Shown here: one piece after another, positions 1-64,000 of the stretch | Layout of the letters: each line of letters begins with the position of its first letter | Position numbering within the stretch: the stretch's first letter is position 1 | From: a virus | Taxonomy: Duplodnaviria; Caudoviricetes | Strand: one strand, 5' to 3' | Length of the DNA stretch: 64,000 bases | Virus record (IMG/VR): IMGVR_UViG_3300031555_001586 | Location: 1-64,000 of that record | Made by a program: the position numbers and the translations under genes | The notes under the pieces: model-generated | The model's database searches: none | The model's input: only the letters and a program-made list of their open reading frames with translations | Told to the model about the DNA's origin: nothing

Positions 1-11
1 GCTTTTATGTG

Positions 12-389
12 TTAATAATAATCCCATTCGCCATACTCTTCTCTGTGCCATTCACCAATCTGCTCATCGTGTGCTTCTTTGTAAGATATGGCTTCTTGCA
101 AATTCTCATTGATAATTTTCCAACATGGGGATTTTAATAACGGTTCATAATTTGTTCCTAAATAATTGTTTATAAACAAAATTGTTTTAATTTGCTTCTC
201 AGTAGGCTTATTATAATTCTCTGGAATACTCCACTTATCATTAATCTTTTTAATACTACACTTTTTACAAGTATAAATATCTTTAACAAAATAAATTGGA
301 TAATCTGGTTCATCGCCAGTACAAAATGGATATCCCCAATATCCATCATCTTTATATTCCATTTCTTTGTCACAACAAGGACATTTCAT
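12..389 (-). CDS. hypothetical protein with N-terminal Cys motifs (possible Zn ribbon)
   Basis: 125-aa ORF, CPCC and CKKC motifs, SD AGGTGA upstream, co-oriented with the array. Confidence 0.7.
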   Translation of the reverse strand: MKCPCCDKEMEYKDDGYWGYPFCTGDEPDYPIYFVKDIYTCKKCSIKKINDKWSIPENYNKPTEKQIKTILFINNYLGTNYEPLLKSPCWKIINENLQEAISYKEAHDEQIGEWHREEYGEWDYY

Positions 390-426
390 TATAGTTCACC
401 TACTTTCACCACTTAAAATTTATCTT

Positions 427-675
427 TTAATCTGTTTCATACGGCTCTTTGAGATAATCAAGAATTTCATTTACTAATTCTTTTGGGTCATCACCATTAT
501 CTGCCCAATATGCAATCTCTACAGCCAATTCTTCGTCTGTCATACTACGAATACGGTCTGCGTTAGTATTTGCTACAAAATTTTCACACTCAATATCTAT
601 ACCATTGCAGTATCTCGTCAAAATATGATTTGCATAAATACATATATTATCTCTACACCATTTACAATTTGTCAT
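427..675 (-). CDS. hypothetical phage protein
   Basis: 82-aa ORF; its stop codon lies in a TAAAA-N6-TTTTA site (414-429). Confidence 0.7.
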   Translation of the reverse strand: MTNCKWCRDNICIYANHILTRYCNGIDIECENFVANTNADRIRSMTDEELAVEIAYWADNGDDPKELVNEILDYLKEPYETD

Positions 676-700
676 AATTTCACCATTTAAAATGCCTCTT

Positions 701-1015
701 CTAATTCAAATAAATATCAATATCCTCGCTCATAAAGCAGTAATCAAACTTTGCTTCTTTAACAGTCAGTTTATATTCCCATCCATTTAAATGATGATAA
801 AATATATTATTATTCCAAGTATTATAGTCAAACTTACGAATAATCTTACCACCGCTAAGAATACATACAACACCCCAAGTCTTAGTATTCTTAGCATACC
901 AATCCAAAACTTGTTTAAGAGTGCAACCAGCAGCACCTTCTATATAACCAAAACCGCTTCCCATATCTGACTTCTGAGGTTCTGTGACAATCTTTTTCAT
1001 TATCTTATCCTCCAT
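701..1015 (-). CDS. hypothetical phage protein
   Basis: 104-aa ORF in the minus-strand small-gene array. Confidence 0.7.
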   Translation of the reverse strand: MEDKIMKKIVTEPQKSDMGSGFGYIEGAAGCTLKQVLDWYAKNTKTWGVVCILSGGKIIRKFDYNTWNNNIFYHHLNGWEYKLTVKEAKFDYCFMSEDIDIYLN

Positions 1016-1029
1016 TTAAATTCTACCTT

Positions 1030-1455
1030 TTAATACCAAACTCTATGTACTTCGTGGATACTTTCCAAGCCATCATACTCATCAATTTCCCATTCAACAT
1101 CATCGGGGATTTCAATAACTTTCAAACTGGCACACATACCACTACACTTTCTACTACCATATTCCTCTATAATCGCAATTAAATCGGCATCTTTTCGAAC
1201 ATCATCTCTAAAATATACGATAGTTTCTCTTTCTAAATTATCAGTATAAGCGCCGTGGTCTTTGTTTACACATCTGATAAATAATTCATTCTTAACTTCT
1301 CCATCAATACGCTCGTAAAGGTCTTCTCCATCTCTCCAATTATACTTAACTTGCTTATAGAAATAAGCATTTTGCCCTCTTCGACGAAGTAATTCTCGAT
1401 ATGCAAAAGGAGAAAGACCAAAACCACCATAATCATTATTAATTACAATCTTCAT
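1030..1455 (-). CDS. conserved phage hypothetical protein
   Basis: MKIVIN..YGGFGLS and IEIPDDVEWEIDEYDG.ESIHE resemble a widespread uncharacterised phage family (from recollection); SD GAGG. Confidence 0.75.
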   Translation of the reverse strand: MKIVINNDYGGFGLSPFAYRELLRRRGQNAYFYKQVKYNWRDGEDLYERIDGEVKNELFIRCVNKDHGAYTDNLERETIVYFRDDVRKDADLIAIIEEYGSRKCSGMCASLKVIEIPDDVEWEIDEYDGLESIHEVHRVWY

Positions 1456-1475
1456 ATAACTTTACCTCTTAAAAC

Positions 1476-1868
1476 CTACATTTTATCCGCATACTCTTCT
1501 GGCTCACAATCCCATTGCCAAGACATATCCTTATCAAGTTTCCTATAGAACATCTCATAAATTTCTTGAGCGTGTTTGCAAATCTTCTTATAATTTTCCT
1601 TGTTAAACTTCAATTCCATACCATACCGATTCATACCACTATAACCGCCTTCCATCACATCAAAGAAAATATGCCTTGAATCATCTTCATTATAGGAAAA
1701 CTGACCATATACATAAACAGGAGTATCAAACAATGTAAACTTATATTCGCAATGTTCTTCCGCTTCCCAAGTGTGTCCATTGCAGTCTGTGTGTGTTACC
1801 GTCTTCTTTAGCGGCAATGCTTTAAGCCATTCATATGATGGCAGTTTAAGTTGATTCATATTTTTCAC
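1476..1868 (-). CDS. hypothetical phage protein
   Basis: 130-aa ORF; start overlaps the upstream stop. Confidence 0.7.
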   Translation of the reverse strand: MKNMNQLKLPSYEWLKALPLKKTVTHTDCNGHTWEAEEHCEYKFTLFDTPVYVYGQFSYNEDDSRHIFFDVMEGGYSGMNRYGMELKFNKENYKKICKHAQEIYEMFYRKLDKDMSWQWDCEPEEYADKM

Positions 1869-2101
1869 TTCCTTAAAGACCCCAGAATTTCTTTTCGTCT
1901 TTGCTCGGCTTTATCAATATAATTATTTGGAATAACAACAAGTTCTTCTCCGCAATCTGGACATTCTACAAGCCAAAACAGAGAATGTCCAGTCCCTCTT
2001 TTTCTTTCATCAATTTCTATTACATCACTATCTTCATACGAAAAATAACAATAACATCTTTCACAGAATACTGAATTTGGAATATCAATAATTTTTCTCA
2101 T
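1865..2101 (-). CDS. small Zn-ribbon protein
   Basis: ATG at 2101 with SD-like AAGGAAG; CERC and CPDC motifs. Confidence 0.6.
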   Translation of the reverse strand: MRKIIDIPNSVFCERCYCYFSYEDSDVIEIDERKRGTGHSLFWLVECPDCGEELVVIPNNYIDKAEQRRKEILGSLRK

Positions 2102-2114
2102 ATTTTCCACTTCC

Positions 2115-2300
2115 TTAAAACAGTTTTCTTCCACAAGTCGGACATCTATAGATTGTAAAATTACCAATCTTATAATTCTTTCCGTCTAAATCGCAAGTCA
2201 TATTGGATTCATCGTGTTCATTCTTGAGAATGGTCTGAGTCTTCCATTTATTTTCCACTTCATGCTTTACATATCTGGCATAATCACAGGTACTACACAT
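2115..2300 (-). CDS. small Zn-ribbon protein
   Basis: CSTC...YRCPTCGRKL. Confidence 0.65.
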   Translation of the reverse strand: MCSTCDYARYVKHEVENKWKTQTILKNEHDESNMTCDLDGKNYKIGNFTIYRCPTCGRKLF

Positions 2301-2326
2301 AAATTTTCCACCTTAAAATCACTTTT

Positions 2327-2527
2327 TTAATCGTTTACCTTTTCGCATTTGGCTAAGAAGTTATCGCTAACGAACATTACATCACCTGCGTAAGTTCCGT
2401 TGCCATCGTATACATCCACACCATATTTCATATCTGGTTCTCTAAAATCATTTACATTAACAATTTCGATATTATAGTCCATTCCATTTGTAGAATGTAA
2501 AATATATTTGTCTCCAACCTTAGCCAT
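2327..2527 (-). CDS. hypothetical phage protein
   Basis: 66-aa ORF, SD GGAGGAG, stop within site 2314-2329. Confidence 0.7.
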   Translation of the reverse strand: MAKVGDKYILHSTNGMDYNIEIVNVNDFREPDMKYGVDVYDGNGTYAGDVMFVSDNFLAKCEKVND

Positions 2528-2548
2528 TTAATTCTCCTCCACTTAAAA

Positions 2549-2842
2549 TCAGTCTTCTTCATACATCAATGAGTACAAAGACGGATTATGAATCTTGTTA
2601 TATTCTTTAATCTGATTTAGGTATTCTTCCCAAACTTCTTTGTCCTCTTCTGGAATTTTCCAATTGTCACCCTCTGGGCATCTGCCACACCACATGCAAC
2701 TATATCCATCACAAACCTGTGAGTACTGAGGCATAGGAATGGGCGGATAAAGTTTATCCCATTTCTCTTTCAAAGGATTTTTTGGATACTCTAAAGCAAC
2801 ATCCGTTCCATCCTCATTTACAACATTTAAATATTCATTCAT
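2549..2842 (-). CDS. hypothetical phage protein
   Basis: 97-aa ORF with SD GAGG. Confidence 0.65.
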   Translation of the reverse strand: MNEYLNVVNEDGTDVALEYPKNPLKEKWDKLYPPIPMPQYSQVCDGYSCMWCGRCPEGDNWKIPEEDKEVWEEYLNQIKEYNKIHNPSLYSLMYEED

Positions 2843-2869
2843 AATAAACCTCTTAAAATGCGTCTTTTA

Positions 2870-3103
2870 TTATTCGTAACTATATTGGTCTAAATCAATC
2901 TCAAATTCTTTAGCAAGATAATAAAATGAATTTCTTCCATTTGTTATATAAAGACCAGCATTATTACCGCCATTTCTCTGAAATTCAGACTCTGCGTACT
3001 TGATAACATCTGGTAGAGAATTATACAAGTTTCTAGCCTTTACCAAATGTTCATCAATTTCTTTTATAATTTCTATATATTCATCATTTAAAATGCTCTT
3101 CAT
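2870..3103 (-). CDS. hypothetical phage protein
   Basis: 77-aa ORF in array. Confidence 0.65.
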   Translation of the reverse strand: MKSILNDEYIEIIKEIDEHLVKARNLYNSLPDVIKYAESEFQRNGGNNAGLYITNGRNSFYYLAKEFEIDLDQYSYE

Positions 3104-3131
3104 TTATTTTCCATCCCTTAAAATCCGCAAT

Positions 3132-3413
3132 TTAAAACTCTACATTAAACTTCTTTTCTATATCGCACAGTGCGTATCCTGCTATATCTCTTTCCCAGAT
3201 ATCGCCAGACTTTAATACTTCATGAAAGTCTGGTCTCCACTTAGTATATTTCATCATGTTAATACAACTAAGTATTACTTTAAAACATTCTTCGCACACA
3301 TCTTCGATATATTCATCGTCTGTATTAATAAACAATTCACTATCCCAAATCTTATTTATAGCATTGTCGCTTTTAATTTCTTTTCCGCAAATATCACAAT
3401 GAATCTTTTTCAT
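3132..3413 (-). CDS. hypothetical phage protein
   Basis: 93-aa ORF with CDIC and CEEC motifs; SD GAGG. Confidence 0.65.
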   Translation of the reverse strand: MKKIHCDICGKEIKSDNAINKIWDSELFINTDDEYIEDVCEECFKVILSCINMMKYTKWRPDFHEVLKSGDIWERDIAGYALCDIEKKFNVEF

Positions 3414-3440
3414 ATATACATTTACCTCTTAAAGTTTCTT

Positions 3441-3722
3441 TTACTCCCACACTTCTCTTTTCTGCAAGCAATCCTTGTAGACCTCAGAAGATTCGCATTC
3501 TTTAATATTCAAACTTGCATAGTTGTTATATGCGTCTGCTCCAAAAATCTTTCCGCATACTGGGCATTCAAACTGTGCGTAATAGATTTGATAACTATAT
3601 CTTAAATCTCTCAACCAATCGCCATTGATAATATCTCTTCCATCAAACCACTTCTCGCACTTAGGACATTGCACAGCGATATGTCTAATAGGAGTCGATT
3701 CATATTCCACCCTTACATTCAT
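3441..3722 (-). CDS. Zn-ribbon hypothetical protein
   Basis: CPKC and CPVC pairs; SD GAGG. Confidence 0.65.
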   Translation of the reverse strand: MNVRVEYESTPIRHIAVQCPKCEKWFDGRDIINGDWLRDLRYSYQIYYAQFECPVCGKIFGADAYNNYASLNIKECESSEVYKDCLQKREVWE

Positions 3723-3735
3723 ATGTATTTACCTC

Positions 3736-4503
3736 TTAATCATCAATTTCAACTTCATAGTTCAACATTGCGTTATAGCATTCTTCCGTGATATTGCCGT
3801 TGTCGTACTCAATTTGTGCCACTTGCTTAATAATGTCTTCCTTATAAGGTTTATATCCTAAATAAAACGCTCTTTCAGGAGTAGAATAGCTTCCAAGCTC
3901 TACCGCTTTGTCTAAAAATGGATTGCGACATCTTGCTGCAAACCCATCCTCCGTACAATGAACTCCAATAGGATATTTGCCACGCTCCGCTTCTCGCTTC
4001 AAGAACAAGCAATTAACATTCTGTGGAACAAGCGTGCAAGTTTCTGGTGAATAAATTTTGTTCCTTTTAAATAAAATGTCTTTGTCTATTGCCCATCTCT
4101 TACCGCTAAACCATTTGTCAAAATTGGGTTGGTTATGCAACCATTCGTAAAAGTTGTCATATAACAACCACTCTTCACAACAAGTCGCATGATAATATGA
4201 CGGCTGTATTCTCTTCCGTTCATCATCAAAACATCTTTTAAGCATATCTACCCAAGTTTCATACTCTTTAACATTTTTTCCAACCCACTTAGGATATTTA
4301 TTGCCAATAATGCCAACCCCATATACTGTAGGATAGTAAGGATTCTTTATGCTACCAGATTTAAAATTTCCGTAAATAGTTTTTACCCTCGTCTTATATT
4401 CGTCTTGAAACTCTACGACAATATCACTTGAATTATTGTATTCAACAATCCTCATTAAACAACCTTGATTATTTAATTTTTCCTCGCCTAATCTATCAAC
4501 CAT
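3736..4503 (-). CDS. free-standing HNH-like homing endonuclease
   Basis: W..ML.RC, CEEWLLYDNF..W and IDKDIL...NKIYSPETC.LVP..VN motifs; paralog at 5956-6762. Confidence 0.7.
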   Translation of the reverse strand: MVDRLGEEKLNNQGCLMRIVEYNNSSDIVVEFQDEYKTRVKTIYGNFKSGSIKNPYYPTVYGVGIIGNKYPKWVGKNVKEYETWVDMLKRCFDDERKRIQPSYYHATCCEEWLLYDNFYEWLHNQPNFDKWFSGKRWAIDKDILFKRNKIYSPETCTLVPQNVNCLFLKREAERGKYPIGVHCTEDGFAARCRNPFLDKAVELGSYSTPERAFYLGYKPYKEDIIKQVAQIEYDNGNITEECYNAMLNYEVEIDD

Positions 4504-4535
4504 TCAACCACTCCAAAGTCGATAAAACTTGTATT

Positions 4536-4727
4536 TTAAAATTCCATCTTGCCTACAACATACTTTTCTTCCATGAAATTAAATGCTTTTCTGTCCAGAC
4601 CGCACTCTTCTTTCTTAATCAGAAAAAGTTGCTTTGCCATATAAACATCCATTTCGCTTGCATAAATTCCAATCGGCTCATAATCATCATCAAAAACATG
4701 TCTTGCTTTTAACAACCAAACTTCCAT
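4536..4727 (-). CDS. hypothetical phage protein
   Basis: 63-aa ORF, SD AGGAG, stop within site 4523-4538. Confidence 0.6.
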   Translation of the reverse strand: MEVWLLKARHVFDDDYEPIGIYASEMDVYMAKQLFLIKKEECGLDRKAFNFMEEKYVVGKMEF

Positions 4728-4845
4728 ATGTATCTCCTAAATTTTCCGTTGAACTTGTATTTTTATATAACCTTATCTTTTATACACACCAAAGAAGCAG
4801 GATAGATTTTCCATCTGCTTCGTTTGGTAGTATTATACATTATTT

Positions 4846-5925
4846 TCATGCAGTTGTCAACACATTTTCTTCACTTTTGAAAAATTCTTTATAACTTTCC
4901 TCAAGAGCTTCGTGTCTCGCCATGATAGCTGCGTTTCTTGCAACGCCTCCTGTACTTGCCTCCATATACTTGGTATAAACTTCCGTATCATTTTCAGTTT
5001 TGAAGAAGTTTACAAGCCACTCAGCCATCATAGATTCATTGATATTACTTTCCATGCTATGCTTAATAAATGGTGCAAGAGACACTAAATGAGTCTCAGT
5101 ATAAATCTTTTTAGCAACGTCCTTCTCACGATTACTAATCAATTCATCATGCGCACCAACAACATAGTCAAACACTTTAGCGAGTTCAAGTTTTTCCGCA
5201 TCAGAGATTTTGGTTTGTTCGATTAAAGGATTCAATTCTTTAGAAGCAAAAGAAATATTATCAATGTCCTTATTTAGCATCATCCACACTTTCAAAGAAA
5301 TAATGGCTTGATTCTTAGCTTGACGAGATTTTTCCGTAAGCATTTGATTAAACAGCTCATGTTCTCCAATGCTTAACAATCCCTCAATATCTTTGGAAGA
5401 AGCAAGAGAACGAGCCTTTGGAGAAAGAGGTCTGCCATTATTCAATTTAAGGAATAAAGTTCTTTCTTCTTCTAATGTGAGATTATCAAAGTATACAATG
5501 TTAAAAGTAGCAGTATTTAATATGTCCTGCAAGCCCTCTGGAAGCTCTGAGAACTTCATTCCGCTTATATCTAATGTAACTTCTTCATTCAATTCTTCAT
5601 CGAAATAAATCACTGGAAACAGGTCAGACAGCGCAAATTCATCATTCAAATATTCCTTTATAGTTGAAAGTCTTTGCTTACCATCGACCACAAAATATTT
5701 GTTATTGTTTTTATTTCCGTCTGGGTCAATCTTGCGACTTGCAAACATTTGAGGAACTGGGTAATTTGAGATTATAGACTCAATTAAATTAGATTTCTTT
5801 GCTCTATCCCATACCTTCGGTCTTTGGATGATATGTTCAAAATCAATTTTTCCATTCTTAACCATACTGGATATTTGCTTCGCAGACCAACTAATATTAG
5901 CTTTCTGTAGTGCCATTATAAACAA
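4846..5925 (-). CDS. DUF262 (ParB/Srx-like, GmrS-type) domain protein
   Basis: QRPKVW, LIESII.NYPVP, VVDGKQRLSTI and F.KLNNGRPLS motifs. Confidence 0.8.
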   Translation of the reverse strand: MFIMALQKANISWSAKQISSMVKNGKIDFEHIIQRPKVWDRAKKSNLIESIISNYPVPQMFASRKIDPDGNKNNNKYFVVDGKQRLSTIKEYLNDEFALSDLFPVIYFDEELNEEVTLDISGMKFSELPEGLQDILNTATFNIVYFDNLTLEEERTLFLKLNNGRPLSPKARSLASSKDIEGLLSIGEHELFNQMLTEKSRQAKNQAIISLKVWMMLNKDIDNISFASKELNPLIEQTKISDAEKLELAKVFDYVVGAHDELISNREKDVAKKIYTETHLVSLAPFIKHSMESNINESMMAEWLVNFFKTENDTEVYTKYMEASTGGVARNAAIMARHEALEESYKEFFKSEENVLTTA

Positions 5926-5955
5926 CTCCCTATATTTTTAATTATTATAACTTAC

Positions 5956-6762
5956 TTAGTCAGTAATTTCCACTTCATATCCCATCATAGCATCGTAACA
6001 AGACTTTGTAATATTGCCTTTAGAATATTCCATTTTGGCAACTTGTTTGACTAATTTTTCTTTATGGTTTTTGTATGCACAAAATGCTAGTTTCGGCGTA
6101 CCATAATAGCCCAAATAATCTCTCTCACCAGTAATCGGATTCATACATCTAGCTATAAATCCATCACGATTGTTACACTTTACAACCCCGATAGGTAAAA
6201 CTCCTCTGTGCAAATCATGTTTAACAAATAATTTATTTACATTATATGGAACTAAACAACAAGTGCTTGGAGAATATACTTTGTTGCCTTTAATTAAAAT
6301 ATCTTTATCAATATGCCATCCTTCATTGTTGTACCATTTGTCAAAATTTTCTTGACAATGAAGCCATTCATAAAAATTATCATATAACAACCAATCTTCA
6401 CAACAAGTAACATCTTTATAAGTAGGATATTTTTCTTTTACTTTTTTATCATAACTTCTCAAAAGAATATTCTGCCACGCATCATATTCTTTTACATGTT
6501 TTCCATCGTTCCATGTTGGATATTTATTTCCTGTCATTCCTACACCACAAACAACTGGATAATATGGATTTTTTACATTTCCCCTTTTGAAGTTCGTATA
6601 TTGCGTATGGACTCTCCCTCGATATTCGTCTTGAAATTCTACCACTATATTAACAGCGTCAATATATTCTACAATTTTCATTTTACAACCTTGTTTGTTA
6701 ACACCTTCTTCTCCAAGTCTTTCCGCAATTTGTTTTTCTACAAAACTTGTCCTTCTCCCCAT
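5956..6762 (-). CDS. free-standing HNH-like homing endonuclease (paralog of 3736-4503)
   Basis: Same motif set, e.g. HIDKDILIKGNKVYSPSTCCLVP. Confidence 0.7.
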   Translation of the reverse strand: MGRRTSFVEKQIAERLGEEGVNKQGCKMKIVEYIDAVNIVVEFQDEYRGRVHTQYTNFKRGNVKNPYYPVVCGVGMTGNKYPTWNDGKHVKEYDAWQNILLRSYDKKVKEKYPTYKDVTCCEDWLLYDNFYEWLHCQENFDKWYNNEGWHIDKDILIKGNKVYSPSTCCLVPYNVNKLFVKHDLHRGVLPIGVVKCNNRDGFIARCMNPITGERDYLGYYGTPKLAFCAYKNHKEKLVKQVAKMEYSKGNITKSCYDAMMGYEVEITD

Positions 6763-6806
6763 ATATCTTCCTTTCTCTGCTTATAAATTACCCTAACCTT
6801 CTATCT

Positions 6807-6918
6807 GACCACCGTACATTTTGTACGGTGCTTATATCAAAATTCACCATGACCACCGTACATTTTGTACGGTTTTTTTCCGTTCATACATATAAGTATA
6901 TATTATATATAAGTATAC
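6807..6918. repeat. double-palindrome module A: two ACCGTACA-TTT-TGTACGGT 44 bp apart plus AT-rich tract
   Basis: Palindromes start at 6811 and 6855; inverted copy at 31755-31870. Confidence 0.85.
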
Positions 6919-6951
6919 TATTGGGCAAGCCCAATTTTTCATCGGATTTCC

Positions 6952-7737
6952 TTAGATGAAATCTTTTCCCAAATTTAACTCATTAAATACATCAGCCATT
7001 TCATCATTTGTAATGCCAATATATTTTGCTGTAGTTGCAGTATCTGAATGGTTAAAAATTTTTTGTAAAATAACTAACGCTTTATTTTTATCCTCTGCAT
7101 TATGCCATGCCCAAAATCCAAAAGTTTTACGTAGAGTATGTGAGCATATATTTTTATCTATATTAGCTTCATCAGCAACGTCTTTAATGATTCTTCCTAA
7201 AGAAATTTCTGTAATATGATTATTTCCCTTTCTTGATTTGAACAAATATTCATCCATATTTTCAACTGGATAATCTTTTATATATTCTGTAATCGCTTTC
7301 TTTACAGTTTCATTAAAAAACAGCTTAACAAATTTTCCAGTTTTCTTTGTCTTTTTTGGCTGTAAGCTATAAAATTCTTTAAAAGAACCATCATTATTTA
7401 TAAAGAAATTATAACGTAGGCCACACAAGTCACTTGCACGTATACCCAAATTTATTCCGATTAAGAATAACATTTTGTTCCGACAAGCAATTTGTTTTTT
7501 GTTGTTATTTGTTGCTTCGTTAATATGTTTGTCAAGCACATCAATCATTGCTTTAATTTCTTCTTGAGTAGTAAGCGGATAAACTTCGGAGGACACACCA
7601 GCGGTTTTATTAGGATGTCGTTTATCAATGCTTCCATCCTTATTATATCTAACCTCTGGCTTCTTAGACAACTTTCCATTAACAATAGTAAGGTTTATAA
7701 TATTACTTGTTGAATGTTTTCGAATAGGTAATGCCAT
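6952..7737 (-). CDS. tyrosine recombinase (phage integrase/Xer family)
   Basis: GIRASDL, HTLRKTFG, FNHSD and AKYIG give a complete R-HxxR-H-Y catalytic set. Confidence 0.9.
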   Translation of the reverse strand: MALPIRKHSTSNIINLTIVNGKLSKKPEVRYNKDGSIDKRHPNKTAGVSSEVYPLTTQEEIKAMIDVLDKHINEATNNNKKQIACRNKMLFLIGINLGIRASDLCGLRYNFFINNDGSFKEFYSLQPKKTKKTGKFVKLFFNETVKKAITEYIKDYPVENMDEYLFKSRKGNNHITEISLGRIIKDVADEANIDKNICSHTLRKTFGFWAWHNAEDKNKALVILQKIFNHSDTATTAKYIGITNDEMADVFNELNLGKDFI

Positions 7738-7809
7738 CTTTGACCACCTCTTTTGTTATATCCTTATGGATTTATTATACAATAAAATTTTCAATTTGTC
7801 AAGTAGTTT

Positions 7810-8208
7810 TTATTTGTTATACAAACGTTCATAATATGCTTCAATGCGCTCGTGTTCTTTTTCTAGCTCTTCTGGTGTCAAATTATATTTTCCTTGTTCA
7901 ACCCATTTTTTTACTTGTGAAGCGTTATATTTGTGCAAATCTTCTTTCCACAATAAAGTGTTTTCAATTACAACCTGACCATATTTATTTCTATGTGGCT
8001 CTGGATACTTTTCAGTTACAAGATATTTTCCATTCTGAGCATTTTTAATTTGCTGCTGAACAGATACACCATTCATAACATCTTCATAAATAAGTTCTTT
8101 ATTGCCCCATTGCTCTGCTGTAATAGTAGGACGCATAGCATCTTTAATCGCCTGTACACAAGTACCAATAAGAGATATGCTAAAAAGTGCATCAAACATT
8201 TTAATCAA
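7810..8208 (-). CDS. hypothetical phage protein
   Basis: 132-aa ORF with SD AGGAG. Confidence 0.65.
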   Translation of the reverse strand: MIKMFDALFSISLIGTCVQAIKDAMRPTITAEQWGNKELIYEDVMNGVSVQQQIKNAQNGKYLVTEKYPEPHRNKYGQVVIENTLLWKEDLHKYNASQVKKWVEQGKYNLTPEELEKEHERIEAYYERLYNK

Positions 8209-8600
8209 CTCCTATATTGATTCTTACTACTTGTAATATCCGCATATTCCAAAACAAGATTTCTTTCTGCGTATTTCTTCATAAAAGCTATGATAACATG
8301 CTTTACAAAAAATCCATTTCCCTTGACAGTCTTTTTGAAGTTAACATAAATTTCTTTATTAAATGTGGTATTTAAAGTGTCTTGCTCTGAATCATCATTT
8401 TTCCATTCAAGTATATCATCTGCGCTTAAAAGAAATTTCCCATTCGCATATTGTCTCATGAATGTTTCTAGCATAACGTTTAACGGATATCCTTGTTCCT
8501 TACAATAATCTTTAAATGCGTCAAATACTTCTTTATTTACCTTTGTATTCAATGCAGTTGTTTCTACACGCTGTACATCTCTCTTAATAAATCCACCCAT
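8205..8600 (-). CDS. tandem ribbon-helix-helix DNA-binding protein
   Basis: Two repeats, LNTKVNKEVFDAFKDYCKEQG and LNTTFNKEIYVNFKKTVKGNG, with an RHH-like pattern. Confidence 0.6.
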   Translation of the reverse strand: MGGFIKRDVQRVETTALNTKVNKEVFDAFKDYCKEQGYPLNVMLETFMRQYANGKFLLSADDILEWKNDDSEQDTLNTTFNKEIYVNFKKTVKGNGFFVKHVIIAFMKKYAERNLVLEYADITSSKNQYRS

Positions 8601-8654
8601 TTTAAATCACTCCATTATACTTATTATCTATTCCTCAACTATATTTTATCATGT

Positions 8655-8954
8655 TCAACAGTAATAATCAAACTCATATAGTCCACCACTAGCGTTTACA
8701 TATTCTTCTACGTCGGGAACATGAATCATCAAGCTATCTTTCGCATCTTCAAATGCAAAATATCCGTTTTCAACAACATCTTCATCGTATTCATAATGTG
8801 CAAGAATCATATTAATAAGATTTTCCATTGTGGTTTCAACTTCATAATTCTTGCTTCTAATCCATACAGCCATATAATCCATATCGCACCATTTTTCTTT
8901 TGGATACTTGCTATAATCTTCTTCTTCATACCAGTTACCATACCAATCTACCAT
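8655..8954 (-). CDS. acidic hypothetical protein
   Basis: 99-aa D/E/Y-rich ORF with SD AGGAGG and its own promoter. Confidence 0.7.
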   Translation of the reverse strand: MVDWYGNWYEEEDYSKYPKEKWCDMDYMAVWIRSKNYEVETTMENLINMILAHYEYDEDVVENGYFAFEDAKDSLMIHVPDVEEYVNASGGLYEFDYYC

Positions 8955-9073
8955 TATGATTACCTCCTATGTTGTATTTGTTTATAACCTTATTTCTTAT
9001 CTTTATTATATTATATCACATAAAACTTATTTGTCAAGTAGTTTTAAGAAGAAATAGGAAGAATAACTTCCTA

Positions 9074-9487
9074 TTATCTCTTAACCCAATAGTTACCAAT
9101 ACAACCATCTGTACTATTCCATGTATCATGAACTTTGCCATTCTTGATACAAACAACATGATGACCGCCAATATTAGCAACACAAGTTCCTTTATAAATC
9201 TCACAAAATTCTTCCCCAGTATACTTTGTATTATCTGGCTTTCTAGGCTGTCTCATTTTAGTCCAACCTTTTGATTGAAGGTATTTATCAATGCACTTAG
9301 CATCAGTATATTCATACCCTGTTTCAATAGACATATCAATCATACCTCTTAGAATATGATTATATGGTTCATCCAATGCCGTACAAACAGCTCTAAGTAC
9401 GCAATCGCAAGTAAATTTTCCTTTGGGATTTGCATTATAAAATTTAAATGTTTTGGTGTCTGGATATTTCTCTCTTCTGCTTGCCAT
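9074..9487 (-). CDS. conserved phage protein, possible papain-like Cys peptidase fold
   Basis: DCVLRA ... HVVCIKNGKVHDTW; own promoter at 9531-9559. Confidence 0.6.
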   Translation of the reverse strand: MASRREKYPDTKTFKFYNANPKGKFTCDCVLRAVCTALDEPYNHILRGMIDMSIETGYEYTDAKCIDKYLQSKGWTKMRQPRKPDNTKYTGEEFCEIYKGTCVANIGGHHVVCIKNGKVHDTWNSTDGCIGNYWVKR

Positions 9488-9672
9488 AATTATACTCCTT
9501 TTATGTGTTGTTGTTTTACTTTCTATAGATATTATAGCATAAATTTACTTATTTGTCAAGTAGTTTATAAAATATTTTTAGTATAAAATACCAATTTAAA
9601 TCAATGGTATATTATACGCAGCAGTATATTATACCCAATCAGTCAAATAAAAGAGGATGGAAAATTCCATCC

Positions 9673-10875
9673 TCAATTATGCAATTTACATCTTGTCACC
9701 TCTGTCTGTTTAGTACCCTTGTACTCTATATGATTTTTAATAGAGAAATCAATTGTCTTCATTTCTCTCAATTCATCCTCGCTATACCAGTTAGAAGATT
9801 TCCAAGTAAGAATATTGCCACCTTCAAGAATAATCCTATATAAATAAGTATAGCCAAACTGTGTTTCCCAACCGCTCAGTATACGAATATCGTATACATT
9901 TAAGTTTTTATATCTCTTACCAACTTCACCAAAATACTCAGACTTTTCATCGACTTTCTTTTGTTCTTCCTTTTTGATTTCCTTCTGAATATATTTATTA
10001 TAACCTTCGGGAAGATAACAGAGAAATCCAATATTCTGCCATGCAACAAAACCATCATTCAAAAGGACATGTACATTGTGCATAAACTCATTGTCTGCTT
10101 CTAAATTTAGATAATACTGAATGATTTTCTTAACCCTATCTTCTGTATCTTTCTTATGAAAATCAGATTCATCAAATTCGACTGCAAAGAATTTGTTTGC
10201 CTTCAATGTTTCATTTACAAATTCAATTCTTTTGCTCATTTTCTGATTGCCATCAATCATCTCATTCAACAAAGTTTTTGTAGGCAAATCAGAATTGCAA
10301 TTGAAATAACCCATCTTGTCAATAATTTCTGTGGCATATCCAATTACATAATCAACTGGGAAATAGAATTTTCCACCACCACAAACGTTGCCGTCGTACT
10401 CTTCAAGTTCTGTAATGCCATCAATAAAGGATGCGACATACTCAGCATTAAGACCATGCGTATAGAGATTCAGACAGCTACTACCGACTTGCTTAAACTC
10501 ATTTGTTTTTACATTACGAATGATATAAAGTTCGTTTCTCTGTCTTTTGCTATTACAGTGTTCACAGATATTTTCCGTATATAAGAATCTTGTAGGGATA
10601 TCAATTTCGGTATTGATTCTCCGAATGACGTTACCAGTGTTATGGATTTCAAGAACCGCTACACATTCGTAATCATCAATCTTTGCCGTTCCTTCCACTT
10701 CTACGACTATGAATTTATAGAAATGCTTGTAACCATCCTCGTCTTTTACTTCTTTAATTTCTTCTCCTACAACTTTAAAAGTAAAAGGATTGCCATGCTT
10801 CTTACACTTCTTACCGATTCTATTAAGTTTCTTTTCTACATCTGCGAAAAAGTCCTCATAAATTCTATACTGCAT
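9673..10875 (-). CDS. conserved phage protein of unknown function
   Basis: ATG at 10875 after SD AAGGAGG; CEHC motif and KQVGSSCL. Confidence 0.7.
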   Translation of the reverse strand: MQYRIYEDFFADVEKKLNRIGKKCKKHGNPFTFKVVGEEIKEVKDEDGYKHFYKFIVVEVEGTAKIDDYECVAVLEIHNTGNVIRRINTEIDIPTRFLYTENICEHCNSKRQRNELYIIRNVKTNEFKQVGSSCLNLYTHGLNAEYVASFIDGITELEEYDGNVCGGGKFYFPVDYVIGYATEIIDKMGYFNCNSDLPTKTLLNEMIDGNQKMSKRIEFVNETLKANKFFAVEFDESDFHKKDTEDRVKKIIQYYLNLEADNEFMHNVHVLLNDGFVAWQNIGFLCYLPEGYNKYIQKEIKKEEQKKVDEKSEYFGEVGKRYKNLNVYDIRILSGWETQFGYTYLYRIILEGGNILTWKSSNWYSEDELREMKTIDFSIKNHIEYKGTKQTEVTRCKLHN

Positions 10876-11030
10876 ATTCCGCACCTCCTTGATTTGTATT
10901 TTTATTATAGCACAATAATCATCGTTTGTCAAGTAGTTTTCTGAAAATTTATTTAGATATTTTTTGTATATTATACCCTTGTATATTATACCTATGGTAT
11001 ATAAAATAAAGGGCTGATAAAATCAACCCT

Positions 11031-11333
11031 TTACCAAAGATTTTCTCCAAGTACAGAGAAGTTACAACCCTTGCTATTACCAGTAATGGGAATCCACCTA
11101 GAACCACCACCAGTTACCCAAAGTACCATGTAAGACTCTCTATAGTCTTCTACGTCCTTAAACTTCATTACCTTATACTTTACACCGCTCCAACCGCATT
11201 TAGCGCTCCTGATAAGCTCAGACATTGTTTCAATATAATTCTTCATATCAATCTGACTTTCGGTATATTCGGCTTCTGGAACTTCTACATAACCTTTATC
11301 TTCAAGTACCCAACCATAAGTATAATTTTTCAT
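11031..11333 (-). CDS. hypothetical phage protein
   Basis: 100-aa ORF with SD AAGGAG, followed by a terminator. Confidence 0.7.
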   Translation of the reverse strand: MKNYTYGWVLEDKGYVEVPEAEYTESQIDMKNYIETMSELIRSAKCGWSGVKYKVMKFKDVEDYRESYMVLWVTGGGSRWIPITGNSKGCNFSVLGENLW

Positions 11334-11358
11334 ATTGTACTCCTTTTAGCCAATAATC

Positions 11359-12117
11359 TTAACAATTTTCAATAAAAAAGAAATTGTTATCCCTTAAATA
11401 ATCTGGTGTATCTAATTCTCCATTTCTAATTTTTCTAATAATATTTCTATCTATTTTTTCTTCATCGCAAAATTTTCTTATACTATCGTATGTTTTACCG
11501 TTGTATGAAACTTTTATATTTTTAGGCTTTTGATAGTCGTAATCGCACATTTCTTTATCGATATACCTAAGTCCTTTTTGATACCATTCTAATGGCATTT
11601 TGCTTTTACCAGACAACCAATCTTTTATGCTCGAATATGGTATGTTAAAATATTCCGCACAATCTTTAGCGCAATCAAAAATAATTCCATCACAAATAGT
11701 CTTTCTTGCAAAATGAGATTTTCCGCCAATATTCGCATTTCTAAAATTATTTCTATTTTCTTCTGTTGGAATCCAACCTCTATTGACACCGCCACCAATA
11801 TTCAAATTGTAACCATTTGAATTTTCTGCTCCAATATACGAATTATATTTTTGTATATAAAATACTTCTCTTTCGTCTAGTTGCTTAACATCACATTCTT
11901 CTATTAATTCATATGAAAAATTTTCTACGCCATACTTTCTAAATGCCTTATATAAAACACTATTATTATTTTCAATTTCCCATATATGCTTTTTTAATCT
12001 ACGATAAACATCAACACTCTGCCCTATATAAACTTTGCCATTAATTTTATTCTCTATCTTATATATGCCACTTACTTTTTTTGTAAATGGAATTAAATTA
12101 CTAATCTTAATTTCCAT
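11359..12117 (-). CDS. GIY-YIG homing endonuclease
   Basis: SGIYKIENKINGKVYIGQS..RR...H and NGYN motifs. Confidence 0.9.
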   Translation of the reverse strand: MEIKISNLIPFTKKVSGIYKIENKINGKVYIGQSVDVYRRLKKHIWEIENNNSVLYKAFRKYGVENFSYELIEECDVKQLDEREVFYIQKYNSYIGAENSNGYNLNIGGGVNRGWIPTEENRNNFRNANIGGKSHFARKTICDGIIFDCAKDCAEYFNIPYSSIKDWLSGKSKMPLEWYQKGLRYIDKEMCDYDYQKPKNIKVSYNGKTYDSIRKFCDEEKIDRNIIRKIRNGELDTPDYLRDNNFFFIENC

Positions 12118-12481
12118 TTATAATATCAACCTCCTCAAAAGTTAAAGTTTTAACAATCTTCATGCGTTGCGCAAGAACCCAAGCACCTCCTTGCGCAAGC
12201 GGACGGTCATAACTTTCCCAATCCTCAACTTCACATTCGACCCATACACGCCGTTCACCGCTTGCAAGTTCTTTCTTTAAGTGTGGAGCAATAGGTTGAA
12301 AACAACAATGCCATCCAGTTCTTACCGCAAAGCCCTTTGTAGGGTGACACTCAGCTTCCATCCATTCGCCAATTGGAGTAGATACAGTTTTGTTAATAAA
12401 CAGCGGATATAACTTGCCATCCTTCTTAATTCTCAACAGCTTATATGCCTTCATGTTATTTTCCTCCTTAACATGCTTCAC
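12107..12481 (-). CDS. conserved phage hypothetical protein
   Basis: Probable start at MKAYKLLR after SD GAGGAGG; GFAVRTGWH motif. Confidence 0.65.
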   Translation of the reverse strand: MKHVKEENNMKAYKLLRIKKDGKLYPLFINKTVSTPIGEWMEAECHPTKGFAVRTGWHCCFQPIAPHLKKELASGERRVWVECEVEDWESYDRPLAQGGAWVLAQRMKIVKTLTFEEVDIINGN

Positions 12482-12806
12482 TAATTACTTGCACCTGTGA
12501 CTTACCAAAGAATCTTGCTTTGTAGATTGCTCCATCACCCTTGCTACCCCAAATCAAATCACAACCAAATAATGCCTTAGAACCGTGAATTACTTCATAA
12601 CCAAGCTTCTTCCAGTTGTACCAAGTATTTGTTTCTTCTGTAATACCAGCTTTTTCTTTGGCTTCTTCGATACGCTTTTTGTTAATATCAATTGCTTTAG
12701 CTGATAACCAAGAACGATGCAAACACTCAGAGAATTTAATTGTTTTTAGCTTTCTGAACAGCTCCCAAGCGTTCTTCATAATCATTCTTAAATCGTACTT
12801 CTTCAT
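12468..12806 (-). CDS. hypothetical phage protein
   Basis: 112-aa basic ORF with SD GGAGG. Confidence 0.65.
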   Translation of the reverse strand: MKKYDLRMIMKNAWELFRKLKTIKFSECLHRSWLSAKAIDINKKRIEEAKEKAGITEETNTWYNWKKLGYEVIHGSKALFGCDLIWGSKGDGAIYKARFFGKSQVQVISEAC

Positions 12807-12843
12807 GCTTGCATCCTCCTTAATTATATAAGTTTATTAGTTA

Positions 12844-13704
12844 TTAAGAAACAGTAGGTACTTCCATGCCAAGAATATATTTCATTGCCTTTTCAGCCTT
12901 GCCACTTGCAGATACAATAAAACGATTGTCGTTTCTCAAAACCTTTAACCAACTCTGGATATATGCAGCAGAATTTTTAAAAGTTTTAGAAGTTTCAATT
13001 CCAACATGATTCATAAGGAACGCCGAACCAATTTCGGCAATCAATTCTTCCTTGCTGTAATCCTCAGAACCAAAACCAGCAAGTTTAACACCGCTATCCA
13101 ATCTGCCAAGTCTGTCTCTGTGCCCTGTGCTGTGAATCATTTCATGGAACAGCGTACTATAAAACTCAGCGATATCCTTATACTGTTCCTTGCAAGGGAC
13201 TTGAATGTAATCCATCATAGGACTATAGAAAGCATCATTGCTTACCACTTCTTTGATAAGAATGTTTTCTCTTTCCTTGTAATTGTTCTTAATCTTCTCT
13301 GCTTCTTCGATAGGCTCATGGTTAATAGGTTTAATATCTTTAGGCTCGATACCATCTACCTGTGACACATGAAATACATTAATATATTTCAAAAGAGGAA
13401 TAGATTTCTTTTCCACTTTGCCATTCTTAACTTCTTCTGTCTGAAAAATCTTCCAGAACACTACGATTTCAGATTTTTCACCCTTGCGAACCTTACCACC
13501 CAAATCGCTCCACTGTTTGTAAGTAGCGTATTCACCTTCATGCTTCAAAAGCATCTGATTCAAAAGGGAATATGGCTTCTTGCTTACTCTATTGTAAGCG
13601 CCACTTGCTACACCGCTCCAAGGCTTAGACCAAGGAATGACACCATTTTCCAACTGCTCAATAATTCTGTTTGTTACCTCTTCATAGATATTAAACTTTG
13701 CCAT
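12844..13704 (-). CDS. ardC: ArdC-family ssDNA-binding antirestriction protein (DUF1738 plus zincin-like domain)
   Basis: IPWSKPW, YATYKQW..LGGKVRKGEK, FHEMIHSTGH and YSKEELIAEIGSAFL. Confidence 0.9.
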   Translation of the reverse strand: MAKFNIYEEVTNRIIEQLENGVIPWSKPWSGVASGAYNRVSKKPYSLLNQMLLKHEGEYATYKQWSDLGGKVRKGEKSEIVVFWKIFQTEEVKNGKVEKKSIPLLKYINVFHVSQVDGIEPKDIKPINHEPIEEAEKIKNNYKERENILIKEVVSNDAFYSPMMDYIQVPCKEQYKDIAEFYSTLFHEMIHSTGHRDRLGRLDSGVKLAGFGSEDYSKEELIAEIGSAFLMNHVGIETSKTFKNSAAYIQSWLKVLRNDNRFIVSASGKAEKAMKYILGMEVPTVS

Positions 13705-13940
13705 GATGCTTACTTCCTTTCTTTGATGTGTCGTGTTGTTTATTTCTTTTCTTTACACCCATATTATAGCATATGTTTCATGGTTTGTCAAGTAGTTTAT
13801 TGAAAATTCTTAAAATATTTTTCAGAAGTATAACTTTGTATATTATACCATTTGTATAATATACCGATTTTGATATTCTGTATAAAATACCACTGAAAAA
13901 AATAAAAAGCGGAGAAGATTAAATCTTCTCCGCTCGATTA

Positions 13941-14297
13941 TTAGTCTGCAAGATACATCATAAACTTATCCAAATCTTCATATTCCAGACTATCGAGTTC
14001 GCCGTTTTTATTCATACGACACACGATACAACGACTATAAATTTTGATATTGCTTTCTGGAATAACGGCAAGGGGCTTTACCTTGTGAGACAATTCTTCC
14101 TCTTGATACTTATTGTAGACAAGAACGATATTATTTGTATTAGGAATCTTAATAATCGTTCTATCAATCGGTTCAGTTACACCGATTGAATCATCCAGAT
14201 AACCGAGAATAAAATGGTCAAGTTTTTCCAGATTGATTTCTGTCTTTGTTTTATTGCCATAAAATGCCTGTGCAATAACTGTAATCTTCTTATTCAT
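13941..14297 (-). CDS. hypothetical protein (possibly DUF3846-like)
   Basis: 118-aa ORF; weak resemblance only. Confidence 0.55.
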   Translation of the reverse strand: MNKKITVIAQAFYGNKTKTEINLEKLDHFILGYLDDSIGVTEPIDRTIIKIPNTNNIVLVYNKYQEEELSHKVKPLAVIPESNIKIYSRCIVCRMNKNGELDSLEYEDLDKFMMYLAD

Positions 14298-14314
14298 ATT
14301 TATAATCCCCTTTA

Positions 14315-15016
14315 TCAGCTATTTACCTTTTCATTCTTTTTGTCACTAGGCTTTACTTCCTTGCAAACCTGATAAAATCCATTGACTTCATCATCTTCAA
14401 TAATCAGCGCTGTTAACGCTCCACCAAAGACGCAACCAGTATCAATATCAATGTTATAAGCAAAAGTATATACTGGCTTGCTGATATCATTCAGCGTCAA
14501 TGTTGGAGTATGCCCAAAGACAACTGTCTTATGATATTCTTTTGTAGTATAAATAAACGGCTCTCTTATCCACAACAAAGTCTCTTTGTCTTGTTCTTCG
14601 ATAGGCTTATAAACGTCTACACCAGCATGAACATAAATAAAATGTTCATCTTCATGATATAAAGGAAGAGTTCTAATCCACATCATATCGTCTTCAAGTT
14701 GCTTATCAAAACCATGGTAAGAATCTATTGTGTTATAACCACCATTAAAAAGCCAATTTCTTTCTCCGTTCCTATAATAATCCAGCATCATATCTTCATG
14801 ATTACCCATCAGTGCAATTACATTATCATTATTTTCCTGCAAGCTTCTAACAAGTTCAATTACTTTTCGACTATCCTCACCTCTATCAATATAGTCTCCA
14901 AGAAAAACTAGTTTATCTGTATTCTTATTGTATTCACCGCTTGTTTCCAATTCAAAAAGCAATTCTTTTAGTTCATTGTAACAACCATGGATATCGCTAA
15001 TCACTATTGTTTTCAT
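14315..15016 (-). CDS. PPP-family Ser/Thr protein phosphatase (metallophosphoesterase)
   Basis: DIHG, GDYIDRG, GNHE, HAG, GHTP and IDTGCVFGG motifs. Confidence 0.9.
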   Translation of the reverse strand: MKTIVISDIHGCYNELKELLFELETSGEYNKNTDKLVFLGDYIDRGEDSRKVIELVRSLQENNDNVIALMGNHEDMMLDYYRNGERNWLFNGGYNTIDSYHGFDKQLEDDMMWIRTLPLYHEDEHFIYVHAGVDVYKPIEEQDKETLLWIREPFIYTTKEYHKTVVFGHTPTLTLNDISKPVYTFAYNIDIDTGCVFGGALTALIIEDDEVNGFYQVCKEVKPSDKKNEKVNS

Positions 15017-15214
15017 TTTAATCCACTCTCTTTCAGATTTTATTCATTGGCTATACCTCCTATTCAATTTTAAATTCCGCTACGGTTTATCAAGATAAAT
15101 TCTGTACATCATAATAACCACTTCCATATATTTAATATTTACTATATTTAAATTATACTATAACTTTATTAGTTTGTCAAGTATCTTTTTTGAATTTTCT
15201 GTAAATTTATTGTG

Positions 15215-17595
15215 TCAATTATAGATAAAATTATTTCTGCCAATGTATTCTCCACATTCATAGTCTTCATCACAATAGCCAGAATACCATGTAAGTTCTC
15301 CGTGCTTATCTGTAAGTCCAATTAGTTTACACATGCAAGTAGCTTCATTATTACCACCAACAATAACTTCCATATTGTTCGCATATCTACCAATCATTTT
15401 CCATTTAGGCATAATAATTTCCTCCATATAAAATTGCGTTTTTATTAGTTGTCAATGTATGTGATTACAAATGTACACAATCCAAAAGACATTCCAGCAA
15501 TTTGAATATTAACAATTTTTCCGTCATGTTCTGCAAGAAATTTGTTCAACTCTCTATCATCATCATGGTCTGCAATAATAATTTTTACTCTAATTCCAGC
15601 AACTCCATAAATATTTTCCATATAATTTTACCTCTTATAATAATCTTCTTTATGCCTTGTAAATCTCTCTGTAAGCTTCTGCAAGGTTATCTGCTGTGCA
15701 ATAGAATTTTCCATCCAGATAAACGTTGTAATGGTCACGGTCATGTACAATCTTGTAAGACATATTTACCTCCGCTCAACAAGACATTTCATACAGAATT
15801 TCAACGGTATCAATATCATTCCAATCAAATTCCGTCTCATCCATTTCCTGCATAATTTCCAGTGCTTCTTCCTCGCTGTCTGCCATAATAGTTGCATAAC
15901 CACATTTCGTTGCCATAACTCTATATCTTGTCATATTGTACCTCCATGTTAAAATCATGCTTTTATGTTAATCAATTCTAACTTCTTTGTTATTAATAAT
16001 CACCATGTCTGTATATGCCCAGTGATATTCATAATTATAATCTTCAAATCCATCAGTTGACTTCATAACACCAATCATCTTCTTTGCTTTTTCTTCCGTT
16101 GTTGCATATCCAACAGTATAATCGTCCCCATCATAATCAATAAGTTTTACACAAAAAATTTTCATAACAAATCCTCCATCTTAAAATCTCACTTTTAATC
16201 GTTACTTTTCGGAACAAGTTCTAAATCACTTACTTTTACATTGTATTCATAGTTCATATAACGCAAAGTTGTAAACTTGAATCTATTCCAACTATCAAAA
16301 ACTAGAAACTCCGTTCCCTCTGGAATATCTGGAGAATCCCATCTCTTTTGTCTTTGTTTATTTCGGTCACTTAGTTCTCTTTTAGTTCTGATATACACCA
16401 TTTCAGCAACCTCCACTTAAAACCACACTTTTATGTGCTACATATAATATTTAGATGCAAAATTCCAAGGTGTCATATTTCTATAATCAACTGCTTGTTC
16501 TGTTTCTGCATCGTCACAATCCATTGTTTCTATTTCTTGTTCTGTAAATAATTTATTGTAATTATCCGATTCTTGATTACAACAAACATATTCATCACTC
16601 AATGCGTGATTCAAAGTACACCAATAACATTCTTTGCATTTCATAATTTGTTTACCTCATAAAATTATTCTTTTATATTCTTATTTATTATTCAATATAA
16701 TCATCGTAAATAAGAATTTCCATATAACCTTTATAGATAATACTATCTTGAATGATAATATCACCATACTTATACTGAAAATCCATAAGCTGTTTTAGAG
16801 TGCCTATCTTAACCATCCAAACTTTTTCCTTGCCGTCTTTATGGGGGATAACTTTCTGCTCAGCTTCTTCGCAAGGCTGAATTTTTCCATCCCATTGGCT
16901 TGCTCTTTTAACAATGTATTTCATAAATCCTCCATTTGAGATTATAAAACCGTTATTTTATACCCAATCATCGTCACTATCGCCATCATAATCAACAGCA
17001 CCAATCTGTCTGCCCTCTGTGATTACAACTGCATTAAAATCTTCCCCATAAAAAGCGTTGATATTGTGTTCGCTAACACTATTAATATTCATTGCAAAAT
17101 CAGTTCCATAATTCTGCATCATACCAATTCTAACTTCCATATCGCCATCAAAGTTTTCCAGTTCTTCAATCAGTTCTCTTACAGTCATGTCAAATCCTCC
17201 ACTTAAAACTGTTCTTTTATTACCATTCAATTTTTGTCAACTTAAACATTGATTCTACTCTAATACCTTTTCCTTGTGATTTAATGTATTCTCTCATTTC
17301 TTTTTCGGTATCAAAGTATAAAACTGTTTTACTCCAAGTACCATCTAACGGATTCCAACCTTCACATTTCAACATATATTCTTTATACATATCCAAATCC
17401 TCCACTTAAAATTAGGTTTTTATTATTTATTTTTCTACATTGTACTCGTCAACTTGTCCAAAGATTTCAATACATACAGTTTCATTGTCTGTAATATACG
17501 GATTAAGATTAACTATGATATATCTATACTCTGCAAACATCAAAGAGATAACAATTAAAAATCTAATGGTTACTCCAATAACTTTCTTTTTCATA
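15215..17595 (-). CDS. cluster of about 12 tiny hypothetical ORFs (37-80 aa), reported as one block
   Basis: Includes 15215-15427, 15776-15958, 15968-16165, 16195-16416, 16438-16644, 16688-16924, 16958-17188 and 17220-17405, each with an SD and separated by TAAAA-N6-TTTTA sites. Confidence 0.7.
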
Positions 17596-17936
17596 TTCAA
17601 ATCCTCCGTTATATAAGTTTATTAGTTATTTATTTTGTTTGCTTCTTTTCTTTACACCCATATTATACCATAACTTTTACTATTTGTCAAGTATCTTTTT
17701 CAAATTTTTCCATTTATTTTTTCTGACTTATTTCCCTTAACTCTTTTGTTCTGCCTGTATTATATCATATAGTTATCTACTTGTCAAGTATTTTTTAAAA
17801 TTATTTTGTATTTTATACCAGTCCATATATTTTGTATATTATACCCGTTCATGTTTTCGTATAATATACTGCTGCGTATAATATACAATGTGTATATAAG
17901 AAAAGCTAGGATTTCTCCTAGCTATTTCTTTATTTG

Positions 17937-18329
17937 TTATACATAATAAACATATGTTTTAATATCTTCATTTTTCCAGTTACTAAAGTCTATATCAAGA
18001 TTCAAAACTTTAACAGCTTCTTCAATAACCTGTTTGCCGTCTTCATTGCCAAACAAATCCATCAAATCAAAATCTTTTTCACCCCATAAATATCGGTCAA
18101 TCTTTCGGAAATTTTCAAATCCTACATCATAACCAAGAACGGTATTTAAATTTGCATATCGGTCTGCGTCGCAAGCGTCAATACCATTTCCCATACAATT
18201 ATAATAGAATACAAATAAATCGTCTGGCGCTTCATTCATATAAAAACTTTTTTCGTTTTCACAATTTTCATAACCAAAATATTTTACAATTTCCATTTTG
18301 ATATTGTCTGTGACTTGAATGTTTTTCAT
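17937..18329 (-). CDS. hypothetical phage protein
   Basis: 130-aa acidic ORF with SD AGGAGG. Confidence 0.7.
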   Translation of the reverse strand: MKNIQVTDNIKMEIVKYFGYENCENEKSFYMNEAPDDLFVFYYNCMGNGIDACDADRYANLNTVLGYDVGFENFRKIDRYLWGEKDFDLMDLFGNEDGKQVIEEAVKVLNLDIDFSNWKNEDIKTYVYYV

Positions 18330-18346
18330 TTTAATTCATCCTCCTA

Positions 18347-18592
18347 TTACCAATTTTGTGTTCTAATAACTGCATTGTGTTTCATAGCATATCCAAAGAA
18401 ATCTTCTGTGTGGTCTGCTGTGTATTCGTTTAGAAATTCTTCCAAACTGCCGAAATAATCACTTTGACGCTCATTGAAATACTGCTCAACAAAATCCTCT
18501 GCTACCAATACTTCTGTTAAATTACTGCTTTCGTCATGTGGTTCAATTGTGTCACGGTATACACAAATCCAAAGTTCTTTCATGATTTCCAA
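18347..18592 (-). CDS. hypothetical phage protein
   Basis: 81-aa acidic ORF with SD AAGGAG. Confidence 0.65.
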   Translation of the reverse strand: MEIMKELWICVYRDTIEPHDESSNLTEVLVAEDFVEQYFNERQSDYFGSLEEFLNEYTADHTEDFFGYAMKHNAVIRTQNW

Positions 18593-18611
18593 CTCCTTAT
18601 AAGTTTAGTTG

Positions 18612-19241
18612 TTAAAAGATTGTGCCATCCTCAAGAAATTCCCAATCATTAGCTTCGCAAGCTTCTTCCAAATCTTCATCAGAAATTTCATAAAAGTATT
18701 CATAGCCCCATTTTTCATAAGCATTGCAAAGAGTTCCAAAAATATCTCTTACAAGCTTTTCAAACTTTTCCAGAACATTTGTATTAATGTCTCTATAACC
18801 ATAATAATTTTCTAAGTCATACGCCCAATCTTCTGCAATATCAATGCGGTATGCCAAAGAGTAGCAATAGCGCCCATTCATAGGAAGTTTAATTGCTCCA
18901 CACTGTTCTGCATAGTTGAGAATAGTTTTCTTTTCCTTTTCAGTCAATACATTTTCGTATTCTTCCAACTGTGTACCGCCATTGTGCTTTTCCAGACAGT
19001 TAAAAATATCTTCTGCGTAAATCTTACCATAGATATTAAATCCATCTCCCTGACAATATCCAAGAGAGTATTCAACATCTAGCTCATTTTTACCAAAGAG
19101 ATTTTTTAAATCCTGCTTGCAATCTTCGGTAAAAATATATGCTTCCTGCCCATTCAAGTACCACTGCTTAACCTTTTCTTTTGCGCTGTCGGACAACTCA
19201 TTAAATTTGTAAACATCGTAATTAACAGTTGCGGTTCTCAT
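18612..19241 (-). CDS. conserved phage/plasmid hypothetical protein
   Basis: YKFNELSDSAKEK N-terminus and C-terminal WEFLEDG; own promoter. Confidence 0.7.
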   Translation of the reverse strand: MRTATVNYDVYKFNELSDSAKEKVKQWYLNGQEAYIFTEDCKQDLKNLFGKNELDVEYSLGYCQGDGFNIYGKIYAEDIFNCLEKHNGGTQLEEYENVLTEKEKKTILNYAEQCGAIKLPMNGRYCYSLAYRIDIAEDWAYDLENYYGYRDINTNVLEKFEKLVRDIFGTLCNAYEKWGYEYFYEISDEDLEEACEANDWEFLEDGTIF

Positions 19242-19499
19242 AGTAAATTCTCCTTTGTTGTTTTATTTGTTGTTTTATAACCTTATTTGTTGTTCTGTTT
19301 TATATCTTCTTTATGGTTATATTATATACCATATTTTATTATTTGTCAAGTAGTTTTCTAAATATTTTTCATTTATTTTCATTGTACTTAGATTTGTTTT
19401 CTTTTGTATATTATACGCAGCTACTATGTTTTGTATATTATACTAATCCGTATAATATACCGCTGGTATAAAAAATAAAGGATGGAGAAATCTCCATCC

Positions 19500-19748
19500 T
19501 TACAGATTCAATCTAATAATTTCTTCTAGTTCTTCTCTTTTAATAAAATCTTGCTTTTGGTCTGCCAGTTCTACAATCTTTTCGATTTCAAAAGATACAG
19601 ATTCAAACCACATCATGTATGGACTAACGGCCTTTTTAATTTCTTTATCTTTTTCTTTATTAATATGAAAACTTGCATTTTCTAAGCTGGCTAAACTCTG
19701 TAATCTTTTTGCACAACTTAACAATGCTTCTTTTTCTAGTCCAGTCAT
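19500..19748 (-). CDS. hypothetical phage protein
   Basis: 82-aa ORF with SD AGGAG. Confidence 0.65.
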   Translation of the reverse strand: MTGLEKEALLSCAKRLQSLASLENASFHINKEKDKEIKKAVSPYMMWFESVSFEIEKIVELADQKQDFIKREELEEIIRLNL

Positions 19749-19764
19749 TTTGTATCACTCCTAT

Positions 19765-20028
19765 TTATTTAATTCCTTGTTTTTCTGTTACTTCTCCACT
19801 TTCCATATCGCATACTAGAATAACAATTTTCCCATTACGTTCAAATTTCCATTTGTTGATTGCTGGATTCACATACCATTCATCAAAATCAGATTCTCCA
19901 TAATGTTTTTTATAATATTTGTTTAAACGGCTGTTTAGTTGTTTCTCTGTTAATGCTTTCATTTTTATCTTCTCCTTGTTTTTGTTGTTGTTTATTTCCT
20001 TTACAATTATATTATAGCATATATTCAC
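19765..20028 (-). CDS. hypothetical phage protein
   Basis: True start is probably MKALTEK after SD AAGGAG. Confidence 0.6.
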   Translation of the reverse strand: MNICYNIIVKEINNNKNKEKIKMKALTEKQLNSRLNKYYKKHYGESDFDEWYVNPAINKWKFERNGKIVILVCDMESGEVTEKQGIK

Positions 20029-20149
20029 AATATGTCAAGTAGTTTTTATAATATTTTCTTCTTTGTATAATATACCGTTTTAATTTAATTGTATAATATA
20101 CCACTGGTATAAAAAAGAGGAATTGACTTTTGCCAATTCCTCAATATAT

Positions 20150-20467
20150 TTATTCTTCAATTAGATAGCAATATTCAACCTTCCAAGGATTTTCGTCATA
20201 CATATACCAATCAAGACGAACACCATCATCAGAACCATCTAAGCAATTGGCAAAAACGGAATTGCTCAACTGGTTAGGTAAGAACATTTTCTGGTCACTG
20301 GTAGTCTGGTAACTTCTCTGTGTTACTGTGTACGGCTTATTAAAGTTGTCCTCAGTGAATACCACAACACCCTTTAAGACCTTTTCATTGCCCTTGTGGG
20401 TGTGGTTATGCTCCTTATTAAAATTCCGCATAGCCATAACAAATTCGTTCCAAGTGATTTTCTTCAT
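20150..20467 (-). CDS. conserved phage hypothetical protein
   Basis: 105-aa ORF with own promoter and terminator. Confidence 0.7.
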   Translation of the reverse strand: MKKITWNEFVMAMRNFNKEHNHTHKGNEKVLKGVVVFTEDNFNKPYTVTQRSYQTTSDQKMFLPNQLSNSVFANCLDGSDDGVRLDWYMYDENPWKVEYCYLIEE

Positions 20468-20675
20468 AGTGATTACTTCCTTTCAGTATTATGTTGTTGT
20501 CCTTATTGACACTGATATTATATCATATAAAAACATAGTTGTCAAGTACCTTTTATGAATTTTCTGTAAACAAATTATAGATATGATTTTGTATATTATA
20601 CCGAGCGGTAATTATATTACTGTATATTATACGAAAACGTGCCGTCTGGTATTTTGGTATATTATACGAACGTAT

Positions 20676-20822
20676 AAAAAAAAGAGTGGTGAATTTCTTC
20701 ACCACTCAAAAAACAAACAGCATATTATTTTATCCGAACTATCACAACAACAACAACATAACTATGCTTTCGCATAGACAACAACAAAAGAAAGGAAAAA
20801 GTTGTATGCTGTTTGTTTTATT
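20676..20822 (-). ncRNA. putative ~145-nt small RNA (anti-SD / anti-leader)
   Basis: Consensus promoter (-35 at 20852-57, -10 at 20829-34) and intrinsic terminator (20676-20707) with no SD-led ORF between; 15-bp closing stem and a GAAA tetraloop hairpin. Confidence 0.6.
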
Positions 20823-20876
20823 ACCTAGATTATAGCATATATTTTCCTGTTTGTCAAGTACCTTTTTTAATTATTT

Positions 20877-21167
20877 TTATTTTCCTTCAAATGTGCTATC
20901 ACCATTAAATCTAGGAAGAAAATGATGAAATTCCGTTGCTGGAAACTTGCTGCGGTCAATATTATTTACAATTCCTACAATATCATGTGCAAAATTAAAA
21001 TTGTCTGCGTTCAGCCAATCTTCCAAGCGCATATTAAAAGTATTGTCTGCGCTCTCAATGTCCATTAGTAATGTGGAGCGCTGTCCATGATAGATTCCAA
21101 GTTCTTCTGCTCTCTCTGCAATCTTAACATACATCATAAAACGTTCTTTGGTTTTCATTTTGTCCAC
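20877..21167 (-). CDS. hypothetical protein (DUF6874-like)
   Basis: LLMDIE...RLEDWLNAD.FNFAHDIVGI...FLPRF pattern. Confidence 0.6.
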   Translation of the reverse strand: MDKMKTKERFMMYVKIAERAEELGIYHGQRSTLLMDIESADNTFNMRLEDWLNADNFNFAHDIVGIVNNIDRSKFPATEFHHFLPRFNGDSTFEGK

Positions 21168-21365
21168 CTCATTTGTATTTTGTTTGTTCTGTTCTTTATG
21201 GTTCTATTATAACATGTATTTTCTATTTGTCAAGTAGTTATTTATATAATTTTGATTTTATTTCCATGAAGTATATTATACCAAATTGTATATTATACTG
21301 GCCTGTATATTATACGCAGCTATATAAAATAAAGGTGGAGAATTTTCTCCACCTCTTTATATTTA

Positions 21366-21755
21366 TTAAATGAATAGCGTTCTTACTTCGTATTCTTCGA
21401 AAGTCTTTTTGTTAAACAGTTCAATAACCGTTTCAAGTTCTTCCGTCACAATTTCCATCTGCTTTTCGTTTAGTGCGATTGTGTTTCCTTCTTCGTCGTG
21501 GCTTGCAAAGATACAATTACCATAGACGACATCAAGAATTTTTCCTTCTTTCTTGTCTACAATCGCAATCTCTGGCTTTAGGCCATCAATAAATTTTCCT
21601 TCGTCATTGATAATTGTATCAATTCCATTGTTTCGGAATGTTTCGCCAAGATAGGGAATTTCGATATAACCTCCCACAATCTTCTGCAATTCTTCCAGTG
21701 TGTTATTAATTTCTTTTGCTTCCAATTTTCCATTGCTAAGAGTTAAAACTTTCAT
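21366..21755 (-). CDS. DUF3846-domain protein
   Basis: NTLEELQKIVGGYIE and IINDEGK motifs. Confidence 0.75.
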   Translation of the reverse strand: MKVLTLSNGKLEAKEINNTLEELQKIVGGYIEIPYLGETFRNNGIDTIINDEGKFIDGLKPEIAIVDKKEGKILDVVYGNCIFASHDEEGNTIALNEKQMEIVTEELETVIELFNKKTFEEYEVRTLFI

Positions 21756-21960
21756 TTTTAATCTTCCTTTCTTTGTGTGTTGTATTGCTTACAAGTACAT
21801 TATATCATATTTTAGTCATTTGTCAAGTAGTTATTTTAATATTCTTTCAAGATTCTTCCTATTATTTGTATAATATACTACTGGTATATTGTTTGTATAA
21901 TATACTTGATAGTATAAAAAAGACAGTGGATATTTTTCCACTGTCTTGAATAATGTTAGT

Positions 21961-22137
21961 TTATATAATTCCGTTTTCTCTAAACTCTTTTCTTAATCCA
22001 AATTGTCTTGCCAGCTTTTCAAGTCTAATTTGTTGTAAGTGCAATTCTAACCAACTATAATTATGTTCTTCAAAATTCCGTTGCCATTCAATAGCTTCTT
22101 GTCTTGCTTTTTCTTTGTTAATTTGATATTTAGTCAT
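21961..22137 (-). CDS. small hypothetical protein
   Basis: MTKYQINKEKARQEAIEWQ..., SD GAGG; below the ORF-track cut-off. Confidence 0.6.
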   Translation of the reverse strand: MTKYQINKEKARQEAIEWQRNFEEHNYSWLELHLQQIRLEKLARQFGLRKEFRENGII

Positions 22138-22809
22138 GTTTTATACCTCATTAAAATCGTTTTTATGTATTATGCGACTTCAATAATAATTTTTCCGTTG
22201 TTCGTCCATACTCCAATTACATCAACATCAAAGAACGGGCACATAACTTTTTTCCCTTCAAACATTGTTCTATGGTTATTATAGTCTGCAATTCTTATAA
22301 CTTCCCCACCATCAATAACAGATAGAAACATAGATAAATTTATTTTCATAAAATTTCCTCCATAAAATGTTCTTTTATGTGTTAGTTTACTTTCCATTTT
22401 TCAATATATGGCTCAGTAGTTTTCCAATATTTATCATTGTTCAATTTTTCCAATTCTTCTTTTGCTTTCTTTTCTGATGAAAATATTTTATGTATTCCTT
22501 CATCACCATAACAACCAGCTATAATTACATATACATATTTCATATATTTTTACCTCTTGAAATTGCTTTTTAATTTATTGTCGTGTTGTTTTTTATCTGT
22601 GGATATTATATCACAATAATATTAGTTTGTCAAGTAGTTTTTATAAAATTCTTGAAATTTTCCACAGGTATTTTCCGTATAATATACCTGTGGTATGTAG
22701 ATTTGTATAATACGTTTTCCGTATAATATACGAATACGTCTTGCGTATATTATACCGTAAGATATAAAAGTAAGACGGTGAATTTCTCCACCGTCTATAA
22801 CTTTAATTG

Positions 22810-23202
22810 TTATTCTTCGATATAAAGTCTAATCTTTTCTCCGTATTCATCCAGTTCGCAAAGCATAGGATTAAAAATATTTCCATCTCCGTCATAACCG
22901 GAAATAAAAGCTGGATATTCCTTGCAATCTTTATCAAAGCCCATTATACCAAAACGGCTAAGAAATTGTCCGATTGCGTACCATCTATTATGATATCTAA
23001 ATGCGTTTACGATTCTTTTGTTGCTGTCTTCTAGTTTTTCTCCGTAACAATAAAGACTATGTTTTTCCGTTACCTCGATTGTTTGAATGGTAATCCAACG
23101 GCTGATTCTTTTTAGGTTTTTCATGGCGTTTTTCTCCTTTTGATTTTGTTGTTGTAATAGTGTGTTGTCTTGTATAGCTTTTATAGTTATATTATAGCAC
23201 AA
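22810..23202 (-). CDS. hypothetical phage protein
   Basis: True start is probably MKNLKRISR after SD AAGGAG. Confidence 0.6.
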   Translation of the reverse strand: MCYNITIKAIQDNTLLQQQNQKEKNAMKNLKRISRWITIQTIEVTEKHSLYCYGEKLEDSNKRIVNAFRYHNRWYAIGQFLSRFGIMGFDKDCKEYPAFISGYDGDGNIFNPMLCELDEYGEKIRLYIEE

Positions 23203-23395
23203 TTTTATGTATTGTCAAGTAGTTTTAAAAAATTTTCTGAAAAATGTTTTGGAATTTTCCGTTGCTGTGAGTGTATATTATACTACGCATAGCAGTTTGT
23301 ATATTATACTAATTTTCTTCTGGCGTATATTATACCAAATAATAAAAAAAGAAAAGGTGACGGGATTTTCCGCCACCTTAATTAGAATTGTTCTT

Positions 23396-23656
23396 TTATA
23401 TTGTTACAAGTCCATCTTTAATAAGATGAAAAACTACATTTGGAATACTGGTACAATCGCAATCATCAAAATTAAATACGATTGCAACTTCCCCATCTCC
23501 ACGCTGAATTAAAATAGTAGCACAACACTCTTCGTCTTCGATTTCGTATTCACAAATTCCATATTTTTCACTAATGATATTTTTCTTAAAACCATAGGAT
23601 TTAAGAGATTCTTCGTTCAAAAATTTTGCTTTAATCTTCATAATTAAATCCCCCAT
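23396..23656 (-). CDS. hypothetical phage protein
   Basis: 86-aa ORF next to site 23659-23674. Confidence 0.6.
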   Translation of the reverse strand: MGDLIMKIKAKFLNEESLKSYGFKKNIISEKYGICEYEIEDEECCATILIQRGDGEVAIVFNFDDCDCTSIPNVVFHLIKDGLVTI

Positions 23657-23678
23657 ATTAAAATTGTCCTTTTATTAG

Positions 23679-23888
23679 TCAAACGAGTGCTGTGCAGTTT
23701 CCTGTTTCCTCGCAGTAGTGATAATATATAACTTTCATATCATCATAGATGATATCGGTCATTGCACCATAATCATCAGTTAATGTTACGGCTTTTCCGT
23801 CTTGTCCTTTTGTGATGATTCTGAAATTCTTCGGTGCTTTTGGCAGGGTCATAAACAAATTCCAAACCGTCATGATTATTTCTCCCAT
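23679..23888 (-). CDS. hypothetical phage protein
   Basis: 69-aa ORF next to site 23893-23908. Confidence 0.55.
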   Translation of the reverse strand: MGEIIMTVWNLFMTLPKAPKNFRIITKGQDGKAVTLTDDYGAMTDIIYDDMKVIYYHYCEETGNCTALV

Positions 23889-23923
23889 ATCATAAAATTA
23901 TCTTTTTAACTTGTATAATGTTA

Positions 23924-24205
23924 TTAGTTATCAATGATTTCTAAGCTATCCCACCAAGCTTTACCGCCACCAGAAATTCCATAATAGTCAATAAAGGAAT
24001 TTATATGCCTCATAGTAGTTGCGCTGTAGCCCCACCAAAGTCTCTGGAATTGTCCATTGACGATTCTTGCTACAATGGTGTTATAACTTTTTAGTTCGAT
24101 TATTCCGTTATCGTGCTCGATTGCTACGGCCTTATTATAGAAAGATTTTCTTCCGTCAATAGGGGAAAGAGTAATAATTTTAGGGGTGTTGTTAGCGTGT
24201 TTCAT
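23924..24205 (-). CDS. conserved phage hypothetical protein
   Basis: KSFYNKA, LKSYNTIVA and SATTMRHINSF; SD AGAAAGGA. Confidence 0.7.
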   Translation of the reverse strand: MKHANNTPKIITLSPIDGRKSFYNKAVAIEHDNGIIELKSYNTIVARIVNGQFQRLWWGYSATTMRHINSFIDYYGISGGGKAWWDSLEIIDN

Positions 24206-24482
24206 GGTGATTTTCCTTTCTTTGGTGTTTGTGTGTTGTTTTGTTTTGTTGTAGTTATTATAACATAATTTTATTTGTTTGTCAAGTAGTTTATGGAATA
24301 TTTATGGAATATTTTTGTTATTTTGATAATTATTTTTAGAAGTGGTGTGGAGGTGGTATGGGGTGTGTGGTGTGGTATGTGTATATTATACGGTTATTTA
24401 GTAGTTTGATATATGTATAATATACTATTGATATAAAAATAAAAAAGAGTGGAACTTGCTCCACTCTTTATATATTTAATTG

Positions 24483-24632
24483 TTATAGATTGTTACCGAA
24501 AAGTGTTTCGTCAATTAGACGGTCAACAAGTTCGCAAATTTCCCATTCTTCCATATTGCTGATATTTTTTTCGTAGTGTTCGCAAATATCCTTTGCTTGT
24601 TCATAGGTAAGAATAAAGTTAATGTTTTCCAT
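24483..24632 (-). CDS. small acidic protein (49 aa)
   Basis: MENINFILTYEQAKDICEHY..., SD AAGGAG, own promoter and terminator. Confidence 0.6.
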   Translation of the reverse strand: MENINFILTYEQAKDICEHYEKNISNMEEWEICELVDRLIDETLFGNNL

Positions 24633-25133
24633 GTTGTTTCTCCTTTATAATTTTGGTAATTTTGGTTTTGTTATATACCTTTTTGGTATGGCTGTATTAT
24701 ATCATGTTTGGAATATTTTGTCAAGTGGTATTTTTTATTTTTTTTGGTGTGTTGTAGATTATAAAATTATTATCGAGAAACGATAAATTTATAGAATTTA
24801 TAGATTGTATTTTTGTGTGTATCTATTTTTAATCAGAATCACAATAAAACTTTTTCGTACCGTTACTCAAAACACTATCAACAGTTTTTCCACAACCCAA
24901 TATAAGTTTCCAAATAACCCCATACAAGTTTTCCAAAAACCGCTCATCGGGTTTTCAAAACCCTATCATCAGTTATTTAATAACCTAACTTAATTTGTAT
25001 AATATACACCAGTATCCACTGATAATGTGTATAACTCGAAACTTTTATAACTCATAATTTTCATCACTCGTTCGTCCCACAATCCGTATATTATACCAAA
25101 TCTTCCAGCTCAAATATTCACTCAAATATTCAC

Positions 25134-25481
25134 CAAACAAATGTTCGTATATTTTGTATATTATACCTCTGGTATATTATACCATTTCCTTCCATTTTGA
25201 ATGTTAAAAAATCAGGTTCTTTGACATTCGCCAGTATTTTGTATATTATACCAATTTTCCAAACGTATGTTCATATTGATAAATACAAACAAATGTTCGC
25301 TTTGTTAAACAAAAAAATAAAAATGTTTCACGTGAAACATTTTCTTCCAAAAGTTACAAATATTTACATTTAGTATATTATACCAATTTGTATATTATAC
25401 AATGATATTCCATATGAGTCATAAAAAATATCACTCGTTGGTTCCTGTATATTATACCGCTGGTATATAAACATATGTTCG
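25134..25481. promoter_or_regulatory. cluster of 4 Firmicutes LexA (SOS) box-like sites
   Basis: xAAAC-N4-GTTCG/A at 25134, 25260, 25286 and 25468. Confidence 0.55.
25324..25339. promoter_or_regulatory. parS: parS (Spo0J/ParB binding site)
   Basis: Exact TGTTTCACGTGAAACA consensus inside a 22-bp perfect palindrome (25321-25342). Confidence 0.9.
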
Positions 25482-25734
25482 TATATTATACCGCTCTTTT
25501 ATTTTGGTATATTATACCGTTGGTATATCTTTTGGTATAATATACGATTCCGTATATTATACCTGCGGTATACTCCATTTTATATTTGGTATATTATACC
25601 GCTTTATTTTCTGGCATATTATACCGCTTTAGTTTCTGGTATATTATACCGCTTTAGTTGTGTCTGAAAACACAAAAAAAGAGGATGGAATTTCTTCCAC
25701 CCTCTAATACCTATAACATTATTTGTTTATCTTT

Positions 25735-26043
25735 TTAAGATTGTCTAATCAAATAAATAAACAGAACAATAAAACCAAGCCAACCAAAGCACACCAGAAG
25801 CGATATAAACGGCATTTTAATTAGTAACCAAGCTTCCGCAAGCGTGGCGGATACCTCAGCCCATACAGCCACCAGCTCGCCAATAGAGACAACAAAAAGA
25901 ATCGTTGCACATGCTGTAATTGTTATTAGAATATACCAAAACAATTTAGCCATGAATTTTTCCAGCGCTGTCTTGTTTATCTTTATATCAAATACTCTTT
26001 CTTTATTAGTTTTATTGACTTCCTTTTTTACTGTCTTTTCCAT
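25735..26043 (-). CDS. membrane protein with two TM helices
   Basis: Two long hydrophobic segments; SD AAGGAG. Confidence 0.7.
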   Translation of the reverse strand: MEKTVKKEVNKTNKERVFDIKINKTALEKFMAKLFWYILITITACATILFVVSIGELVAVWAEVSATLAEAWLLIKMPFISLLVCFGWLGFIVLFIYLIRQS

Positions 26044-26062
26044 AGTATTTTCTCCTTTTTAA

Positions 26063-26188
26063 TTAACAAATAACAGCAAGTGAAAAGAAAATTGCAACGG
26101 CAGAGGCCACATAAAATATGCTTATAATAACCATAACAAACTCTTTTATATAATTACGGCGATAATCTTTAGGAACTTCGTAATACAT
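26063..26188 (-). CDS. small single-TM protein (41 aa)
   Basis: MYYEVPKDYRRNYIKEFVMVIISIFYVASAVAIFFSLAVIC; SD AAGGAG. Confidence 0.55.
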   Translation of the reverse strand: MYYEVPKDYRRNYIKEFVMVIISIFYVASAVAIFFSLAVIC

Positions 26189-26554
26189 AATCAATTCTCC
26201 TTTTGTTTTCTGTTGTTGTTTGTTGTTTGATTACAAGAGGATTATAACATAAATTTACTTATTTGTCAAGTATTTTTTATAAAATTCTGATAATTTTTCC
26301 GATAATTTTCCGAAGACATCTTGTATATTATACCAAAGGTATATCTTTATATATTATACCAAAAGTATAAACTGTTTAATTACGTATATTATACCGTTGG
26401 TATATTCCATTTGTTGTTCTGGTATATTATACCGATTGTATAATATACCGACGGATACCAGAAAATATATTTGGTATATTATACGAAATTACGCCACACA
26501 AAAAACAAAAGAAAAAGAAGGTGGATTTCTCCACCTTCCATATAACTTTATTTG

Positions 26555-26809
26555 TTATTCCTCTTCCTCCTCTTCCTCTTCTCTGTACATCAGTTCTTCA
26601 AAACTTCCATAGCCCAGCCAATCAGCAATAGTATCGTCCTCAAACCAAAAGAAATCATTAATTTCAACGTCCTCCATTCCATCAGGATAAATTTCTTCCA
26701 ACATGTTTTCAATAGTGTCAATTTCATCTTCGGTCAAATACTTTACAGTATCTTTTGCACCGCTCCAAAAATCAAAGTTTACAAGTCTTTCTTCCGTGTA
26801 GATTTTCAT
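26555..26809 (-). CDS. highly acidic conserved phage protein
   Basis: ATG at 26809 after SD AAGGAGG; NFDFWSGAKD, INDFFWFE and a poly-Glu tail. Confidence 0.7.
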   Translation of the reverse strand: MKIYTEERLVNFDFWSGAKDTVKYLTEDEIDTIENMLEEIYPDGMEDVEINDFFWFEDDTIADWLGYGSFEELMYREEEEEEEE

Positions 26810-27363
26810 GGTATTTTCCTCCTTGTTGTTTTTATCTGTTGTTGTGTTCTGTTCTTCTTTACACCTATATAATAGCATATATTTTCTAAGTTGTCAAGTA
26901 GTTTTTATTTATTTTCCAAGAAATTTTCCAGTATTTTTATACATTTGTATATTATACGAATCATAAAATTTATCACTCGTTCGTTACTGGCCTCGTATAT
27001 TATACCAGTGGTATATAATATAAATTTTCCGAGCGCAGCTTGCCATACATCCGTATATTATACCAAATATTTTCCGCATGATGTTTCTATAATATTCCGT
27101 ATAATATACCAATAATACATATATAATAATATTCCGTATAATATACGATTATATATTTATTAATTATATATGTTATATACTGTTAGTATAATATACCGAT
27201 TGGTATATTATACCTCTGGTATAAATAATAAATAAATCTTCCAAACAACTCGTATATTATACCAAATTTCTATGCTGTTTATACATCGGTATAATATACG
27301 AATTTTCCAAGAAAAAATTCTAAAAGAAAAACAGTGGAGATAAATTCTCCACTGTCTGTTTAT

Positions 27364-27603
27364 TTAAAGTCCAGCCATTGCCAGAATAGCGTCCTCATAA
27401 TAGCAAGCTCTTTCCGTCACTGCAACCTTTTTCATTCTAGGATAAAAATTTCCTCTCAACCAAAACAACTGCAATTCTTCTGTAGTGCTATAATTACCGC
27501 TCGCATAGTTTTTCCAAGCAAGGTCAAAAGCTTGTTTTGCTCTCTTCATTTTTCCAGCCTTAATATTGTCATTACAAGCGTTGATATAATCCATGGTAGA
27601 CAT
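27364..27603 (-). CDS. hypothetical phage protein
   Basis: 79-aa ORF with SD GGAGG. Confidence 0.65.
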   Translation of the reverse strand: MSTMDYINACNDNIKAGKMKRAKQAFDLAWKNYASGNYSTTEELQLFWLRGNFYPRMKKVAVTERACYYEDAILAMAGL

Positions 27604-27618
27604 AAATTTTCCTCCGTA

Positions 27619-27795
27619 TTATTTCGCTAAAAACATGCTTTTGTCGATTTTTTCCAATGCAATCATCAAACCTGTAATTACTCCATTGTAATGGTCTTCG
27701 TGCATAGCTCCGCAATTCTCCAACATTTCTTCTTCGAACTCAATCTGCAATTTAATTGCAAGTTTCAAAACGTCCGCATATTCTTTAATACCCAT
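27619..27795 (-). CDS. small hypothetical protein
   Basis: MGIKEYADVLKLAIKLQ..., SD GGAGG. Confidence 0.55.
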   Translation of the reverse strand: MGIKEYADVLKLAIKLQIEFEEEMLENCGAMHEDHYNGVITGLMIALEKIDKSMFLAK

Positions 27796-28155
27796 AAAAT
27801 TTCCTCCATGTTGTGTTGTTCTGTTGTTGTTTACACACTTATAATAGCATACTTTTTATCATTTGTCAAGTAGTAAATTAAAAATTCCAACAAAAAATTC
27901 CACAAAAATCCATTCAGTATTTTGTATATTATACCGTTTCCCATTTAGTTTTTATCTGTTGTTCCTCCGTATAATATACCAAGGTATAATATACTAAATT
28001 TTCTTCCTGCAAAACTCCGTATATTATACGTTTGCGTATAATATACCAAGATATAAAACTCCGTATAATATACCAAACTTTCCATATTTAAAATCCAAAA
28101 CAAAAAAAGAAAAAGAGGGAAGTTTTCTTCCCTCTAATCTTTATATCTTTATCTG

Positions 28156-28461
28156 TTAGATATCGTAATAAACTTCTTCCTTGTAATACCCTTCCATTTC
28201 AACCGCTACTGTGAATCTATCCTGTACAGAGAAAGAATATCCAAAGTCCTTGTTGTATTTTCTGCTTGCTTCCGTTGCTACATTGTAATAAGCGTCTACC
28301 GCTTTTTCCGCATCATAAACGCCCTTCTTTGCTTTCTTCTTAAGGCTGTTAATAACCGCTGTGGTCATCCCTCTGTAAAGTTCTCCGTCATTGGTAGCAT
28401 ACAAGAAAAGCTCTCTGGATTCAGTGGTTTCCTTATAAATCATGTTTTTTGTACGTTTCAT
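28156..28461 (-). CDS. conserved phage hypothetical protein
   Basis: ATG at 28461 after SD GGAGG; RELFLYATNDGELY and KGVYDAEKA. Confidence 0.7.
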   Translation of the reverse strand: MKRTKNMIYKETTESRELFLYATNDGELYRGMTTAVINSLKKKAKKGVYDAEKAVDAYYNVATEASRKYNKDFGYSFSVQDRFTVAVEMEGYYKEEVYYDI

Positions 28462-29116
28462 GGTGTATCCCTCCATAAGTTGTTGTTGTTTGGTGTTGTT
28501 CTTTATCTGTCTATAATATATCATATAAAAAGTGGCTTGTCAAGTAGTAAATTAAAAATTCCAAACAATTTTTTCCATGTTGAATGGCTTTGTATATTAT
28601 ACCAACTGCCAGCATACAAAGCCCGTATATTATACCGCTCTGGTATAATATACGGATAACGTAGCAGCATCACTATTTGGTATATTATACCACGGGTATA
28701 ATATACCTCTGGTATACCTGAAACGGTATAATATACGGCTTGCGTATATTATACCGAACACCAAGAAAAGCGTATATTATACCAAGCTGTAAACAGCGCC
28801 GTATAATATACCAAAGACAGTACAAAACAAAACCGTATATTATACCAATTGGTATAGCTCTGGACTCTTTCAGCCTCTCAACAATATCCCAAACAGTATT
28901 TTATACCGCTCTCAGGCTCTCAGTGGCTCTCTCTGCCATTTTAATAGTCTCAGAGGGTTAACACAAGTGAAGAAAAAACGACGCTCTCAGAGGCTCACAG
29001 AGGCCCTCAGAACGTCGGTATAATATACGGAAATGATAGAAGTATAGACGGCGGAAATCAGTGGTATAATATACGATTGCACACAATTAAAATAGGCATA
29101 AAAAAAGAGGGGCATT

Positions 29117-29437
29117 TTAGCCCCTCTTTTTCATAGTTTCTATAGTTTCTTTAATCTCACAATCTACAATTGCTTTTTCGTCGTAGTTTAACCAATAGTA
29201 ATAGCCCTTAACAGGAGCGCATAAAAAATCACCTTTTTCGTTGCTAACTCCAAGACCAACCGCATAATGAGCTGGGAGATTAGTAAGCGCCCATAAATAA
29301 GCGGTGTCAATGTCAGGCGCATCAATTTCGATTTTGATACTATCGACAATAGCGAAGTCGGGGTATTTACGAGCGGTGTCCCATGCAAAATAAGTAGGGA
29401 CATCAGAAAAGCGATTAGCACGAATAAAATGTTTCAT
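29117..29437 (-). CDS. hypothetical phage protein
   Basis: 106-aa ORF with SD GAGGA. Confidence 0.65.
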   Translation of the reverse strand: MKHFIRANRFSDVPTYFAWDTARKYPDFAIVDSIKIEIDAPDIDTAYLWALTNLPAHYAVGLGVSNEKGDFLCAPVKGYYYWLNYDEKAIVDCEIKETIETMKKRG

Positions 29438-29496
29438 AGTAACTTTCCTCTCTTTAATAAAAGGGGCTGATTCCTCAGCCCCTATAACTTTATCAC

Positions 29497-30198
29497 TTAT
29501 AAAGCATAGTCGATAAATACGGCCTTGTAATATCCCTTGTTGTAATCAAAGATTACGCCGGAGTTACCGCCGTTATGCATCGCATCACGCCAGCCCTGTT
29601 TTTTAGACATTCTAGCAAGTTTTTGAAGTCTTTCGTCGGCATCTTCACCGACATATCCATGTTCACGGTTCAAACGTTCGGCCTTGCGACATGCGCTATA
29701 TGCATCGGATACATAAACGGCCTTTTGTGCAATAATTACCACATTGTTTTGCATTGTCTCAGAAGTTGCGGTAACCTTATCAGATTTGCTAGTAAAATAC
29801 TTAAGAATCGGACAAAGTAAATCGGCGTATTCAGTTTCTGCGAACTCTACCCAACAATTGATTTCGTCAACCAACTGATTACCAGTGCATTTGGCGTGTT
29901 CACCATGGACATTAGGTACATAACCGCCAGTTTTATGACGCTTAATAACGATATACTTAAAAGCGTCACCCTCATGATTAACTAGGTGGCAAGTCTTAGT
30001 TGCGCCATGCTCACAGCTCCAATCATCACGGCTATACAGCTCGTTAATACGCCACTGGTCGTAAACCATGCCACGATTAGAGTTGGTATTGCAAGCAATC
30101 AACCATTCGATTAACGCACGATGGTTGTGCTTCTTTGCCTTTGCCATAGCGGACTGAATAGCTTTAGTTTCAGGGTTCTTTCTAGTTGTCATTGTCAT
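29497..30198 (-). CDS. protein kinase-like enzyme (minimal ePK-like fold)
   Basis: HGATKTC (P-loop), IVIKR (beta3 Lys), VDEINCW (alphaC Glu), DAMHNGGN (catalytic loop) and IDY (DFG-like). Confidence 0.65.
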   Translation of the reverse strand: MTMTTRKNPETKAIQSAMAKAKKHNHRALIEWLIACNTNSNRGMVYDQWRINELYSRDDWSCEHGATKTCHLVNHEGDAFKYIVIKRHKTGGYVPNVHGEHAKCTGNQLVDEINCWVEFAETEYADLLCPILKYFTSKSDKVTATSETMQNNVVIIAQKAVYVSDAYSACRKAERLNREHGYVGEDADERLQKLARMSKKQGWRDAMHNGGNSGVIFDYNKGYYKAVFIDYAL

Positions 30199-30704
30199 GA
30201 TAATGCATCTCCTTTTGTTGTTGCGGTATGTTATACCGTTGTTGTTGTCTACATTATAAGCTAGTCAAAAGCTACTTGTCAACTGATATGTTGCGAGTAC
30301 AAAACGCCCACCGTTCTTGTGCAATACTGCTATATCCCTTGGAGCGAGAAACTGCCTATGACTTAGGGCGTTTAGACGGTATAGCCCGCCCTAATTAGGG
30401 CCAGACCGCTTGACTGATTGGATTTTGCTTTGCTTTGGATGTCTCAATTATAGCTCATATTTTACACTTTTCAAGATGGGAAATTGCACAAAAAAAGAGC
30501 TTTAAAAAGCCCGTTTTGACTATGGTTTTTGTATAAAATACACAAACGAAAATATGGGCTTCGGTATATTATACAAAACAGATACACTGTTTATAGCTCT
30601 GTTTTGTGCACATTGTATAATATACAAAAGGATATAGCATATTGCACAAATAATATAGTTTTGTTTTGGCTATTTTGACGATAGACAAGGGGCGGTATAA
30701 TATA

Positions 30705-30866
30705 CGAACGAACGTTCGATAAAATAGTGTGACATAATATCGAACGAATGTTCTAAAAAATAGGGTGGTATAATATACAAAAATTTGTTCGAAAATATGG
30801 GCTGGTATGGATATAGAACAAATGTTCAATAATAGGGGTGGGGGGTGGTTTACAAACAAATGTTTG
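30705..30866. promoter_or_regulatory. cluster of Firmicutes LexA (SOS) boxes
   Basis: Perfect CGAAC-GAAC-GTTCG at 30705-30718; variants at 30741, 30815 and 30853. Confidence 0.65.
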
Positions 30867-30909
30867 TTTTCTTTTTTAGGAAGTTGGATATGGGGTTCAT
30901 CTATTCCTA

Positions 30910-31030
30910 AACGGTAAAAAAATTAACACGGTAAAAAATAACACAGCTAAACACAGCTAAACATAGCAATAACACAATCAAACACAATTAAACACAATCA
31001 AGCACTAACTAACACAATATAACAATCCCA
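30910..31030 (+). repeat. degenerate ~10-bp tandem repeat (AACACAGCTA / AACACAATCA)
   Basis: About 10 units at the start of an A/C-rich, G-poor non-coding tract. Confidence 0.75.
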
Positions 31031-31548
31031 CCTCTCCAACCTTTCATACTTCTCTCATCCCCAACCCCATCTCCATTCACATCCTCTCTCCTTTACCCCC
31101 TATATTCACGAAAACCCCACGAGCCAAAATAACGACCGTCTCAACCACAAAATCACAAACAACAACCAAAACACAAACCAATAATAACCTAAAAATAATG
31201 CACTAAACACAACAACTATAATTACAATAATCCAACAACGAAGTCAACATACATATTACAAATCCATATACCACTACTCATACACTCCAAATATCATAAA
31301 AAATATCCCATTAGTATCTCTAATCATCGTTAACTACAAACAACCTAAAAACAAGACAGCTTAAATCAAAACAAATATCCAAAATTTAATCATAAATACC
31401 GTCAAAATTTCCCGTGACAAAGATAAATAATAAAATAAATACATTGTTTTAATGCCATTTATAAAATTATCAAAATAATAATCGTAAATCGTATGTAACA
31501 TATACAAAAAATAAAATAAAAAATATTAAAAATTTTCTAAAAAAGTAC

Positions 31549-31577
31549 TTGACTTTTTAAAACAGATATGATATAAT
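31549..31577 (+). promoter_or_regulatory. sigmaA promoter for the rightward Rep-like/RNAP operon
   Basis: TTGACT-17 bp-TATAAT with an extended TG. Confidence 0.8.
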
Positions 31578-31754
31578 TCCATCAACGGTTGAGTTAAGAA
31601 ATTTATAACTAATAAATTGATATAAATATTAATTTATATAATTATTAAAGTTATAGACTATCTTATATAAAACCAATATAATAATCATATAAGAATCTGT
31701 GCTACGAATAACGCATCTTTTAAAACGTAGCTCAGTAAGTGGCCGCAGGTCACT

Positions 31755-31870
31755 ATAGTATTTTTATATATCTATATACTTATATGTATAGAACGGAAAA
31801 AAACCGTACATTTTGTACGGTGGTCAAAGCCAAAAATACAATTAGCACCGTACATTTTGTACGGTGGTCA
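31755..31870. repeat. double-palindrome module B (inverted copy of 6807-6918)
   Basis: Palindromes start at 31803 and 31847, the same 44-bp spacing, with the same TATATACTTATATGTAT..GAACGGAAAAAAA flank. Confidence 0.85.
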
Positions 31871-31909
31871 AAGCAAATTTCAAACATTAAAGGTGGTGAT
31901 AGAATCAGT

Positions 31910-32809
31910 GTGAATAACAGACATGAACAAAACCAATACAAAGTTATTGATGGCAAATATGAATACAAAAAACTCCCCCTAGAAGAATCGCAATCAAAAT
32001 ATATATACATTCCTTCGTCTGTTATTACGGACACTGAACTAGATGTAAGAAGAGTTGGAGTATTTTCATATTTAAGAATCCATTGCGGATTAAACAATGT
32101 AATTAATTTTACTGTTCCAGATGTAGTTGAATGGTGTGGTGGAAAGCCGGATAGAAGAGCAAATGGCTCTAATGATAAAACTTTGTCTACTATGGATTTA
32201 TTAAAGAATAGGGGTTATTTAACATATTTAACCGAAATTAGCAGAAGTTCCTTTATGAAATGTAGATTTAATACAGATTATTATTATGATAATTGTTCTA
32301 ATGGATATGCCGCTATTTATTTAGACGAGTTAGGTAGTATAATGAGTTATCAAAAAGACAACTCAAAAGATAGTACTATAAACAATACAACTATACTTCT
32401 TGTGTTCGCTTTTCTCAGACTCAGGATAAAGCGCAGACCGAATGAGCTAAAACCAGAGGAAAGATATCCAGATAATATTAAAAGTCGGAGAGAAAGACTT
32501 CCAGAGGCTTACAGCGGCAATATTAATGATATGGCTAATGAAATTGGAATATCGTCAAAGACTTTTTCAAAAATAATTGATATCCTTGAGTATGAGTTAT
32601 GTTTAATTGTAACCGATAGAGCTTATAGGATTAAGAATGAAAATAAAGAATTTAGAACACTGCCAACTATTTTTGCGAATGCTTATAAACGTGAAGACAG
32701 ATATCTTTTGGATACTGGTAGCGATTATAGCAGGACAGAAATAGAACTAAAGGCACGGCATTATCAAGATTATAAAATTGATAAAAGAAAAAGGAAAAGA
32801 AAGGAGTGA
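31910..32809 (+). CDS. putative replication initiator-like protein (tandem winged HTH)
   Basis: GTG start after SD AGGTGG; HTH-like segments TVPDVVEWCG and NINDMANEIGISSKTFSKII; lies next to module B. Confidence 0.5.
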   Translation: MNNRHEQNQYKVIDGKYEYKKLPLEESQSKYIYIPSSVITDTELDVRRVGVFSYLRIHCGLNNVINFTVPDVVEWCGGKPDRRANGSNDKTLSTMDLLKNRGYLTYLTEISRSSFMKCRFNTDYYYDNCSNGYAAIYLDELGSIMSYQKDNSKDSTINNTTILLVFAFLRLRIKRRPNELKPEERYPDNIKSRRERLPEAYSGNINDMANEIGISSKTFSKIIDILEYELCLIVTDRAYRIKNENKEFRTLPTIFANAYKREDRYLLDTGSDYSRTEIELKARHYQDYKIDKRKRKRKE

Positions 32810-32815
32810 ATGTAA

Positions 32816-33094
32816 ATGGATGAAAAATATATGGTAGATGATATATTGAATGAGCAATATTGTGAATATTTAAAAGACATCTTTTCTCTTCCAAAGAAAA
32901 GAGATGTATATAAACAACGAAATAATCTTTATCAAGAAGATAACAATTTCTATTTATCAGAATCTGATTTTTACCCATCTGCCGATAATAGAGTTTTAAA
33001 ATCATTTGTTGAAGATATAAACGGTGGAGATAATTTTGCTGATTATTGTGAGGAATTTTTTGAAATGCTTGAAGAAGAAGGATATTATGATTGA
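32816..33094 (+). CDS. acidic hypothetical protein
   Basis: 92-aa ORF with SD AAGGAG. Confidence 0.65.
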   Translation: MDEKYMVDDILNEQYCEYLKDIFSLPKKRDVYKQRNNLYQEDNNFYLSESDFYPSADNRVLKSFVEDINGGDNFADYCEEFFEMLEEEGYYD

Positions 33095-33127
33095 TAACTA
33101 ATAAGGTTATAAAGGGAAGGCGATAAA

Positions 33128-36043
33128 ATGAGTTTGGATGTTCAAGTGCAAATTCTGAGCGTAGATACAGGTAACTTTTACAGCAACAAGGAAGCGTCGT
33201 TGCACTGGTTAAATCACAAGCTCAGAATTGAAAGAAATGAATTAAAGAAAACAGAAAATAAAATCATGGATGAATTATCAAAATATGGCATAGACAAAAA
33301 TAATTTAGATGCAATTTTAAATCATGAATATGACTATAGTATTTGGAGTAATGATTACTCTACTATATTTGAACTAGGAAATAAATATTGCAGAATAAAA
33401 GAATTACTCAAATGGAAAAATGAAAAAATAAAAGAATCTAAGGACAAATTGCTCAAATTATTATCAAATAAAATCGAAAAGAATATAGAAACAAACGGTA
33501 ATCATCATATTAGAGAACTAAGAAACCTTAATCCTTCTGGAAACAAAGAAGATATTTTCAAATATGCAGACAAACCATTTAGTGATAATAAGATTATTTC
33601 AGTGTTTGATTCCGCTTTTACTAGAATGATTGGCGCAAAACAAGATGAACTTACCGAAGATTTTATGGTTATTCAGGTATATTACTTTGACATAATTAAA
33701 GATTTAATTTATCACGGTTTTACATATAAAGGAGAAAAATATATTTATTTTACTTCTTCTGCTGGACAGATTAGAACCAAGAAAACAGTCTTCATCAAAG
33801 AATCTGTATGGAATAAATATGAAAAAACAATTATGTGTGGTCTTACTATTGATGAAATTAATCGAAAAGGTGGCAATAATCCAAATAAACATTTGGCATA
33901 TATGGCATTAACCAATTCCGCCACTGATGTTTGGAAAGAATTTGATATTGATAAAACTATTGTCATCGAAGACTTTGAAACAAACGTATATGGAACTTAT
34001 GATTTAGTTGATGATAATGATTATTCTATAAAACGAATATCTGATTATGTACCTATTCCTCATACAGATGGTGCTGGTATGATGCTTCCTTGTATGGGCA
34101 AAAATCGCATGGTTCGTCTTCCTTGGGTAAAAGGATTGCTTGGTTCTTTTGATTATGTAAAATTCATAGAAGAATATAATTGTTCTCCTGTCATCAAAGA
34201 TATTTACGGAAAAGAACATGATATTATCGCAGAAGATATTCAAATCATTTTTACAAAATCACAGTTTAAAATGTGGAAATATTATGATTCTTGGGAACAA
34301 TATAAAGAATATTATAAGCAGTATGGTTGTTCTGCTGGCTATACTAATATAGAAGAAGATAAGATTAAAGATGCTACTATTAATTATCAAATGCTTCAAA
34401 CCCTTACAGACATTACCGATGAAGAAATGGATAAGATTGCAGACAGGTCTAATTCTAAATTAAATAATATTTGTTCTTCTATTAATGATATGAAGCGTGC
34501 ATTTGGCATTACTCCATATAACGATAATATGACATATTTGCAACAGGCTATTAATCTATATCCAGATTTAATGAATGATGAATATGTTAAAATTACCTTG
34601 AGAGAAATAAAAAATAGTATGGTCAAAAGATTTAAATCTGGAAGTTTATCTGTTTATGGAAAATATACATTTTTGTTACCAGACCTTTATGCTGCTTGTC
34701 AGTATTGGTTTATGGGAATTGAAAACCCAGAAGGACTATTGAAAGACGGAGAGGTTTTCTGTTGGTTGTTTAGAAAGAATGAAAAATTAGATTGTCTAAG
34801 AAGTCCACATTTGTACAAGGAACATGCCATTAGAAAAAATGTTGCTTGTAATAAAAACAAAGAACGACAAGAACAAATTAGAAAATGGTTTACTACTGAC
34901 GCTATATACACAAGCTGCCATGATTTAATTAGTAAGATTCTCCAATTTGATGTCGATGGGGACAAGAGTTTGGTTGTGGCAGATGAAAGTATAATTTCTA
35001 TTGCCGAGAGAAATATGGCTGATATAGTTCCATTATATTACAACATGAAAAAAGCGTCTCCTGTTCAATTAAATAATCAAACTATTTATGACGGATTAAA
35101 TGCTGCCTTTGTTGGTGGTAATATTGGTATTTACAGTAATAATATTTCAAAGATATGGAATAGTGAAGTATTTGTAAATGGTACAAACAAAGAAAAACAA
35201 GACGCAATCAACTTAGTTAAATTATTATGTATGGAAAATAATTTTGTGATTGATTACGCCAAAACGTTGTATAAACCAGAAAGGCCAAAACATATCCACG
35301 AAGAAATTACTGCTTTTACAAAAGGCAACGTCCCTCATTTCTTTATTTATGCGAAAGATAAGAAAGAGTCTCAAGTTGAAAACTTAAATGAAAGTTTTGT
35401 AAATAAGTTAGACCGTAAAATCATAAATCCAAGAATAAATTCAAGAAGTATTGGTTTGAAACCAATTGATTATAAATTAATGGTTAGTAATCCAAATGTT
35501 GAATGTAATGTTGTATTTAAAAAGAATGGAAAAATAAATGAAGAAAAAAGCGACCCTATGATTGTTAAGTATTTTGAATTAAATAATAAATACCATTTCA
35601 AGGTAAATATGGAATGTTCTGATATTCAAAAGGACGGACAATTAAACAATAGTCAATTAAAAGAAGTTCTATTCTTTAAAAGGGTAGGAAATGAAATTAA
35701 ACATGAGCTTTCTCAATTTGGATATACTGATAGTGAAATTGCAGATATTTTAGTTAAATTACTATATCATGTAAAGCCAAGTAGTCATAAAAGCGTATTG
35801 TGGTTTAGCTATGGCAATTATATAGTGGAAAATCTAAAAAAACATCTTAAACTAGCTACTAAAGTAATTCAGTGTGTTGATTGCGGCGAATGGTTTGAAG
35901 TCAATACAAAAGATACTGAAAGTTGCAGGTGTAAAGAATGTGTAAAAGAGCATAAAAGAATGATAAAAAGAGAACAAAATAAACGAGCATATGAGAAAAG
36001 AAAATTAAGTATGTCGCAAACCAGTTTCGAAAACAACCAATAA
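33128..36043 (+). CDS. yonO: single-subunit DNA-dependent RNA polymerase (SPbeta YonO-like)
   Basis: 971 aa; HTDGAGM, RSPH and the catalytic LQFDVDGD motif; C-terminal Zn ribbon; SPbeta-like gene context. Confidence 0.85.
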   Translation: MSLDVQVQILSVDTGNFYSNKEASLHWLNHKLRIERNELKKTENKIMDELSKYGIDKNNLDAILNHEYDYSIWSNDYSTIFELGNKYCRIKELLKWKNEKIKESKDKLLKLLSNKIEKNIETNGNHHIRELRNLNPSGNKEDIFKYADKPFSDNKIISVFDSAFTRMIGAKQDELTEDFMVIQVYYFDIIKDLIYHGFTYKGEKYIYFTSSAGQIRTKKTVFIKESVWNKYEKTIMCGLTIDEINRKGGNNPNKHLAYMALTNSATDVWKEFDIDKTIVIEDFETNVYGTYDLVDDNDYSIKRISDYVPIPHTDGAGMMLPCMGKNRMVRLPWVKGLLGSFDYVKFIEEYNCSPVIKDIYGKEHDIIAEDIQIIFTKSQFKMWKYYDSWEQYKEYYKQYGCSAGYTNIEEDKIKDATINYQMLQTLTDITDEEMDKIADRSNSKLNNICSSINDMKRAFGITPYNDNMTYLQQAINLYPDLMNDEYVKITLREIKNSMVKRFKSGSLSVYGKYTFLLPDLYAACQYWFMGIENPEGLLKDGEVFCWLFRKNEKLDCLRSPHLYKEHAIRKNVACNKNKERQEQIRKWFTTDAIYTSCHDLISKILQFDVDGDKSLVVADESIISIAERNMADIVPLYYNMKKASPVQLNNQTIYDGLNAAFVGGNIGIYSNNISKIWNSEVFVNGTNKEKQDAINLVKLLCMENNFVIDYAKTLYKPERPKHIHEEITAFTKGNVPHFFIYAKDKKESQVENLNESFVNKLDRKIINPRINSRSIGLKPIDYKLMVSNPNVECNVVFKKNGKINEEKSDPMIVKYFELNNKYHFKVNMECSDIQKDGQLNNSQLKEVLFFKRVGNEIKHELSQFGYTDSEIADILVKLLYHVKPSSHKSVLWFSYGNYIVENLKKHLKLATKVIQCVDCGEWFEVNTKDTESCRCKECVKEHKRMIKREQNKRAYEKRKLSMSQTSFENNQ

Positions 36044-36261
36044 ATAAGGTTATATGGATAATAAATAATTTTAAATAACCTAAAAATAAAGTCTATGAAA
36101 TAGTAGCTTTAAGGGAAACACTTCCTTTTTAAGCGATTGCTCTTAAAGGTTACTGGCAGAATGTCCTAATTAGAAACTACAGTTAGCCTTTAAGACATTT
36201 GCCGACCTTGTTTTATTTATAATAGTTGATTGATATATGTGTAATATATGGAGGTAATGTA

Positions 36262-36681
36262 TTGAAAACAATTATAACAAAAGAAAATTTAATTGGTATG
36301 ATTTCAGACAGATGCAGCGATGATTATATTTCGATTGAAGAATTATCTAAGTTAATTGATAAAGTAACTGATGAAAGAGGAATTATTTCTAAAAAGAAAT
36401 TAATTAAGTCTGTTAGAGGACACCATACAAAGGCGGTTATTAAGACTGTTTATTCTACATTAGAAGAATCACTTTTCAACATCCTTTCTTCTGTTGATGA
36501 AAATCAAGATGTTTCTATTAAATTATTTGAAGGTGTTACTCTTGATGGATGTTATTCTCCTGAAAAAACAAAGAAAAATAATTTAACTGGAAAAATGAGT
36601 TTTGTAGAGAGCAAAATCAAACCAAAATTCAACATTACTCGCTCTTATTGCGAGAAATTAAATAAAAATAATTTGGTATAA
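36262..36681 (+). CDS. HU/IHF-like DNA-binding protein (YonN-like position)
   Basis: TTG start after SD GGAGG; C-terminal SIKLFEG...NNLTGK....SKIKPKF pattern of the HU arm. Confidence 0.65.
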   Translation: MKTIITKENLIGMISDRCSDDYISIEELSKLIDKVTDERGIISKKKLIKSVRGHHTKAVIKTVYSTLEESLFNILSSVDENQDVSIKLFEGVTLDGCYSPEKTKKNNLTGKMSFVESKIKPKFNITRSYCEKLNKNNLV

Positions 36682-36827
36682 TCAGTGAAACTGTTTATAT
36701 ACAATGTCGCAGTTGTCCAATAGGGTGACTGCGACACACTTCTTTTCATTCATTTTTTATTGCCTTTCTTTTTTTGTTGGTTGTCTATTCTTACGGGTAG
36801 ACAACTGGCAAAAATTAATTATTATAT

Positions 36828-36911
36828 GCGAATGTGATGGAATTGGTAGACATGCCAGATTAAGGTTCTGGTGGCTATGCCGTATGAGTTCAAATCTCAT
36901 CATTCGTACCA
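36828..36911 (+). tRNA. trnL: tRNA-Leu (anticodon AAG), CCA encoded
   Basis: Acceptor GCGAATG/CATTCGT, anticodon arm CCAGA-TTAAGGT-TCTGG, long variable arm, TTCAAAT T-loop. Confidence 0.9.
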
Positions 36912-37050
36912 CCGCCTAAATGGGCTTAAAATACATTTGCGTGGTGCTAGTTCACGATTTAGAGCTGTTAGCTAGTCGGATTAGCTTGGTTCGTAAGAGT
37001 AGGTATGTACAGCCTATCAAGTAAGATAATAAAAAACGAGGTGAATGCAG

Positions 37051-37122
37051 ATGAAGAAGTTTCTGAAGATGCTGGTCGAGAATTTCAAGGAGTCTTGTGT
37101 TCTGATGTATCAGTTCATGTAA
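37051..37122 (+). CDS. 23-aa peptide MKKFLKMLVENFKESCVLMYQFM
   Basis: SD GAGGTG upstream; codon style (AAG/CTG/GAG) matches the capsid genes. Confidence 0.5.
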   Translation: MKKFLKMLVENFKESCVLMYQFM

Positions 37123-37132
37123 TTTGTAAGTA

Positions 37133-37218
37133 GGTATAGCGGTGTTATGAGTGTGACACAATATTGCAACCGTGGATGTTGCAATAGCTGGGGTAAATCC
37201 CCAGCATAAGCTATAACC
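37133..37218 (+). ncRNA. putative four-way-junction structured RNA
   Basis: Closing stem GGTATAGC/GCTATAACC encloses three hairpins. Confidence 0.45.
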
Positions 37219-37262
37219 GAATTTTTTATTTTATTTTTTATAATAAATAAATTTATATATAT

Positions 37263-37337
37263 GCTGGATTAGCTCAGCGGCAGAGCAATGCTCTTGTAAA
37301 GCATAGGTCGAGGTCTCGGAATCCTCATCCAGCTCCA
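37263..37337 (+). tRNA. trnT: tRNA-Thr (anticodon TGT) with atypical T-arm
   Basis: Acceptor GCTGGAT/ATCCAGC, ATGCT-CTTGTAA-AGCAT, CCA end; T-arm reads GAGGT-CTCGGAA-TCCTC. Confidence 0.75.
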
Positions 37338-37412
37338 TACATATTATATGCAGTGCATAAACGCACTGCTTTTTTTGTTTATATTTATTTTGAAAGGCGT
37401 GAATGTTTTATA

Positions 37413-38633
37413 GTGATGACCAATGAATTTAAGAAGTTGGAGAATGAAAATTTTCATCAATATATTTGGAGAATGGACGAGTTAGTTCAGTCTGGTAAGT
37501 ATAAGAATTGGAAAGAGATTACTTCGTTTGTCAATAGAGAATTGTTTGGCGACGATGAATCGGCTTATAGAGACGAGTCTGCCTATAGAAAAGGTTGCAA
37601 GTACGCAAGAGATTATTTTGAAGCAGGATGTTTTGGTGTTGGAAAAGATGAATACTATCAAAAGTTGCAGAATGAAAAGCGTGAAATACAGAAAGTAAAA
37701 GCGCAAATTCAAACTGAGAAATTAGAGTATTCTCGTTGGCTTAGAGAAGAAGCGAGAGATGAATTGATTACAGAGAAAATTTGCAATGCAGTATTATCTC
37801 TTCCCCCACTGGATATTCCTCAATATATTTATCCTGTTCATAATTCTCGTGCATATGTTTTAGTTTTTGGCGATGAACATTATGGCACTGAGTATTCTTT
37901 AAAAGGGTTATTTGGCGAAGTTATTAATGCTTATAGTCCAGAAATTTTTGAACAGAGAATGTGGGATTTGTTAAATCAAACTGTAGAAATTGTTCAAAAA
38001 GAAAATATTGATACTTTAAATGTCTTTTCTATGGGAGATTTTAGCGATGGTGTTTTACGGGTCTCTCAATTAATGAAATTGAGATATGGTGTTGTTGATG
38101 GAACAATTAAGTATGCTGATTTTATTAGTAATTGGCTTAATGAACTAACTAAATATGTACGAGTAAATTATCAATCTACAAATGGAAATCATACTGAGTT
38201 ACGACAACTGGGAATGCCAAAGGGTACATTTACAAATGATAATATGGGCAAAGTTGTTGTAGAGTTTATTAAAATTAGATTAAAAGATAATCTTAATTTT
38301 ACATATATAGAAAATCCTACTGGTTATATATATGCTGATTTAGTTGGTTATAAAGTGTTGGGAATACATGGCGAAGTAAAAAATATGAACAATGCTATAA
38401 AAGAATTCTCTTCTATTTATGGCATACAAATTCAATATTTGTTAGCTGGTCATTTACATCACAACAAGGTCGAAGAAGTTGGCGTAAATCAAGAGGTAAT
38501 TAATGTTGGTTCTATTATTGGTGTAGACGGTTATTCTTTGTCTATAAGAAAAACCGCTAATGCTTCTGCTAAGTTGCTGGTATTTGAACAAGATAAAGGT
38601 AAAACTTGTGAATATACGTTGAAATTAAATTAA
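37413..38633 (+). CDS. calcineurin-like metallophosphoesterase / Mre11-SbcD-like nuclease (YonJ-like)
   Basis: GDEHYG, GDFSDG, GNH, HGE and GHLHH motifs; start near 37413-37416. Confidence 0.8.
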   Translation: MMTNEFKKLENENFHQYIWRMDELVQSGKYKNWKEITSFVNRELFGDDESAYRDESAYRKGCKYARDYFEAGCFGVGKDEYYQKLQNEKREIQKVKAQIQTEKLEYSRWLREEARDELITEKICNAVLSLPPLDIPQYIYPVHNSRAYVLVFGDEHYGTEYSLKGLFGEVINAYSPEIFEQRMWDLLNQTVEIVQKENIDTLNVFSMGDFSDGVLRVSQLMKLRYGVVDGTIKYADFISNWLNELTKYVRVNYQSTNGNHTELRQLGMPKGTFTNDNMGKVVVEFIKIRLKDNLNFTYIENPTGYIYADLVGYKVLGIHGEVKNMNNAIKEFSSIYGIQIQYLLAGHLHHNKVEEVGVNQEVINVGSIIGVDGYSLSIRKTANASAKLLVFEQDKGKTCEYTLKLN

Positions 38634-38653
38634 GAAATAAGGTTATATAAATT

Positions 38654-38860
38654 ATGGATAAAAATATGAATGTAGAATTATATTGTTGCTATTCTCTTAA
38701 TCTCCGTAATTATCTTTATGATAATGGGCTGAGATATAAATTGGCAGCTTTAAATCCCAACAGCAAGAGTCTGTTTTGGGTTTATGTAAAAAATGAAAAA
38801 TTAGATAAATTATTAAATGATTGGTCTGCAAATAAGCAGACGGTCTCTTCTGATATGTAA
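38654..38860 (+). CDS. DUF5659-like small protein
   Basis: CYSLNLRNYL..NG.RY...N.....FWVY...EKL..LL..W pattern. Confidence 0.6.
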   Translation: MDKNMNVELYCCYSLNLRNYLYDNGLRYKLAALNPNSKSLFWVYVKNEKLDKLLNDWSANKQTVSSDM

Positions 38861-38895
38861 AGCGCTTGATGTAGAAATATTTTGGAGGTGGTATT

Positions 38896-39897
38896 TTGGC
38901 GAAAACGACAAAGAATAAATTTATATGTTCTTATTGCGACAGAGAATATGTGGAAACAAATTTTTACAAGTCTAATAGTAAGTTTTTTAGAAATACTGGG
39001 AAAATACCTTGTTGCAAACAATGCATTGAAAAATTATACCAAGAATATCTCGACAAATATACAAATGAAGGTTGTTTAACACCGGAAAAGAAAGCGGTTA
39101 AGAGATTGTGTATGGCTTTTGATATTTATTATGTCGATAAAGTTTTTAATTCTGCGATGGAAAAAATTAAAAGCGGAGATATAAATATTACACCGATGGG
39201 TCAATATATGAAGACTATACAGCTTTCTCAATATAATCGTAATAATGAAACATATGAAGATACTATAACGCAAGAAGAACAAAGAGATTTTATTATTTCT
39301 TCTATCGATGGTATGTCCGATAGTAGAAAAGTAGATGAAAAAACTATTAAATTTTTTGGCGCTGGTTTTACTGACGATGATTATGAATTTTTACAAGAGC
39401 AGTATGATGATTGGACGGCAAGACATGAATGTAATACAAAGGCGCAAGAAGAAGTATTTAAAAGAATTTGTTTTAAGCAGCTTGAAATTTTAAAAGCAAC
39501 TCGCAGGAGTGAAGACACAAAAGATTTAGATGCAACCTTCCAGAAGTTGCTTGATACAGCTAAATTGCAGCCTAAACAAAATAGTGGCGATACTACTGCT
39601 GACAATCAGACATTTGGTACGTTGATTGATAAATGGGAAAATACTCGTCCCTTACCTGAGATTGACGAAGAATTAAGAGATGTTGATAAAATAGGTTTGT
39701 ATATTGATACATTTTTTAAAGGGCATTTAAGCAAGATGATGGGATTAAAAAATGCATTTTCTAATTTGTATACTAAATTTATGAAGAAATACACTGTCGA
39801 AAAACCGGAATATAGTGATGAAGAAAATAGCGAAATTTTATTTGACGCTATTTTTGGCAACTTATCTTCTGATGACGATAAGGTGGTGATTAAATAA
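38896..39897 (+). CDS. Zn-finger protein, putative terminase small subunit
   Basis: CSYC and CCKQC motifs; directly upstream of terL. Confidence 0.45.
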   Translation: MAKTTKNKFICSYCDREYVETNFYKSNSKFFRNTGKIPCCKQCIEKLYQEYLDKYTNEGCLTPEKKAVKRLCMAFDIYYVDKVFNSAMEKIKSGDINITPMGQYMKTIQLSQYNRNNETYEDTITQEEQRDFIISSIDGMSDSRKVDEKTIKFFGAGFTDDDYEFLQEQYDDWTARHECNTKAQEEVFKRICFKQLEILKATRRSEDTKDLDATFQKLLDTAKLQPKQNSGDTTADNQTFGTLIDKWENTRPLPEIDEELRDVDKIGLYIDTFFKGHLSKMMGLKNAFSNLYTKFMKKYTVEKPEYSDEENSEILFDAIFGNLSSDDDKVVIK

Positions 39898-39898
39898 T

Positions 39899-41679
39899 AT
39901 GCAACAAAAAAAATCAGATAGACAGTTAGCGAATGAGAAATCCGAAAGAATTATGGATGGAGTTGCATATTGGTAGAATGAGCTTCGTTTTACAGATATA
40001 ATCCACAAAGATTTGTTAAAGATTATTTAAATATTAACTTAAAACTTTTCCAAAAAATATTGATATATATGATGATGTGCAGCAATTTTTTTATGTATTT
40101 GGCTGCTCGTGGTCAAGGGAAAAGTTTTCTTACGGCATTGTTTTGTGTGGTTAGATGTATATTATTCCCCAAAACAAAGATATGTGTTGCGTCAGCAACG
40201 AGACCACAGGCAAATGAAGTTCTTCTTAAAATAACAGATGATTTTATGAAGAACTATTGTTGGGGTTCGGATAATTTACGACGAGAAATCACATACGCAT
40301 CTGTTGGTGCAAATAAAGCTGTTATTGAATTTGCCAATGGTTCTTGGATAAGGGTCGTCACTGCTTCTGACAGTGGTCGTGGCAGTCGTGCTAATATACT
40401 AATAGTCGATGAATTTCGTATGGTTGACTTGGATACAATTAATACTGTTTTAAGAAGATTTTTAACCGCTCCAAGACAGCCAAATTATTTGAATAACCCA
40501 GAATATGCTCATTTGCTAGAACGTAATAAGGAATTTTATATGAGTTCTGCATGGTATAAGTCGCACTGGTCTTTTGACAAAGCTAAAGCTTATGTCGTAA
40601 ATATGCTAGATGAAACTAAGAAATATTTTATATGCGGTCTTCCATATCAGATATCGATTAAAGAAGGTCTTTTATCGAGAGAACAGATTGAAGATGAAAT
40701 GTCTGAAGCCGATTTCGACCCATTAAAATTCAGTATGGAAATGGAATGTCTTTGGTTTGGAGATACTGATGGTGCTTTCTTTACATTTGACGATGTTTCA
40801 AATCGTAGAAAGTTGAAAAATGCCGTATATCCAACTTTTATAACAAATAACAGTAGAAACTTAAAAATACCTGATTTAGTTGCTAATGAGCGTAGGATTT
40901 TGTCTGTTGACGTTGCACTAATGGCATCTAAAAAGCAAAATAATGACGCAAGTGCAATTATAATTAACAGTGCAATTCCGACAAATAATAATAACTATAC
41001 ATCAAATATTATATATATGGAAAATCAAGAAGGGCTAACAACAGACGAATTGGCACTAGTTGTTCGTAGATTGTTCGATATGTATAAATGTACGGATTTG
41101 GTGGTTGATACCAGTGGTGTTGGTACGCCTGTTTATGACATGCTTATTCAAGATATAATCGACCCAACTACAGGAGAGTTGTATCCTGCTCTTTCATGTT
41201 GTAATGATAAGGTTATGGCTGAAAGATGTAAAGTTGATAATGCTCCAAAAGTCATTTGGTCAATTAAGGCAAGTGCTGCGTTTAATAATGAGATTTGTAC
41301 GCTTCTTCGTAGCGGTTTTCAAAATGGGAAAATTAATTTGCTTGTTTCTGAATTTGAAGCCGAAGAAATCTTAAAAGAAAAAATTAAAGGTTTTTCAAAA
41401 ATGTCTCCTTTTGAACAAATGCAATATAAACTTCCCTATGTGCAAACGACATTATTAGTTTATGAGCTGATAAATCTTGAATATGAAATTCGTGGTACAA
41501 ATGTAAAGATAACTGAAAAGACTGGTATGCGCAAAGATAGATATTCTTCTCTTGCGTATAATTATTGGGTTCAGTGTCAACTTGAACGAGAACTTTTAAA
41601 AAAACAGAAAAATGGTTTTAACGCTATTGATTACGCTTCTAAGTTAAGAAAGTTGAATCACAAACCTACTATGTATTAA
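39899..41679 (+). CDS. terL: terminase large subunit, frame interrupted by an 8-nt insertion at 39974-39981
   Basis: ATG 39899 with SD AGGTGG; VAYW then TAGAATGA then ASFYRYNPQRF; Walker A AARGQGKS, Walker B ILIVDE, nuclease SVDVAL. Confidence 0.85.
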
Positions 41680-41719
41680 ATTTATATATTTATTCTAAAA
41701 GAAAGGGGTGAGATAACAT

Positions 41720-43270
41720 TTGGGCAGAAAGAATAAGTCAAAAACTGTAATTTACACAAAATCAGATTATAAAAATGACCAGAAAAATTTTGAAGAATCT
41801 ATGAAGAATAACAGACTAGATTTAAGTTCGTTTCATAGATTAATGACATATGACCTTTGTACTAACACTAGTGTCATTGATAATGGATGTATCGGTAACA
41901 TTAGTTTAAGAGATGTGGAATTGGCACTAAAATATCCAAAACAAGGTTGGAAGATACTTCTTCGTACTTCTGAAGAACTTATGCGAATCTCACCTCATTA
42001 TTATAGAATGAATAATCTTTATTCTAATATGGCTCTTTTTTGCTGGTGGATAGATTTGTATGATGTTAAAGATAATGCAAAAATTGATAGTGTAAAGAAG
42101 AGTTATTCCACTCTTGCCGCTAAGTTAGAGGGAATGAATTTAAAACATGAGTTTTCTAAAATTATGAAGGTTATACCTTATCAAGATATTTACTGTGGAT
42201 TAGTGTTTGAAAATCAATCTGATTTTTTCTTTCAACAAATTGATTATAAAATTTGCGAGTTATATCAAATTCAAGATGGATTGTATAATTTTAGAATTAA
42301 TTTAACTCAAATTGATGCAAAATATCTTAGTGCGTATCCTGACTATGTTCAGAAAGCATTCCTTGATTTAAGAGATGGAAAAATAAATGACCGTATAAAC
42401 GGTAAATGGTATACACCACCTGCTGACAAACAAATTTGTTTGAAGATGAATCCTCAGTGGACATTTCCCTACCCAATTTTAATTGGTTTGGTCAAGGATA
42501 TTTTGGATTTAGATATCTATAAGAAATTGAAGTTACAGTCTGCAAGAACAGATAATTATAAGGCTATTGCAGTTGAAGTTCCTATTGATGAAAACACCAT
42601 TGATAAGCCACTGCTTACTCCTGAGACGCTTGGTATTTTTGCAGAGATTAACAGAGAAAGTATGACAGATGATATTGGAATGATTCATACTTTAGGCTCT
42701 AATGCTACTCCTATTAGCTTTAAAGATAGTAGTAATACTAGGAATAATGTAAGCGATTCTATAGATGAAATTTATAATTCTAGTGGTCAGACAAAAGAGC
42801 TGTACAATGGTAGTTCATCGGGTACGGCAGTGACCCTTTCTATTGAGAATGATTCTGGATTTGTCTATAATTTGTACAGGCAATTTGAACGTTGGGTGAA
42901 TCGTTTTATTAAGATTAGAAAATATAACAAACCAGCTTATAAATTTTATTTCTATCTTTTAGACGTTACTATATTTAATAGAGATAGTGTTTCTAGCAGA
43001 TATAAGGATGCTGCGTCACTTGGAGCTTCTGTTATAGATAAGTGGCTTGCTTCTTTGGATTTAACACCTTCTCGTACGCTTGGTTCCTTCGTGTTGCATA
43101 AAGACATTTTTGATTTTCAAAATAATTTTGTGCCACTTGCATCTTCGTTTAACAGTTCTGTTGAAAGTAATAATAGCGAAGGCGGAAGACCTACAAACAA
43201 GAGTCAGAATAAAACGCTTGATGAATCTGGCGAGAAAACTGAAGATTTGGATTCGAACATGGATAGATAA
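41720..43270 (+). CDS. portal protein
   Basis: 516 aa, directly after terL, TTG start; SPbeta YonE position. Confidence 0.75.
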   Translation: MGRKNKSKTVIYTKSDYKNDQKNFEESMKNNRLDLSSFHRLMTYDLCTNTSVIDNGCIGNISLRDVELALKYPKQGWKILLRTSEELMRISPHYYRMNNLYSNMALFCWWIDLYDVKDNAKIDSVKKSYSTLAAKLEGMNLKHEFSKIMKVIPYQDIYCGLVFENQSDFFFQQIDYKICELYQIQDGLYNFRINLTQIDAKYLSAYPDYVQKAFLDLRDGKINDRINGKWYTPPADKQICLKMNPQWTFPYPILIGLVKDILDLDIYKKLKLQSARTDNYKAIAVEVPIDENTIDKPLLTPETLGIFAEINRESMTDDIGMIHTLGSNATPISFKDSSNTRNNVSDSIDEIYNSSGQTKELYNGSSSGTAVTLSIENDSGFVYNLYRQFERWVNRFIKIRKYNKPAYKFYFYLLDVTIFNRDSVSSRYKDAASLGASVIDKWLASLDLTPSRTLGSFVLHKDIFDFQNNFVPLASSFNSSVESNNSEGGRPTNKSQNKTLDESGEKTEDLDSNMDR

Positions 43271-43281
43271 GGAGGGATATT

Positions 43282-44808
43282 GTGTCAGAATCAAAAATTA
43301 AAAAATCTACACTCTCCTTCCCTGTTATGTTTGAAAAAATCAAAGATTTTGAGGCGGAAGATGATAGATTTACTAAAGTAAAAGTATGGTTAATGCACTT
43401 GGGTAAAAACTTGAACAATAGTGCATTTGAAAAATCTGTTGTTGATAAGGCAATTCCAACTCTGCAATACATTCCAATCATGGGATTTGTCGAGATGAAC
43501 GATGATAACGAAAAGGATTTTTCAGACCATAGATACATAATTACAAAAGATGAAAAAGGTGTCAGAAGAAAGTATATGGGTACACCATATGGCGTTATAA
43601 AATCTTCTGATGATAATAATGCGCATTATGAAGAACGTCTGTGTGAAGACGGAGAAAGCAGAACATTCTTGGTTACTGAAGGTGTAATATGGAATGTTTT
43701 AGAAGATGGCGCAGAAATTTTTCAACGTGATTTAGTTAAATCACAATCAATGGAATTATATGAGAAGTCCATTGACGGCTATGAAGACGATGATGGAGTG
43801 TTTCACTTCACCGAATTTTCATTTAGAGCGGCATGTGTTCTTGGGGATGATGTAACTCCTGCCATGACTGGCTCAACAATTGAAGTTCAGTTTGCATTGA
43901 GTGATTTTGTTAAAAATATTCAGAGTGAACTTAACGATAAATATACAACTTTCACCAAACTGACTGAAGTGGTGAATGAAAAAACTAATGGAGGTGTAGA
44001 AATCATGGATAATACAGATTTCACTCAGACTTTGTTATCTCAGTTTGAAGACATCTCTGCAATGGTAAGACAGCATGAAACTTTTACAGATAGATGGGGC
44101 TATGAATGTGCTCGTTATTACGCTGTAGATATTCAAGAAAATGAAGTAATTGTCGTTGATGCAAAGAATAATTATAATTACTTCGGTCTTTCATTTACCA
44201 TGAATGGTGATAAGGCAGAGATTGACTTTGAAACTGCGAAAAGAAAGAAGCTTCGTTATGATGACTATGTAGAAGGCGCTAATGCGCCAGAAGGCGCATT
44301 TGATTTTGGTAAGCATATTTCTGAGATTGAAGATGCTGCTTTTGCCAAGGTCGAAGAAGCTAATACAAGAGTCTCCGAGGCTGAGGGCAAAGTTTCTGAA
44401 TTTGAAACTAAAGTTTCCGAACTTGAAACAGCCAAAGATGAGATTGAGACCAATTACAATCAGATTAGTGCTGAGTTCGAGGAAATGAAGCCGAAGTACG
44501 AAGATTATGTCAGAGCCGAACAAGCTCGTATTGAAGCTGAGCTTGATGCTCAGAAGGACGCAGAATTTGCTAAGTATGAAACTGTTTTGGCTGACGATGT
44601 TAATTTCGCCGCTCTTAAGGAAAAGAAATCTGAAATGACTATTAAGGAAATTGAGAGCGAATGCGCAATTATGTATGCTAGAAAGAATCTTGCACTTAAT
44701 TTCAGTAACAATAATAACGGGGCTATGACCGCTGGACTTGTCGATAATGGCGGTGCGTCCGATGGTTTTATTCAAACCAAGTACGGTCTCGTTCGTAAAT
44801 CACGATAA
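43282..44808 (+). CDS. prohead protease-scaffold fusion (YonD-like)
   Basis: N-terminal HLGKNLNNS...QSMEL...ACVLG..V.PAM protease-like domain and an acidic coiled-coil C-terminus. Confidence 0.7.
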   Translation: MSESKIKKSTLSFPVMFEKIKDFEAEDDRFTKVKVWLMHLGKNLNNSAFEKSVVDKAIPTLQYIPIMGFVEMNDDNEKDFSDHRYIITKDEKGVRRKYMGTPYGVIKSSDDNNAHYEERLCEDGESRTFLVTEGVIWNVLEDGAEIFQRDLVKSQSMELYEKSIDGYEDDDGVFHFTEFSFRAACVLGDDVTPAMTGSTIEVQFALSDFVKNIQSELNDKYTTFTKLTEVVNEKTNGGVEIMDNTDFTQTLLSQFEDISAMVRQHETFTDRWGYECARYYAVDIQENEVIVVDAKNNYNYFGLSFTMNGDKAEIDFETAKRKKLRYDDYVEGANAPEGAFDFGKHISEIEDAAFAKVEEANTRVSEAEGKVSEFETKVSELETAKDEIETNYNQISAEFEEMKPKYEDYVRAEQARIEAELDAQKDAEFAKYETVLADDVNFAALKEKKSEMTIKEIESECAIMYARKNLALNFSNNNNGAMTAGLVDNGGASDGFIQTKYGLVRKSR

Positions 44809-44832
44809 TTATTTATTTAGGAGGAATTTAAT

Positions 44833-45402
44833 ATGGCTATTGATAATAAAGTCCATACTGTCTTTGAGTCTGTAAACATGGCTTCCACAAAATATGCCGA
44901 AAGAATTTTTGACTGTGTTTGTGAAGAAGATGTTGATAACGGTACTTTTGGCTATATGGGTGAGCTTGTTGACCGCAACATTTATAAGTTTGTGAAGGGT
45001 ACTAAGGCTGGCGAGAAGGTTCTGGTCGTCGATGTTCCTGTATGGGACGAGGATGAATCCAGTGTTCTGAATCAGCGTCGTAATCGTTTCTACATTCCTG
45101 CTGGTACTCCTTTCCGTGCTCGCATTGTTAAGATTAATGATGAGTTTGGCATTACCATCGAGGGTGTTTCCGCAGCTACTCAGGCAGTTGTTTCTGAGCA
45201 GACTGATTTTATGGCTAATGATGTGTTCCTGACCGTCGGCACTGATGGTAAGCTTGTTGCTTCTGCTACTTCTACCGCAGATGCTGTTATGGAAGCTCGT
45301 GTTGAACGTAAGCGTATGCATGGTGCAAAGCTTATTACCCCTCTGCGCCAGTATGGTAGTGACTACTTTATGTACGAAGCCCGTATTAAGGCTACAGTTT
45401 AA
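44833..45402 (+). CDS. head decoration/cement protein (YonC-like position)
   Basis: Between scaffold and capsid genes; highly expressed codon style. Confidence 0.55.
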   Translation: MAIDNKVHTVFESVNMASTKYAERIFDCVCEEDVDNGTFGYMGELVDRNIYKFVKGTKAGEKVLVVDVPVWDEDESSVLNQRRNRFYIPAGTPFRARIVKINDEFGITIEGVSAATQAVVSEQTDFMANDVFLTVGTDGKLVASATSTADAVMEARVERKRMHGAKLITPLRQYGSDYFMYEARIKATV

Positions 45403-45421
45403 TTTAAGGAGGTAATAGACT

Positions 45422-46450
45422 ATGGCAAATTTTGATTTTAGCGCTGAACAGAAGCGTGTATTTTCTCTTGCCGAAGACCTTGTTAGCGGCAATTATTCTC
45501 TTGAGGGTGGTCTGACCAAGAAGGACTTGGAGAATCATCTGCGTGAGACTATTAATAATGATATTTTTGGCGGTCTGAATTTTAAACAGGCTCTTCGTCG
45601 TAATAAGAATACTGTTTACGAAGTTATGGAGCAGATTACCGACATTGTTGTTGGTGAGAATGTTCTTAAGAGCGCATTTGTTGACCAGTTCGTTGAAGTT
45701 AAGAACCGTGTGTTTAATGACCGCACTGATTGGGTGACTGAGGGCGATTCTCTGCTTACTGTCGCTTCTTTCGCTGGCAACCACTGGGATACTAACCGTC
45801 AGTACTTTGACTCTGGCGAGAAGTTCACTCTTCCCTCTGAGTGGGCATTCATCCATGTGTATATGGAGTTTGAGCGTTTTATGTTGGGCATTGACTCCTT
45901 TGATAAGCTGACCAATGCTATTACTAAGTCTTTTGAGGCTTTCATTAATGAGCGTATTTTTGCTCAGTTCCACAACATCGCTTCTGCCGTTCCTTCCGAG
46001 TTTGTTTATAGCGGCAATGACGAGGAGACAATTTTGGCTCTTTGTGAGAAGCTGGAAGTCTTTGGCGGTTATAACAACATGATTATTTGTGGCACTCAGG
46101 CTGCTCTGCGTAAGCTGGATGGTGTCATCCCCGAAGTTATGATTACTGAGTCTCAGAAGGAGTCTCGTGCTCTGACTGGTTCTTTTGGTGTTTGGAATGG
46201 TTATAAGCTGATGCGCATTCCGCAGGTGAAGAAGAACGACGCATTCGAGCTGGCTCTGGATAATAATAAGCTGTTTATTATTGGTGCTGATACCAAGCCC
46301 ATTAAGCTTGAGTATATTGGCGATACTCGTGCAAAGATGATTGACGATGAGCATGTTAACAATGACCTGACTCTTGACCTTCAGGTTCAGACCAAGTTTG
46401 CTTTGGCTACACTGCTTCCCAAGTACTTCGGAGTCGTCGATTTAGCTTAA
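45422..46450 (+). CDS. major capsid protein
   Basis: 342 aa, strong SD, biased codon usage, position in the head module. Confidence 0.75.
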   Translation: MANFDFSAEQKRVFSLAEDLVSGNYSLEGGLTKKDLENHLRETINNDIFGGLNFKQALRRNKNTVYEVMEQITDIVVGENVLKSAFVDQFVEVKNRVFNDRTDWVTEGDSLLTVASFAGNHWDTNRQYFDSGEKFTLPSEWAFIHVYMEFERFMLGIDSFDKLTNAITKSFEAFINERIFAQFHNIASAVPSEFVYSGNDEETILALCEKLEVFGGYNNMIICGTQAALRKLDGVIPEVMITESQKESRALTGSFGVWNGYKLMRIPQVKKNDAFELALDNNKLFIIGADTKPIKLEYIGDTRAKMIDDEHVNNDLTLDLQVQTKFALATLLPKYFGVVDLA

Positions 46451-46476
46451 TAATAAAGTTATAAAGTTATAAATAT

Positions 46477-47058
46477 TTGGATTTTAAGAAAGGTGGTTTA
46501 GTTGTGGCTCAGCAAAAAAGAAACACTAAACTCACTGTTGATACAGTGGATGAAAATATAAATGTAAAAGTTGAACAAGATGTAAATGTTGAGAAGATTG
46601 TCAAGAAAGAAAAACCTCTTGATAAAGACGATGTAATTGAAGTAATGTCCCTTATCCCGAATGTTAGCTATAAGGATAAGAAATATGGCGATATTTACAG
46701 ATGGGAAAAGGCTGGTGAAATTGTTGAAATGACTTTTGATGTTATCAACTATATGCATCAAAATCATAAGACATATTTCAAGTCAATGTGGATTAAACCT
46801 CTTGATAGTCGAGTGGTTAAGAAGTTTGGTTTGGAAGCTACTTATCGAGATTATGACTTCTTGATGGACGCTTCTAATTATACCAGAAAGAATGTAAATG
46901 AGATTTGCGATAGTATTCGCAAAACGCCTCAGTCTCTTAAGTTTGCAATTTGCAATAAGATTAAGAGCTTGGTTTCTTCTGGTGAAATTTCTGATATTCA
47001 TATTCTTCGTGAAATCGAAAAGAGTCTCAATATTGATTTAATCCCTTTGATTGGATAA
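46477..47058 (+). CDS. hypothetical virion-module protein (YonA-like position)
   Basis: Probable GTG start near 46505 after SD AAAGGTGG. Confidence 0.55.
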   Translation: MDFKKGGLVVAQQKRNTKLTVDTVDENINVKVEQDVNVEKIVKKEKPLDKDDVIEVMSLIPNVSYKDKKYGDIYRWEKAGEIVEMTFDVINYMHQNHKTYFKSMWIKPLDSRVVKKFGLEATYRDYDFLMDASNYTRKNVNEICDSIRKTPQSLKFAICNKIKSLVSSGEISDIHILREIEKSLNIDLIPLIG

Positions 47059-47073
47059 GTAAAAATATGAGAG

Positions 47074-47550
47074 GTGGATTTAGGTATGCCGACTCCATAT
47101 GAAAAACTTTATGAGAATCTTTTACCTAAATTCCGTAGTTATGAAATTCCTCTTATGTCTACCGAAGAAGTAAAAGATTATCTTCACGATTTTATTATAC
47201 CAGCAACTGCAAGGTTTCATATTTGTCGAAAGGATTTAACTGATAGGGACGATATTATTCAAAGATTCAATGTCGAGTTATCCGATATTGAAATAGAGAT
47301 TTTGAGTAACTATATGCTTATTGAGTATATTGACTCTGAGTATATTAGAACGCCAAGTCTATTGAAGGTTCAATTACCTTCAAGTGACTTTAAGGCGTTC
47401 TCTCCTGCGAACTTTCTTGATAAGTTGATGGCAATGCATAAAACTTATAAGACTGAGAATGAAACCCTCCTCTCTCGTTATGCGTGGATGGGAGCTAAAG
47501 AATCAGGTGTTAAACTTGGTGCTGGATATAAGAAAAATAATAGATTTTAA
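47074..47550 (+). CDS. head-tail adaptor protein (putative)
   Basis: TPYEKLYENLL, FNVELSDIEIEIL and FSPANFL; position in module. Confidence 0.55.
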   Translation: MDLGMPTPYEKLYENLLPKFRSYEIPLMSTEEVKDYLHDFIIPATARFHICRKDLTDRDDIIQRFNVELSDIEIEILSNYMLIEYIDSEYIRTPSLLKVQLPSSDFKAFSPANFLDKLMAMHKTYKTENETLLSRYAWMGAKESGVKLGAGYKKNNRF

Positions 47551-47567
47551 TAATTATTTAATGAAAG

Positions 47568-48665
47568 GTGGTGAGTCGTTTGCAGTGTTTGGATAGATTT
47601 AATAAGAGAATGTCTTATAGTGGTGGGTCTTTAAGAGAAGAGTATATTTTTAATACTAGAGAATTATTAAAGGAAACATTTGCAGACGACCCATCATATA
47701 TAACTGGTGTGTATTTTTGGCGACTTGGTTTAAAAGAATATAGACATGAAAAATCTGTTAGCATTCGTTTATATGGTAGAACTTATTCTGCTGCAAATGG
47801 CGTAACTGTCAAATTTCAAACGCTTTATAATACTCCTGTTAATGTAGGAGATATTATTTATGATACAAAGGCAGATGAATATTTGATTTGTACCGAGGCA
47901 TTTGATATAGACGGTATAAATTATAAGGGTAAATTTACGCTTTGTAATTGGATATTGAAGTGGCAAAACAAGGATGGAAAAATTCTTGAATATCCTTGTT
48001 ATGATATGAATAGTACACAATATAACTCTGGTGAGCAATCAAATAGAAACTTTACAATTACTTCTTCGCAGCATATGATTACTCTTCCTAGCGATAAAAA
48101 TACTGTTGCATTGAGTAGTCCACAAAGATTTTATCTTGATAAAAATACAGAGAACCCTACATCATTTATTGTAACTCAGAATGATACGACCAGTCATAAT
48201 TATGGCAAAAAGGGTTTGGTTAAGATTACAGTGTATGAATATCCAAATAATCCTGAAACTGATAGACCTGATTTGGGTATTTGTGATTACATCGATGTAT
48301 CAAATCAAAATATGATTGAAACTAATATATCTGATGATAATAGTATTAACTTATTTAAAGCGTCTAAGGCGATTATTGAATATAATACAACAGTCATTAA
48401 ATCTGGTGGAGATTCACAAATGTTTATTGGTAAATTCTATGATGATAAAGGAAATGAAATTACAAACATTGTACCGCACTGGACGATAGCTTGTGATTTT
48501 TCAAAAATATTACAAGTAAAGGAATTTGAGGATGGTAGGTTGAGTATTGGAATTGACGACGACAATTACATTGACGAAGAATTTAAACTAATTCTTTCGG
48601 CAGAAGATGATGAGAGCGGCGTTCTATCTTCTACTTTACTTATCAAAATTGAGTCACTATTGTAA
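47568..48665 (+). CDS. head closure/neck protein (putative)
   Basis: 365 aa; position between adaptor and tail genes. Confidence 0.5.
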   Translation: MVSRLQCLDRFNKRMSYSGGSLREEYIFNTRELLKETFADDPSYITGVYFWRLGLKEYRHEKSVSIRLYGRTYSAANGVTVKFQTLYNTPVNVGDIIYDTKADEYLICTEAFDIDGINYKGKFTLCNWILKWQNKDGKILEYPCYDMNSTQYNSGEQSNRNFTITSSQHMITLPSDKNTVALSSPQRFYLDKNTENPTSFIVTQNDTTSHNYGKKGLVKITVYEYPNNPETDRPDLGICDYIDVSNQNMIETNISDDNSINLFKASKAIIEYNTTVIKSGGDSQMFIGKFYDDKGNEITNIVPHWTIACDFSKILQVKEFEDGRLSIGIDDDNYIDEEFKLILSAEDDESGVLSSTLLIKIESLL

Positions 48666-49180
48666 TGTCTAATAGTTCAATTGTTGGAAAAGCTAAAAAT
48701 AAAATTATCAAAGAATTTATCAAAGACCCAGAAATTATAGCGGCTATTGATAGCAGCGAAATTAAACCAAATGAACCAGAAAAACTTATCAATAAACATA
48801 TTTTTAACTTTAATCAGAATCCCCACACTCTGAATATAGTTGGAACATTTATAACGATACAGGTACATATACCTCAAAATTATTATACTGGATACCATGG
48901 CACTTCTACAATTCATGTGAAACCAACTATCGAGATATGGATTATATCTCATGAGAAACATATGGTTGTTGATAATGTGCCAAAAGTTACCCAAAATCGA
49001 AATGATTATTTGTCAGAATTGATTGATATGAAGATTAATAAAAGAAGTGGTTTTGGTATTGGTGAAACTAAATTGATAAGCAATGTAGAGGGCGCATTTC
49101 AAGCAGATTATTTATATAGAAAGCTAGTCTTTGAATGTTTGGATTTAAACGCTTCTATGTGTGGAAATGACGATGGGTAA
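48665..49180 (+). CDS. tail completion/terminator protein (putative)
   Basis: 171 aa; RNDYLSELID motif; position. Confidence 0.45.
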   Translation: MSNSSIVGKAKNKIIKEFIKDPEIIAAIDSSEIKPNEPEKLINKHIFNFNQNPHTLNIVGTFITIQVHIPQNYYTGYHGTSTIHVKPTIEIWIISHEKHMVVDNVPKVTQNRNDYLSELIDMKINKRSGFGIGETKLISNVEGAFQADYLYRKLVFECLDLNASMCGNDDG

Positions 49181-49201
49181 ATAAAATGAGGTTATGTAAA
49201 A

Positions 49202-50029
49202 ATGTTTGATATAGATGAACTAAAAATTTATAAAGGCAGTGATATCCCTATTACTGACAAAATAATTGTCATACAACCAACAATAGACCAAATTATTGAA
49301 TTTGGTGAGAAAAAATATTTTCAAGCTGTTCATACTTTGACTGGTGTTGGCGCTGATTTTAAATGGCAATTATGGGACTATTTTGGAAGAGATTATACTA
49401 CGATTGACGACTTTGAATTATTTAAGCTGATGATTTGGGGAAGTCTTTCTAGTAAAAAACATATCTATAAAGAGTTGACAGAAAATCGGGAAAAATATGC
49501 CGAAGAATTGAAAAAGATATCGGAAGAGGATTTGGCTGAAATGCTGGTCAACCCTCTTTCTTTAGTATTAAAAGATATTGATTTGGCTGATTTTGAAGAA
49601 TATGAATCAGACAAAAATCAAGAAACTATTTTATATGATAAAGAACATGATATTACAATTGATAGATTTGTATATACAAGAATTGTTGATGCGGTTAGAA
49701 AAATTCATGGGTTTAAAAGGAATGGTGAGATTCCTGCAAATGAAAGAACCAAAATGGATTTGATTGAAGATGCAAGAGATGATGCTATGAGAGATTCCCA
49801 AAAACCTTATAAAAGTGTGTTAAAACCTCTTATTTCAGCTTTGGCTGTTAAGACAGGACAATTGGGAAGCGATAGTATATGGAATACAAAAATCAACATG
49901 TTCTTTGATGCTATAAAAAGAATTAACAAAATTCAGGATGCAGAATTGTTATTGCAAGGTGCATATTCTGGATTTGCCAGTTTGAAGGGTGTGGATAAGA
50001 CACGCTTAGATTGGGCTGGCGATATTTAA
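49202..50029 (+). CDS. tail-module hypothetical protein
   Basis: 275 aa, directly upstream of the major tail gene. Confidence 0.5.
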   Translation: MFDIDELKIYKGSDIPITDKIIVIQPTIDQIIEFGEKKYFQAVHTLTGVGADFKWQLWDYFGRDYTTIDDFELFKLMIWGSLSSKKHIYKELTENREKYAEELKKISEEDLAEMLVNPLSLVLKDIDLADFEEYESDKNQETILYDKEHDITIDRFVYTRIVDAVRKIHGFKRNGEIPANERTKMDLIEDARDDAMRDSQKPYKSVLKPLISALAVKTGQLGSDSIWNTKINMFFDAIKRINKIQDAELLLQGAYSGFASLKGVDKTRLDWAGDI

Positions 50030-50078
50030 ACTTGATTGCAAGTTTTATTAAAATTAAATTTATAAAGGAGATTTTATT

Positions 50079-50891
50079 ATGGCTTTTAATAAAAACGAGG
50101 TTCTTATCGATAGAGTCAGAAGCCTGACTTGCCACGACCTTGAGACTAAGAAGATGTTCATGAGACTGACTTCTCTGGAAGATTCTAGCCTGAACTGCAC
50201 TGCTGAGGGTGAAGAGATTGTTGACGCTATCGGTGCTCTGATTACTACTCTGTATCGTGCTAAGAAGGCCACCTTCTCTGCTTCTAACTCCCTTGTTTCT
50301 CTTGACCTTGCTGCTGCTCAGTATGGTGCTAAGAAGGAAGTTGTTGGCGAAAATGGTGTTGAGAAGATTGTTGATTATACCTATGAAATTCTGCCCGTTG
50401 TCGCTCCTGCCGAGGAAGGTCAGTCTGCTACTGTAAAGTTAGCTCACGCTCCTATTAAGGATAGCATTAAGTGGATTTACACTATCGAGAACAATGAAAT
50501 TGGCACTGCTTATGCAGTGGCTGCTGCTGCTTCCGCAACTGAGGCTGTTGTGTCTGAGGAAGGAGTTATTACTCTGCCTACTGGCGTGACTTCTGGCAAG
50601 GTTTATGTTGAGTATACTTACGAGACTGAGAACGCTGTCCGTGTGGTCAACAAGGCTTCTGAGTTCCCCACTGCTTGCAGCGTTGTTATCTATGCTTACT
50701 TCAGAGATGTCTGCAACGAGAACAAGGTTTACTCTGGCAAGATTATTTGCCCCAAGGCTAAGCTGAATCCTGAGTCTGTTGAGATGGCTCTGACTTCCAC
50801 TGGCAAGCATCCCTTCGAGTTTGTCATTAACCGTGACTATTGCGCTGAAGAGGGCGAAGATGTCCTGTTCGAGATTGTGCTGGCAGAATAA
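50079..50891 (+). CDS. major tail (tube) protein
   Basis: 270 aa, capsid-like codon bias, followed by a terminator at 50941-50961. Confidence 0.7.
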   Translation: MAFNKNEVLIDRVRSLTCHDLETKKMFMRLTSLEDSSLNCTAEGEEIVDAIGALITTLYRAKKATFSASNSLVSLDLAAAQYGAKKEVVGENGVEKIVDYTYEILPVVAPAEEGQSATVKLAHAPIKDSIKWIYTIENNEIGTAYAVAAAASATEAVVSEEGVITLPTGVTSGKVYVEYTYETENAVRVVNKASEFPTACSVVIYAYFRDVCNENKVYSGKIICPKAKLNPESVEMALTSTGKHPFEFVINRDYCAEEGEDVLFEIVLAE

Positions 50892-50985
50892 TTATAATTT
50901 ATAATTTAGATTATAATAATTAAAGTTATAAAAAATATGAGTAGGGGTTTAAATCCCCTACTCTATTTTTGTTTGGAGGTAAACA

Positions 50986-51375
50986 ATGGCGGCAAAAAAT
51001 AATGCTACTTGCAGTATCTGTGGAAGACCGTATCATATGTGTGCTTCTTGTAAAGATTCAATGCAAGTGAATCCTTGGAAGATGTTTACCGATACATCCG
51101 AACATTACAAAGTGTTTCAGGTTGTTAAAGGTTTCAATACTGGTGTATATACCAAGGATGAGGCTAAAATTAAATTCAAAAATATTGACTTGAGTGATAA
51201 GGATTCTTTTCGACCACATATCAAACAAATTATTGATGATATTTTGTTTGAGCCTGTTGTCGAAAAGGTTGTTACTCCTAAAAAGAGAAATAAAGTTAAT
51301 AAAATTGAAGCAGAAGCAATCGACGATGTTAAAATTAACGAGATTGAAGTTGTCGAAGTTGTTGAAGCAGAGTAA
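50986..51375 (+). CDS. Zn-finger hypothetical protein
   Basis: CSICG..YHMCASC motif; SD GGAGG. Confidence 0.6.
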   Translation: MAAKNNATCSICGRPYHMCASCKDSMQVNPWKMFTDTSEHYKVFQVVKGFNTGVYTKDEAKIKFKNIDLSDKDSFRPHIKQIIDDILFEPVVEKVVTPKKRNKVNKIEAEAIDDVKINEIEVVEVVEAE

Positions 51376-51567
51376 TCTGTTTTTTAAGTGTGTAAATAAA
51401 TATTAGTTTAGATAAATGTAAAAAGGAGTATTATTTCACACTTTTATAATTGTTATAGATAATTAGTTTAAGTTGGAAGTTAGTACTCCTTTTTTTTTAC
51501 GCTTATCTAAGCTAATATTTGGAGTGCAAAAATGAATTGAAAGGTTAAATTTGAAGGTGAAAAGAAA

Positions 51568-51798
51568 ATGAAGACTATAAGTGATGTAACTGGCATTGAA
51601 TATGAAATGGAAGATGTAGTCCATTTCCGAAATTTATATCAATCAAGTTTTTATATTGGTCACAATGCGAAGATTGTAGATGTGTTTACTGATAGTAAAG
51701 GAAAGTTAGTATTTGTCTTTTATCGCAATCAACATGAAGAGCTGATTAAGTTGTGGCTTGCTAATAAGAAAGAAGATAGTGAAACAAATAAAAACTAA
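51568..51798 (+). CDS. small protein, DUF5659-like
   Basis: HFRNLYQSSFY...KLVFVF.R...EELIKLW pattern. Confidence 0.45.
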   Translation: MKTISDVTGIEYEMEDVVHFRNLYQSSFYIGHNAKIVDVFTDSKGKLVFVFYRNQHEELIKLWLANKKEDSETNKN

Positions 51799-51818
51799 AT
51801 TTTAAATGGTGAAAATGA

Positions 51819-52355
51819 ATGACAAAGAAAGCAACCATCAACTATGGCAAGCGATTTGAAGAAGATTGGTCTTCCTCTCTTCCCTCTTATTGTTATGTTC
51901 ACCGTCTTAGAGATTCTGCGCAATCTTATAATAACAGTAGTAAAACCCAGTTTTCATGGGATAATGAATGTGATTTCTTTGTGTTAGACTCTCATACTCA
52001 TTTATTCTATGCTATCGAGTGCAAGAGCACGAAATATAAAAGCATTTCAGTAGAATTAAGTAAAGATGAAAAATCTAGTAAGATGATTAAATATCATCAA
52101 ATTGAATCACTTAAAAAGATATCTGAATATGACGGTACTGTTGTAGGATTGATGCTTAATTTTCGTGGTGAAGATAATGACAATCAGAGATTGTATTTTA
52201 TAGATATAAAAAATTTTTGTAATATGATGAAACAGATTGATAAGTCTAGTTTTAATGAGCTAGACTTATTGACTGTTGGTAGAGCTGTTAGAATACAAGG
52301 CGAGAAAAAACGTACTAGGTGGAAATGGAATCTTGAAGATTTTCTAAAGTCTTAA
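51819..52355 (+). CDS. recU: Holliday junction resolvase, RecU family
   Basis: NYGKRFE, CDF, AIECKST and IKYHQIESL. Confidence 0.75.
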   Translation: MTKKATINYGKRFEEDWSSSLPSYCYVHRLRDSAQSYNNSSKTQFSWDNECDFFVLDSHTHLFYAIECKSTKYKSISVELSKDEKSSKMIKYHQIESLKKISEYDGTVVGLMLNFRGEDNDNQRLYFIDIKNFCNMMKQIDKSSFNELDLLTVGRAVRIQGEKKRTRWKWNLEDFLKS

Positions 52356-52407
52356 TCTGCTCTTCCTCTCCCCTCCCTCAAATGAATGAAAAGAAAGGTG
52401 AAAATAC

Positions 52408-53016
52408 ATGGAAAATAAAAAGAACGTAATGACTGGTATGTATACACATAAAACTGACGACAATGAAGTTTCTCATAATTTCAATTTTTATACAAATCTC
52501 TCTACCGCTTCTAAATTGAGATTTGTTAATAATGTTACAAAACTTTTGGTAGATACTGATAAAAAGAGATATGATTCTGTGTTAAGAAATTTGGTATTTG
52601 ATTTTTTTATTGTTGAAGGGTTTACTTCTGTTAATGTAGATGAAATTATCAAGTCCAACTTTTTTGTTAATGATGCTGAAAAATTCTTAGAGGAAACAAA
52701 CATTGTGGATATTGTTAAGGCAAATATCGAAAATGGTGTGATTGAAGAGTTGAATCGTGCAGTAGATTTGAATATTCAATATATTACTGGCATCCATCCT
52801 AATCCTTTGAATGAAGCTCTGGCAAGACTGATTAATACTTTTGAAAAGAAAGTTAATGAAGTTGATTTGAGCAATATGTCTGCAATGTTAGAAGCTTTTA
52901 ATAATATGTCTGGCGAGTTTACTCCTGAGAATGTTGTGAAGGCATATATGAATACTGATTTTGCTAAGAAGAATATGGCTGAGGTTATGGAGGCTAAAAA
53001 TAAAAAGCAAGAATAA
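52408..53016 (+). CDS. hypothetical protein (possible tail assembly chaperone)
   Basis: 202 aa; SD GAAAGG; position only. Confidence 0.45.
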   Translation: MENKKNVMTGMYTHKTDDNEVSHNFNFYTNLSTASKLRFVNNVTKLLVDTDKKRYDSVLRNLVFDFFIVEGFTSVNVDEIIKSNFFVNDAEKFLEETNIVDIVKANIENGVIEELNRAVDLNIQYITGIHPNPLNEALARLINTFEKKVNEVDLSNMSAMLEAFNNMSGEFTPENVVKAYMNTDFAKKNMAEVMEAKNKKQE

Positions 53017-53048
53017 GATATAACTGATAGAGTTATAGGTGATTAAAA

Positions 53049-53474
53049 ATGAGAATAGAAAATATAGAGAAAAAACTATTGGCGGCATGTTTGGGCGCTA
53101 TGGATGAAGTTGAGTATAAAGTACATAATGAGTTTTCTAAAAATTTAGATAATTTTTATGGAAGTTATACGCCAGCAGAATATATAAGAACTGGTGCTCT
53201 TCGTGGTTCATTGAATACCACTGGCGTAAAATCAACTGGAAATGGCGCTGAAGCGGAAGTGTATTTTACTACACCTAGTTATCAAACTGGCTGGGTTCCG
53301 TTACAAAGTGGTGATTACGGATGGGCTGAATGGAGTGGTCAGAAGGTTCTTGATAACGCTATGGATGGTAGTCATGGCGGTTGGGCACATTCTGCACCTA
53401 TATGGTCAACAAGCATGAATAATCTTGGAGATTTAAAGGCATTATTGTTGGCTGAAGCAAAGTTTCGTCTTTAA
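53049..53474 (+). CDS. tail-module hypothetical protein (possibly HK97 gp10-like)
   Basis: Y.P.EYIRTG.LRGS motif. Confidence 0.45.
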   Translation: MRIENIEKKLLAACLGAMDEVEYKVHNEFSKNLDNFYGSYTPAEYIRTGALRGSLNTTGVKSTGNGAEAEVYFTTPSYQTGWVPLQSGDYGWAEWSGQKVLDNAMDGSHGGWAHSAPIWSTSMNNLGDLKALLLAEAKFRL

Positions 53475-53521
53475 TAGATGGCAATATGTTTATTTTATTT
53501 ATTTAGGAAGGAGGATGATTT

Positions 53522-54556
53522 ATGGCAAAAAGTAGAAAAACATTTAGAAAAGTTATAACCTCAGAGTATTTGACGGCTCAAATTAATAAAGAAAACATTC
53601 GGCTTATGGAGAGATTCTTAAAAAATTTTGCCACAAAACGCTCTCCTAAATCGGTTGTTGTATATAGAAGCAATTTGACGATTTTTTTTACATGGAATTT
53701 GCTTGAAAATTCTAATAAACCATTTGCTAAAATTCGCAAGCTCGAAATGCTTGATTTCTTCGATTACGCTTTAAGTGAATTGAAATGGTCTCCAAACCGT
53801 TTCCACCAGTGTCATAGTTCGCTATCTAGTTTTTCAGATTGGGTTGAAAATTATTATGATGAAGTCGAGGGATATGAAAATTTCAGAAATATAGTTAAGA
53901 AAATTGAAAAGCCGTCAAAAGAAGCGGTTAGAGAAAAAACTGTTTTGAAAGAAGAGGACATTGACAAGATATTTGTAGTTCTTGAAGAAGAAAACAGAGT
54001 TCAAGAGCAATGTTTATTAGCTCTAGCCATCTCTTGTGGCGCAAGAGTTTCTGAATTGGCTCAGTTTACCACTTCCCTAATTGATGAGGATAATACTGTT
54101 TTTGAAGGATTGTTTTTGGAAACCACTGAAAAGATTCGCACGAAAGGTTCTGGAACTCAGGGAAAGATGCTTAAGAAATATATTTTAAAAGATATGTTTT
54201 TGCCATATTATCATAAGTGGTTAAAAGAAAGGGAAGAAATTATTAAAGAAACTGGTCAAGACCATGATTCTCTATTTATTACGAGAGATGGAAATCCAGC
54301 AACCGCAGATAGACTAAGAGATTGGATTGGTACTTGGGGCGACATTGTTAATCAACCATCGTACCCTCATATGTATCGCCACTATCAAATAAGTTTGTTA
54401 AAGAGATTGGAAATTGACGATGATTTGATTGTGTATCTTACTGGTTGGGCAGAGGGCACTGGTCATACAATGATTTCAATTTACAACGACAATGATTTAA
54501 CTGAGACGCAGTTTGCGTGTCTTAGCAATCTAAAAGATTTTTTAAAAAATAAATAA
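53522..54556 (+). CDS. tyrosine recombinase (SPbeta YomM-like position)
   Basis: CGARVSEL, KGSG, HMYRHY and TGW...MISIY; directly upstream of the tape-measure gene. Confidence 0.85.
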   Translation: MAKSRKTFRKVITSEYLTAQINKENIRLMERFLKNFATKRSPKSVVVYRSNLTIFFTWNLLENSNKPFAKIRKLEMLDFFDYALSELKWSPNRFHQCHSSLSSFSDWVENYYDEVEGYENFRNIVKKIEKPSKEAVREKTVLKEEDIDKIFVVLEEENRVQEQCLLALAISCGARVSELAQFTTSLIDEDNTVFEGLFLETTEKIRTKGSGTQGKMLKKYILKDMFLPYYHKWLKEREEIIKETGQDHDSLFITRDGNPATADRLRDWIGTWGDIVNQPSYPHMYRHYQISLLKRLEIDDDLIVYLTGWAEGTGHTMISIYNDNDLTETQFACLSNLKDFLKNK

Positions 54557-54720
54557 TTTAAAAGGTTAATTTTAATACCTTATAACAAATAAAGTTATAC
54601 AAAGATAGGATTGGAGGATAACTACCTCCCTCCTGTCTTTTTTAAATTTTAAATTAGAATATTACAGCACCTTTGTGGTGCGTTTCATTATGCACCTATA
54701 AAGGAGTGTGAAATATATAT

Positions 54721-57700
54721 ATGGCAGATTATAATGTTAGTCTTGGAATCGATTTTGACGACGATAGGTTATCAAAGATAAAGAATACCTTAGAAGAAAT
54801 CGAAGGTAAAAAATATAATATTAAATTTGATATCGATGATGATGTTGATAATAAGATTGACAAGATTAAGTCTGGATTAAAAGAGTTAAATAAAAGCAAT
54901 AAAGGTTCTATTGCTACAGAGTCTTTAGAAAAGTCTCTTACCGAAGTATCTCGTTTAATTGCAAATATTAGTCGTTCTATCGGTACGCTTAATACCAAAA
55001 AGGGAACGTCTATTGTTACTACCGTTAATCATGTTAACACTGCATTACAAAAGGCTTCAAAGCAGTTTGAACAAATAAACAAAACTATGTCCTCCTTTGC
55101 TGGAAAGGATTTTGTTATAAATTTTGACCTTAAAATGGGAAATGCTAATCCAGTAAAGGCAATGACCGATTATGGTAGAGTGGCAAGAGAAAGCGCTATA
55201 CCAGACTTAGAAAAACAAGTTGTATATTTAAAAAAATTATTGGGCAATACGCAACAAGCTGAAAAGGCAATAAATAGTTACTTTTCTGCATATCATGGAG
55301 GATTCGAAGGATTAACTAAGAAGAATATTCTTTTGGATAGAATGAAGGGTCTTTCTGCTGATGGCGGAAAAGCAAGTATAGCCGACCAGATGAGCGCATA
55401 TAAGCAGTTCGTTGGTTATTTAAAAGAGATAGCTCAGATGAGAGGCATTAATTTAGATGGCTTCGACATTCAATTTCCAAAGACTGCTGATGAAATAATT
55501 GATGAGACTGTTAAAATTCAAAGTGGTGTTGACCAAACAGAAAAACAGTTTGAAAGATTAAAGCAAATTTTTGGTGGAAGCGGTGTTGATGCTGAAAAAC
55601 TTTCTGCGCAACTTCAGCCAATTATTGATGATTTAGGCCAGATAAGAACTGCTCTTGTTGGCCTACCAGATGATGCTGCTGGCGGTCTGGTTAATGGTTT
55701 AACTCAGAATTTCAATAAGCTGTCTGACGCATTGGATAAGTTTGTTTCCAATATTGATATTGTTAAGACTGCGCTTAATAGCGGTAATCTAGCTGGTGCT
55801 GACAGCGATGTAGCTGATATCGAAAGACAAGTGGAAAAATCTATCGAGAAGAAAAAGCAGGAAGCTAAACAGGCGCAGAAAACTGCTGATATTGTCGAAC
55901 AAAGCGAAAAGCAGATACAACAAGCAAAGAAAAAGACAGATAGCGTTCATACTTTTGATATTGCCAGATTAGACAAGCAGAATACACTAGAAAGCCATTT
56001 AGAAAAACTTCATTTTGATGATGCAGCTATAGAAAAAGTAACAAGCGACCTCAAAGAAATGAATGTCGTTGCAAAAAGTATAACCACTACTTTTGAAGAT
56101 GGAAAACTTGTTAAGCTTGACATAGATGGAGTCCAAAAGACGGCAGATGGTCTTGAAAGAATCGTCAAAGTAACAAGAACACTTGAAGGCGCAACTGTAG
56201 ATACTGATATAACCAAGGTTAAAACTTCTCTCGAAGAATCTGATAGGTTTATTAAGCAAAGAAAAAAGGCTGTTGCAGATTTATCTAATCAAATTAAACA
56301 AGTAAATCGTTCGGCAATAGACCCAAATGCGGAAAGGTCAATTAAAGACAAATCTCATTTAGCTTCCTTAGAAACCGAATATAATAAAATCACTGCTGCT
56401 ATTCAAAGAATGCAGACTGCTTCAAGCGGCACTTTCGATGACGAGCAAATAAATGTTAAAAATTTAATATCTGATTTTAAGAGTCTTGTAAGAGAATATA
56501 AAAATGCTGAGAATATTGCCTTAAAAAATAAAGGTGTGGATATTGACTCTGGCTTGGCTATAGCAAAGAATAACTTGGATAAATTGAAGTCTGATGCAAA
56601 AGGTTATTCTCAAATTGCAGAAACTATAGAAAAGTTAGATGAAGCTATTACTGGGGTTGGAGATAAATCTTCTCTTGATAAATTTAATAATCAATTAAGA
56701 GTAGCTAGGTCTGAATTAGACAAAATTAAATCCGAGGAAAGAGCTTCAAACAGAGTTCAATCAGATTTGAGTAAAGATGCAAGAGACCTTGCTGCTCAAC
56801 AGAAAAAAATTAGTGATTTAAGACTTGAGATTGAAAAGCTTCAAGATGCTGGTGGCAAATCTAATCAAATTGAAGTTTTAACTAAACAGCTAAATGAATA
56901 TGAAGATGCCTATAATCGTGCTATGGGTTCTTTCATGAAAAAATTATCAGCAAATGCTGGTGATGCTCCTTTAGGAATTACCTCAAAGATTGAAGCCGAG
57001 ATAGAGAAAGGCGAGGCCGCTCTCGAAAAATATAGAGCACTTGGGAAAGATATACAAGCTTTAAAGATTAGAGATATTGAACTCAAGTTGGATAGCACTG
57101 GCGCAAATAGCTTCCATTCTCAAGTAGAGCAAATGCATAAAGATGCAGAAAAATTAAACTCTGCTTCTGTCGATTTGGGAACGGCGCTAGACAAGCTTGA
57201 CAATGCTTATGAAGAACTGCGTAATGCTCGTGGTGATACTAGTGACGATGGAGCAGAACGTTTAATTGTCGCAGAAGAAAAATATCAGAGAGCACTAGAA
57301 GAAACTGCAAATCAGTTAAAAGAAAATCAAAGAATTGAAAAGAATGCATTTGGTGAAAAAAGCCTAAACCTTGATAAAGCAAAAGCTCAATTAAGACTAG
57401 ATGGTATATTTGAAGAAAATTCTGCCGCTGCAAAAGTATTTGGAGAAAGACTAGATGAATTAAAGAGTAAGTTAAATAGTATTAAAAATGATGGTGATTT
57501 AAAATTATTTAACAAAGAAATTGACATTTTAGAAAAAGATGTAAAAAATTCTGGTCTCTCTACTCAGACTTTTGGCAGTAAGTTTAAAGAACAATTTCAG
57601 AAATATTCTCAATATTTTTCTGTTGCAGAAGTCTTCATGTATGTTGAAGAGGGCTTAAGAGATATGTTTGAGCAGGTCAAACTAATTGACTCTGCTATGA

Positions 57701-58143
57701 CGGAACTTAAAAAAGTTACTAATGAGTCTGATGCGGCTTATAACCAGTTCTTAAGCAATGCTGCATCAAGGTCTAAAGAGATTGGTACTACTATTGACGG
57801 TCTTGTAAATTCTACTGCTGATTTTGCAAGGCTTGGCTATGATTTTGTTGATTCTCAAGGACTTGCTGAAGTAGCAAATATTTATGCAGTTGTTGGCGAT
57901 GAAGTTGAGGGCGTTGAAGGCGCTACAGAGAGCTTAATTTCTACAATGGCTGCATTTAAGGGCGAAATGGATGGCATGAGCAACAGCGATTTCGCCATGA
58001 ATATAATTGACAAATTTAATGAGATAGGTAACAACTTTGCTATCTCATCGGGCGGCATTGGTGAAGCATTAGAGAGAAGTGCTTCTTCTATGTATGCTGC
58101 AAATAATACTTTGGATGAAAGTATTGCCTTAATCACGGCAGCT
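54721..58143 (+). CDS. tail tape measure protein, exon 1
   Basis: Long coiled coil; LIDSAMTELKKVT and STADFARLG TMP motifs; ends ...IALITAA at the splice site. Confidence 0.85.
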
Positions 58144-58579
58144 ATGTAAAATTGGCTGTTCATATAGCAATATATGATTTGAATACATTTAATTGCTGGG
58201 AACTTCTTAGAGCTTTACACCACAATAACGGAGAAATCACGTTATGAAGGTTTGACAACGTAAAGATTGGATAATCAGCAGCGAAGTACCCTAACGTATT
58301 CCGTAGACCATACGGTGTTTAGTCGAGGGTAAACGTTCAACGACCATTCCCAAGTCGGGGTTTAGAAATACCAACAATGTTGGTTATAAAATAAAGGTGG
58401 AAATCCTGAATATCTAAACCATTAGAAGTAGGGCGCAATTGCAAAGGTGCAGGTGAGAATCCTTTAAATCGAAATAGTGTACTCCTTATTTTTCGAGGAT
58501 GAAGATATGGTCTTTTCAATATAGAAATATGTTGGTGTGTTTTATGATAAAAATATATTTGTAAATAGTCAGAAAATTC

Positions 58580-58608
58580 TTGACTTATAACAAATAATGT
58601 TATATAAT
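58580..58608 (+). promoter_or_regulatory. sigmaA promoter inside the intron
   Basis: TTGACT-17 bp-TATAAT upstream of the intron ORFs. Confidence 0.75.
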
Positions 58609-58642
58609 ATAAATAAAATTATATAACTTGTAGGTGAAAACA

Positions 58643-58810
58643 ATGAAAAGATACGATAAAGAATATTCTACGCAACATACGCCAGAAAAAGAGTATTTGT
58701 TGCAAAATGGAATTAAGCCATCATTTGTAAAAATTATTGATGGTATTACAACTTATAAATATACAAAGACGGCGACATTATTTAAATTGTTGTCTGTTTT
58801 TTATGATTGA
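58643..58810 (+). CDS. intron-encoded 55-aa protein (DUF5659-like)
   Basis: MKRYDKEYSTQHTPEKEYLLQNGIKPSFVK...TTYKYTKT..LFKLL; SD AGGTGA. Confidence 0.6.
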   Translation: MKRYDKEYSTQHTPEKEYLLQNGIKPSFVKIIDGITTYKYTKTATLFKLLSVFYD

Positions 58811-58838
58811 AATAAAATGATAATATACGGGTGATAAT

Positions 58839-59993
58839 ATGGCTAAGAAAATTCATATATGTGTAAATTGTGGAGAAAAATTTGAAAGTTATGCAGATAA
58901 TACAAAATTTTGCAGTAGAAAATGTTATGAAGAAAATAGACAATCAAATAGAAAAACGAAAAGGGTTGTTTGTCCTATTTGCAATGAAGAATTTCTTCAG
59001 ATTCGTCCAGAACAAATATTTTGTAGTAATAAATGCAAGGTCAAATCAAGAGAAGATAAAATAAAGTGTGTTTGTGAGCATTGCGGTGTTTCATTTGAAA
59101 GAAAACGAAGTGAAGTTGATAAAAATCAAAGACATTATTGCTCTAACGAATGTAAGATAAATGGGATGTTTTGGAGCGAAGAAGATACGAATATTTTAAT
59201 TTCTAATTACAAGAAATTGTCTTATAGAGAAATGAGTGAAAATGATATTTTTTCTGTTCATAAAACGATTGATGAAATTAAAAGAAGAGCTATTTATATT
59301 GGCATTACTTCTTCAAGAGATTGGTCTGATGAAGAGATTGACGTATTAAAGAATAATTATTCGAAAGTTTCTATGAATGAAATATTAAATATGCTGCCAA
59401 ACAGAACAAGACCGTCTATATTGGGCAAGGCCCGCAGTTATGAGCTAAAGAGCAAATTTTATCTTACTCATATGTATTCAAATGAAGAAAATGAATACAT
59501 AAAAAATAATTATTTGCTTAAATCGAACGAAGAGATGGGAAAAGAATTAAATAGAAGTGTTCAAGGTATTGCCGAACATTTGTTAGTTCTTGATTTGCAT
59601 AGACCAACTGAAATAGATAATTATAAAACACTGAAAAAGTATGTTAGATGTAGATTGACTACTTGGAGAGATAATATAAGAGAATTAAATAATTATACTT
59701 GTCAGTTGACTGGCATAAGAACGAATATTGTAGTTCATCATATTCGTAGTTTTAATTTACTTTTTCTTGAAACAATTAAGGCATTAAACTTCCCAATTTA
59801 CGATGATATATCTAATTATAATCAAGAACAATTGGATGAATTTCTAAATATGTTTTTAGAGATTCAGGAAAACTATAATAGTTATATTTGCATTAATGAA
59901 GATATACATAAAAGGTTTCATAAGGAATATGGCTATGGAGATAACACAGAAGAACAATGGGATGAATTTATAAATAAATATTATAAGAAATAA
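58839..59993 (+). CDS. intron-encoded HNH homing endonuclease
   Basis: Three CxxC...CS.xC Zn repeats, three W/YS.EE..L..NY Myb-like repeats, C-terminal YTCQLTG...VHHI...HKRFHKEYG. Confidence 0.85.
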   Translation: MAKKIHICVNCGEKFESYADNTKFCSRKCYEENRQSNRKTKRVVCPICNEEFLQIRPEQIFCSNKCKVKSREDKIKCVCEHCGVSFERKRSEVDKNQRHYCSNECKINGMFWSEEDTNILISNYKKLSYREMSENDIFSVHKTIDEIKRRAIYIGITSSRDWSDEEIDVLKNNYSKVSMNEILNMLPNRTRPSILGKARSYELKSKFYLTHMYSNEENEYIKNNYLLKSNEEMGKELNRSVQGIAEHLLVLDLHRPTEIDNYKTLKKYVRCRLTTWRDNIRELNNYTCQLTGIRTNIVVHHIRSFNLLFLETIKALNFPIYDDISNYNQEQLDEFLNMFLEIQENYNSYICINEDIHKRFHKEYGYGDNTEEQWDEFINKYYKK

Positions 59994-60042
59994 AGTTATA
60001 ATACACACAACAAGAAGTTGCGATTCTTGTTAAAAACAAAAG

Positions 60043-63000
60043 AATACGGTTGTGCAAGACCCCGATACTGTAGGTACTGCCTTCAAGACCATAAGCATGA
60101 GAATTCGTGGTGCAAAAACTGAACTCGAAGAAGCAGGTCTTGAAACAGATGGTATGGTAGATTCCACTGCCAAATTACGTGAAGAAATCCTCGCTCTTTC
60201 TGGCGTGGACATCATGGAAAATGATAATCAATTTAAATCAACATATGATATTTTAGATGAACTTGCTGCTAAGTGGGAACATCTTAGCGACATCCAACAG
60301 GCCACTGTTACAGAACTTATAGCAGGAAAGCGTCAAGGCAACATTATTTCCAGCTTAATGACTAACTTTGATACCGCTCGTGAAGCACTCGAAGTTTCAA
60401 TGAACTCTGAAGGCTCAGCCATGGAAGAACATGCTAAGTGGAGCGAGTCTTTAGAGGCCAAACTTTTAAAACTTAAATCTACATGGCAGTCTTTATCTCA
60501 GTCCTTTATGAGTTCTGGATTCTTAAAGGGCGGTGTTAGTGCTCTTACTGGCTTTGTAGATGTAATAGATACTTTAATAAGTAAATTAGGTGTAATACCT
60601 ACTCTTTTGACAGGCTTATCCGCATTTCAATCGTTTAAAGGCAATGGTTTCTTTAAAGTAATTGAAGATGAGGCTGCTGCAAGCGGCAAAAGAATAGGGA
60701 CAATATTCAGCACATCTCTTTCTAGCGTAACTAAGCAGTTTAACAATATGGGCATTGGAACTAATGCAGAGTTTAGGAATTTATTAGATTCAGACATCAA
60801 TATTTTAAATAATTGGATGGATGAATTAAGCAAAGGCCCTCCTGTTGCCGATGCCTTTGATAATATATTTAAAAATGCCAGTAATAGCGCTAAAGAGTTT
60901 GCACAAAGCGGCAAACTTGCCTCAGAGGGCGTTGAAGGATTTGTTAAACAGCAGAAGACTGCTCAAGTCGCTATAGTAGCGCAGAATAATAATCTTTCTT
61001 CTGCAAAAGCCATTATGAAAGAATATAACAGTGGTTGTAAAAATACCGCAATGTCTCAAGAGGATTTTATATCTGCTGTTAGTTCTGGTAATACTGGTCT
61101 TTCCAAATATCTATCTGGATTAAATGGCGCAAAAGCATCAACTAGTGGATATATTGCATCACTAGTTGGTGCTAAAATTGCTACGATTGCTTTGGAAGCC
61201 GCTACAATGGCATTAAATGCTGCTCTTACGATGGGCATTTCTCTTGCAATTTCTGCCGCAATTAAAGCATTCGACGAATGGTATGTCTCTGCCAGTGAAT
61301 TGGCAGAAAAAGTAGACGAGGTTACAACTAAATACCAAGAGCAACATGGCGAGTTAACAAAGCTCAAAGGCGATTATGACACTACAAATGAAGATTCCAT
61401 GATTTCCAAATATGGGGAACTTTCTAAGGGTGTTGATGCTTTTGGTAAAAACATTTCCTTAACTGCTGATGAGTATGCTGAATATCAGAGTATTGTTGAA
61501 ACAATAGCTGGTCAAATTCCATCTCTTGTTTCTGGATATGATTCTCAAGGCAATGCTATTCTTAGCTGTGCTGGTAATGTACAACAACTTACTGCTGAAT
61601 ATGAAAAATTAATTAAAGCTCAAAATGATGAAATCTTAATAGGCTCATCTGGTGATATTAATAAGGATTTTCAAAATGCAGTAAAAGATGCCGAACATGA
61701 TACTGCTGGTTTCTTTGGTTGGAATTGGACTAAGGAACTTGGTTTGGGCGATTCTAAATTATCAACTCAGTCGGCGGAAATTTATGAAAATATTTTAAAT
61801 AGTGCAGATGCAGTCAAAGAGTTTAATAAAGCAATCAATACTGAGGGAAATGATTTAGAATCATTCTTAGATAATTCAGATGTGGATGCCATGTCTGAAT
61901 TATTAGAATCTGCCGGTTTTAAAAAAGAAGGAAGTTTTTGGAGCGGAAAAGAATCAAATGCGGAGCACATTAGAAGAGCGCTTGAGGAAGATGCGTCTAA
62001 GGTAAAAAATATTATAGACCAGTATTATGCAGGTTTGGAAGAAGAAGTAGAAGGTAAAAAATCTCAAGCCCAAGCTGCTTTAAGTAATGCTTTTGACCTT
62101 AGTGATTCTCAATATTATGGAATGAGCGATACTTTGAAGAATATTGCTCAACAAACTGCCAGTGGATTTGATTTTGAATTCTTTGCAGACCTTGAAGAAC
62201 AAGGGATTAGCGTTGAAAAATATGTAAACAATATGCTTGACCAACTTCAAGCTCTTAGTGACAATCAAGAAACTAAACTTGAGGCCGCTTTTAATCTTAG
62301 AACGCAATTTAACGATGATGAAATTTCTTACGGTGAATATGTTAGTGGCCTTGAAGATGCCGCTAGTATGGTTGATAAATTAAATTTACAACCAGAAGTT
62401 AAAAGTCAAATTAAATTAAGTCTTGGTTTAAATGAGGAAGGTTTAGTTGAAGAATATGAAAATCTCGCATCTCGTCTATCTGAAACAGAAACTGCTACTG
62501 GTAATGTTATAGGTTTTAGTAGTAAAGAAGTTGCAAAAGATTTTCTTGATGGGTTATCTTCTGATGAAGCTTCTGTTACATGGGATATCGTTACTGACCC
62601 GAACTTTGTCATACCAGAAGGTGCTACTGACGAAGTAAAGCAAGAGATACTTCAGCAAGCTATCGACCTTGAAATGATGCTTCAGGGTTTAAACTTTGAC
62701 TTAAATCTTGAAGTTGAGGCCGCTGGTATCGAAGCCCTTAATACTGCTTTGTCAGAATCTGTAACAGCTACTGGTTTGTCTTCTGAATCTATTTCTGCAC
62801 TGAGGTCTCGGTATGCTGGACTTGAGAATCAAGGTTTTGACCTCTCTTCTATGTTTGAAGAAACTTCTCATGGCATACGCATTAACAGACAAGAGTTTAA
62901 GAGATTTGAAAATGAACTTGCTTCTCAAAAAATAGCCGAAGTTGATGGCGAATTAGAGAGAATGAAAAAGACCTATGACGAGCTTGGTGAAGCTATGGAC

Positions 63001-64000
63001 GGTGCAAGTCCTGAAAGAAAAGCCGAACTATTTAGTCAGAGGAATTTACTTGCTCAAAGAATTGCCGAAGCTGGTGAATTAGCTGCTCAGTATGACGGTC
63101 TAACATCTTCTTATAATCAATGGTTAACCGCTGAATCTGCTGGCAATGAACGAGATATGTATGAGAATGTCATTAGTGGTTTTGAGACCGTTAAAGACGA
63201 ACTGTCTCGTGGTTGGGCTGATGATAGTACTATTGAGTTTCTTGAATTAGTTACTGGACGTACAGATTTAGCTAGTAAGTCTGGCAAGGAACTAAAGGAA
63301 GTCTATGATGGTTTAGATAAGACTATTAAAAATACTAAATACAGTGTTAAAGATTTCTTTACTGTTGATGATGAGGGCAATTCTACTAGTAAAGGCGTTT
63401 ATAATTTCTTAGATGCTGTTGGTCAATTAGAAGAAGAGGCTTTTGGTGGATTAGATGTTGTCAAGAGAGATAAGGGTGGCAATGTCATAGGTTTCGACTT
63501 CGAAATTGCTGGCGGAGATGAAGCTATTGCAGAAGCTCTTGGTATTAGTGAAGAACTTGTTCAGATTATGGTTCGTGCTGCTGACGATGCTGGTTTTGTC
63601 GTTAATATGGAGGGTACTTATACTCAATATGCAGACATGGCATCTGAAGCAGAAAATGCATCTAATAAATTAAAAGAGTTAAGTCAAGTAAATGATGATT
63701 TAGGTAAAAGGTTAAAGGCAACTGGTAGCGACTTTGAATTTGATTTTAATTCTACCAATGTAAAAACAGTTAAGAGCGAACTTGAAGAAGCTAATAAAAT
63801 ATTAGATACTTTCAAGAATAAAGACGGCACTATTAATATGGAAGCCGATGGCGCTGTTGAAGCTATGCAGATAGTTTCCACTCTTCAGGCAAGGCTTGAT
63901 AGTTTAGAAAGCGAAAAGTATGGTATTGGTCTTACGGTTGAAGACAAAGAATTTGAAGAGCCGTTGGAGCAACTTCAAAACTATGGACATACCGTAGCCG
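60043..64000 (+). CDS. tail tape measure protein, exon 2 (runs off the window end)
   Basis: Open frame from NTVVQDPDTVGTAFKTISMRIRG and IAGKRQGN; I saw no stop before the window end. Confidence 0.85.

Follow-up and report, generated by a model that had tools for sequence, protein, structure and literature searches.

Ordered TAAAA-N6-TTTTA sites between the small genes of an SPbeta-like phage as possible joints for accessory-gene exchange

The stretch of viral DNA analysed here (64,000 nt, hereafter the window, from an 89.7-kb record) comes from an SPbeta-like phage with a gene for a YonO RNA polymerase. Many of its small genes are separated by inverted 5-bp repeats around a 6-bp centre, TAAAA-N6-TTTTA, and the centres recur in the same order in other phages, with unrelated genes between them. 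On balance, the comparison of sequences tips towards the view that these sites are fixed, slot-labelled joints between the accessory genes of SPbeta-like (YonO-bearing) phages, at which exchange may occur between sites having the same centre.

TAAAA-N6-TTTTA occurs 17 times in the window, as compared with 1.42 occurrences expected from dinucleotide shuffles, the largest of which gave 5. When spacings of 0 to 20 were scanned in the window, a spacing of 6 alone was enriched (17 versus about 1.2). The whole 89.7-kb record contains 21 copies. The original prediction, that inverted 5-bp repeats with a 6-bp spacer lie between the small ORFs, is confirmed, and the motif is enriched over a composition-matched background. 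The sites and the operons that contain them are as follows.

4832-4860, minus strand: perfect sigma-A promoter (TTGACA-17-TATAAT, 12/12 consensus match) heading the small-gene operon
12-4727, minus strand: 14 genes, all in one direction and 61-255 aa long; apart from an HNH endonuclease (3736-4503), they are ORFans
4764-4780, minus strand: decayed first site in the operon leader, TAAAAATACAAGTTCAA, recognized by alignment with relative L120
4523-4538, minus strand: exact site, coding-strand centre TACAAG, the left arm of which holds the stop codon of gene 4536-4727
3119-3134, minus strand: one-mismatch site (right arm ATTTA on the plus strand)
2854-2869, minus strand: exact site, centre GACGCA
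2314-2329, minus strand: exact site, centre AAGTGA
1470-1485, minus strand: exact site, centre TGTAGG, borne in L120 by the first site downstream of the conserved promoter and leader
1017-1032, minus strand: one-mismatch site, centre GGTAGA, left arm TAAAT
688-703, minus strand: one-mismatch site, centre GAGGCA, right arm TTCTA
414-429, minus strand: exact site, centre GATAAA, also present in L120, L121, R9 and R11
15429-17422, minus strand: second run, with eight exact sites between genes of 56-78 aa, downstream of promoters at 17787 and 17690
23659-23908, minus strand: two more exact sites, centres GGACAA and AGATAA

The run from 414 to 4538 is a polycistronic early operon. It had been described as promoterless, and consensus promoters and terminators are indeed absent from its interior, but the sigma-A promoter at 4860-4832 stands at its head; both promoter and leader are conserved in L120. 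The eight copies listed originally are all present across the 13 gene junctions of the run, five of them exact (414, 1470, 2314, 2854 and 4523) and three (688, 1017 and 3119) with one mismatch. As to the two positions called weaker, the one at 3430 is a decayed copy whose centre has 5 nt, but 2544 has only a right arm and a Shine-Dalgarno (SD) sequence, the upstream stop codon there falling within TTTTAA. The right arm alone is found at junctions 2101/2115 and 1859/1865, and neither arm at 3722/3736. The second run (15.2-17.4 kb) is likewise headed by perfect promoters, at 17787 and 17690. Its site at 16418, with centre GTGTGG, is common to R9, G001 and G002; of the centres at 23659-23908, GGACAA is common to G001 and AGATAA to R9 and G003. 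Genes with their own promoters do not carry the motif, and the region after yonO contains no copies.

On the coding (minus) strand the repeating unit is stop/TAAAAG-N3-RR-TTTTA-AGnGGAGG-N8-ATG. The predicted placement of a stop codon in one arm, with the other arm abutting the next SD, is borne out by this unit and by the 38 of 88 scored sites in the window's phage group in which the left-arm TAA is the stop codon of the upstream gene. The arms are all-or-none, and both 5-bp arms are identical at every site: among 242 occurrences of TTTTA followed by an SD and a start codon, the left arm is perfect in 141, has one mismatch in 12 and is random-looking in the rest, and one-mismatch copies of the motif occur at background level. 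The geometry is 5-6-5, with a dyad-symmetric core, 11 bp from centre to centre, and the 6-bp centre is purine-rich on the coding strand. In the window's clade the conserved arm comprises 5 bp only, with the SD as right flank and a free left flank; in SPbeta, outer TCT/AGA blocks, which are absent from the window, extend the motif to 11-6-11.

Enrichment of the motif extends to SPbeta and to many of its relatives, the motif being restricted to phages. Counts for the motif and for a reversed-pattern control were 33 and 0 in SPbetaL1, 37 and 0 in BUCT082, 44 and 2 in G003, 51 and 2 in R9, and 59 and 3 in R11. A host-wide signal was considered and rejected, as counts in five host genomes were near control with no excess. 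A link to YonO was also rejected: Tsamsa, Geobacillus E3 and phiCD211, in which the YonO query matched nothing, show motif enrichment too, and Enterocloster phages with distant YonO-like genes carry no motif. A megablast search of the window against the phage collection gave no match, and no description of TAAAA-N6-TTTTA was found in the SPbeta literature searched.

Sharing of individual centres far exceeds expectation. In the window's clade, 147 same-centre pairs were observed versus about 12 expected, and 139 of these are without flank similarity; in the SPbeta family the numbers are 120 and about 4. BLASTP revealed homology on neither side in 107 of 119 same-centre pairs (90% of flanks unrelated). 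The order of the centres is collinear, with a Kendall tau of 1.0 in five genome pairs and agreement at 27/28 for R9-R11. Because the conserved genes of the window phage, R9 and R11 have a DNA identity of only 70-77%, the 16/16 identity seen at half of the sites is far above what drift would leave. Within the operon, TGTAGG (1470) is followed by GATAAA (414) in the same order in the 75-kb relative L120, with no protein similarity between the intervening genes. In L120, L121, R9 and R11 the chain continues after GATAAA with GACAGA, GTAAAG and other shared centres; the window's record ends before this continuation. The GAGGCA centre at 688 is probably the decayed counterpart of GAGACA, which occupies the same place in the L120 chain. 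As the centres keep their order while the genes between them are unrelated, the sites look like fixed, individually labelled swap joints, with six central bases that appear specific to a slot in the genome.

Other centres are less telling: partners for AAGTGA exist and are uninformative, a search of viral contigs for a partner of GACGCA found none, and a scan for TACAAG returned 67 loci, mostly single-site and partly due to chance. TACAAG is common to the exact site at 4523 and the decayed site at 4764-4780, so that gene 4536-4727 is flanked by one intact and one decayed copy of the same centre. Homology with L120 stops exactly at the left arm of the decayed site (pairwise alignment; blastn, 5445-4763 versus L120 50-744).

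Breakpoints of homology between relatives bear directly on the possibility of exchange. In the SPbeta family (four genomes), a breakpoint was found at 75% of the junctions bearing the motif versus 28% of the others (odds ratio 7.9, p 5e-18), and local permutation gave a mean of 32 and a maximum of 44, as compared with 57 observed. In each genome of this family, 14-22 of about 120-130 breakpoints lie ≤25 nt from a motif, versus 1.3% expected, and alignments terminate at the motif edges. The breakpoint comparison proposed originally gave a divided answer: breakpoints pile up at motif edges in the SPbeta family, but an exact motif was present at both ends in 0/20 clean single-gene insertions or indels of that family, most of the insertions being intron-like or breaking at SDs or start codons. 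No signal was obtained for the trio of window phage, R9 and R11, a test that is uninformative because their arrays lack any DNA similarity. Homologous genes were found both with and without the motif. Taken together, breakpoints at the motif and ordered centres with unrelated flanks, TGTAGG and GATAAA among them, support a reading as cassette exchange; the predicted capture or shuffling of accessory genes at the sites is supported in this form, but not in its integron mode.

According to the proposed explanation, the arms would be read base by base by a protein that the phage encodes and that probably binds double-stranded DNA as a dimer. The conserved order of the centres, with unrelated genes between, suggests that exchange takes place between phages at same-centre sites; the centres would be kept in order and the genes between them drawn from a pool of unrelated ORFans. 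One cassette would be swapped per exchange, leaving gene order unscrambled and the operon unbroken, because each joint includes the stop codon of the gene before it and directly adjoins the SD of the gene after it. Matching centres would presumably be needed, by analogy with the matching overlap regions of tyrosine recombinases. A fuller version, put forward tentatively, is that of a natural recombinase-mediated cassette exchange, in which a chain of dozens of sites with identical protein-binding arms and mutually incompatible 6-bp overlap 'addresses' would be acted upon by a recombinase-fold protein of the phage, such that co-infecting phages or resident prophages would trade single accessory genes slot by slot, with order and operon expression undisturbed. 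Further points against the joint model are that the 5-bp conserved arms are short for a recombinase arm, and that ordinary homologous recombination on 16-24-bp conserved islands could yield the pattern without a dedicated enzyme.

The enzyme would probably be a conserved protein of recombinase fold, for which the better candidate is the first rather than the second of the following genes.

53522-54556, plus strand: late-module tyrosine recombinase (Pfam PF00589, E 4.7e-16), candidate reader of the sites
6952-7737, minus strand: small integrase, the recombinase named originally, probably outside the motif system

Alignment of 53522-54556 shows R, K, HxxR, W and Y all to be present. Homologues occur in all of the strongly motif-rich relatives tested except c-st and phiCD211, which have no clear group-B recombinase homologue, and are absent from three motif-free phages; in the SPbeta copy, HxxK replaces HxxR. 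No recombinase subfamily is common to every motif-rich phage, and proteins of the 53522-54556 or YopP type are candidates only. An exact copy of the motif (54559-54574) directly follows 53522-54556, and such copies after the late recombinase gene occur in the window phage, G003, R9 and R11; this was given no weight, because the copies differ in their centres and lie partly within terminator-like stems. HU-like YonN, a homologue of which is found in several relatives, remains only a lead as a reader, since the window copy (36262-36681) scores below the family cut-off.

Several other readings of the sites were weighed. The motif might be a regulatory operator, at which a dimeric phage protein binds the arms in intergenic regions and silences or times the early operons; gene exchange would then be a by-product of general (relaxed) homologous recombination, because the sites are the only conserved islands available to it. 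The dyad-symmetric core with its strict arms, the restriction of the motif to phages and its confinement to operons behind early sigma-A promoters are consistent with such an operator, as are the SPbeta copies that sit between a terminator and the aimR or yorE promoters, where little sense RNA is expected. Phages that carry near-invariant intergenic sites by the dozen are known (stoperators, PMC9283540, PMC6550527; the Cluster O palindrome, PMC4351075), and so is a comparable reader: in SPbeta, MrpR, a repressor of recombinase fold, recognizes a 5-7-5 inverted repeat (PMC10516654). A protein reading the arms only, however, leaves unexplained why centres are kept 6/6 between phages of about 72% gene identity and why their order is collinear; moreover, MrpR ChAP-seq peaks comprise only the ten SPBRE, and the reader protein is putative. 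We consider the operator fairly unlikely. A signal at the RNA level (a processing site, or a site for an RNA-binding protein or RNase, that sets the translation or stability of each cistron) would fit the position of the motif between stop codon and SD in operons without internal promoters, its purine-rich centre and its absence from genes with their own promoters. The mRNA hairpin suggested originally does not survive, as its energy is no better than +0.7 kcal/mol, the arms pair with a median probability of 0.05, and double arm variants (9 complementary versus 12 non-complementary) reveal no compensatory change. Since some of the SPbeta copies also lie outside likely transcripts, and conserved, ordered centres would have no explanation, an RNA signal of any kind is improbable.

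Highly improbable, too, is a phage-specific middle-class promoter, as strict as the T4 late promoter, giving one transcript per small gene. The sequence is strict, lies 10-17 nt before start codons and has an orientation tied to the genes, but the palindrome is itself non-directional, the -7 T is missing from the left arm TAAAAG, and the SD begins 1-3 nt past the right arm, leaving no space for a start site. A search for a sigma region-2 homologue in the window phage, SPbeta and three relatives found none, and YonO starts late transcription at one site elsewhere (PMC5467207), the motif being absent from the region after yonO. Scarcely credible, finally, is the integron-like platform of the original prediction, in which the 6952-7737 recombinase would capture or excise single promoterless cassettes at the sites. 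Co-oriented promoterless genes do lie behind one promoter, same-centre copies flank gene 4536-4727, and 6952-7737, located 2.1 kb upstream of the operon promoter, is catalytically complete as claimed (R, HxxR and Y). Its assignment to the motif fails, however: it has no homologue in SPbeta, in four other motif-rich records (G001-G004) or in other motif-rich phages, its nearest relatives are ordinary integrases of motif-free Enterocloster phages, and it adjoins palindromes of its own (four 19-bp copies, ACCGTACATTTTGTACGGT). Nor does the integron analogy hold for the sites, which offer no attC-like folded structure, attI or adjacent intI, and clean indels in the SPbeta family in no case had a motif at both ends (the 0/20 above).

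The accessory genes of phages, many of which are likely to serve counter-defence or host takeover, turn over very fast. The modular theory of phage evolution has long faced the question of how such genes can be exchanged with operons left intact. Slot-specific joints arranged in a chain, if real, would be a concrete mechanism. It is directly testable, because the chain is found in the Bacillus subtilis phages SPbeta and phi3T, which lend themselves to genetics and of which hybrids are already known. For annotation, the centres would provide a coordinate system with which to align hypervariable regions whose genes share no similarity.

Among known systems, integrons resemble the arrays in that co-oriented promoterless ORFs share one promoter and relatives differ in gene content. 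Integron attC sites are 57-141-bp substrates, folded as single strands, that lie by intI, attI and Pc, and cassettes move singly as circles. The motif, unlike these, is 16 bp long, has an unstable 5-bp A-T stem and is not accompanied by an intI beside an attI and a cassette promoter. The PeSLs of T4-type phages, which combine promoter and terminator in one common sequence (Arbiol et al. 2010, PMC2839356; PMC4122927), are likewise short and conserved, and separate small non-essential ORFs of hyperplastic regions. Where related phages differ by an insertion, deletion or replacement, the break falls at a PeSL, just as homology breaks at the motif within the SPbeta family (odds ratio 7.9) and between the window and L120. 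The motif differs in being neither promoter nor terminator (it has no -35/-10 pair, G+C stem or T run) and in that each copy has its own conserved centre. Dozens of near-invariant sites in short intergenic gaps genome-wide are also seen with the stoperators of Cluster A mycobacteriophages, which are asymmetric and oriented with transcription (PMC9283540, PMC6550527), and with the Cluster O 17-bp palindrome, a dyad-symmetric repeat of variable centre and no known function (PMC4351075). The core of the motif, unlike stoperators, is palindromic, and for neither of those systems has slot specificity or a conserved order of the centres been reported. SPBRE, the operator of the SPbeta recombinase-fold repressor MrpR/YopR, present in about ten copies in promoters (PMC10516654), shares with the motif its phage family and a short inverted repeat, and is itself read by a protein of tyrosine-recombinase fold. 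The motif lies instead at cistron junctions, and its identity with SPBRE was rejected, since the SPBRE sequence derived here from seven of the ten reported MrpR-bound promoter regions, AAATACAAAWAATATGTATA, is different.

Also close to the proposed joints are heterospecific lox/FRT sites and the dif sites of Xer recombinases, which have inverted arms around a 6-8-bp overlap whose sequence decides the partner sites; two different overlaps flanking a segment lead to its ordered replacement, i.e. recombinase-mediated cassette exchange. In the literature, as far as found, no natural chain of dozens of different overlaps on one genome is described. The conserved arms in the window's clade (5 bp) differ from the 11-13 bp of those sites, being shorter than arms of about 9-13 bp, and enzyme, binding and cleavage are at candidate level only. 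The motif shares with lox, FRT and dif its inverted arms and strict 6-bp spacing, and identical centres stand at collinear positions across phages far more often than chance would allow.

The window contains 17 copies of the motif TAAAA-N6-TTTTA, versus 1.42 expected from dinucleotide shuffles, so that the enrichment over background by which the original prediction proposed to judge the motif is present. When arm spacings of 0 to 20 were tested, the spacing of 6 alone was enriched (17 copies versus about 1.2). The sites previously placed among the small minus-strand genes of the first array (12-4727) were also borne out: those at 414, 1470, 2314, 2854 and 4523 match the motif exactly, 688, 1017 and 3119 each depart from it at one position, and the two described as weaker comprise the right arm alone (near 2544) and a decayed copy (near 3430). 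No published description of the motif was found in a literature search.

Read along the coding strand, the unit has the form stop/TAAAAG-N3-RR-TTTTA-AGnGGAGG-N8-ATG, and the TAA of the left arm is the stop codon of the upstream gene in 38 of the 88 sites scored in the window's phage group. The two arms behave in an all-or-none manner. Exact copies outnumber those at other spacings about 18-fold, copies with one mismatch do not rise above background, and among 242 sites with TTTTA, Shine-Dalgarno sequence and start codon the left arm is perfect in 141 and has a single mismatch in only 12. Such a pattern suggests that one putative phage factor reads both arms in a base-specific way and, since 11 bp lie between the arm centres, such a reader would most simply be a dimer on double-stranded DNA.

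The genes in the first 30 kb of the window lie on the minus strand, on which ten 12/12 sigma-A promoters were found. Features of this region are as follows.

4860-4832, minus strand: sigma-A promoter (12/12) heading the first array
11359-12117: GIY-YIG homing-type endonuclease
12844-13704: ArdC-like anti-restriction/zincin protein
14315-15016: calcineurin-like phosphoesterase
17787 and 17690, minus strand: sigma-A promoters (12/12) heading the second array (15429-17422)

Thus, the first array is not the promoterless run it had been taken for. No terminators were found inside the two arrays, and the motif is missing from those early genes at 18-30 kb with promoters of their own. The first-array genes are ORFans, except for an HNH endonuclease at 3736-4503; between two paralogous genes of this type (phrog_953) lies one encoding a GmrSD N-terminal (DUF262) domain, the three loci being 3736-4503, 4846-5916 and 5956-6762. 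The operon leader (4728-4830) contains a hairpin (GAAGCAGATG...CTGCTTC) and a box, ATAAGGTTATA, both also conserved in L120, a 75-kb contig from a motif-bearing relative; further leaders, near 8980, 19270, 33100 and 38640, also contain AAGGTTATA. By a crude gene call, 24200-29100 and 60000-64000 hold short ORFs only, on both strands.

The phage record is a single contig of 89.7 kb. Its large terminase matches the counterparts in SPbeta-like Bacillus phages at about 41% identity, and a 971-aa protein at 33128-36043 shares 46% identity with the single-chain SPbeta RNA polymerase YonO. A weak HU-like ORF (36262-36681) follows the YonO-type gene, where SPbeta has yonN. Close relatives were found in gut Clostridia assemblies, namely contigs R9 (154.7 kb) and R11 (124.3 kb), whose YonO proteins are 73-75% identical to that of the window. 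Motif copies were counted in these and other genomes, with the reversed pattern, counted in the same genome, as the control.

Copies of the motif and of the control pattern (motif/control)
SPbetaL1: 33/0
BUCT082: 37/0
G001: 28/0
G003: 44/2
R9: 51/2
R11: 59/3
Perkons: 17/2
Tsamsa: 23/3
Geobacillus E3: 30/7
c-st: 31/7
phiCD211: 26/7

SPBc2 (AF020713) has 34 copies. The motif is unenriched in the Enterocloster phages PMBT24 (0/6) and CB473P1 (1/6) and in Thomasclavelia TR-TP2 (4/6), and five host genomes showed no excess. By this distribution, the motif belongs to this phage lineage rather than to the expression machinery of the host. Its orientation matches the downstream gene in both G001 (27 of 28 sites) and, less strictly, G003 (33 of 44), two motif-bearing relatives.

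Homology ends were determined by pairwise comparison of four SPbeta-family genomes (SPBc2, SPbetaL1, phi3T and Goe14). Per genome, 14 to 22 of the approximately 120-130 ends lie within 25 nt of a motif, versus 1.3% at random positions, and an end is present at 21 of the 34 SPBc2 sites; in the alignments, homology begins at the left edge of the motif or ends at the right edge. Breakpoints were found at 75% of motif junctions versus 28% of others (odds ratio 7.9, p 5e-18), a statistic in which single events are counted more than once, as the four genomes share ancestry. The corresponding values were 65% versus 31% for small co-directional genes only and 62% versus 41% with intergenic length matched (p 0.044), and shuffling motif labels inside 10-kb bins gave 32 on average and at most 44, versus 57 observed. 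The expectation that breakpoints in relatives would concentrate at the motif was therefore upheld in this family. The clean insertions do not fit excision between two copies: none of 20 had an exact motif at both ends, and most were intron-like.

The six-base centres of the sites are themselves conserved. Among the window's phage, R9, R11 and G001-G003, 147 site pairs have identical centres (about 12 expected), and in 139 of these similarity is absent in the 200 nt on either side; the SPbeta family has 120 such pairs, versus about 4 expected. The flanking genes lack BLASTP similarity on either side in 107 of 119 same-centre pairs from R9, R11, G001 and G003. Centre order is collinear (Kendall tau 1.0) for R9-G003 (21 sites), R11-G003 (27), SPBc2-phi3T (21), SPBc2-Goe14 (24) and phi3T-Goe14 (19), and is kept at 27 of 28 sites for R9-R11. 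Because DNA identity in the conserved genes of the window's phage, R9 and R11 is only 70-77%, a full 16/16 match at roughly half of the sites lies far above drift.

Two centres of the window, TGTAGG (1470) and GATAAA (414), recur in L120 with their order kept, 581 bp apart there versus 1056 bp in the window, with no protein similarity between the intervening ORFs at E values up to 1. The middle centre in L120, GAGACA, resembles GAGGCA at the decayed window site 688. Upstream, a GmrSD-like gene with its promoter and leader is 68% identical between the two, and this homology extends no further than TAAAA in the first site, the window copy of which is decayed (4764-4780). Beyond GATAAA, L120, R9, R11 and G003 go on with GACAGA, GTAAAG and more shared centres, the window's record stopping at the GATAAA end. 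Site 16418 (GTGTGG) is common to R9, G001 and G002, site 23659 to G001, and site 23893 to R9 and G003. The gene at 4536-4727 is bounded by decayed and intact copies of centre TACAAG; no informative partner was found for the remaining first-array centres. In G002 (IMGVR_UViG_3300022654_000047), a lone 59-aa gene (44240-44464) is bracketed by a pair of identical full sites, centre GGATAA, and the pair GGATAA then TGACGA is present twice with different genes between.

When a 16-bp island is kept while both flanks are replaced, replacement must end at the island, which argues that the sites are where exchange happens, whatever other role they may have. They could instead be regulatory binding sites at which general recombination merely happens to act, an explanation that leaves the conserved, ordered centres unexplained. 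An mRNA hairpin, offered as an alternative in the original prediction, is not supported: it would be unstable (+0.7 kcal/mol or worse; median pairing probability 0.05), and double variants are complementary no more often than non-complementary. A sigma-factor promoter was likewise rejected, no sigma-factor homologue having been found; YonO initiates late transcription from a single site elsewhere. Both the motif and its link with cassette exchange are real, and the sites are best read as a chain of slot-specific joints.

An integron-like array at 414-4538, worked by the recombinase at 6952-7737, had been proposed. That protein, of which R9 and R11 have conserved counterparts, carries the catalytic residues R, HxxR and Y. 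SPbeta and G001-G004 lack a homologue, however, which together with the insertion data tells against the integron model, and the protein is nearest, among those tested, to integrases of the motif-free Enterocloster phages. It also has palindromes of its own: the 19-bp ACCGTACATTTTGTACGGT is present in four exact copies, as two pairs (6811-6873 and 31803-31865) whose members are 44 bp apart, one pair adjoining the recombinase gene, and these copies are its likely substrate. Neither the integron model nor this protein as the enzyme of the sites is supported.

Some tyrosine recombinase is present in every phage tested, so the family as a whole is uninformative. The subfamily of the late-module recombinase at 53522-54556 was found in SPbeta, Goe14, BUCT082, Perkons, Tsamsa, E3, phiL47, a Staphylococcus SPbeta-like phage, G003, G004, R9 and R11, and not in the three motif-free phages, c-st or phiCD211. 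Since this correlation is confounded by descent, the protein is kept as a candidate only. All catalytic residues are present in the window's clade; the SPBc2 homologue (40301-41338), missed by the Pfam integrase model, has HxxK for HxxR, and may bind DNA without catalytic activity in the manner of MrpR, the recombinase-fold repressor of SPbeta.

Other repeats were also noted. In SPbeta-family genomes, ATAAAAATAAAATTA adjoins several copies of the motif (SPbetaL1, about 21200, 99340 and 109700). The 11-mer GTATA(A/T)TATAC, noted at 9600-30800, has 80 copies in the window phage's genome, far above any other 11-mer. The motif itself is not SPBRE, the MrpR operator, which as derived from MrpR-bound promoter regions reads AAATACAAAWAATATGTATA; the 11-mer resembles the SPBRE arms ATACA/TGTAT and, by its position, may be this phage's counterpart of that SPbeta operator.

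Follow-up and report, generated by a model that had tools for sequence, protein, structure and literature searches.

Phased arrays of a strict palindrome in the early region of an SPbeta-like phage: probable control sites of the early transcription units

The early intergenic DNA of an SPbeta-like phage carries 80 copies of the palindrome GTATAWTATAC. This word is strict, confined and under selection; its copies are helically phased and set at particular places in the early transcription units, and the word changes between phage lineages. It is almost certain that a single DNA-binding protein docks at these copies, and this putative protein probably switches the early units together. The window analyzed here is a stretch of 64,000 nt from the record of a partial contig of 89,745 bp, and the whole contig was scanned for the word.

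The palindrome and its arrays

A sequence-only reading of the window had described about 80 copies of GTATA(A/T)TATAC confined to early intergenic DNA. The motif count gave exactly 80 matches in the window, whereas shuffles gave 0.10 on average and never more than 1. All were located in non-coding spacers of a region of about 21 kb, from the first match at 9607 to the end of the last at 30778, and 0/80 lay inside a credible ORF. The reported absence of copies at 31-64 kb was also confirmed, with no match in the remaining 68 kb of the contig. One-mismatch variants numbered only 10 in the contig scan, against 80 exact copies, and 6 of these 10 were GTAT-N3-ATAC forms within the array region. The core is a perfect 11-bp palindrome, which weak symmetric flanks extend to about 15 bp (consensus T-Y-G-GTATAWTATAC-N-A-A). 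Read on the plus strand, 49 copies have a central T and 31 a central A; as this base alone differs, the two orientations noted before hold for the centre of the palindrome only. TATAAT is present in all 80 copies, as had been seen, and about one-fifth of them read as an extended -10 element, TGnTATAAT.

The sites fall into 18 clusters (Table 1). Clusters 1-12 (9.6-24.4 kb) hold 2-3 copies apiece, in agreement with the first count for 9.6-24 kb, and clusters 13-18 (25.0-30.8 kb) hold 14, 5, 9, 6, 12 and 4. The previous figure of 6-15 per spacer at 25-29 kb was thus roughly correct but slightly high at its low end, given the spacer with 5, and the four further copies reported at 30.56-30.78 kb make up cluster 18. 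Site density climbs toward the junction of the genome arms, here at about 31 kb, in all three full genomes. That position had been taken for a putative genome end; it is instead internal to the contig, being the point from which the early arm runs leftward and the Rep-like/YonO/late arm rightward, and is syntenic with the SPbeta yonP/yonR junction. The YonO homologue marks the phage as SPbeta-like.

Table 1. Coordinates of site clusters, associated boxes and genes in the window
Feature	Position	Strand	Sites	Context
Cluster 1	9607..9634		2	degenerate GTATAAAATAC at 9581; heads operon of g21, tandem-RHH gene and recombinase gene; nearest site centre 27 bp from -35 box at 9559
Cluster 2	10966..10991		2	upstream of promoter at 10932 (400-aa ORF)
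Cluster 3	13838..13864		2	degenerate copy at 13880; upstream of ArdC-like gene; sites kept in orthologous spacer of L332
Cluster 4	17834..17886		3	
Cluster 5	19406..19460		3	
Cluster 6	20065..20101		2	
Cluster 7	20591..20667		3	
Cluster 8	21271..21315		3	17-bp steps
Cluster 9	21868..21905		2	
Cluster 10	22677..22755		3	
Cluster 11	23273..23335		3	26-bp steps
Cluster 12	24381..24425		2	
Cluster 13	24997..25649		14	gene-free spacer of ~800 bp
Cluster 14	26323..26484		5	
Cluster 15	26947..27299		9	
Cluster 16	27924..28073		6	
Cluster 17	28592..29074		12	
Cluster 18	30564..30778		4	interleaved with three perfect GAAC-N4-GTTC boxes
AAAC-N4-GTTC LexA-like boxes	25135, 25261, 25287, 25469			cluster 13 spacer
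Perfect GAAC-N4-GTTC boxes	30706, 30742, 30816			cluster 18
Perfect host-type parS	25324-25339			inside largest array (cluster 13)
DUF262 protein	4846-5916			
Single-chain tandem ribbon-helix-helix (RHH) protein (g19)	8205..8600	-		in operon headed by cluster 1
RepE-like two-winged-helix protein (g78)	31910..32809	+		array-dense junction
YonO-type single-subunit RNA polymerase	33128..36043	+		start of rightward late arm

The placement first described was confirmed: the copies follow a terminator and precede the next -35 box. Terminator-like hairpins numbered 33, compared with 6.6 +/- 2.6 in shuffles, and the first site stands 14-18 nt past the preceding terminator stem in 12 of 17 clusters; in relatives the mode of this distance is 16-19 nt. 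The minus strand carries 16 perfect and 4 near-perfect TTGACA-16/18-TATAAT promoters, the perfect ones matching at 12/12 positions and most also having TG. At 15 consensus sigmaA promoters, 26-62 bp separate the -35 box from the centre of the nearest site upstream, and no site overlaps a -35 or -10 box. Of the 22 strong promoters, six lack their own array, and two arrays stand without a strong promoter beside them. Neighboring sites are helically phased at about n+0.6 turns: their spacings cluster at 15-18, 24-31, 33-38, 44-51 and 57-61 bp (Rayleigh R=0.53 for a 10.5-bp period, n=65). Helical phasing relative to the -35 box was not significant (R=0.31, n=17). Three -35 boxes have a CodY-like box with one mismatch on them or no more than about 13 nt away.

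All seven LexA-type boxes of the contig (3 perfect and 4 near-perfect) are inside arrays and at most 50 bp from a site, only 5% of the contig being that close. Two of them directly abut a site, as seen for the site at 30695-30705 and the box at 30706-30717. The parS sequence in cluster 13 differs from GTATAWTATAC and is single, and parS is missing in five relatives having arrays or the same layout. The presence of a perfect parS within the largest array, the density gradient and the high mosaicism of early genes among relatives would suit centromere-like, DNA-entry or condensation sites, or recombination joints for the swapping of gene cassettes. Such roles are distinctly unlikely, however, as the sites go with individual transcription units, the five relatives lack parS, and recombination alone would not hold 11 bases exact and phased while the spacers diverge. 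In addition, no member of the ParA or ParB families was detected by Pfam and PHROGs scans of most early-arm ORFs, YonO and four ORFs just downstream of it; the DUF262 protein is related to ParB-family CTPases in its N-terminal domain only. The proposal of a centromere-like or coating array, one of three made in the sequence-only reading, thus receives little support.

Relatives and candidate binding proteins

Conservation in relatives, suggested beforehand as a check, was observed. GTATAWTATAC occurs in about 22 diverged metagenomic phage contigs with 509 exact copies and with the same phasing (R=0.49, n=416). In orthologous spacers of L332, a 147-kb phage, and of L232, the sites are kept, whereas the terminator stems are different ones and the remaining spacer sequence has diverged; the centre base flips and the copy number goes from 2 to 4. 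Phages of the same layout also use other words. G001 carries 68 copies of the core word AAGTTTTTAAA, mostly in a directional A/T-tract unit of about 28 bp, and G002 carries 44 copies of TCGTTAACAA (48 under the degenerate TYGTTAACRA); the word of L085 is CGTTTTTAAAAACG, and L337 has NTTTTTAAAAATT units. None of these four words contains TATAAT. Another SPbeta-like phage with like architecture has the word GGTAAAATTTACC. Three protein searches returned about 800-1000 relatives apiece, and SPbeta-like phages form a large, abundant group in gut and rumen metagenomes.

The words of sister phages bear on a positive role of the copies, as activator sites, upstream flexible DNA or pseudo -10 elements gathering sigmaA RNA polymerase. 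TATAAT in every copy, with TGnTATAAT in about one-fifth, agrees with such a role. The upstream distance from the -35 box, 26-62 bp or more, also suits activators and UP-like DNA, and the early promoters of SP82 are enhanced by curved DNA placed upstream. Yet the promoters are already at consensus, the sites are not phased to the -35 box, the sister words are free of any -10 likeness, and the word is stricter than expected of structural DNA, all of which make a positive role unlikely. The earlier proposal that the copies are -10 decoys for sigmaA likewise fails as a general explanation, because the -10 likeness is not kept across the architecture (G001, G002, L085 and L337); for GTATAWTATAC itself it keeps some likelihood, as about one-fifth of the copies read as an extended -10.

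Two conserved DNA-binding proteins encoded near the arrays, the tandem-RHH protein and g78, were considered as binders, and neither co-varies with the word. A phage with a 76%-identical RHH protein carries the word ATTTTTAAAAAT, and the reading strands of the RHH are identical in a phage using a different word. The g78 model (pLDDT 89.5) matches RepE and related iteron-binding initiators with a probability of 0.98-0.99, but its closest fetched homologues (77-80% identical) stand beside other words or no arrays, and for L332, which has the same word, no Rep-like homologue was among the 120 best matches. A homologue of the SPbeta repressor MrpR/SroF (PF22822/PF22823) was found neither in the 89.7-kb partial contig nor in the 19 kb downstream of the L332 RHH module; relatives G001, G004, G005 and G011 encode MrpR-family proteins.

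The match of g78 to RepE raises the idea that the copies are titration or handcuffing sites for this initiator, forming a copy-number control array like incA of P1. Arrays are densest beside the g78 gene in three phages, and RepE-type initiators bind inverted repeats as dimers. Against this stands the distribution of g78 homologues described above. Iterons, moreover, are direct repeats of 17-22 bp clustered at the origin, whereas the present palindromes go with the terminators of some 15 transcription units, and we consider the idea very unlikely.

The word may also be the operator of a host regulator, the 80 copies either making the early units obey that host sensor or soaking up the regulator as a sponge. 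Genuine host-type sites (the LexA boxes and the perfect parS) share the array spacers, the one-mismatch CodY-like boxes lie near three -35 boxes, and the Rep-like, RHH and L332 comparisons show a word class that does not follow the phage backbone, as expected if the word tracks the host. A host-encoded binder would fit most of the facts cited for operator arrays. However, we know of no Bacillota regulator box with the sequence GTATAWTATAC, and, in what is a weak test, four of five Clostridia genomes with a tandem pair showed no enrichment of the word over its reversed control (3-9 versus 2-8 copies). The fifth had 8 against 2. The genes beside the Clostridia tandem pairs are mutually unrelated. 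Control by a host regulator is a live alternative, though rather unlikely.

Proposed role as operator arrays

The explanation that we favor is that of operator arrays for one sequence-specific, probably dimeric protein silencing the early units together, a view that we hold about evenly balanced between right and wrong. Cooperative operators had been the last of the three earlier proposals. They fit best in view of the strict word, its phasing, its conservation against diverging flanks, the other words of sister phages, the LexA boxes and the precedent of MrpR and its SPBRE box; on the other side, the sites never overlap the core promoter and no repressor was identified.

On this view one sequence-specific protein, most likely a dimer, would bind the palindrome of about 15 bp, which is set out in phased arrays in front of almost all early transcription units. 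Bound protein could form a higher-order complex on each array, which would stop RNA polymerase reading through the preceding terminator and would also silence the downstream promoter. Since the sites are upstream of core promoters, repression would require looping, spreading or contact with RNA polymerase. About 20 very strong early promoters might in this way be switched together, in lysogeny or in early shut-off, and the LexA boxes in the two largest control regions may tie release to DNA damage. Protein binding, the repressive effect and the SOS link are what we infer from this arrangement.

More broadly, the arrays could represent a modular, interchangeable control layer of the early region in gut SPbeta-like phages, although in its full form we hold this only tentatively and as improbable. 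One phage or host protein would coat the phased array welded to each terminator, and the array would be insulator, roadblock and promoter silencer simultaneously. LexA boxes fused base-to-base would let the SOS repressor compete or cooperate with the binder, and lineages would swap word and binder as a cassette, giving immunity classes independent of the backbone.

The way in which SPbeta-like phages silence about 20 consensus-strength early promoters is known only for Bacillus SPbeta and phi3T, and the arrays would be a different, much denser solution. Should the binder come from the phage, immunity groups would follow the word classes; should it come from the host, the phage would be capturing or sensing a host regulator to an unusual extent. 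The precise anatomy (terminator-locked, phased and word-switching) makes experiments easy to design.

Comparison with known systems

Arrays of short repeats bound by RHH regulators are known as the omega heptads of inc18 plasmids and for AvtR (PDB 4hv0) of an archaeal virus. In these systems one small protein binds cooperatively to runs of short sites upstream of several promoters; the present phage has such runs too, and its first array heads an operon with a tandem-RHH gene. The omega heptads are contiguous 7-mers, whereas the present sites are at least 16 bp apart at half-integral helical turns, and the RHH reading strands stay the same where the word differs. The KorB operator OB of IncP plasmids consists of 12 single 13-bp palindromes, and its binder is a ParB-family CTPase. 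It resembles the present word as a palindrome at many promoters and at variable distances, its silencing being global and partly long-range; it differs in having single sites instead of arrays, and no ParB-family CTPase was met in the ORFs scanned here. RepE-type iterons share a two-winged-helix initiator beside the repeats, as modeled for g78, but the palindromes form 18 clusters over 21 kb and do not follow the initiator. A ParB/parS centromere has a ParA/ParB pair with clustered cognate sites; the scanned ORFs gave no ParA or ParB family, and the lone parS is of different sequence.

MrpR, also YopR or SroF, is the integrase-fold master repressor of Bacillus phages SPbeta and phi3T (PMC10516654; bioRxiv 10.1101/2025.11.27.690993). 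About 10 promoters of SPbeta carry the repeated SPBRE that it binds, among them yonP, yonT and yonX by yonO (PMC10516654); release is LexA-controlled via the antirepressor Sar, and the asymmetric box of 26 bp is recognized by a monomer of SroF (bioRxiv 10.1101/2025.11.27.690993), a poor fit to a perfect palindrome of 11-15 bp. The SPbeta sites are mostly single, compared with 80 here in arrays of 2-14. Their boxes are asymmetric A-tracts of 15-26 bp that overlap or flank the -35 and -10 elements, whereas the present sites are upstream and terminator-locked, and this partial contig gave no MrpR homologue. The likeness lies in the phage family and the region, the early arm diverging from yonO, in a word repeated between the genes of many short units driven by sigmaA, and in words that differ from phage to phage; the LexA boxes in the arrays would correspond to the LexA-controlled release of SPbeta.

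The stoperators of cluster A mycobacteriophages are bound by repressors of the L5 gp71 type (PMC9283540, PMC6550527). They are asymmetric 13-mers read by a monomer, with an orientation that follows transcription, and are placed singly on both genome arms, whereas the present sites are palindromes in phased arrays on one arm, behind intrinsic terminators. In both cases dozens of identical short sites are spread across the intergenic DNA of a temperate phage and related phages have distinct site classes; stoperator sites and their binder co-evolve, and the action proposed for them includes the blocking of run-on polymerases. SPBRE with MrpR/SroF of SPbeta and the mycobacteriophage stoperators are thus the nearest known parallels of the GTATAWTATAC arrays.

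Distribution and phasing of the repeated sites

The window covers positions 1-64,000 of a single virus contig of 89,745 bp. Exactly 80 occurrences of the palindromic word GTATAWTATAC were counted in it, where shuffled sequence gives 0.10, and none was found in the remainder of the contig or inside a credible ORF (0 of 80). The sequence-only reading, which had placed about 80 copies exclusively in early intergenic DNA, was thus borne out. One-mismatch variants numbered only 10, six of them being GTAT-N3-ATAC forms in the same region as the copies. The centre base is free (T in 49 and A in 31 copies on the plus strand), and the flanks add a weak extension, T-Y-G-GTATAWTATAC-N-A-A. The copies form 18 clusters, of which 12 at 9.6-24.4 kb hold two or three copies each, as had been noticed earlier for the spacers at 9.6-24 kb, and six at 25.0-30.8 kb hold 14, 5, 9, 6, 12 and 4 copies. 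Nucleotide search of the array region against phage genomes gave no matches, and no RNA family was detected in the arrays by Rfam.

One ORF of the window is homologous to YonO, which is a single-subunit RNA polymerase in Bacillus phage SPbeta. As in SPbeta, yonO and the late genes run in one direction, and the early arm, made up of numerous short units, runs in the opposite one. The early-arm promoters at 11.5-31.4 kb are of the TTGACA-16/18-TATAAT type (perfect in 16 cases and near-perfect in 4, usually extended by TG), and terminator-like hairpins in this arm numbered 33 against 6.6 +/- 2.6 in shuffles. The layout of each array was terminator, array and next promoter, in agreement with the earlier placement of the copies between a terminator and the next -35 box; the distance from terminator stem to first copy was 14-18 nt in 12 of 17 clusters. 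The T-tail of the terminator often holds a TATAC half-site, and TATAC at N4-6 precedes 31 of the 80 full sites. For 15 promoters, the centre of the promoter-proximal copy was located 26-62 bp upstream of the -35 box, and the core elements were never overlapped. Six strong promoters lack an array of their own, and two arrays lack an adjacent strong promoter.

Start-to-start distances between neighbouring copies were banded at 15-18, 24-31, 33-38, 44-51 and 57-61 bp, the gaps between bands being empty. For 65 distances, Rayleigh R was 0.53 at a 10.5-bp period (phase about 5.7 bp), and the chance probability was near 1e-8 by exp(-nR^2). Neighbouring palindromes therefore lie on roughly opposite sides of the helix, and their outer half-sites (TATAC ... 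GTATA) are separated by whole turns. No significant phasing of the copies was detected relative to the -35 box.

Several other elements were observed in this part of the genome. Three early promoters have a one-mismatch CodY box at the -35 box or no more than about 13 nt from it, and GGAAAAT words recur between arrays and promoters in the window and in the relatives G002, G004 and G005. The element AATAAGGTTATA lies just upstream of yonO and other genes, and is present in 28 copies each in the G005 and G001 genomes, in G005 mostly on one strand and immediately preceding ribosome-binding sites. A phage-specific promoter (perhaps for YonO) or a processing signal is a candidate function. At the junction of the two arms, a tract of about 600 bp is almost without G and T on the plus strand and carries 10-bp CACAAT-type repeats. 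SPbeta has similar tracts upstream of yonT and of yonP, and L078 has them at the same junction.

Coordinates of features in the window
Feature	Position	Strand	Remark
Early arm	about 30.3 kb down to 1	-	
g17	6952-7737		tyrosine recombinase-like
g19	8205-8600	-	double ribbon-helix-helix
g75	29497-30198	-	233 aa, first early gene
RepE-like gene region	31549-32809	+	own sigmaA promoter, leader of about 330 nt
g78	31910-32809		RepE-like fold
yonO homologue	33128-36043		971 aa
Further perfect promoters	9559; 10932		
Arrays without adjacent strong promoter	24997-25649; 30564-30778		
GAAC-N4-GTTC boxes	30706; 30742; 30816		perfect
AAAC-N4-GTTC boxes	25135; 25261; 25287; 25469		
Site-rich, gene-poor stretches	25135-25480; 30706-30827		
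Box abutting a site	25469-25491; 30695-30717		0 bases between
Site-box direct repeats	30690-30835		three repeats
parS TGTTTCACGTGAAACA	25324-25339		perfect
CodY box AATTTTCWGAAAATT	10935; 15193; 23231		one mismatch
AATAAGGTTATA	33103; 36046; 38639	+	
AATAAGGTTATA	4766; 8983; 19276	-	
A+C-rich tract	30900-31500		

Arrays in related phages

Metagenome contigs were scanned for three copies of the word within about 100 bp. About 22 phage-like contigs (GC 0.30-0.37) matched, with 509 exact copies vs 80 one-mismatch copies, and the genes that they have in common with the window are only 42-74% identical in protein. The 416 neighbour distances in these contigs peaked at 16-17, 24-29, 35-38, 44-48 and 56-58 bp (R=0.49), giving a banded histogram that matches that of the window, and the first copy followed a terminator stem at 13-22 nt in 36 of 56 clusters. 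Conservation in relatives, suggested earlier as a check, was thus observed for the word, the banding and the terminator distance, and the architecture is not confined to the phage of the window but widespread in metagenomes. A 147-kb ENA contig (L332/L335) carries 11 copies, every one upstream of the module of RHH and recombinase genes; the 28 kb downstream of it are free of the word, the same pattern as in the window. When orthologous spacers upstream of g21 and of ArdC-like genes were aligned, the copies and the -35/-10 boxes were kept, while the centre base flips, the copies vary from two to four, the terminator stems are swapped for different hairpins and the remainder of the spacer has diverged. 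Retention of the copies while the spacers diverge is, as judged from these alignments, the mark left by selection for the 11-mer itself. One further contig, L198, comes from the same phage (100% identity) and was therefore uninformative as an independent comparison. The left ends of our contig and of an identical 47-kb JGI contig, which are independent assemblies, lie no more than 11 bp apart; either a true end of the genome or a repeat that interrupts assembly could account for this.

Arrays of GTATAWTATAC were absent from 80 viral contigs found via YonO, and several of these contigs keep the terminator-array-promoter layout with a different word. In G001 (153 kb; YonO 78% identical), the core word AAGTTTTTAAA is present 68 times, mostly as part of a directional unit, TAAAGTTTTTAAAAATTGNATTTTTTTGG, about 28 bp long, and G002 carries 44 copies of TCGTTAACAA (48 as degenerate TYGTTAACRA) together with a degenerate variant. 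The word is CGTTTTTAAAAACG in L085 and TAGTTTTTAAAAA in L080, and L328, L327 and L337 have ATTTTTAAAAAT-type units; a related word, GGTAAAATTTACC, has been noted in another SPbeta-like phage. G003 showed a single small tandem array, whose word resembles that of G002 and which adjoins the Rep-like gene; no comparable arrays were found in G004, G005, L081 and L336. In G000, G001 and G002, copy density peaks in the 5-10 kb beside the junction and drops with distance. Since the array spacings of G002 had no clear helical phase (R <= 0.24) and the G001 units recur at 47-48 and 57-58 bp, the half-turn rule is shown only for the GTATAWTATAC class. That the layout is conserved while the words change speaks for a specific protein partner and against a property of the DNA alone or of sigmaA. 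The proposal that the copies are -10 decoys for host RNA polymerase fails on this point as a general explanation.

Candidates for the binding protein

The master repressor MrpR (YopR, SroF) of SPbeta has a tyrosine-recombinase fold, and binds a repeated element (SPBRE) at about 10 promoters, including yonP, yonT and yonX beside yonO (PMC10516654). The MrpR family is abundant (1037 matches, many with PF22822 or PF22823), and its genes were found in G001, G004, G005 and G011. No MrpR homologue was found in our partial contig, nor within 19 kb downstream of the RHH module in the same-word contig L332. As an MrpR-like repurposed repressor, g17 was rejected, for it retains R..HxxR..H..Y with all catalytic residues and looks like an enzyme; it is also 50-58% identical across all relatives, whatever their word.

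The g19 product is a single-chain double ribbon-helix-helix protein, as judged from an internal repeat and from a strand-helix-helix pattern present twice in the model (pLDDT 81). Its best fold matches were AvtR, VirC2 and accessory chains of the F-plasmid relaxosome, the last of which we take to be TraY. It was rejected as a class-specific binder: the first reading strand, TALNTKVNKEV, is identical in L328, where the arrays are of ATTTTTAAAAAT, and the second differs just past the strand only (FNKEI vs FSEEI). More than 800 close relatives of g19 were seen in metagenomes, always followed by a 130-aa ORF, a Xer-like recombinase and a DUF262 protein. The modelled fold of g78 is that of the iteron-binding initiator RepE (pLDDT 89.5, probability 0.98-0.99). 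Its similarity to homologues is independent of word class, the closest (77-80%) being located beside other words or no arrays, and it was discarded as the binder. The leader of this gene includes two copies of ACCGTACATTTTGTACGGTGGTC, conserved in L078 and L337.

Comparison of gene presence and absence between array-bearing and array-free relatives gave no candidate. The top gene common to same-word contigs was g75, which is absent from relatives with other words and has no family match; the association is probably positional, and g75 was set aside. By eye, its product is enzyme-like, and its C-terminus (DAMHNGGNSG ... IDY) kinase-like. No other DNA-binding domain was recognisable by Pfam and PHROGs in some 60 early ORFs, most of which are small and acidic. 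As the candidates fail and the contig is partial, the gene for the binder would lie in the part of the genome that the contig lacks or among the orphan ORFs, or the host would supply the protein.

If GTATAWTATAC were the site of a host regulator, word class would track the host. Word class was independent of the phage backbone, an observation that fits either such tracking or a mobile phage cassette. On the other hand, the word was no commoner than the reversed control in four of five Clostridia genomes (8 vs 2 in the fifth), although the host of the phage may lie outside these genomes. Tandem word pairs in bacterial genomes were unrelated elements with heterogeneous neighbour genes, and were rejected as a lead to a host regulator: they proved to be of two kinds. 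One, a long palindrome (gacGTATAATATACtataGTATATTATACgtc) with outer stems varying per copy, was seen on many contigs of several candidate-phyla-radiation genomes (Patescibacteria MAGs L003, L004, L007, L013, L018, L031, L039, L058 and others). The other is a hairpin repeat of Clostridia MAGs (L014, L037, L048, L052, L056, L063, L069 and L071-L073), built from two copies of the word around a 7-nt loop; a stretch of about 60 nt, conserved, GC-rich and structured, comes after the hairpin. Each genome has several such units, which may represent a small RNA or a mobile element.

SOS-type boxes and comparison with SPbeta

Three GAAC-N4-GTTC and four AAAC-N4-GTTC boxes, which have the LexA-box pattern of Bacillota, were found in the contig. 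All seven lie within the two most site-rich, gene-poor stretches and at 11-49 bp from the centre of a site, a proximity shared by only 5.2% of the contig. At two positions the box directly abuts a site. Three direct repeats were also noted, each consisting of a site, or a degenerate site, joined to a box. A host-type parS was detected in the middle of the 14-copy array in the spacer at 25 kb, and none was found at <=2 mismatches in five related phage genomes.

It is close to certain, as far as sequence comparison can tell, that the copies are protein-binding sites under selection. The best-supported mechanism is that the copies together silence or insulate the early units, for which we see roughly an even chance because of the placement, the SOS boxes and the SPbeta precedent, and not because of a demonstrated binder. 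The earlier suggestion of operators silencing promoters is retained to this extent; the repressor search found none, and the strong promoters without an array count against it. The centromere-like array proposed at the same time accounts for fewer facts, and the iteron and recombination readings each explain fewer facts as well.

The SPbeta repeated element, recovered as ...AAATACAAAWAATATGTATA..., is positioned within or beside core promoters. SroF of phage phi3T is a monomer reading a 26-bp A-tract box, and is freed by a LexA-controlled antirepressor (bioRxiv 10.1101/2025.11.27.690993). This monomer-type reading would suit the 28-bp directional A/T-tract unit of G001, but not the short palindrome described here. 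The arrays would belong to the class of dispersed operators, as do SPBRE and stoperators, and differ from these in that the sites are palindromes in arrays, phased by half turns, locked to terminators and in some cases fused with LexA boxes.

Follow-up and report, generated by a model that had tools for sequence, protein, structure and literature searches.

It has long been asked how phages can reshuffle their many small accessory genes and still keep the order of their genomes. Conserved sequence is missing from most mosaic boundaries, and therefore illegitimate recombination is usually invoked. We analysed a 64,000-nucleotide window (positions 1 to 64,000) of the Caudoviricetes record IMGVR_UViG_3300031555_001586, in which runs of small genes are punctuated by the motif TAAAA-N6-TTTTA. 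The whole genome of this phage (G000) is 89,745 bp with a GC content of 33%. The question raised by this locus is why the same inverted arms, each time around a different centre, stand between consecutive small genes. We propose, with a probability of roughly 0.4, that the sites may be position-specific recombination joints between expression-ready gene cassettes.

The motif occurs 17 times in the window, as compared with 1.42 matches expected from dinucleotide-preserving shuffles (maximum 5). In the whole 89.7-kb genome, 21 sites have the 6-bp spacer versus 0-3 for the other spacers tested (2-10 bp). A-runs and T-runs are common at a GC content of 33%, but these counts, together with 0-5 matches of reversed-pattern controls versus 4-57 of the true pattern, make a chance or compositional origin practically negligible. 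The ten exact sites reported by the first-pass annotation between 15429 and 23893 were all found in place, with ten different spacers, and its short-spacer variants near 22152, 22363 and 22558 are real, with spacers of 4, 5 and 5 bp. Its claim that the sites are operon-internal and never at promoter-led starts holds, whereas the strand had to be corrected: sites and genes of runs 1-3 function on the minus strand. That the structural operon has none is not strictly true, since exact matches exist at 51789-51804 and 54559 (Table 1).

Each site is placed inside an operon, after the upstream stop codon and before the next Shine-Dalgarno (SD) sequence. Eight of the ten junctions in the 11-gene unit 17690-15215 carry a site, and both internal junctions of the three-gene slot 15776-15445 lack one. 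The ORFs between G000 sites encode 37-93 aa, each with an SD and ATG. ORF comparison found the small ORFs of the runs mutually unrelated, with identity confined to the 16 bp, so paralogy or tandem duplication was rejected. The run 2 ORFs gave only weak PHROG matches, to families of unknown function. Twelve promoters with a 12/12 consensus match (TTGACA-16/17-TATAAT) were found in 15000-24600, all at unit starts and none overlapping a site; a promoter at each site is ruled out because the consensus promoters lie elsewhere. The SPBRE/MrpR operator of SPbeta is a different element, a 15-bp motif located at promoters. A promoter of the YonO polymerase, which is undefined in the literature, has no support, and most sites and the late genes are on opposite strands. 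The absence of sites from promoter-led gene starts is also predicted by an expression-linked role, which counts against the joint reading.

Table 1. Positions of the sites, promoters, small-gene runs and candidate enzymes in the window. Centres are written on the coding strand.
Feature	Position	Strand	Remark
Run 1	414..4538	-	same system; exact sites at 414, 1470, 2314, 2854, 4523
Run 1 one-mismatch sites	688, 1017, 3119	-	
Two HNH paralogues	3736-4503 and 5956-6762		
DUF262/GmrSD_N protein	4846..5925	-	DGKQR motif; candidate partner only
Small tyrosine recombinase, 261 aa	6952..7737	-	catalytic R, HxxR, H, Y present
Run 2, eleven small ORFs (37-78 aa)	15215..17594	-	one orientation; GGAGG-type SD and ATG each
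Consensus sigma-A-type promoter, TTGACA-17-TATAAT with TG	17662..17690	-	heads 11-gene unit of run 2
Run 2 ORFs, first six	17427-17594, 17220-17390, 16958-17188, 16688-16924, 16438-16644, 16195-16401	-	
Run 2 ORFs, last five	15968-16165, 15776-15934, 15650-15763, 15445-15621, 15215-15412	-	
Site, centre ACCTAA	17407..17422	-	
Site, centre GAACAG	17204..17219	-	
Site, centre TAACGG	16945..16960	-	upstream ORF stops at the left-arm TAA
Site, centre GAATAA	16660..16675	-	
Site, centre GTGTGG	16418..16433	-	
Site, centre GTGAGA	16182..16197	-	left-arm TAA is the stop codon
Site, centre GCATGA	15950..15965	-	
Site, centre ACGCAA	15429..15444	-	closes three-gene slot 15776-15445
Consensus promoter of run 3a	24257..24285	-	
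Site, centre AGATAA	23893..23908	-	between ORFs 23924-24205 and 23679-23873
Site, centre GGACAA	23659..23674	-	between ORFs 23679-23873 and 23396-23656
One-mismatch site (TAAAAGAACAATTCTA)	23383..23398	-	end of run 3a; followed by terminator 23354-23379, not by an SD
Promoter of run 3b	22605-22633	-	
Degenerate site TAAAA-AGCAA-TTTCA	22558..22572	-	upstream of first ORF of run 3b (22382-22543)
Degenerate site TAAAA-GAACA-TTTTA	22363..22377	-	5-bp spacer; before ORF 22170-22349
Degenerate site TAAAA-ACGA-TTTTA	22152..22165	-	4-bp spacer; before ORF 21961-22137
Single exact site in structural region	51789..51804	+	same stop/site/SD/ATG context
Further exact match	54559		

The same motif was found in relatives of G000. 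The related phages compared were eight, with 71-76% backbone identity among them, and eight further related genomes or contigs carry 9-61 sites each; in the related G003, 57 sites have the 6-bp spacer versus 2-11 for other spacers. A host-wide signal was rejected because, in the MAGs holding four of these phage contigs, the remaining contigs are nearly free of matches. Among about 203 sites in seven phages, the upstream gene stops at the left-arm TAA in 124, the stop lies outside the arm in 39%, and the start codon stands 10-17 nt past the right arm. At position -1 only A or T occurs (0/248 G/C), and at +16 these two bases make up 98%. Of 249 centres, none is a palindrome. In this clade the right arm directly adjoins the SD, and some sites of the distant relative G013 are 25-40 nt away from an SD; because sites also occur away from the SD, the arms are more than a piece of the ribosome-binding site.

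Since the sites lie between cistrons on the transcribed strand, they could act in the polycistronic mRNA as RNA hairpins at which cleavage or binding would yield or stabilise single-gene transcripts. The centre has a strand asymmetry that agrees with this idea: its last base is a purine in 88% of sites, and its first base has no mirror preference. However, five A-U pairs and a 6-nt loop give only -0.3 to +1.2 kcal/mol (about zero; two of ten sites give no fold), no Rfam covariance model matched in 14000-25000 at E up to 0.1, and terminator-like hairpins are located elsewhere than at the sites. A stable RNA or DNA hairpin is ruled out by the folding energy and the absence of an Rfam match, and the hairpin cleavage considered by the first-pass annotation is unlikely at such energies. 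The arms never vary and therefore show no covariation, and a hairpin leaves the conserved centres unexplained. We regard an RNA function of this type as highly improbable.

Of 25,979 site pairs compared across genomes, 280 share the same centre where 24.8 are expected (11-fold), and centres with one mismatch are depleted (129 versus 331 expected; 0.4-fold). In 263 of the 280 identical pairs neither flanking ORF has blastp homology; these pairs are 100% identical over the 16 bp only and fall to background by about -2 and +24. Genome pairs have 13-34 centres in common, in collinear order (of the ten pairs that five genomes form, nine have a Kendall tau of 0.99-1.0), and within each of seven genomes every centre is unique. 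Of the 112 slots with the same pair of adjacent centres at their ends, only 3 have homologous content, and the median length difference is 342 bp. Gene replacements bounded by a site are therefore seen in the relatives covered by this comparison, not at G000's own sites. The first-pass annotation had named a fixed gene order, with orthologous junctions lacking the motif, as the outcome that would speak against its view; the opposite was found in relatives, where the genes are not conserved and the sites and the order of their centres are. Two short metagenome contigs also carry the same series, GAATTA, ATGTAA, GGATAA, TGACGA and GAGTGA. These labels are more strongly conserved than the protein-coding backbone, and the genes they enclose are replaced.

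The 115 distinct centres form 48 one-mismatch pairs (expected 77 +/- 11; P about 0.0025), and just 11 of these 48 co-occur in one genome; neither the independent set of G013 nor that of G000 showed such over-dispersion. No guide-like locus repeating the centres was found elsewhere in the genome. An insertion signature was found in two relatives: one unrelated cassette lies between two copies of GGATAA in G015, and likewise of TTTCGT in G014.

These observations can be joined in a mechanism. With the consensus W-TAAAA-N6-TTTTA-W, each site would be a joint between cassettes, of which the left arm would supply the stop codon of the upstream gene, or directly follow that stop, and the right arm would run straight into the SD of the downstream gene. 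Therefore, a crossover within the 16 bp would never break a gene. The invariant inverted arms at the fixed 6-bp distance may be what a symmetric (dimeric) protein recognises, either a recombinase or a nicking enzyme, and the six central bases may be a slot address that permits pairing only between sites of the same centre. If only same-centre sites pair, co-infecting relatives would swap slot contents with gene order kept. We infer from the sequence comparison, in which no recombinant, circle or crossover was seen, that recombination takes place at the site and that a protein reads the arms. A doubtful but possible specific form is a natural recombinase-mediated cassette exchange, in which a dimeric enzyme would bind the TAAAA/TTTTA arms and exchange strands in the centre. 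Dozens of mutually incompatible centres would then make ordered, independently swappable slots for small genes, probably for host takeover or counter-defence. Lineages might use different recombination dialects, as G000 and G013 would have private centre sets and eight other phages would share one set.

Which protein could read the arms was considered for several gene products. A catalytically intact small tyrosine recombinase is encoded in G000 and most relatives (G003, G006-G009), and its gene is adjoined by its own palindromes, ACCGTACA-TTTT-TGTACGGT; the best solved matches of the 261-aa Phage_integrase protein are XerA/XerC-like chains. As a candidate partner it is doubtful, since its presence does not track the motif: it also occurs in G005 and G012, which are motif-poor, and did not turn up in the motif-rich G013, which is 72% complete. 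The DUF262 protein was promising in 9 genomes and failed in a wider sample, with homologues of 51-54% identity in phages of 46-48% GC that have no motif. A single-protein search gave nothing. The two HNH paralogues, with homologues only in G008 and G009, were also rejected.

That no dedicated enzyme co-occurs with the motif agrees with another explanation, which we consider possible with considerable reservation. The sites may be passive joints, namely short conserved boundaries (16-22 bp, site and SD) used by general or phage homologous or annealing recombinases. Crossover would be occasional, and the arms would serve expression, as a stop codon and an AU-rich pre-SD stretch, rather than protein recognition. 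This explanation accounts for identical centres with unrelated flanks, for collinearity and for unique centres, and for the stop codon and SD built into the flanks of the site. It leaves unexplained, however, the exact reverse-complement arms, the strict 6-bp spacer (57 versus 2-11 in G003), the A/T restriction at -1 and +16, and the same site form away from the SD in G013. Identity of about 16-22 bp does not exceed the minimum that efficient homologous exchange usually needs, and if exchange is rare, exact centres would be hard to maintain across 25% backbone divergence.

The sites might instead be expression or silencing elements, either the binding site of a dimeric phage regulator or a termination-reinitiation signal for translational coupling, with gene exchange as a by-product. 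Their placement, only inside operons, in one orientation to transcription and between stop and SD, with the right arm abutting the SD in this clade, agrees with such a role, and the 11-bp spacing of the half-sites may fit a dimer on one helix face. The placement also matches that of the stoperators of Cluster A mycobacteriophages, whose single shared 13-bp consensus is asymmetric and is bound by the repressor as a monomer, and which block elongation in the prophage (PMC3029335; PMC9283540). Like the present sites, stoperators are short and numerous, occupy narrow intergenic gaps close to stop and start codons and keep one orientation to transcription. Stoperators lack a variable core and are not linked to gene replacement, whereas the central 6 bp here differ at every site within a genome, and no repressor was identified. 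An expression element neither needs nor explains slot-specific centres that are identical and collinear despite unrelated flanking genes, does not explain the excess of exact over one-mismatch centres, and is at odds with the sites whose stop codon is outside the arm. We judge this role unlikely.

The reading as recombination joints can be compared with known systems of gene exchange. The PeSL (promoter-early stem-loop) cassettes of T4-type phages combine a sigma-70 promoter with a stable G/C-rich terminator stem-loop, and PeSLs, which are alike within one genome, therefore recombine among themselves, with release of mini-circles (Arbiol et al. 2010; PMC2839356). PeSLs and the present sites are both short conserved intergenic elements that span the interval between the stop codon of one gene and the SD of the next. 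Both lie in hyperplastic early regions between small ORFs that are not essential, and insertions, deletions and replacements between relatives are found there. Unlike PeSLs, the present sites have no promoter and no stable terminating stem, and their centre is unique per position and conserved between genomes. The boundary (linker) sequences of lambdoid phages belong to the modular theory of phage evolution (refs 21 and 22 cited in PMC3029335). They too are short sequences shared by otherwise unrelated modules, through which homologous exchange is proposed to reassort genes with order kept. These linkers have no common architecture, whereas here invariant inverted arms, fixed spacing and a slot-specific core recur dozens of times per genome. 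The dozens of joints of common architecture and slot-specific 6-bp labels in a whole clade of large gut Firmicute phages make the linker idea directly testable, and they allow accessory-gene cassettes in metagenomic phages to be delimited from sequence alone.

Heterospecific lox/FRT sites consist of inverted arms around a 6-8 bp asymmetric spacer, and only sites with the same spacer recombine; differently spaced sites on one molecule serve as ordered, independently exchangeable slots in recombinase-mediated cassette exchange. The 5-6-5 geometry, the A/T at -1 and +16 and the absence of palindromic centres resemble lox/FRT/dif-type sites, and the excess of exact centres, the fewer one-mismatch centres and their uniqueness per genome match lox/FRT logic. 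Unlike the arms of characterised tyrosine recombinase sites, which are 11-13 bp, the arms here are 5-6 bp: conservation on the left stops after 5-6 bp and the right flank is the SD. No recombinase is linked to the sites here, in a further difference from lox/FRT. To our knowledge, there is no natural phage system of lox/FRT-type cassette exchange. If an enzyme reads the arms, that would indicate a natural and new set of orthogonal recombination sites. One-orientation arrays of promoterless small genes behind a common promoter, with palindromic sites between them, are integron-like, as are the single-cassette insertions flanked by the same site in G014 and G015. However, integron attC is 57-141 bp with single-strand folding and paired R/L boxes, whereas the present site is 16 bp with a folding energy of about zero; attC travels with its cassette in any order, whereas here the site belongs to the position (263/280 pairs) and the order is fixed.

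For G000 itself, the general cassette rule proposed by the first-pass annotation stands as anatomy, at operon-internal junctions, and not as exchange, for which no partner genome to its ten sites was found. No partner with G000's own centres was found among 5 Mb of relatives, no motif-rich phage with the GAACAG centre in IMG/VR or with GTGAGA in a GTDB genome scan, no partner sharing its centres next to phosphatase homologues in JGI metagenomes, and no near-identical record in the INPHARED collection. Exchange at these ten sites is extrapolated from relatives. The centres of G000 are mostly private, with 4 of 15 recurring in a pool of 130 (null 1.47, P=0.05), and its collinear similarity to relatives ranges by genome from P=0.0065 to P=0.89. 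The centre GTGTGG also stands at joints in G006, G007, G013, G014 and G015 with unrelated flanking genes, and GGACAA recurs in G014 directly ahead of GTGTGG. The product of ORF 21961-22137, which follows a degenerate site in G000, has a 50%-identical homologue in phage L022, where a canonical site with another centre stands ahead of it.

The virus record of this phage (G000) is 89,745 bp in length with 33% GC, and the window is its first 64 kb. Transcription is on the minus strand throughout 1 to about 31000, and the terminase, portal and tail genes are on the plus strand. By homology, the phage encodes a YonO-type single-chain RNA polymerase, which shares 45-51% identity with the yonO products of a Clostridium phage and SPbeta-like Bacillus phages; its identity to proteins of uncultured gut and rumen phages reaches 79%. 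The nearest relatives are animal-gut metagenome contigs of 110-156 kb, of which some are binned into Clostridia or Lachnospiraceae MAGs; no near-identical phage record was found in the INPHARED collection.

The first-pass annotation had reported ten exact copies of a 16-bp site, TAAAA-N6-TTTTA, and three variants in runs of small genes; all ten exact sites were recovered at their coordinates and the three variants are real (Table). The window has 17 matches to the pattern, where 1.42 were expected, and none of 100 shuffles gave more than 5. Genome-wide, a 6-bp spacer gives 21 sites and any other spacer of 2-10 bp gives 0-3. On the coding (minus) strand the order is the same at every site: the end of the upstream ORF, the site, A-G-T/A-GGAGG, and an ATG beginning 11-24 nt past the right arm (TTTTA). 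Run 2 is a single transcription unit of eleven ORFs (37-78 aa) that starts at a perfect promoter and stops before the next one. An exact site is found at 8 of its 10 internal junctions, and the two junctions that lack it are both within the three-gene block between the centres (N6) GCATGA and ACGCAA. Run 3 is composed of two units, one with two exact sites and an additional one-mismatch copy directly before a terminator, the other with three degenerate copies that look like decayed joints. In another phage, a homologue (50% identity) of one ORF of the latter unit is preceded by a canonical site whose centre is different. The statement that the structural operon has no such site needs a small correction, because an exact site with the same context is present in the plus-strand structural region.

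Table. Coordinates of sites, units and neighbouring genes in the window
Feature	Position	Strand	Remark
Exact sites, run 2	15429, 15950, 16182, 16418, 16660, 16945, 17204, 17407	-	
Exact sites, run 3	23659, 23893	-	
One-mismatch site	23383	-	
Variant sites	22152; 22363; 22558	-	4-bp spacer; 5-bp spacer; 5-bp spacer and one arm mismatch
Exact site, structural region	51789	+	
Run 2	15215-17594	-	promoter 17690-17662; next promoter 15180
Run 3 units	24285-23354; 22633-21920	-	
ORF with 50% identical homologue	21961-22137	-	
HNH-endonuclease-family genes	3736-4503; 5956-6762	-	phrog_953
DUF262 gene	4846-5925		
Tyrosine recombinase gene	6952-7737		261 aa
Twin palindrome modules	6806-6873; 31803-31877		
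GIY-YIG/I-TevI-like gene	11359-12117	-	
ArdA-like gene	12844-13704	-	phrog_7245
Calcineurin-like metallophosphatase gene	14315-15016	-	
YonO-type polymerase gene	33128-36043		
ATAAGGTTATA(A/T)A-like motif	33100-33127, 38640-38653, 46470-46500, 50960-50985, 53030-53048	+	
ATAAGGTTATA(A/T)A-like motif	upstream of 18612-19241, 8655-8954, 4536-4727	-	

A stable hairpin at the sites is ruled out by the energy of forced arm pairing, which is -0.3 to +1.2 kcal/mol. Two of the ten form no structure at all, and no Rfam match was found in 14000-25000. Since the arms are invariant, there is no covariation to examine. A promoter at the sites is also ruled out, as all twelve promoters of the region with 12/12 matches are located at unit starts. 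Between each of these promoters (TTGACA-16/17-(TG)-TATAAT; 15150-24300, minus strand) and the SD lies an A/C-rich leader of 30-40 nt (CAACAACAA-like), and a clean intrinsic terminator closes most units in this interval.

The same element is found across the clade. The related phage G003 (153 kb) has 57 sites with the 6-bp spacer and 2-11 with other spacers, and site counts in other relatives are 61 (G006), 51 (G007), 59 (G008), 40 (G009), 44 (G010), 43 (G013), 28 (G014) and 9 (G015). Reversed-pattern controls gave 0-5 in the relatives, and the MAGs containing four of the phage contigs have almost no matches on their remaining contigs. The more distant relatives G004, G005 and G012 have only 4-10 sites. 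In G004 (records L362-L366) the palindrome frequently extends to CACA-TAAAA-N6-TTTTA-TGTG or CACT...AGTG (for example at contig positions 11237, 24428, 43406, 49386 and 57576), which suggests that the arms are longer in some lineages. Among the sites oriented in seven genomes (n=249), TAA of the left arm is the upstream stop codon in 124 of about 203, a stop codon lies 3 nt before the left arm in 20 more, and the start codon is mostly 10-17 nt past the right arm. Position -1 is never G or C (0/248), +16 is A or T in 98% of the sites, and 88% have a purine as the last base of the centre. The 5-6-5 form is kept in G013 also by many sites at a distance of 25-40 nt from the SD, so the arms are more than part of a ribosome-binding site. 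A stoperator-like or translational-coupling role would account for the position of the sites at internal junctions, but it leaves the distribution of the centres unexplained.

By sequence comparison, the centres are positional addresses in the relatives. Identical centres were found in 280 of 25,979 cross-genome site pairs, whereas 24.8 were expected from position-specific base frequencies, and pairs with one mismatch were depleted (129 against 331 expected). In 263 of the 280 pairs neither flanking ORF is similar by blastp (E<1e-4); this threshold was applied to short proteins and is backed by slot length differences, a slot being the stretch between two adjacent sites. In the examples inspected, the proteins on either side are wholly unlike each other and differ in length. 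In pairs with unrelated flanks, the 16 bp are 100% identical in nucleotide sequence; identity is somewhat above background at -1 and over the SD and is at background (about 0.3) past about -2 and +24. No centre is repeated within a genome in any of the seven. G003, G006, G007, G008 and G010 have 13-34 centres in common pairwise, in nearly the same order (Kendall tau 0.99-1.0); the G009 contig is circularly permuted. Because the backbones are just 71-76% identical across the 31-45% of each genome that aligns, the centres are better conserved than coding sequence.

The contents of the slots do not follow the addresses. Of 112 cases in which two genomes have a slot between the same pair of adjacent centres, only 3 have homologous genes in it, the median length difference between same-centre slots is 342 bp, and homologous small genes sometimes lie behind quite different centres. 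Among pairs with one homologous flank, 40 have centres that differ at two or more positions and none has centres that differ at exactly one. The series GAATTA>ATGTAA>GGATAA>TGACGA>GAGTGA is also present on two short metagenome contigs that had been retrieved for another purpose. The 115 distinct centres are over-dispersed, with 48 one-mismatch pairs against 77 +/- 11 expected (P about 0.0025; significant in the large shared set only), and 11 of the 48 co-occur in one genome. An extra unrelated cassette with the same address on each side was found twice: a 61-aa ORF between two GGATAA sites in G015 (L279, 4240-4464) and a 53-aa ORF between two TTTCGT sites in G014 (L276, 15029-15239). Insertion into a site, with duplication of that site, would produce this arrangement. 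G015 has a second GGATAA>TGACGA slot 11 kb off, with different content.

G000 is as distant from the motif-rich relatives as these are from each other (72-73% backbone identity), and it has just 0-3 centres in common with any one of them. Four of its 15 centres (AGATAA, GGACAA, GTGTGG and GATAAA) recur in the pool of 130 (null 1.47, P=0.05). Among the others are ACCTAA, GAACAG, TAACGG, GAATAA, GTGAGA, GCATGA and ACGCAA. Order-preserving similarity of its centres was found with G014 (P=0.0065) and G007 (P=0.04) and was not significant with G003, G006 and G008. No motif-rich phage with the private centre GAACAG was found in a scan of IMG/VR, none with GTGAGA in 185,579 genomes, and none with G000 private centres in a scan of metagenomes that used the phosphatase gene nearby as its anchor. 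The centres of G013 are a private set too. Run 2 and the G003 run at 99010-100457 occupy the same backbone interval, upstream of an ArdA-like gene, and no nucleotide similarity was found between their genes. From architecture, clade and position, runs 2 and 3 belong to the same system, and from the relatives we infer that they are exchange joints. The ArdA-like anti-restriction gene and the metallophosphatase gene border run 2, which is consistent with the arrays belonging to a host-takeover or counter-defence region.

The comparative data require recombination that stays within the 16-22 bp of the joint, and something that holds each centre exact across lineages. All of this evidence comes from metagenome assemblies, in which a 22-bp repeat would be unlikely to produce chimeras at the usual k-mer sizes. 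The strongest competing explanation is passive exchange by short homology at boundary sequences (PMC3029335), which would account for the addresses but leaves the universal symmetric arms and strict spacing unexplained. We prefer a model with a symmetric protein that would read the arms and with exchange that would require matching centres. In its favour, each arm is the exact reverse complement of the other, the spacer has a fixed length, only A/T is tolerated at both outer flanks, the site form persists away from the SD, exact centres are in excess and near-matches depleted, and insertions with site duplication occur; weaker evidence is that none of the 249 centres is palindromic (about 2.5-5 expected). 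After a crossover within the centre, the upstream cassette would keep its stop codon and the downstream cassette its SD. Centres could be conserved without selection on the whole phage, as cassettes with canonical joints could enter other backbones and those with mutated joints could not. The arms could well have both functions simultaneously, in expression and in recombination.

The proposed matching-centre joints follow the same logic as heterospecific lox/FRT spacers. The closest described case is the promoter-early stem-loop (PeSL) of T4-type phages (PMC2839356), which, unlike the sites here, consists of a promoter and a terminator and is alike at all positions in a genome. Integron arrays are also made of promoterless one-way cassettes, but integron sites are long, fold as single strands and move with the cassette, in any order. 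In the literature covered, which is incomplete, no description of position-specific cores with universal arms in phages was found.

A candidate tyrosine recombinase is conserved and has the R, HxxR, H and Y residues. It does not track the motif, since it is also present in the motif-poor G005 and G012 and was not found in G013 (72% complete), and twin palindromes of its own adjoin its gene. The DUF262 protein as a site partner fitted nine genomes and failed on a wider sample. The two twin modules are about 25 kb apart and inverted to each other, the first adjoining the recombinase gene, and each contains the palindrome ACCGTACA-TTTT-TGTACGGT twice, with 44 bp from one copy to the other. The 4-base centre is plus-strand TTTT in both modules despite the inverted flanks. 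The modules are candidates for the true targets of the recombinase, or for an invertible or replication-linked element.

Two paralogous genes of the HNH-endonuclease family lie on either side of the DUF262 gene and have homologues only in G008 and G009; together with the GIY-YIG/I-TevI-like gene, they are likely homing endonucleases. A second short motif, roughly ATAAGGTTATA(A/T)A, recurs at many genes of either strand, just past a stop codon or ahead of the SD, with one copy directly upstream of the YonO polymerase gene, and could be a transcription or processing signal. It is present in relatives too, for example as aataaggttatataataaca in G007 and caaacaaggttatatagg in G003.

Follow-up and report, generated by a model that had tools for sequence, protein, structure and literature searches.

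Can a phage transcription unit that carries its own expression signals and no gene act through its RNA? The question is raised by a locus at positions 20676 to 20857 of the window, the 64,000-nucleotide stretch of viral DNA analyzed here. An earlier note on this DNA had proposed that it encodes a small RNA that switches off the early genes, or host mRNAs, by imitating the anti-Shine-Dalgarno sequence of the ribosome. The window is part of an IMG/VR virus record of 89.7 kb, and its relatives are contigs of 150 to 167 kb. The window's terminase shares 47% identity with its counterparts in SPbeta-like Bacillus phages; the phage is uncultured, of the SPbeta-like type, and associated with gut Bacillota.

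The left 31 kb is organized into about 25 leftward cassettes, each with a near-perfect promoter, a leader, one or a few small genes, and a terminator. The early leaders are A/C-rich and nearly U-free, running from (CAA)n into a purine-rich Shine-Dalgarno (SD) sequence, AAAGAAAGGAA or AAAAGGAG. The unit under study is one such early cassette without a gene. Downstream of a leftward promoter at 30447-30474 (TTGAAA-16-TATAAT), the leader (to about 30380) departs from the CAA type; it contains a GC-rich palindrome, GGCCCTAATTAGGGC, and is situated near the divergence point of the genome. Two plus-strand tRNA genes (36828-36908 and 37263-37334) are located at the start of the rightward (late) region. 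Genes of anti-defence type are present in the early part of these phage genomes: in the window, they encode an ArdC-like N-terminal domain with a metallopeptidase (12844-13704) and a GmrSD_N domain protein (4846-5925); matches of this type in relatives include an AcrIC5-family protein (L215, 1811-1993) and a Lar restriction-alleviation protein (L220, 3258-3440).

An 11-bp palindrome, GTATA[AT]TATAC, recurs through the early region. The 89.7-kb record holds 80 exact copies, all within 9.6 to 30.8 kb (window 9607-30778), for example at 20591, 20622, and 20657 and at 21271, 21288, and 21305. Two to six of them lie 30 to 200 bp upstream of 17 of the 25 early promoters; the promoter of the gene-less unit at 20857 has none. 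The palindromes are probably binding sites for a regulator of the early cassettes, and the RNA, with no palindrome upstream of its promoter, may escape whatever binds there. In relatives, a different repeated spacer motif (around AATTTTTAAAAAC) occupies the places of the palindrome (L009, 4440-4640; L010, 4440-4700; and downstream of the RNA in L087, L090, and L091). The position of the repeat array is kept among relatives, and its sequence is replaced.

Promoter, predicted transcript, and terminator of the RNA gene

The earlier note described a promoter and an intrinsic terminator enclosing a unit free of SD-led open reading frames (ORFs), and every element was located where it had been placed (on the minus strand, like all features below unless indicated otherwise). 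The sigma-A promoter (20857..20829) combines a -35 box TTGACA, a 17-nt spacer, and a TG-extended -10 box TATAAT, with 12 of 12 consensus matches. It begins 20 nt past the stop codon of the gene directly upstream (20877..21158), which encodes a DUF6874 protein (Pfam PF21779, E = 6e-27). Two genes upstream of the unit lies a DUF3846 gene (21366..21755; PF12957, E = 6e-18), and the neighbours of the unit are DUF proteins of 87 to 129 amino acids (aa). The predicted transcript of about 149 nt (20676..20824) would start 5 to 7 nt past the -10 box and end in the U tract of the terminator (20676..20707), which has a 10-bp stem (20707..20684), a GAAA loop, and U8. No terminator separates DUF6874 from the promoter, and the terminator of the unit also serves this upstream gene. 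It follows that the DUF6874 mRNA ends in the same RNA.

The transcript is predicted to fold with a free energy of -46.7 kcal/mol (z = -6.8 against 200 dinucleotide shuffles). The perfect 15-bp closing stem reported earlier, P1, is present: its 5' strand (20805..20819), which is A/C-rich and resembles an early leader, pairs as 20819-20805 with the 3' strand (20724-20710, i.e., 20710..20724). The two open arms are there as well. The 5' arm starts with a pyrimidine (CU) tract, the proposed seed (20786..20801; CUUUUUCCUUUCUUUU in the window, CUUCUUUUCUUUU in the family consensus), which a first GUU run adjoins on its 3' side (20778..20785). The 3' arm (20725..20761) consists of (GUU)4 and an A/U-rich stretch, and differs in length and sequence among homologues. 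Between the two arms, the CUAUGC-GAAA-GCAUAG hairpin with its GNRA loop (P2, 20762..20777) exists in the window as described, from 20777 to 20762, but is not shared by the family: apart from the window, only relative L091 has it (2 of 13 copies), with a different stem sequence, and it is an optional insertion.

No RNA run turned out to contain the locus. Four DNA runs from animal faeces yielded only contigs of low depth from this phage; they differ at one position, 20737, and offer no informative variation. A pile-up at 20828-20881 in the faecal DNA runs reflects cross-matching between promoters.

A conserved RNA family next to DUF6874

Relatives of the unit were collected in three ways. A synteny search through DUF6874 revealed a gene-less unit in two IMG/VR phage types, a promoter-plus-arm pattern added three more copies in metagenomes, and close DUF6874 homologues in ENA and Logan assemblies led to ten further contigs, seven of which contain a match to a covariance model (R1) built from the first seven sequences. 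In total, 13 distinct RNA copies were found, one per phage contig, scoring 88 to 134 bits in R1 (120 bits for the window copy). All other matches score below 42 bits and are terminators. The early terminators have a near-identical loop region (GAAGAAAUUC-like), common to cassettes and related phages (e.g., window 20684-20707, 25673-25720, 21331-21356, and 22773-22796), which is why the model matches them at 20 to 40 bits. No second copy was found within any one phage, the next-best model matches being gene ends with terminators.

In 12 of the 13 phages, the unit stands immediately behind the DUF3846-DUF6874 pair. In the exception, L216, it lies two genes after DUF6874 and has kept its own promoter. 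A promoter of the form TTGACA-17-TATAnT is retained in all 13 copies; among the nine copies found without the promoter pattern, two have TTGACA-17-TATAAT and seven TTGACA-17-TATAnT. The spacers flanking the unit are unrelated between phages. More distant DUF6874 phages (about 52% identity) carry a tRNA gene directly after DUF6874 in place of the small RNA (L013, 3800-3880; L014, 680-760; and L047, L052, L057-L062, L065, and L066).

Beyond these contigs, searches were negative. Among the 4,227 Rfam models, the window matched only two tRNAs at gathering score, and nothing better than E = 0.18 was obtained for 20500-21000 at a permissive E value. A blastn query of the locus against 50,697 phage records returned no match, and the L075 copy gave only promoter-like matches in the same records. 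The best DUF6874 homologue in cultured phages by tblastn (Bacillus phage 2S-4, 51% identity) is without the RNA unit. The RNA was thus absent from every cultured phage searched by blastn and tblastn, and the family is known only from metagenomes. Scanning one genome for each prokaryote species with a pattern gave 0 matches (DUF6874 homologues there reach at most 66% identity), and a relaxed pattern matched at least 117 stretches of IMG/VR, with no family member in the 77 new loci searched with the model. Earlier pattern matches (L076-L086) were discarded as coding antisense or giant-virus DNA.

Covariation of the closing stem and the terminator

The earlier note had named covariation in relatives as a check, and the closing stem, 14 to 15 bp across the family, does covary in the 13 sequences. 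In the 13-sequence alignment, which was fitted to model R1, standard pairs fill 98.1% of the cells, compared to 37 to 48% when the 3' partners are slid by 1 to 3 columns. Changes on both sides occur in 11 of 24 pairs, and none of 500 column shuffles reached the observed covariation. For P1, double changes are seen in 5 of 14 pairs and 96.6% of the cells pair; for the terminator, these values are 6 of 10 pairs and 100%. Together with the 13 conserved phage copies, the covarying stem bears out the claim of a stand-alone gene for a noncoding RNA.

On the same alignment, RNAalifold prefers to pair the 5' strand of the stem with the GUU run. This arrangement shows no compensatory changes and was dropped as the main fold; P1 was retained because it alone explains the covarying apical positions. 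The pairing with the GUU run may nevertheless be a real alternative conformer, as the 5' strand of P1 itself looks like a leader, and the 3' strand like the inverse of one.

A near-invariant pyrimidine tract and the question of anti-SD mimicry

The open tract is better conserved than the stem that closes it. The sequence CUUCUUUUCUUUU is identical in 11 of 13 copies, the exceptions being the window (CUUUUUCCUUUCUUUU) and L078 (UUCUCUUUUCUUUU), and the stem and the 3' arm vary. The tract is predicted to be unpaired, with P = 0.93 in the window and 0.68 to 0.80 in five homologues. The GUU repeats that follow it differ in number from copy to copy and are sometimes interrupted. Two otherwise near-identical contigs of the same phage type from different samples (L075, 4216-4240, and L088) differ by exactly one GTT unit, which suggests replication slippage and weak constraint on the number of repeats.

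Mimicry of the 16S anti-SD sequence, as proposed earlier, does not extend to the family. The CC that gives CCUUUCU is peculiar to the window; 11 of the 13 copies have no CC and can reach GGAG solely through a G-U pair. A mimic would be expected to hold CCUCC, or at least CCU, in its open tract; in the window, CCUUUCU is the only sequence shared with the 16S tail.

Complementarity of the open arm to early leaders

The five perfect complementarities listed in the earlier note were all verified. The predicted target sites are a 13-nt perfect complement over the SD of a 93-aa gene (site 24211..24223, gene 23924-24205); 12 nt in the leader of a 233-aa gene (30212..30223, gene 29497-30198; cofolding ddG, -9.0); 12 nt of CAA repeats in the leader of the gene starting at 19962 (19980..19991; ddG, -10.3); 11 nt at the SD of the ArdC-like gene (13714..13724, gene 12844-13704; ddG, -13.0); and the DUF3846 leader (AAAGAAAGGAAGA, over the SD), where 13 bp including one G-U would form with the seed at 21764..21776, 11 nt of them perfect at 21774-21764. 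Across the 89.7-kb record, there are 17 sense-strand matches of at least 11 nt, 13 of which fall in early leaders; the other strand has 4.

This complementarity is low in complexity, setting U/C against purines and GUU against CAA, and it exceeds what composition provides, as judged by shuffles, by the contrast between early and late genes, and by the position of the duplexes. Against promoter-proximal leaders, the 30-nt 5' arm reaches z values of -3.2 to -6.6 in six phages (dinucleotide shuffles). Of the window's 21 promoter-proximal leaders, 13 pair at -18 kcal/mol or lower, where shuffled arms would be expected to reach 1.6 and the reversed arm reaches 3. The order of the tracts, pyrimidine tract and then GUU, therefore matters: the arm is a colinear antisense image of leaders built as (CAA)n followed by the SD. 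The shut-off of the whole early class proposed in the earlier note goes further than these data: some promoter-proximal leaders of the window, including that of DUF6874, pair poorly with the arm. When the whole 80-nt loop is set against all 62 early start sites, it performs no better than shuffled loops (z = -0.5), which, next to the positive result for the 30-nt arm, places the signal in the 5' arm and the promoter-proximal leaders.

Early and late genes were compared by cofolding the full-length RNA, a calculation in which opening its own structure carries a cost. Early 5' ends have a mean ddG of -6.0, as against -1.0 at late start sites (Mann-Whitney p = 6e-6). Moreover, all 44 strong duplexes in the six phages cover positions -16 to -5.

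Predicted targets and relatives without the RNA

The DUF3846 leader emerges from the models as the most consistent predicted target. With the seed alone, its start site heads a list of 10 to 23 in 9 of 12 phages and takes second or third place in the others. When the seed is confined strictly to the loop, it comes out best, alone or in a tie, in 7 of 12, with margins over other leaders of 0.1 to 2 kcal/mol, and a recurring set of other early leaders ranks close behind. The DUF3846 leader variants AAAAGAAAAGGAG and AAAGAAAGGAAG each pair fully with the invariant tract; they differ solely at positions facing a U, with G-U replacing A-U. These data do not demonstrate that arm and targets have co-evolved, because arms and leaders show no cognate preference at the class level (whichever of the three arm classes a leader set belongs to, the consensus arm is its best binder) and the cognate-versus-noncognate matrix for DUF3846, which favours cognate pairs (p = 0.05), covers three lineages.

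A second comparison involves three relatives that keep the DUF3846-DUF6874 pair and have no RNA in the 10 kb searched of each (L215, L217, and L218). They are also without leaders of this type. Consensus promoters number 0 to 5 per 10 kb in these relatives and 9 to 17 in RNA carriers. Start sites pairing at -18 kcal/mol or lower with the consensus arm make up 0 to 6% and 14 to 45%, respectively (p = 3e-8, kinship ignored). The DUF3846 leaders of the RNA-less relatives have no purine tract and reach -7.6 to -9.9 kcal/mol with the arm, against -15 to -21 kcal/mol in carriers. The RNA and the leader type thus co-occur, as a correlation across related genomes that is confounded by phylogeny.

Proposed base pairing with early leaders and alternative explanations

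We favour, at about even confidence, the explanation that the unit encodes a small RNA (sRNA) that acts in trans by base pairing, covers the SDs of a subset of early leaders, and lowers their translation. Two routes would lead to the RNA: initiation at its own sigma-A promoter, and transcription of DUF6874, whose mRNA ends in it. The covarying 14- to 15-bp stem would close it and display the open 5' arm between its strands. In the infected cell, the arm would pair with a subset of early leaders at about -35 to -7 and mask the SD, upon which translation of the paired leaders would fall, possibly with exposure to RNase III as well. DUF3846 would be foremost among the repressed leaders.

Several observations weigh against this base-pairing model. 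The complementarity is of low complexity, and the whole loop is unremarkable against all early start sites. Compensatory co-variation of arm and leaders was not found, the margins of DUF3846 over other leaders are small, and RNAalifold favours the 5' stem strand paired with the GUU run. The RNA also has the same class of promoter as its proposed targets, which leaves the timing of repression unexplained.

A broader form of the model is possible, and we hold it only tentatively: a single RNA would serve as a class-wide "anti-leader" that titrates or silences many separately transcribed early cassettes at once, as an RNA counterpart of T4 RegA/RegB. Its promoter, among the few early promoters without palindrome arrays, could be regulated apart from those of the targets, and the RNA might, for example, stay on in lysogens and add a second tier of immunity.

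Rather unlikely, yet of real weight given that the seed is invariant while the leaders vary, is that the RNA is a decoy or scaffold for a protein and that its resemblance to an anti-leader is secondary. Candidate partners are Hfq, a cold-shock-domain protein, ribosomal protein S1, or an early phage protein. An invariant tract beside varying mRNA targets fits a protein-binding site, as does the failure to find arm-target covariation. GUU copy number varies freely, as it would in a multivalent site, and a terminator with a U tail is a typical Hfq module. However, there is no known protein motif such as GGA or ARN. The tract order mirrors the leaders, and the drop from 13 leaders to 3 upon reversal of the arm is unexpected for a site driven by composition. 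The co-occurrence of the RNA with one leader type also speaks for pairing over protein binding.

We regard it as unlikely that the same base pairing is directed at host mRNAs with A/G-rich extended SDs, for host shut-off or reprogramming, and that pairing with phage leaders is incidental or buffered by abundance. The seed can pair with any AAAGGAG-type SD that follows A-rich sequence, and phage sRNAs acting on host genes are known, e.g., lambda LPR1/PreS (bioRxiv 10.1101/2024.10.31.621285). Nevertheless, the additional GUU-to-CAA complementarity is specific to the phage's own leaders, and the RNA is missing from relatives without such leaders.

Still less probable is the absence of any function in trans, the unit being an inverted leader remnant that serves as 3' untranslated region (UTR) or terminator of DUF6874, or neutral DNA with an inverted repeat homogenized at the DNA level. 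Read-through from DUF6874, which has no terminator of its own, would be accommodated by this explanation, as would a P1 stem with one leader-like strand and its inverse. It is at odds with the full consensus promoter in all 13 copies, the retention of that promoter in L216 at a distance of two genes from DUF6874, a single-stranded tract more conserved than the stem, and the unrelated flanking spacers.

Finally, a micro-protein, encoded by the plus-strand 9-codon ORF or as a Leu/Val-rich peptide by the GUU run, is scarcely credible as the expressed product: the window does hold an AAGGA-led micro-ORF on the plus strand and ATG micro-ORFs on the minus strand, but we count no SD before these ORFs, and frames and peptides across the GUU run vary between copies. 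In five relatives, neither strand has an SD-led or ATG ORF of at least 5 codons, and the micro-ORFs of the window are therefore not conserved. This includes the plus-strand ORF that the earlier note had offered as a possible refutation and that has no counterpart in these relatives; its claim that the sense strand is free of SD-led ORFs was upheld.

Implications

To our knowledge, understanding of trans-acting sRNAs encoded by phages is limited to a few cases, hardly any of them from phages that infect Gram-positive bacteria of the gut. Here, many stand-alone early cassettes with an unusual U-free leader, and one RNA that mirrors this leader, present a testable logic. If the pairing is real, one small gene would co-ordinate dozens of independent early transcripts after transcription, including that of the anti-restriction protein ArdC, and would provide a portable leader/anti-leader pair for synthetic control in Bacillota. 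If the RNA is a protein decoy instead, the invariant pyrimidine tract points to an RNA-binding partner.

Comparison with known RNA and protein regulators

An SD-occluding, base-pairing sRNA is an already known kind of regulator; the RNA family itself is absent from Rfam. Several classes were considered and rejected. A 6S RNA is contradicted by the lack of an Rfam match and by a large loop that is U/G/C-rich and one-sided, not a two-sided bubble. A type I antitoxin sRNA would call for a conserved ORF of a small hydrophobic toxin with which it pairs, and none was found in or beside the unit; a retron or a Y-RNA-like element would call for a reverse transcriptase or Ro gene, and neither lies nearby. 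No model match was obtained for any of these. Membership of the RsaE/RoxS group was set aside on the same ground, together with the lack of a CCC motif.

T4 RegB cleaves SDs at GGAG, and RegA is a competitor of the ribosome. Together, they are described as silencing many early phage mRNAs posttranscriptionally at translation initiation regions (PMC3014915). These regulators are proteins; the present RNA would reach the same proposed outcome by other means.

In its gene arrangement, the unit recalls MicL and DapZ, which are presented as sRNAs embedded in 3' UTRs, with their own promoter near the stop codon and a terminator common to the upstream gene (PMC9438474). The present unit likewise has its own promoter and shares its terminator with an upstream coding gene. 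Unlike MicL and DapZ, which are enterobacterial and Hfq-dependent, it has its promoter just after the stop codon, and in L216 it is detached from DUF6874.

The earlier note knew of no described phage regulator of this type. A precedent exists: c4 RNA, from phages P1 and P7, acts as an antisense RNA against a ribosome-binding site, its loop sequences pairing in trans with the icd-ant ribosome-binding region and thereby blocking translation (PMC12197685). Both are small, structured, phage-encoded RNAs with actual or proposed pairing at a ribosome-binding region. However, c4 is processed from the operon of its single target and serves immunity, whereas the present RNA comes with a promoter and terminator of its own, folds differently, and has potentially many targets and a host among the Bacillota. 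It does not match the Rfam C4 model.

In its proposed mode of action, the RNA also resembles chromosomal sRNAs of Bacillota, for which C- or U-rich seeds directed against SDs are described as the usual mode, RsaE being an example (PMC6158497). In the accounts of RsaE/RoxS and IsrR, unpaired pyrimidine-rich motifs pair with the G-rich SDs of several mRNAs (PMC6158497, PMC9410917). The present RNA resembles them as a stand-alone unit with an intrinsic terminator and an unpaired pyrimidine-rich motif. RsaE/RoxS and IsrR are chromosomal stress regulators that carry CCC motifs in hairpin loops. In contrast to RsaE/RoxS, the present RNA exposes a U-rich tract with isolated C residues, followed by GUU repeats, within one large closed loop; it is borne by a phage, in whose own early leaders its best matches lie.
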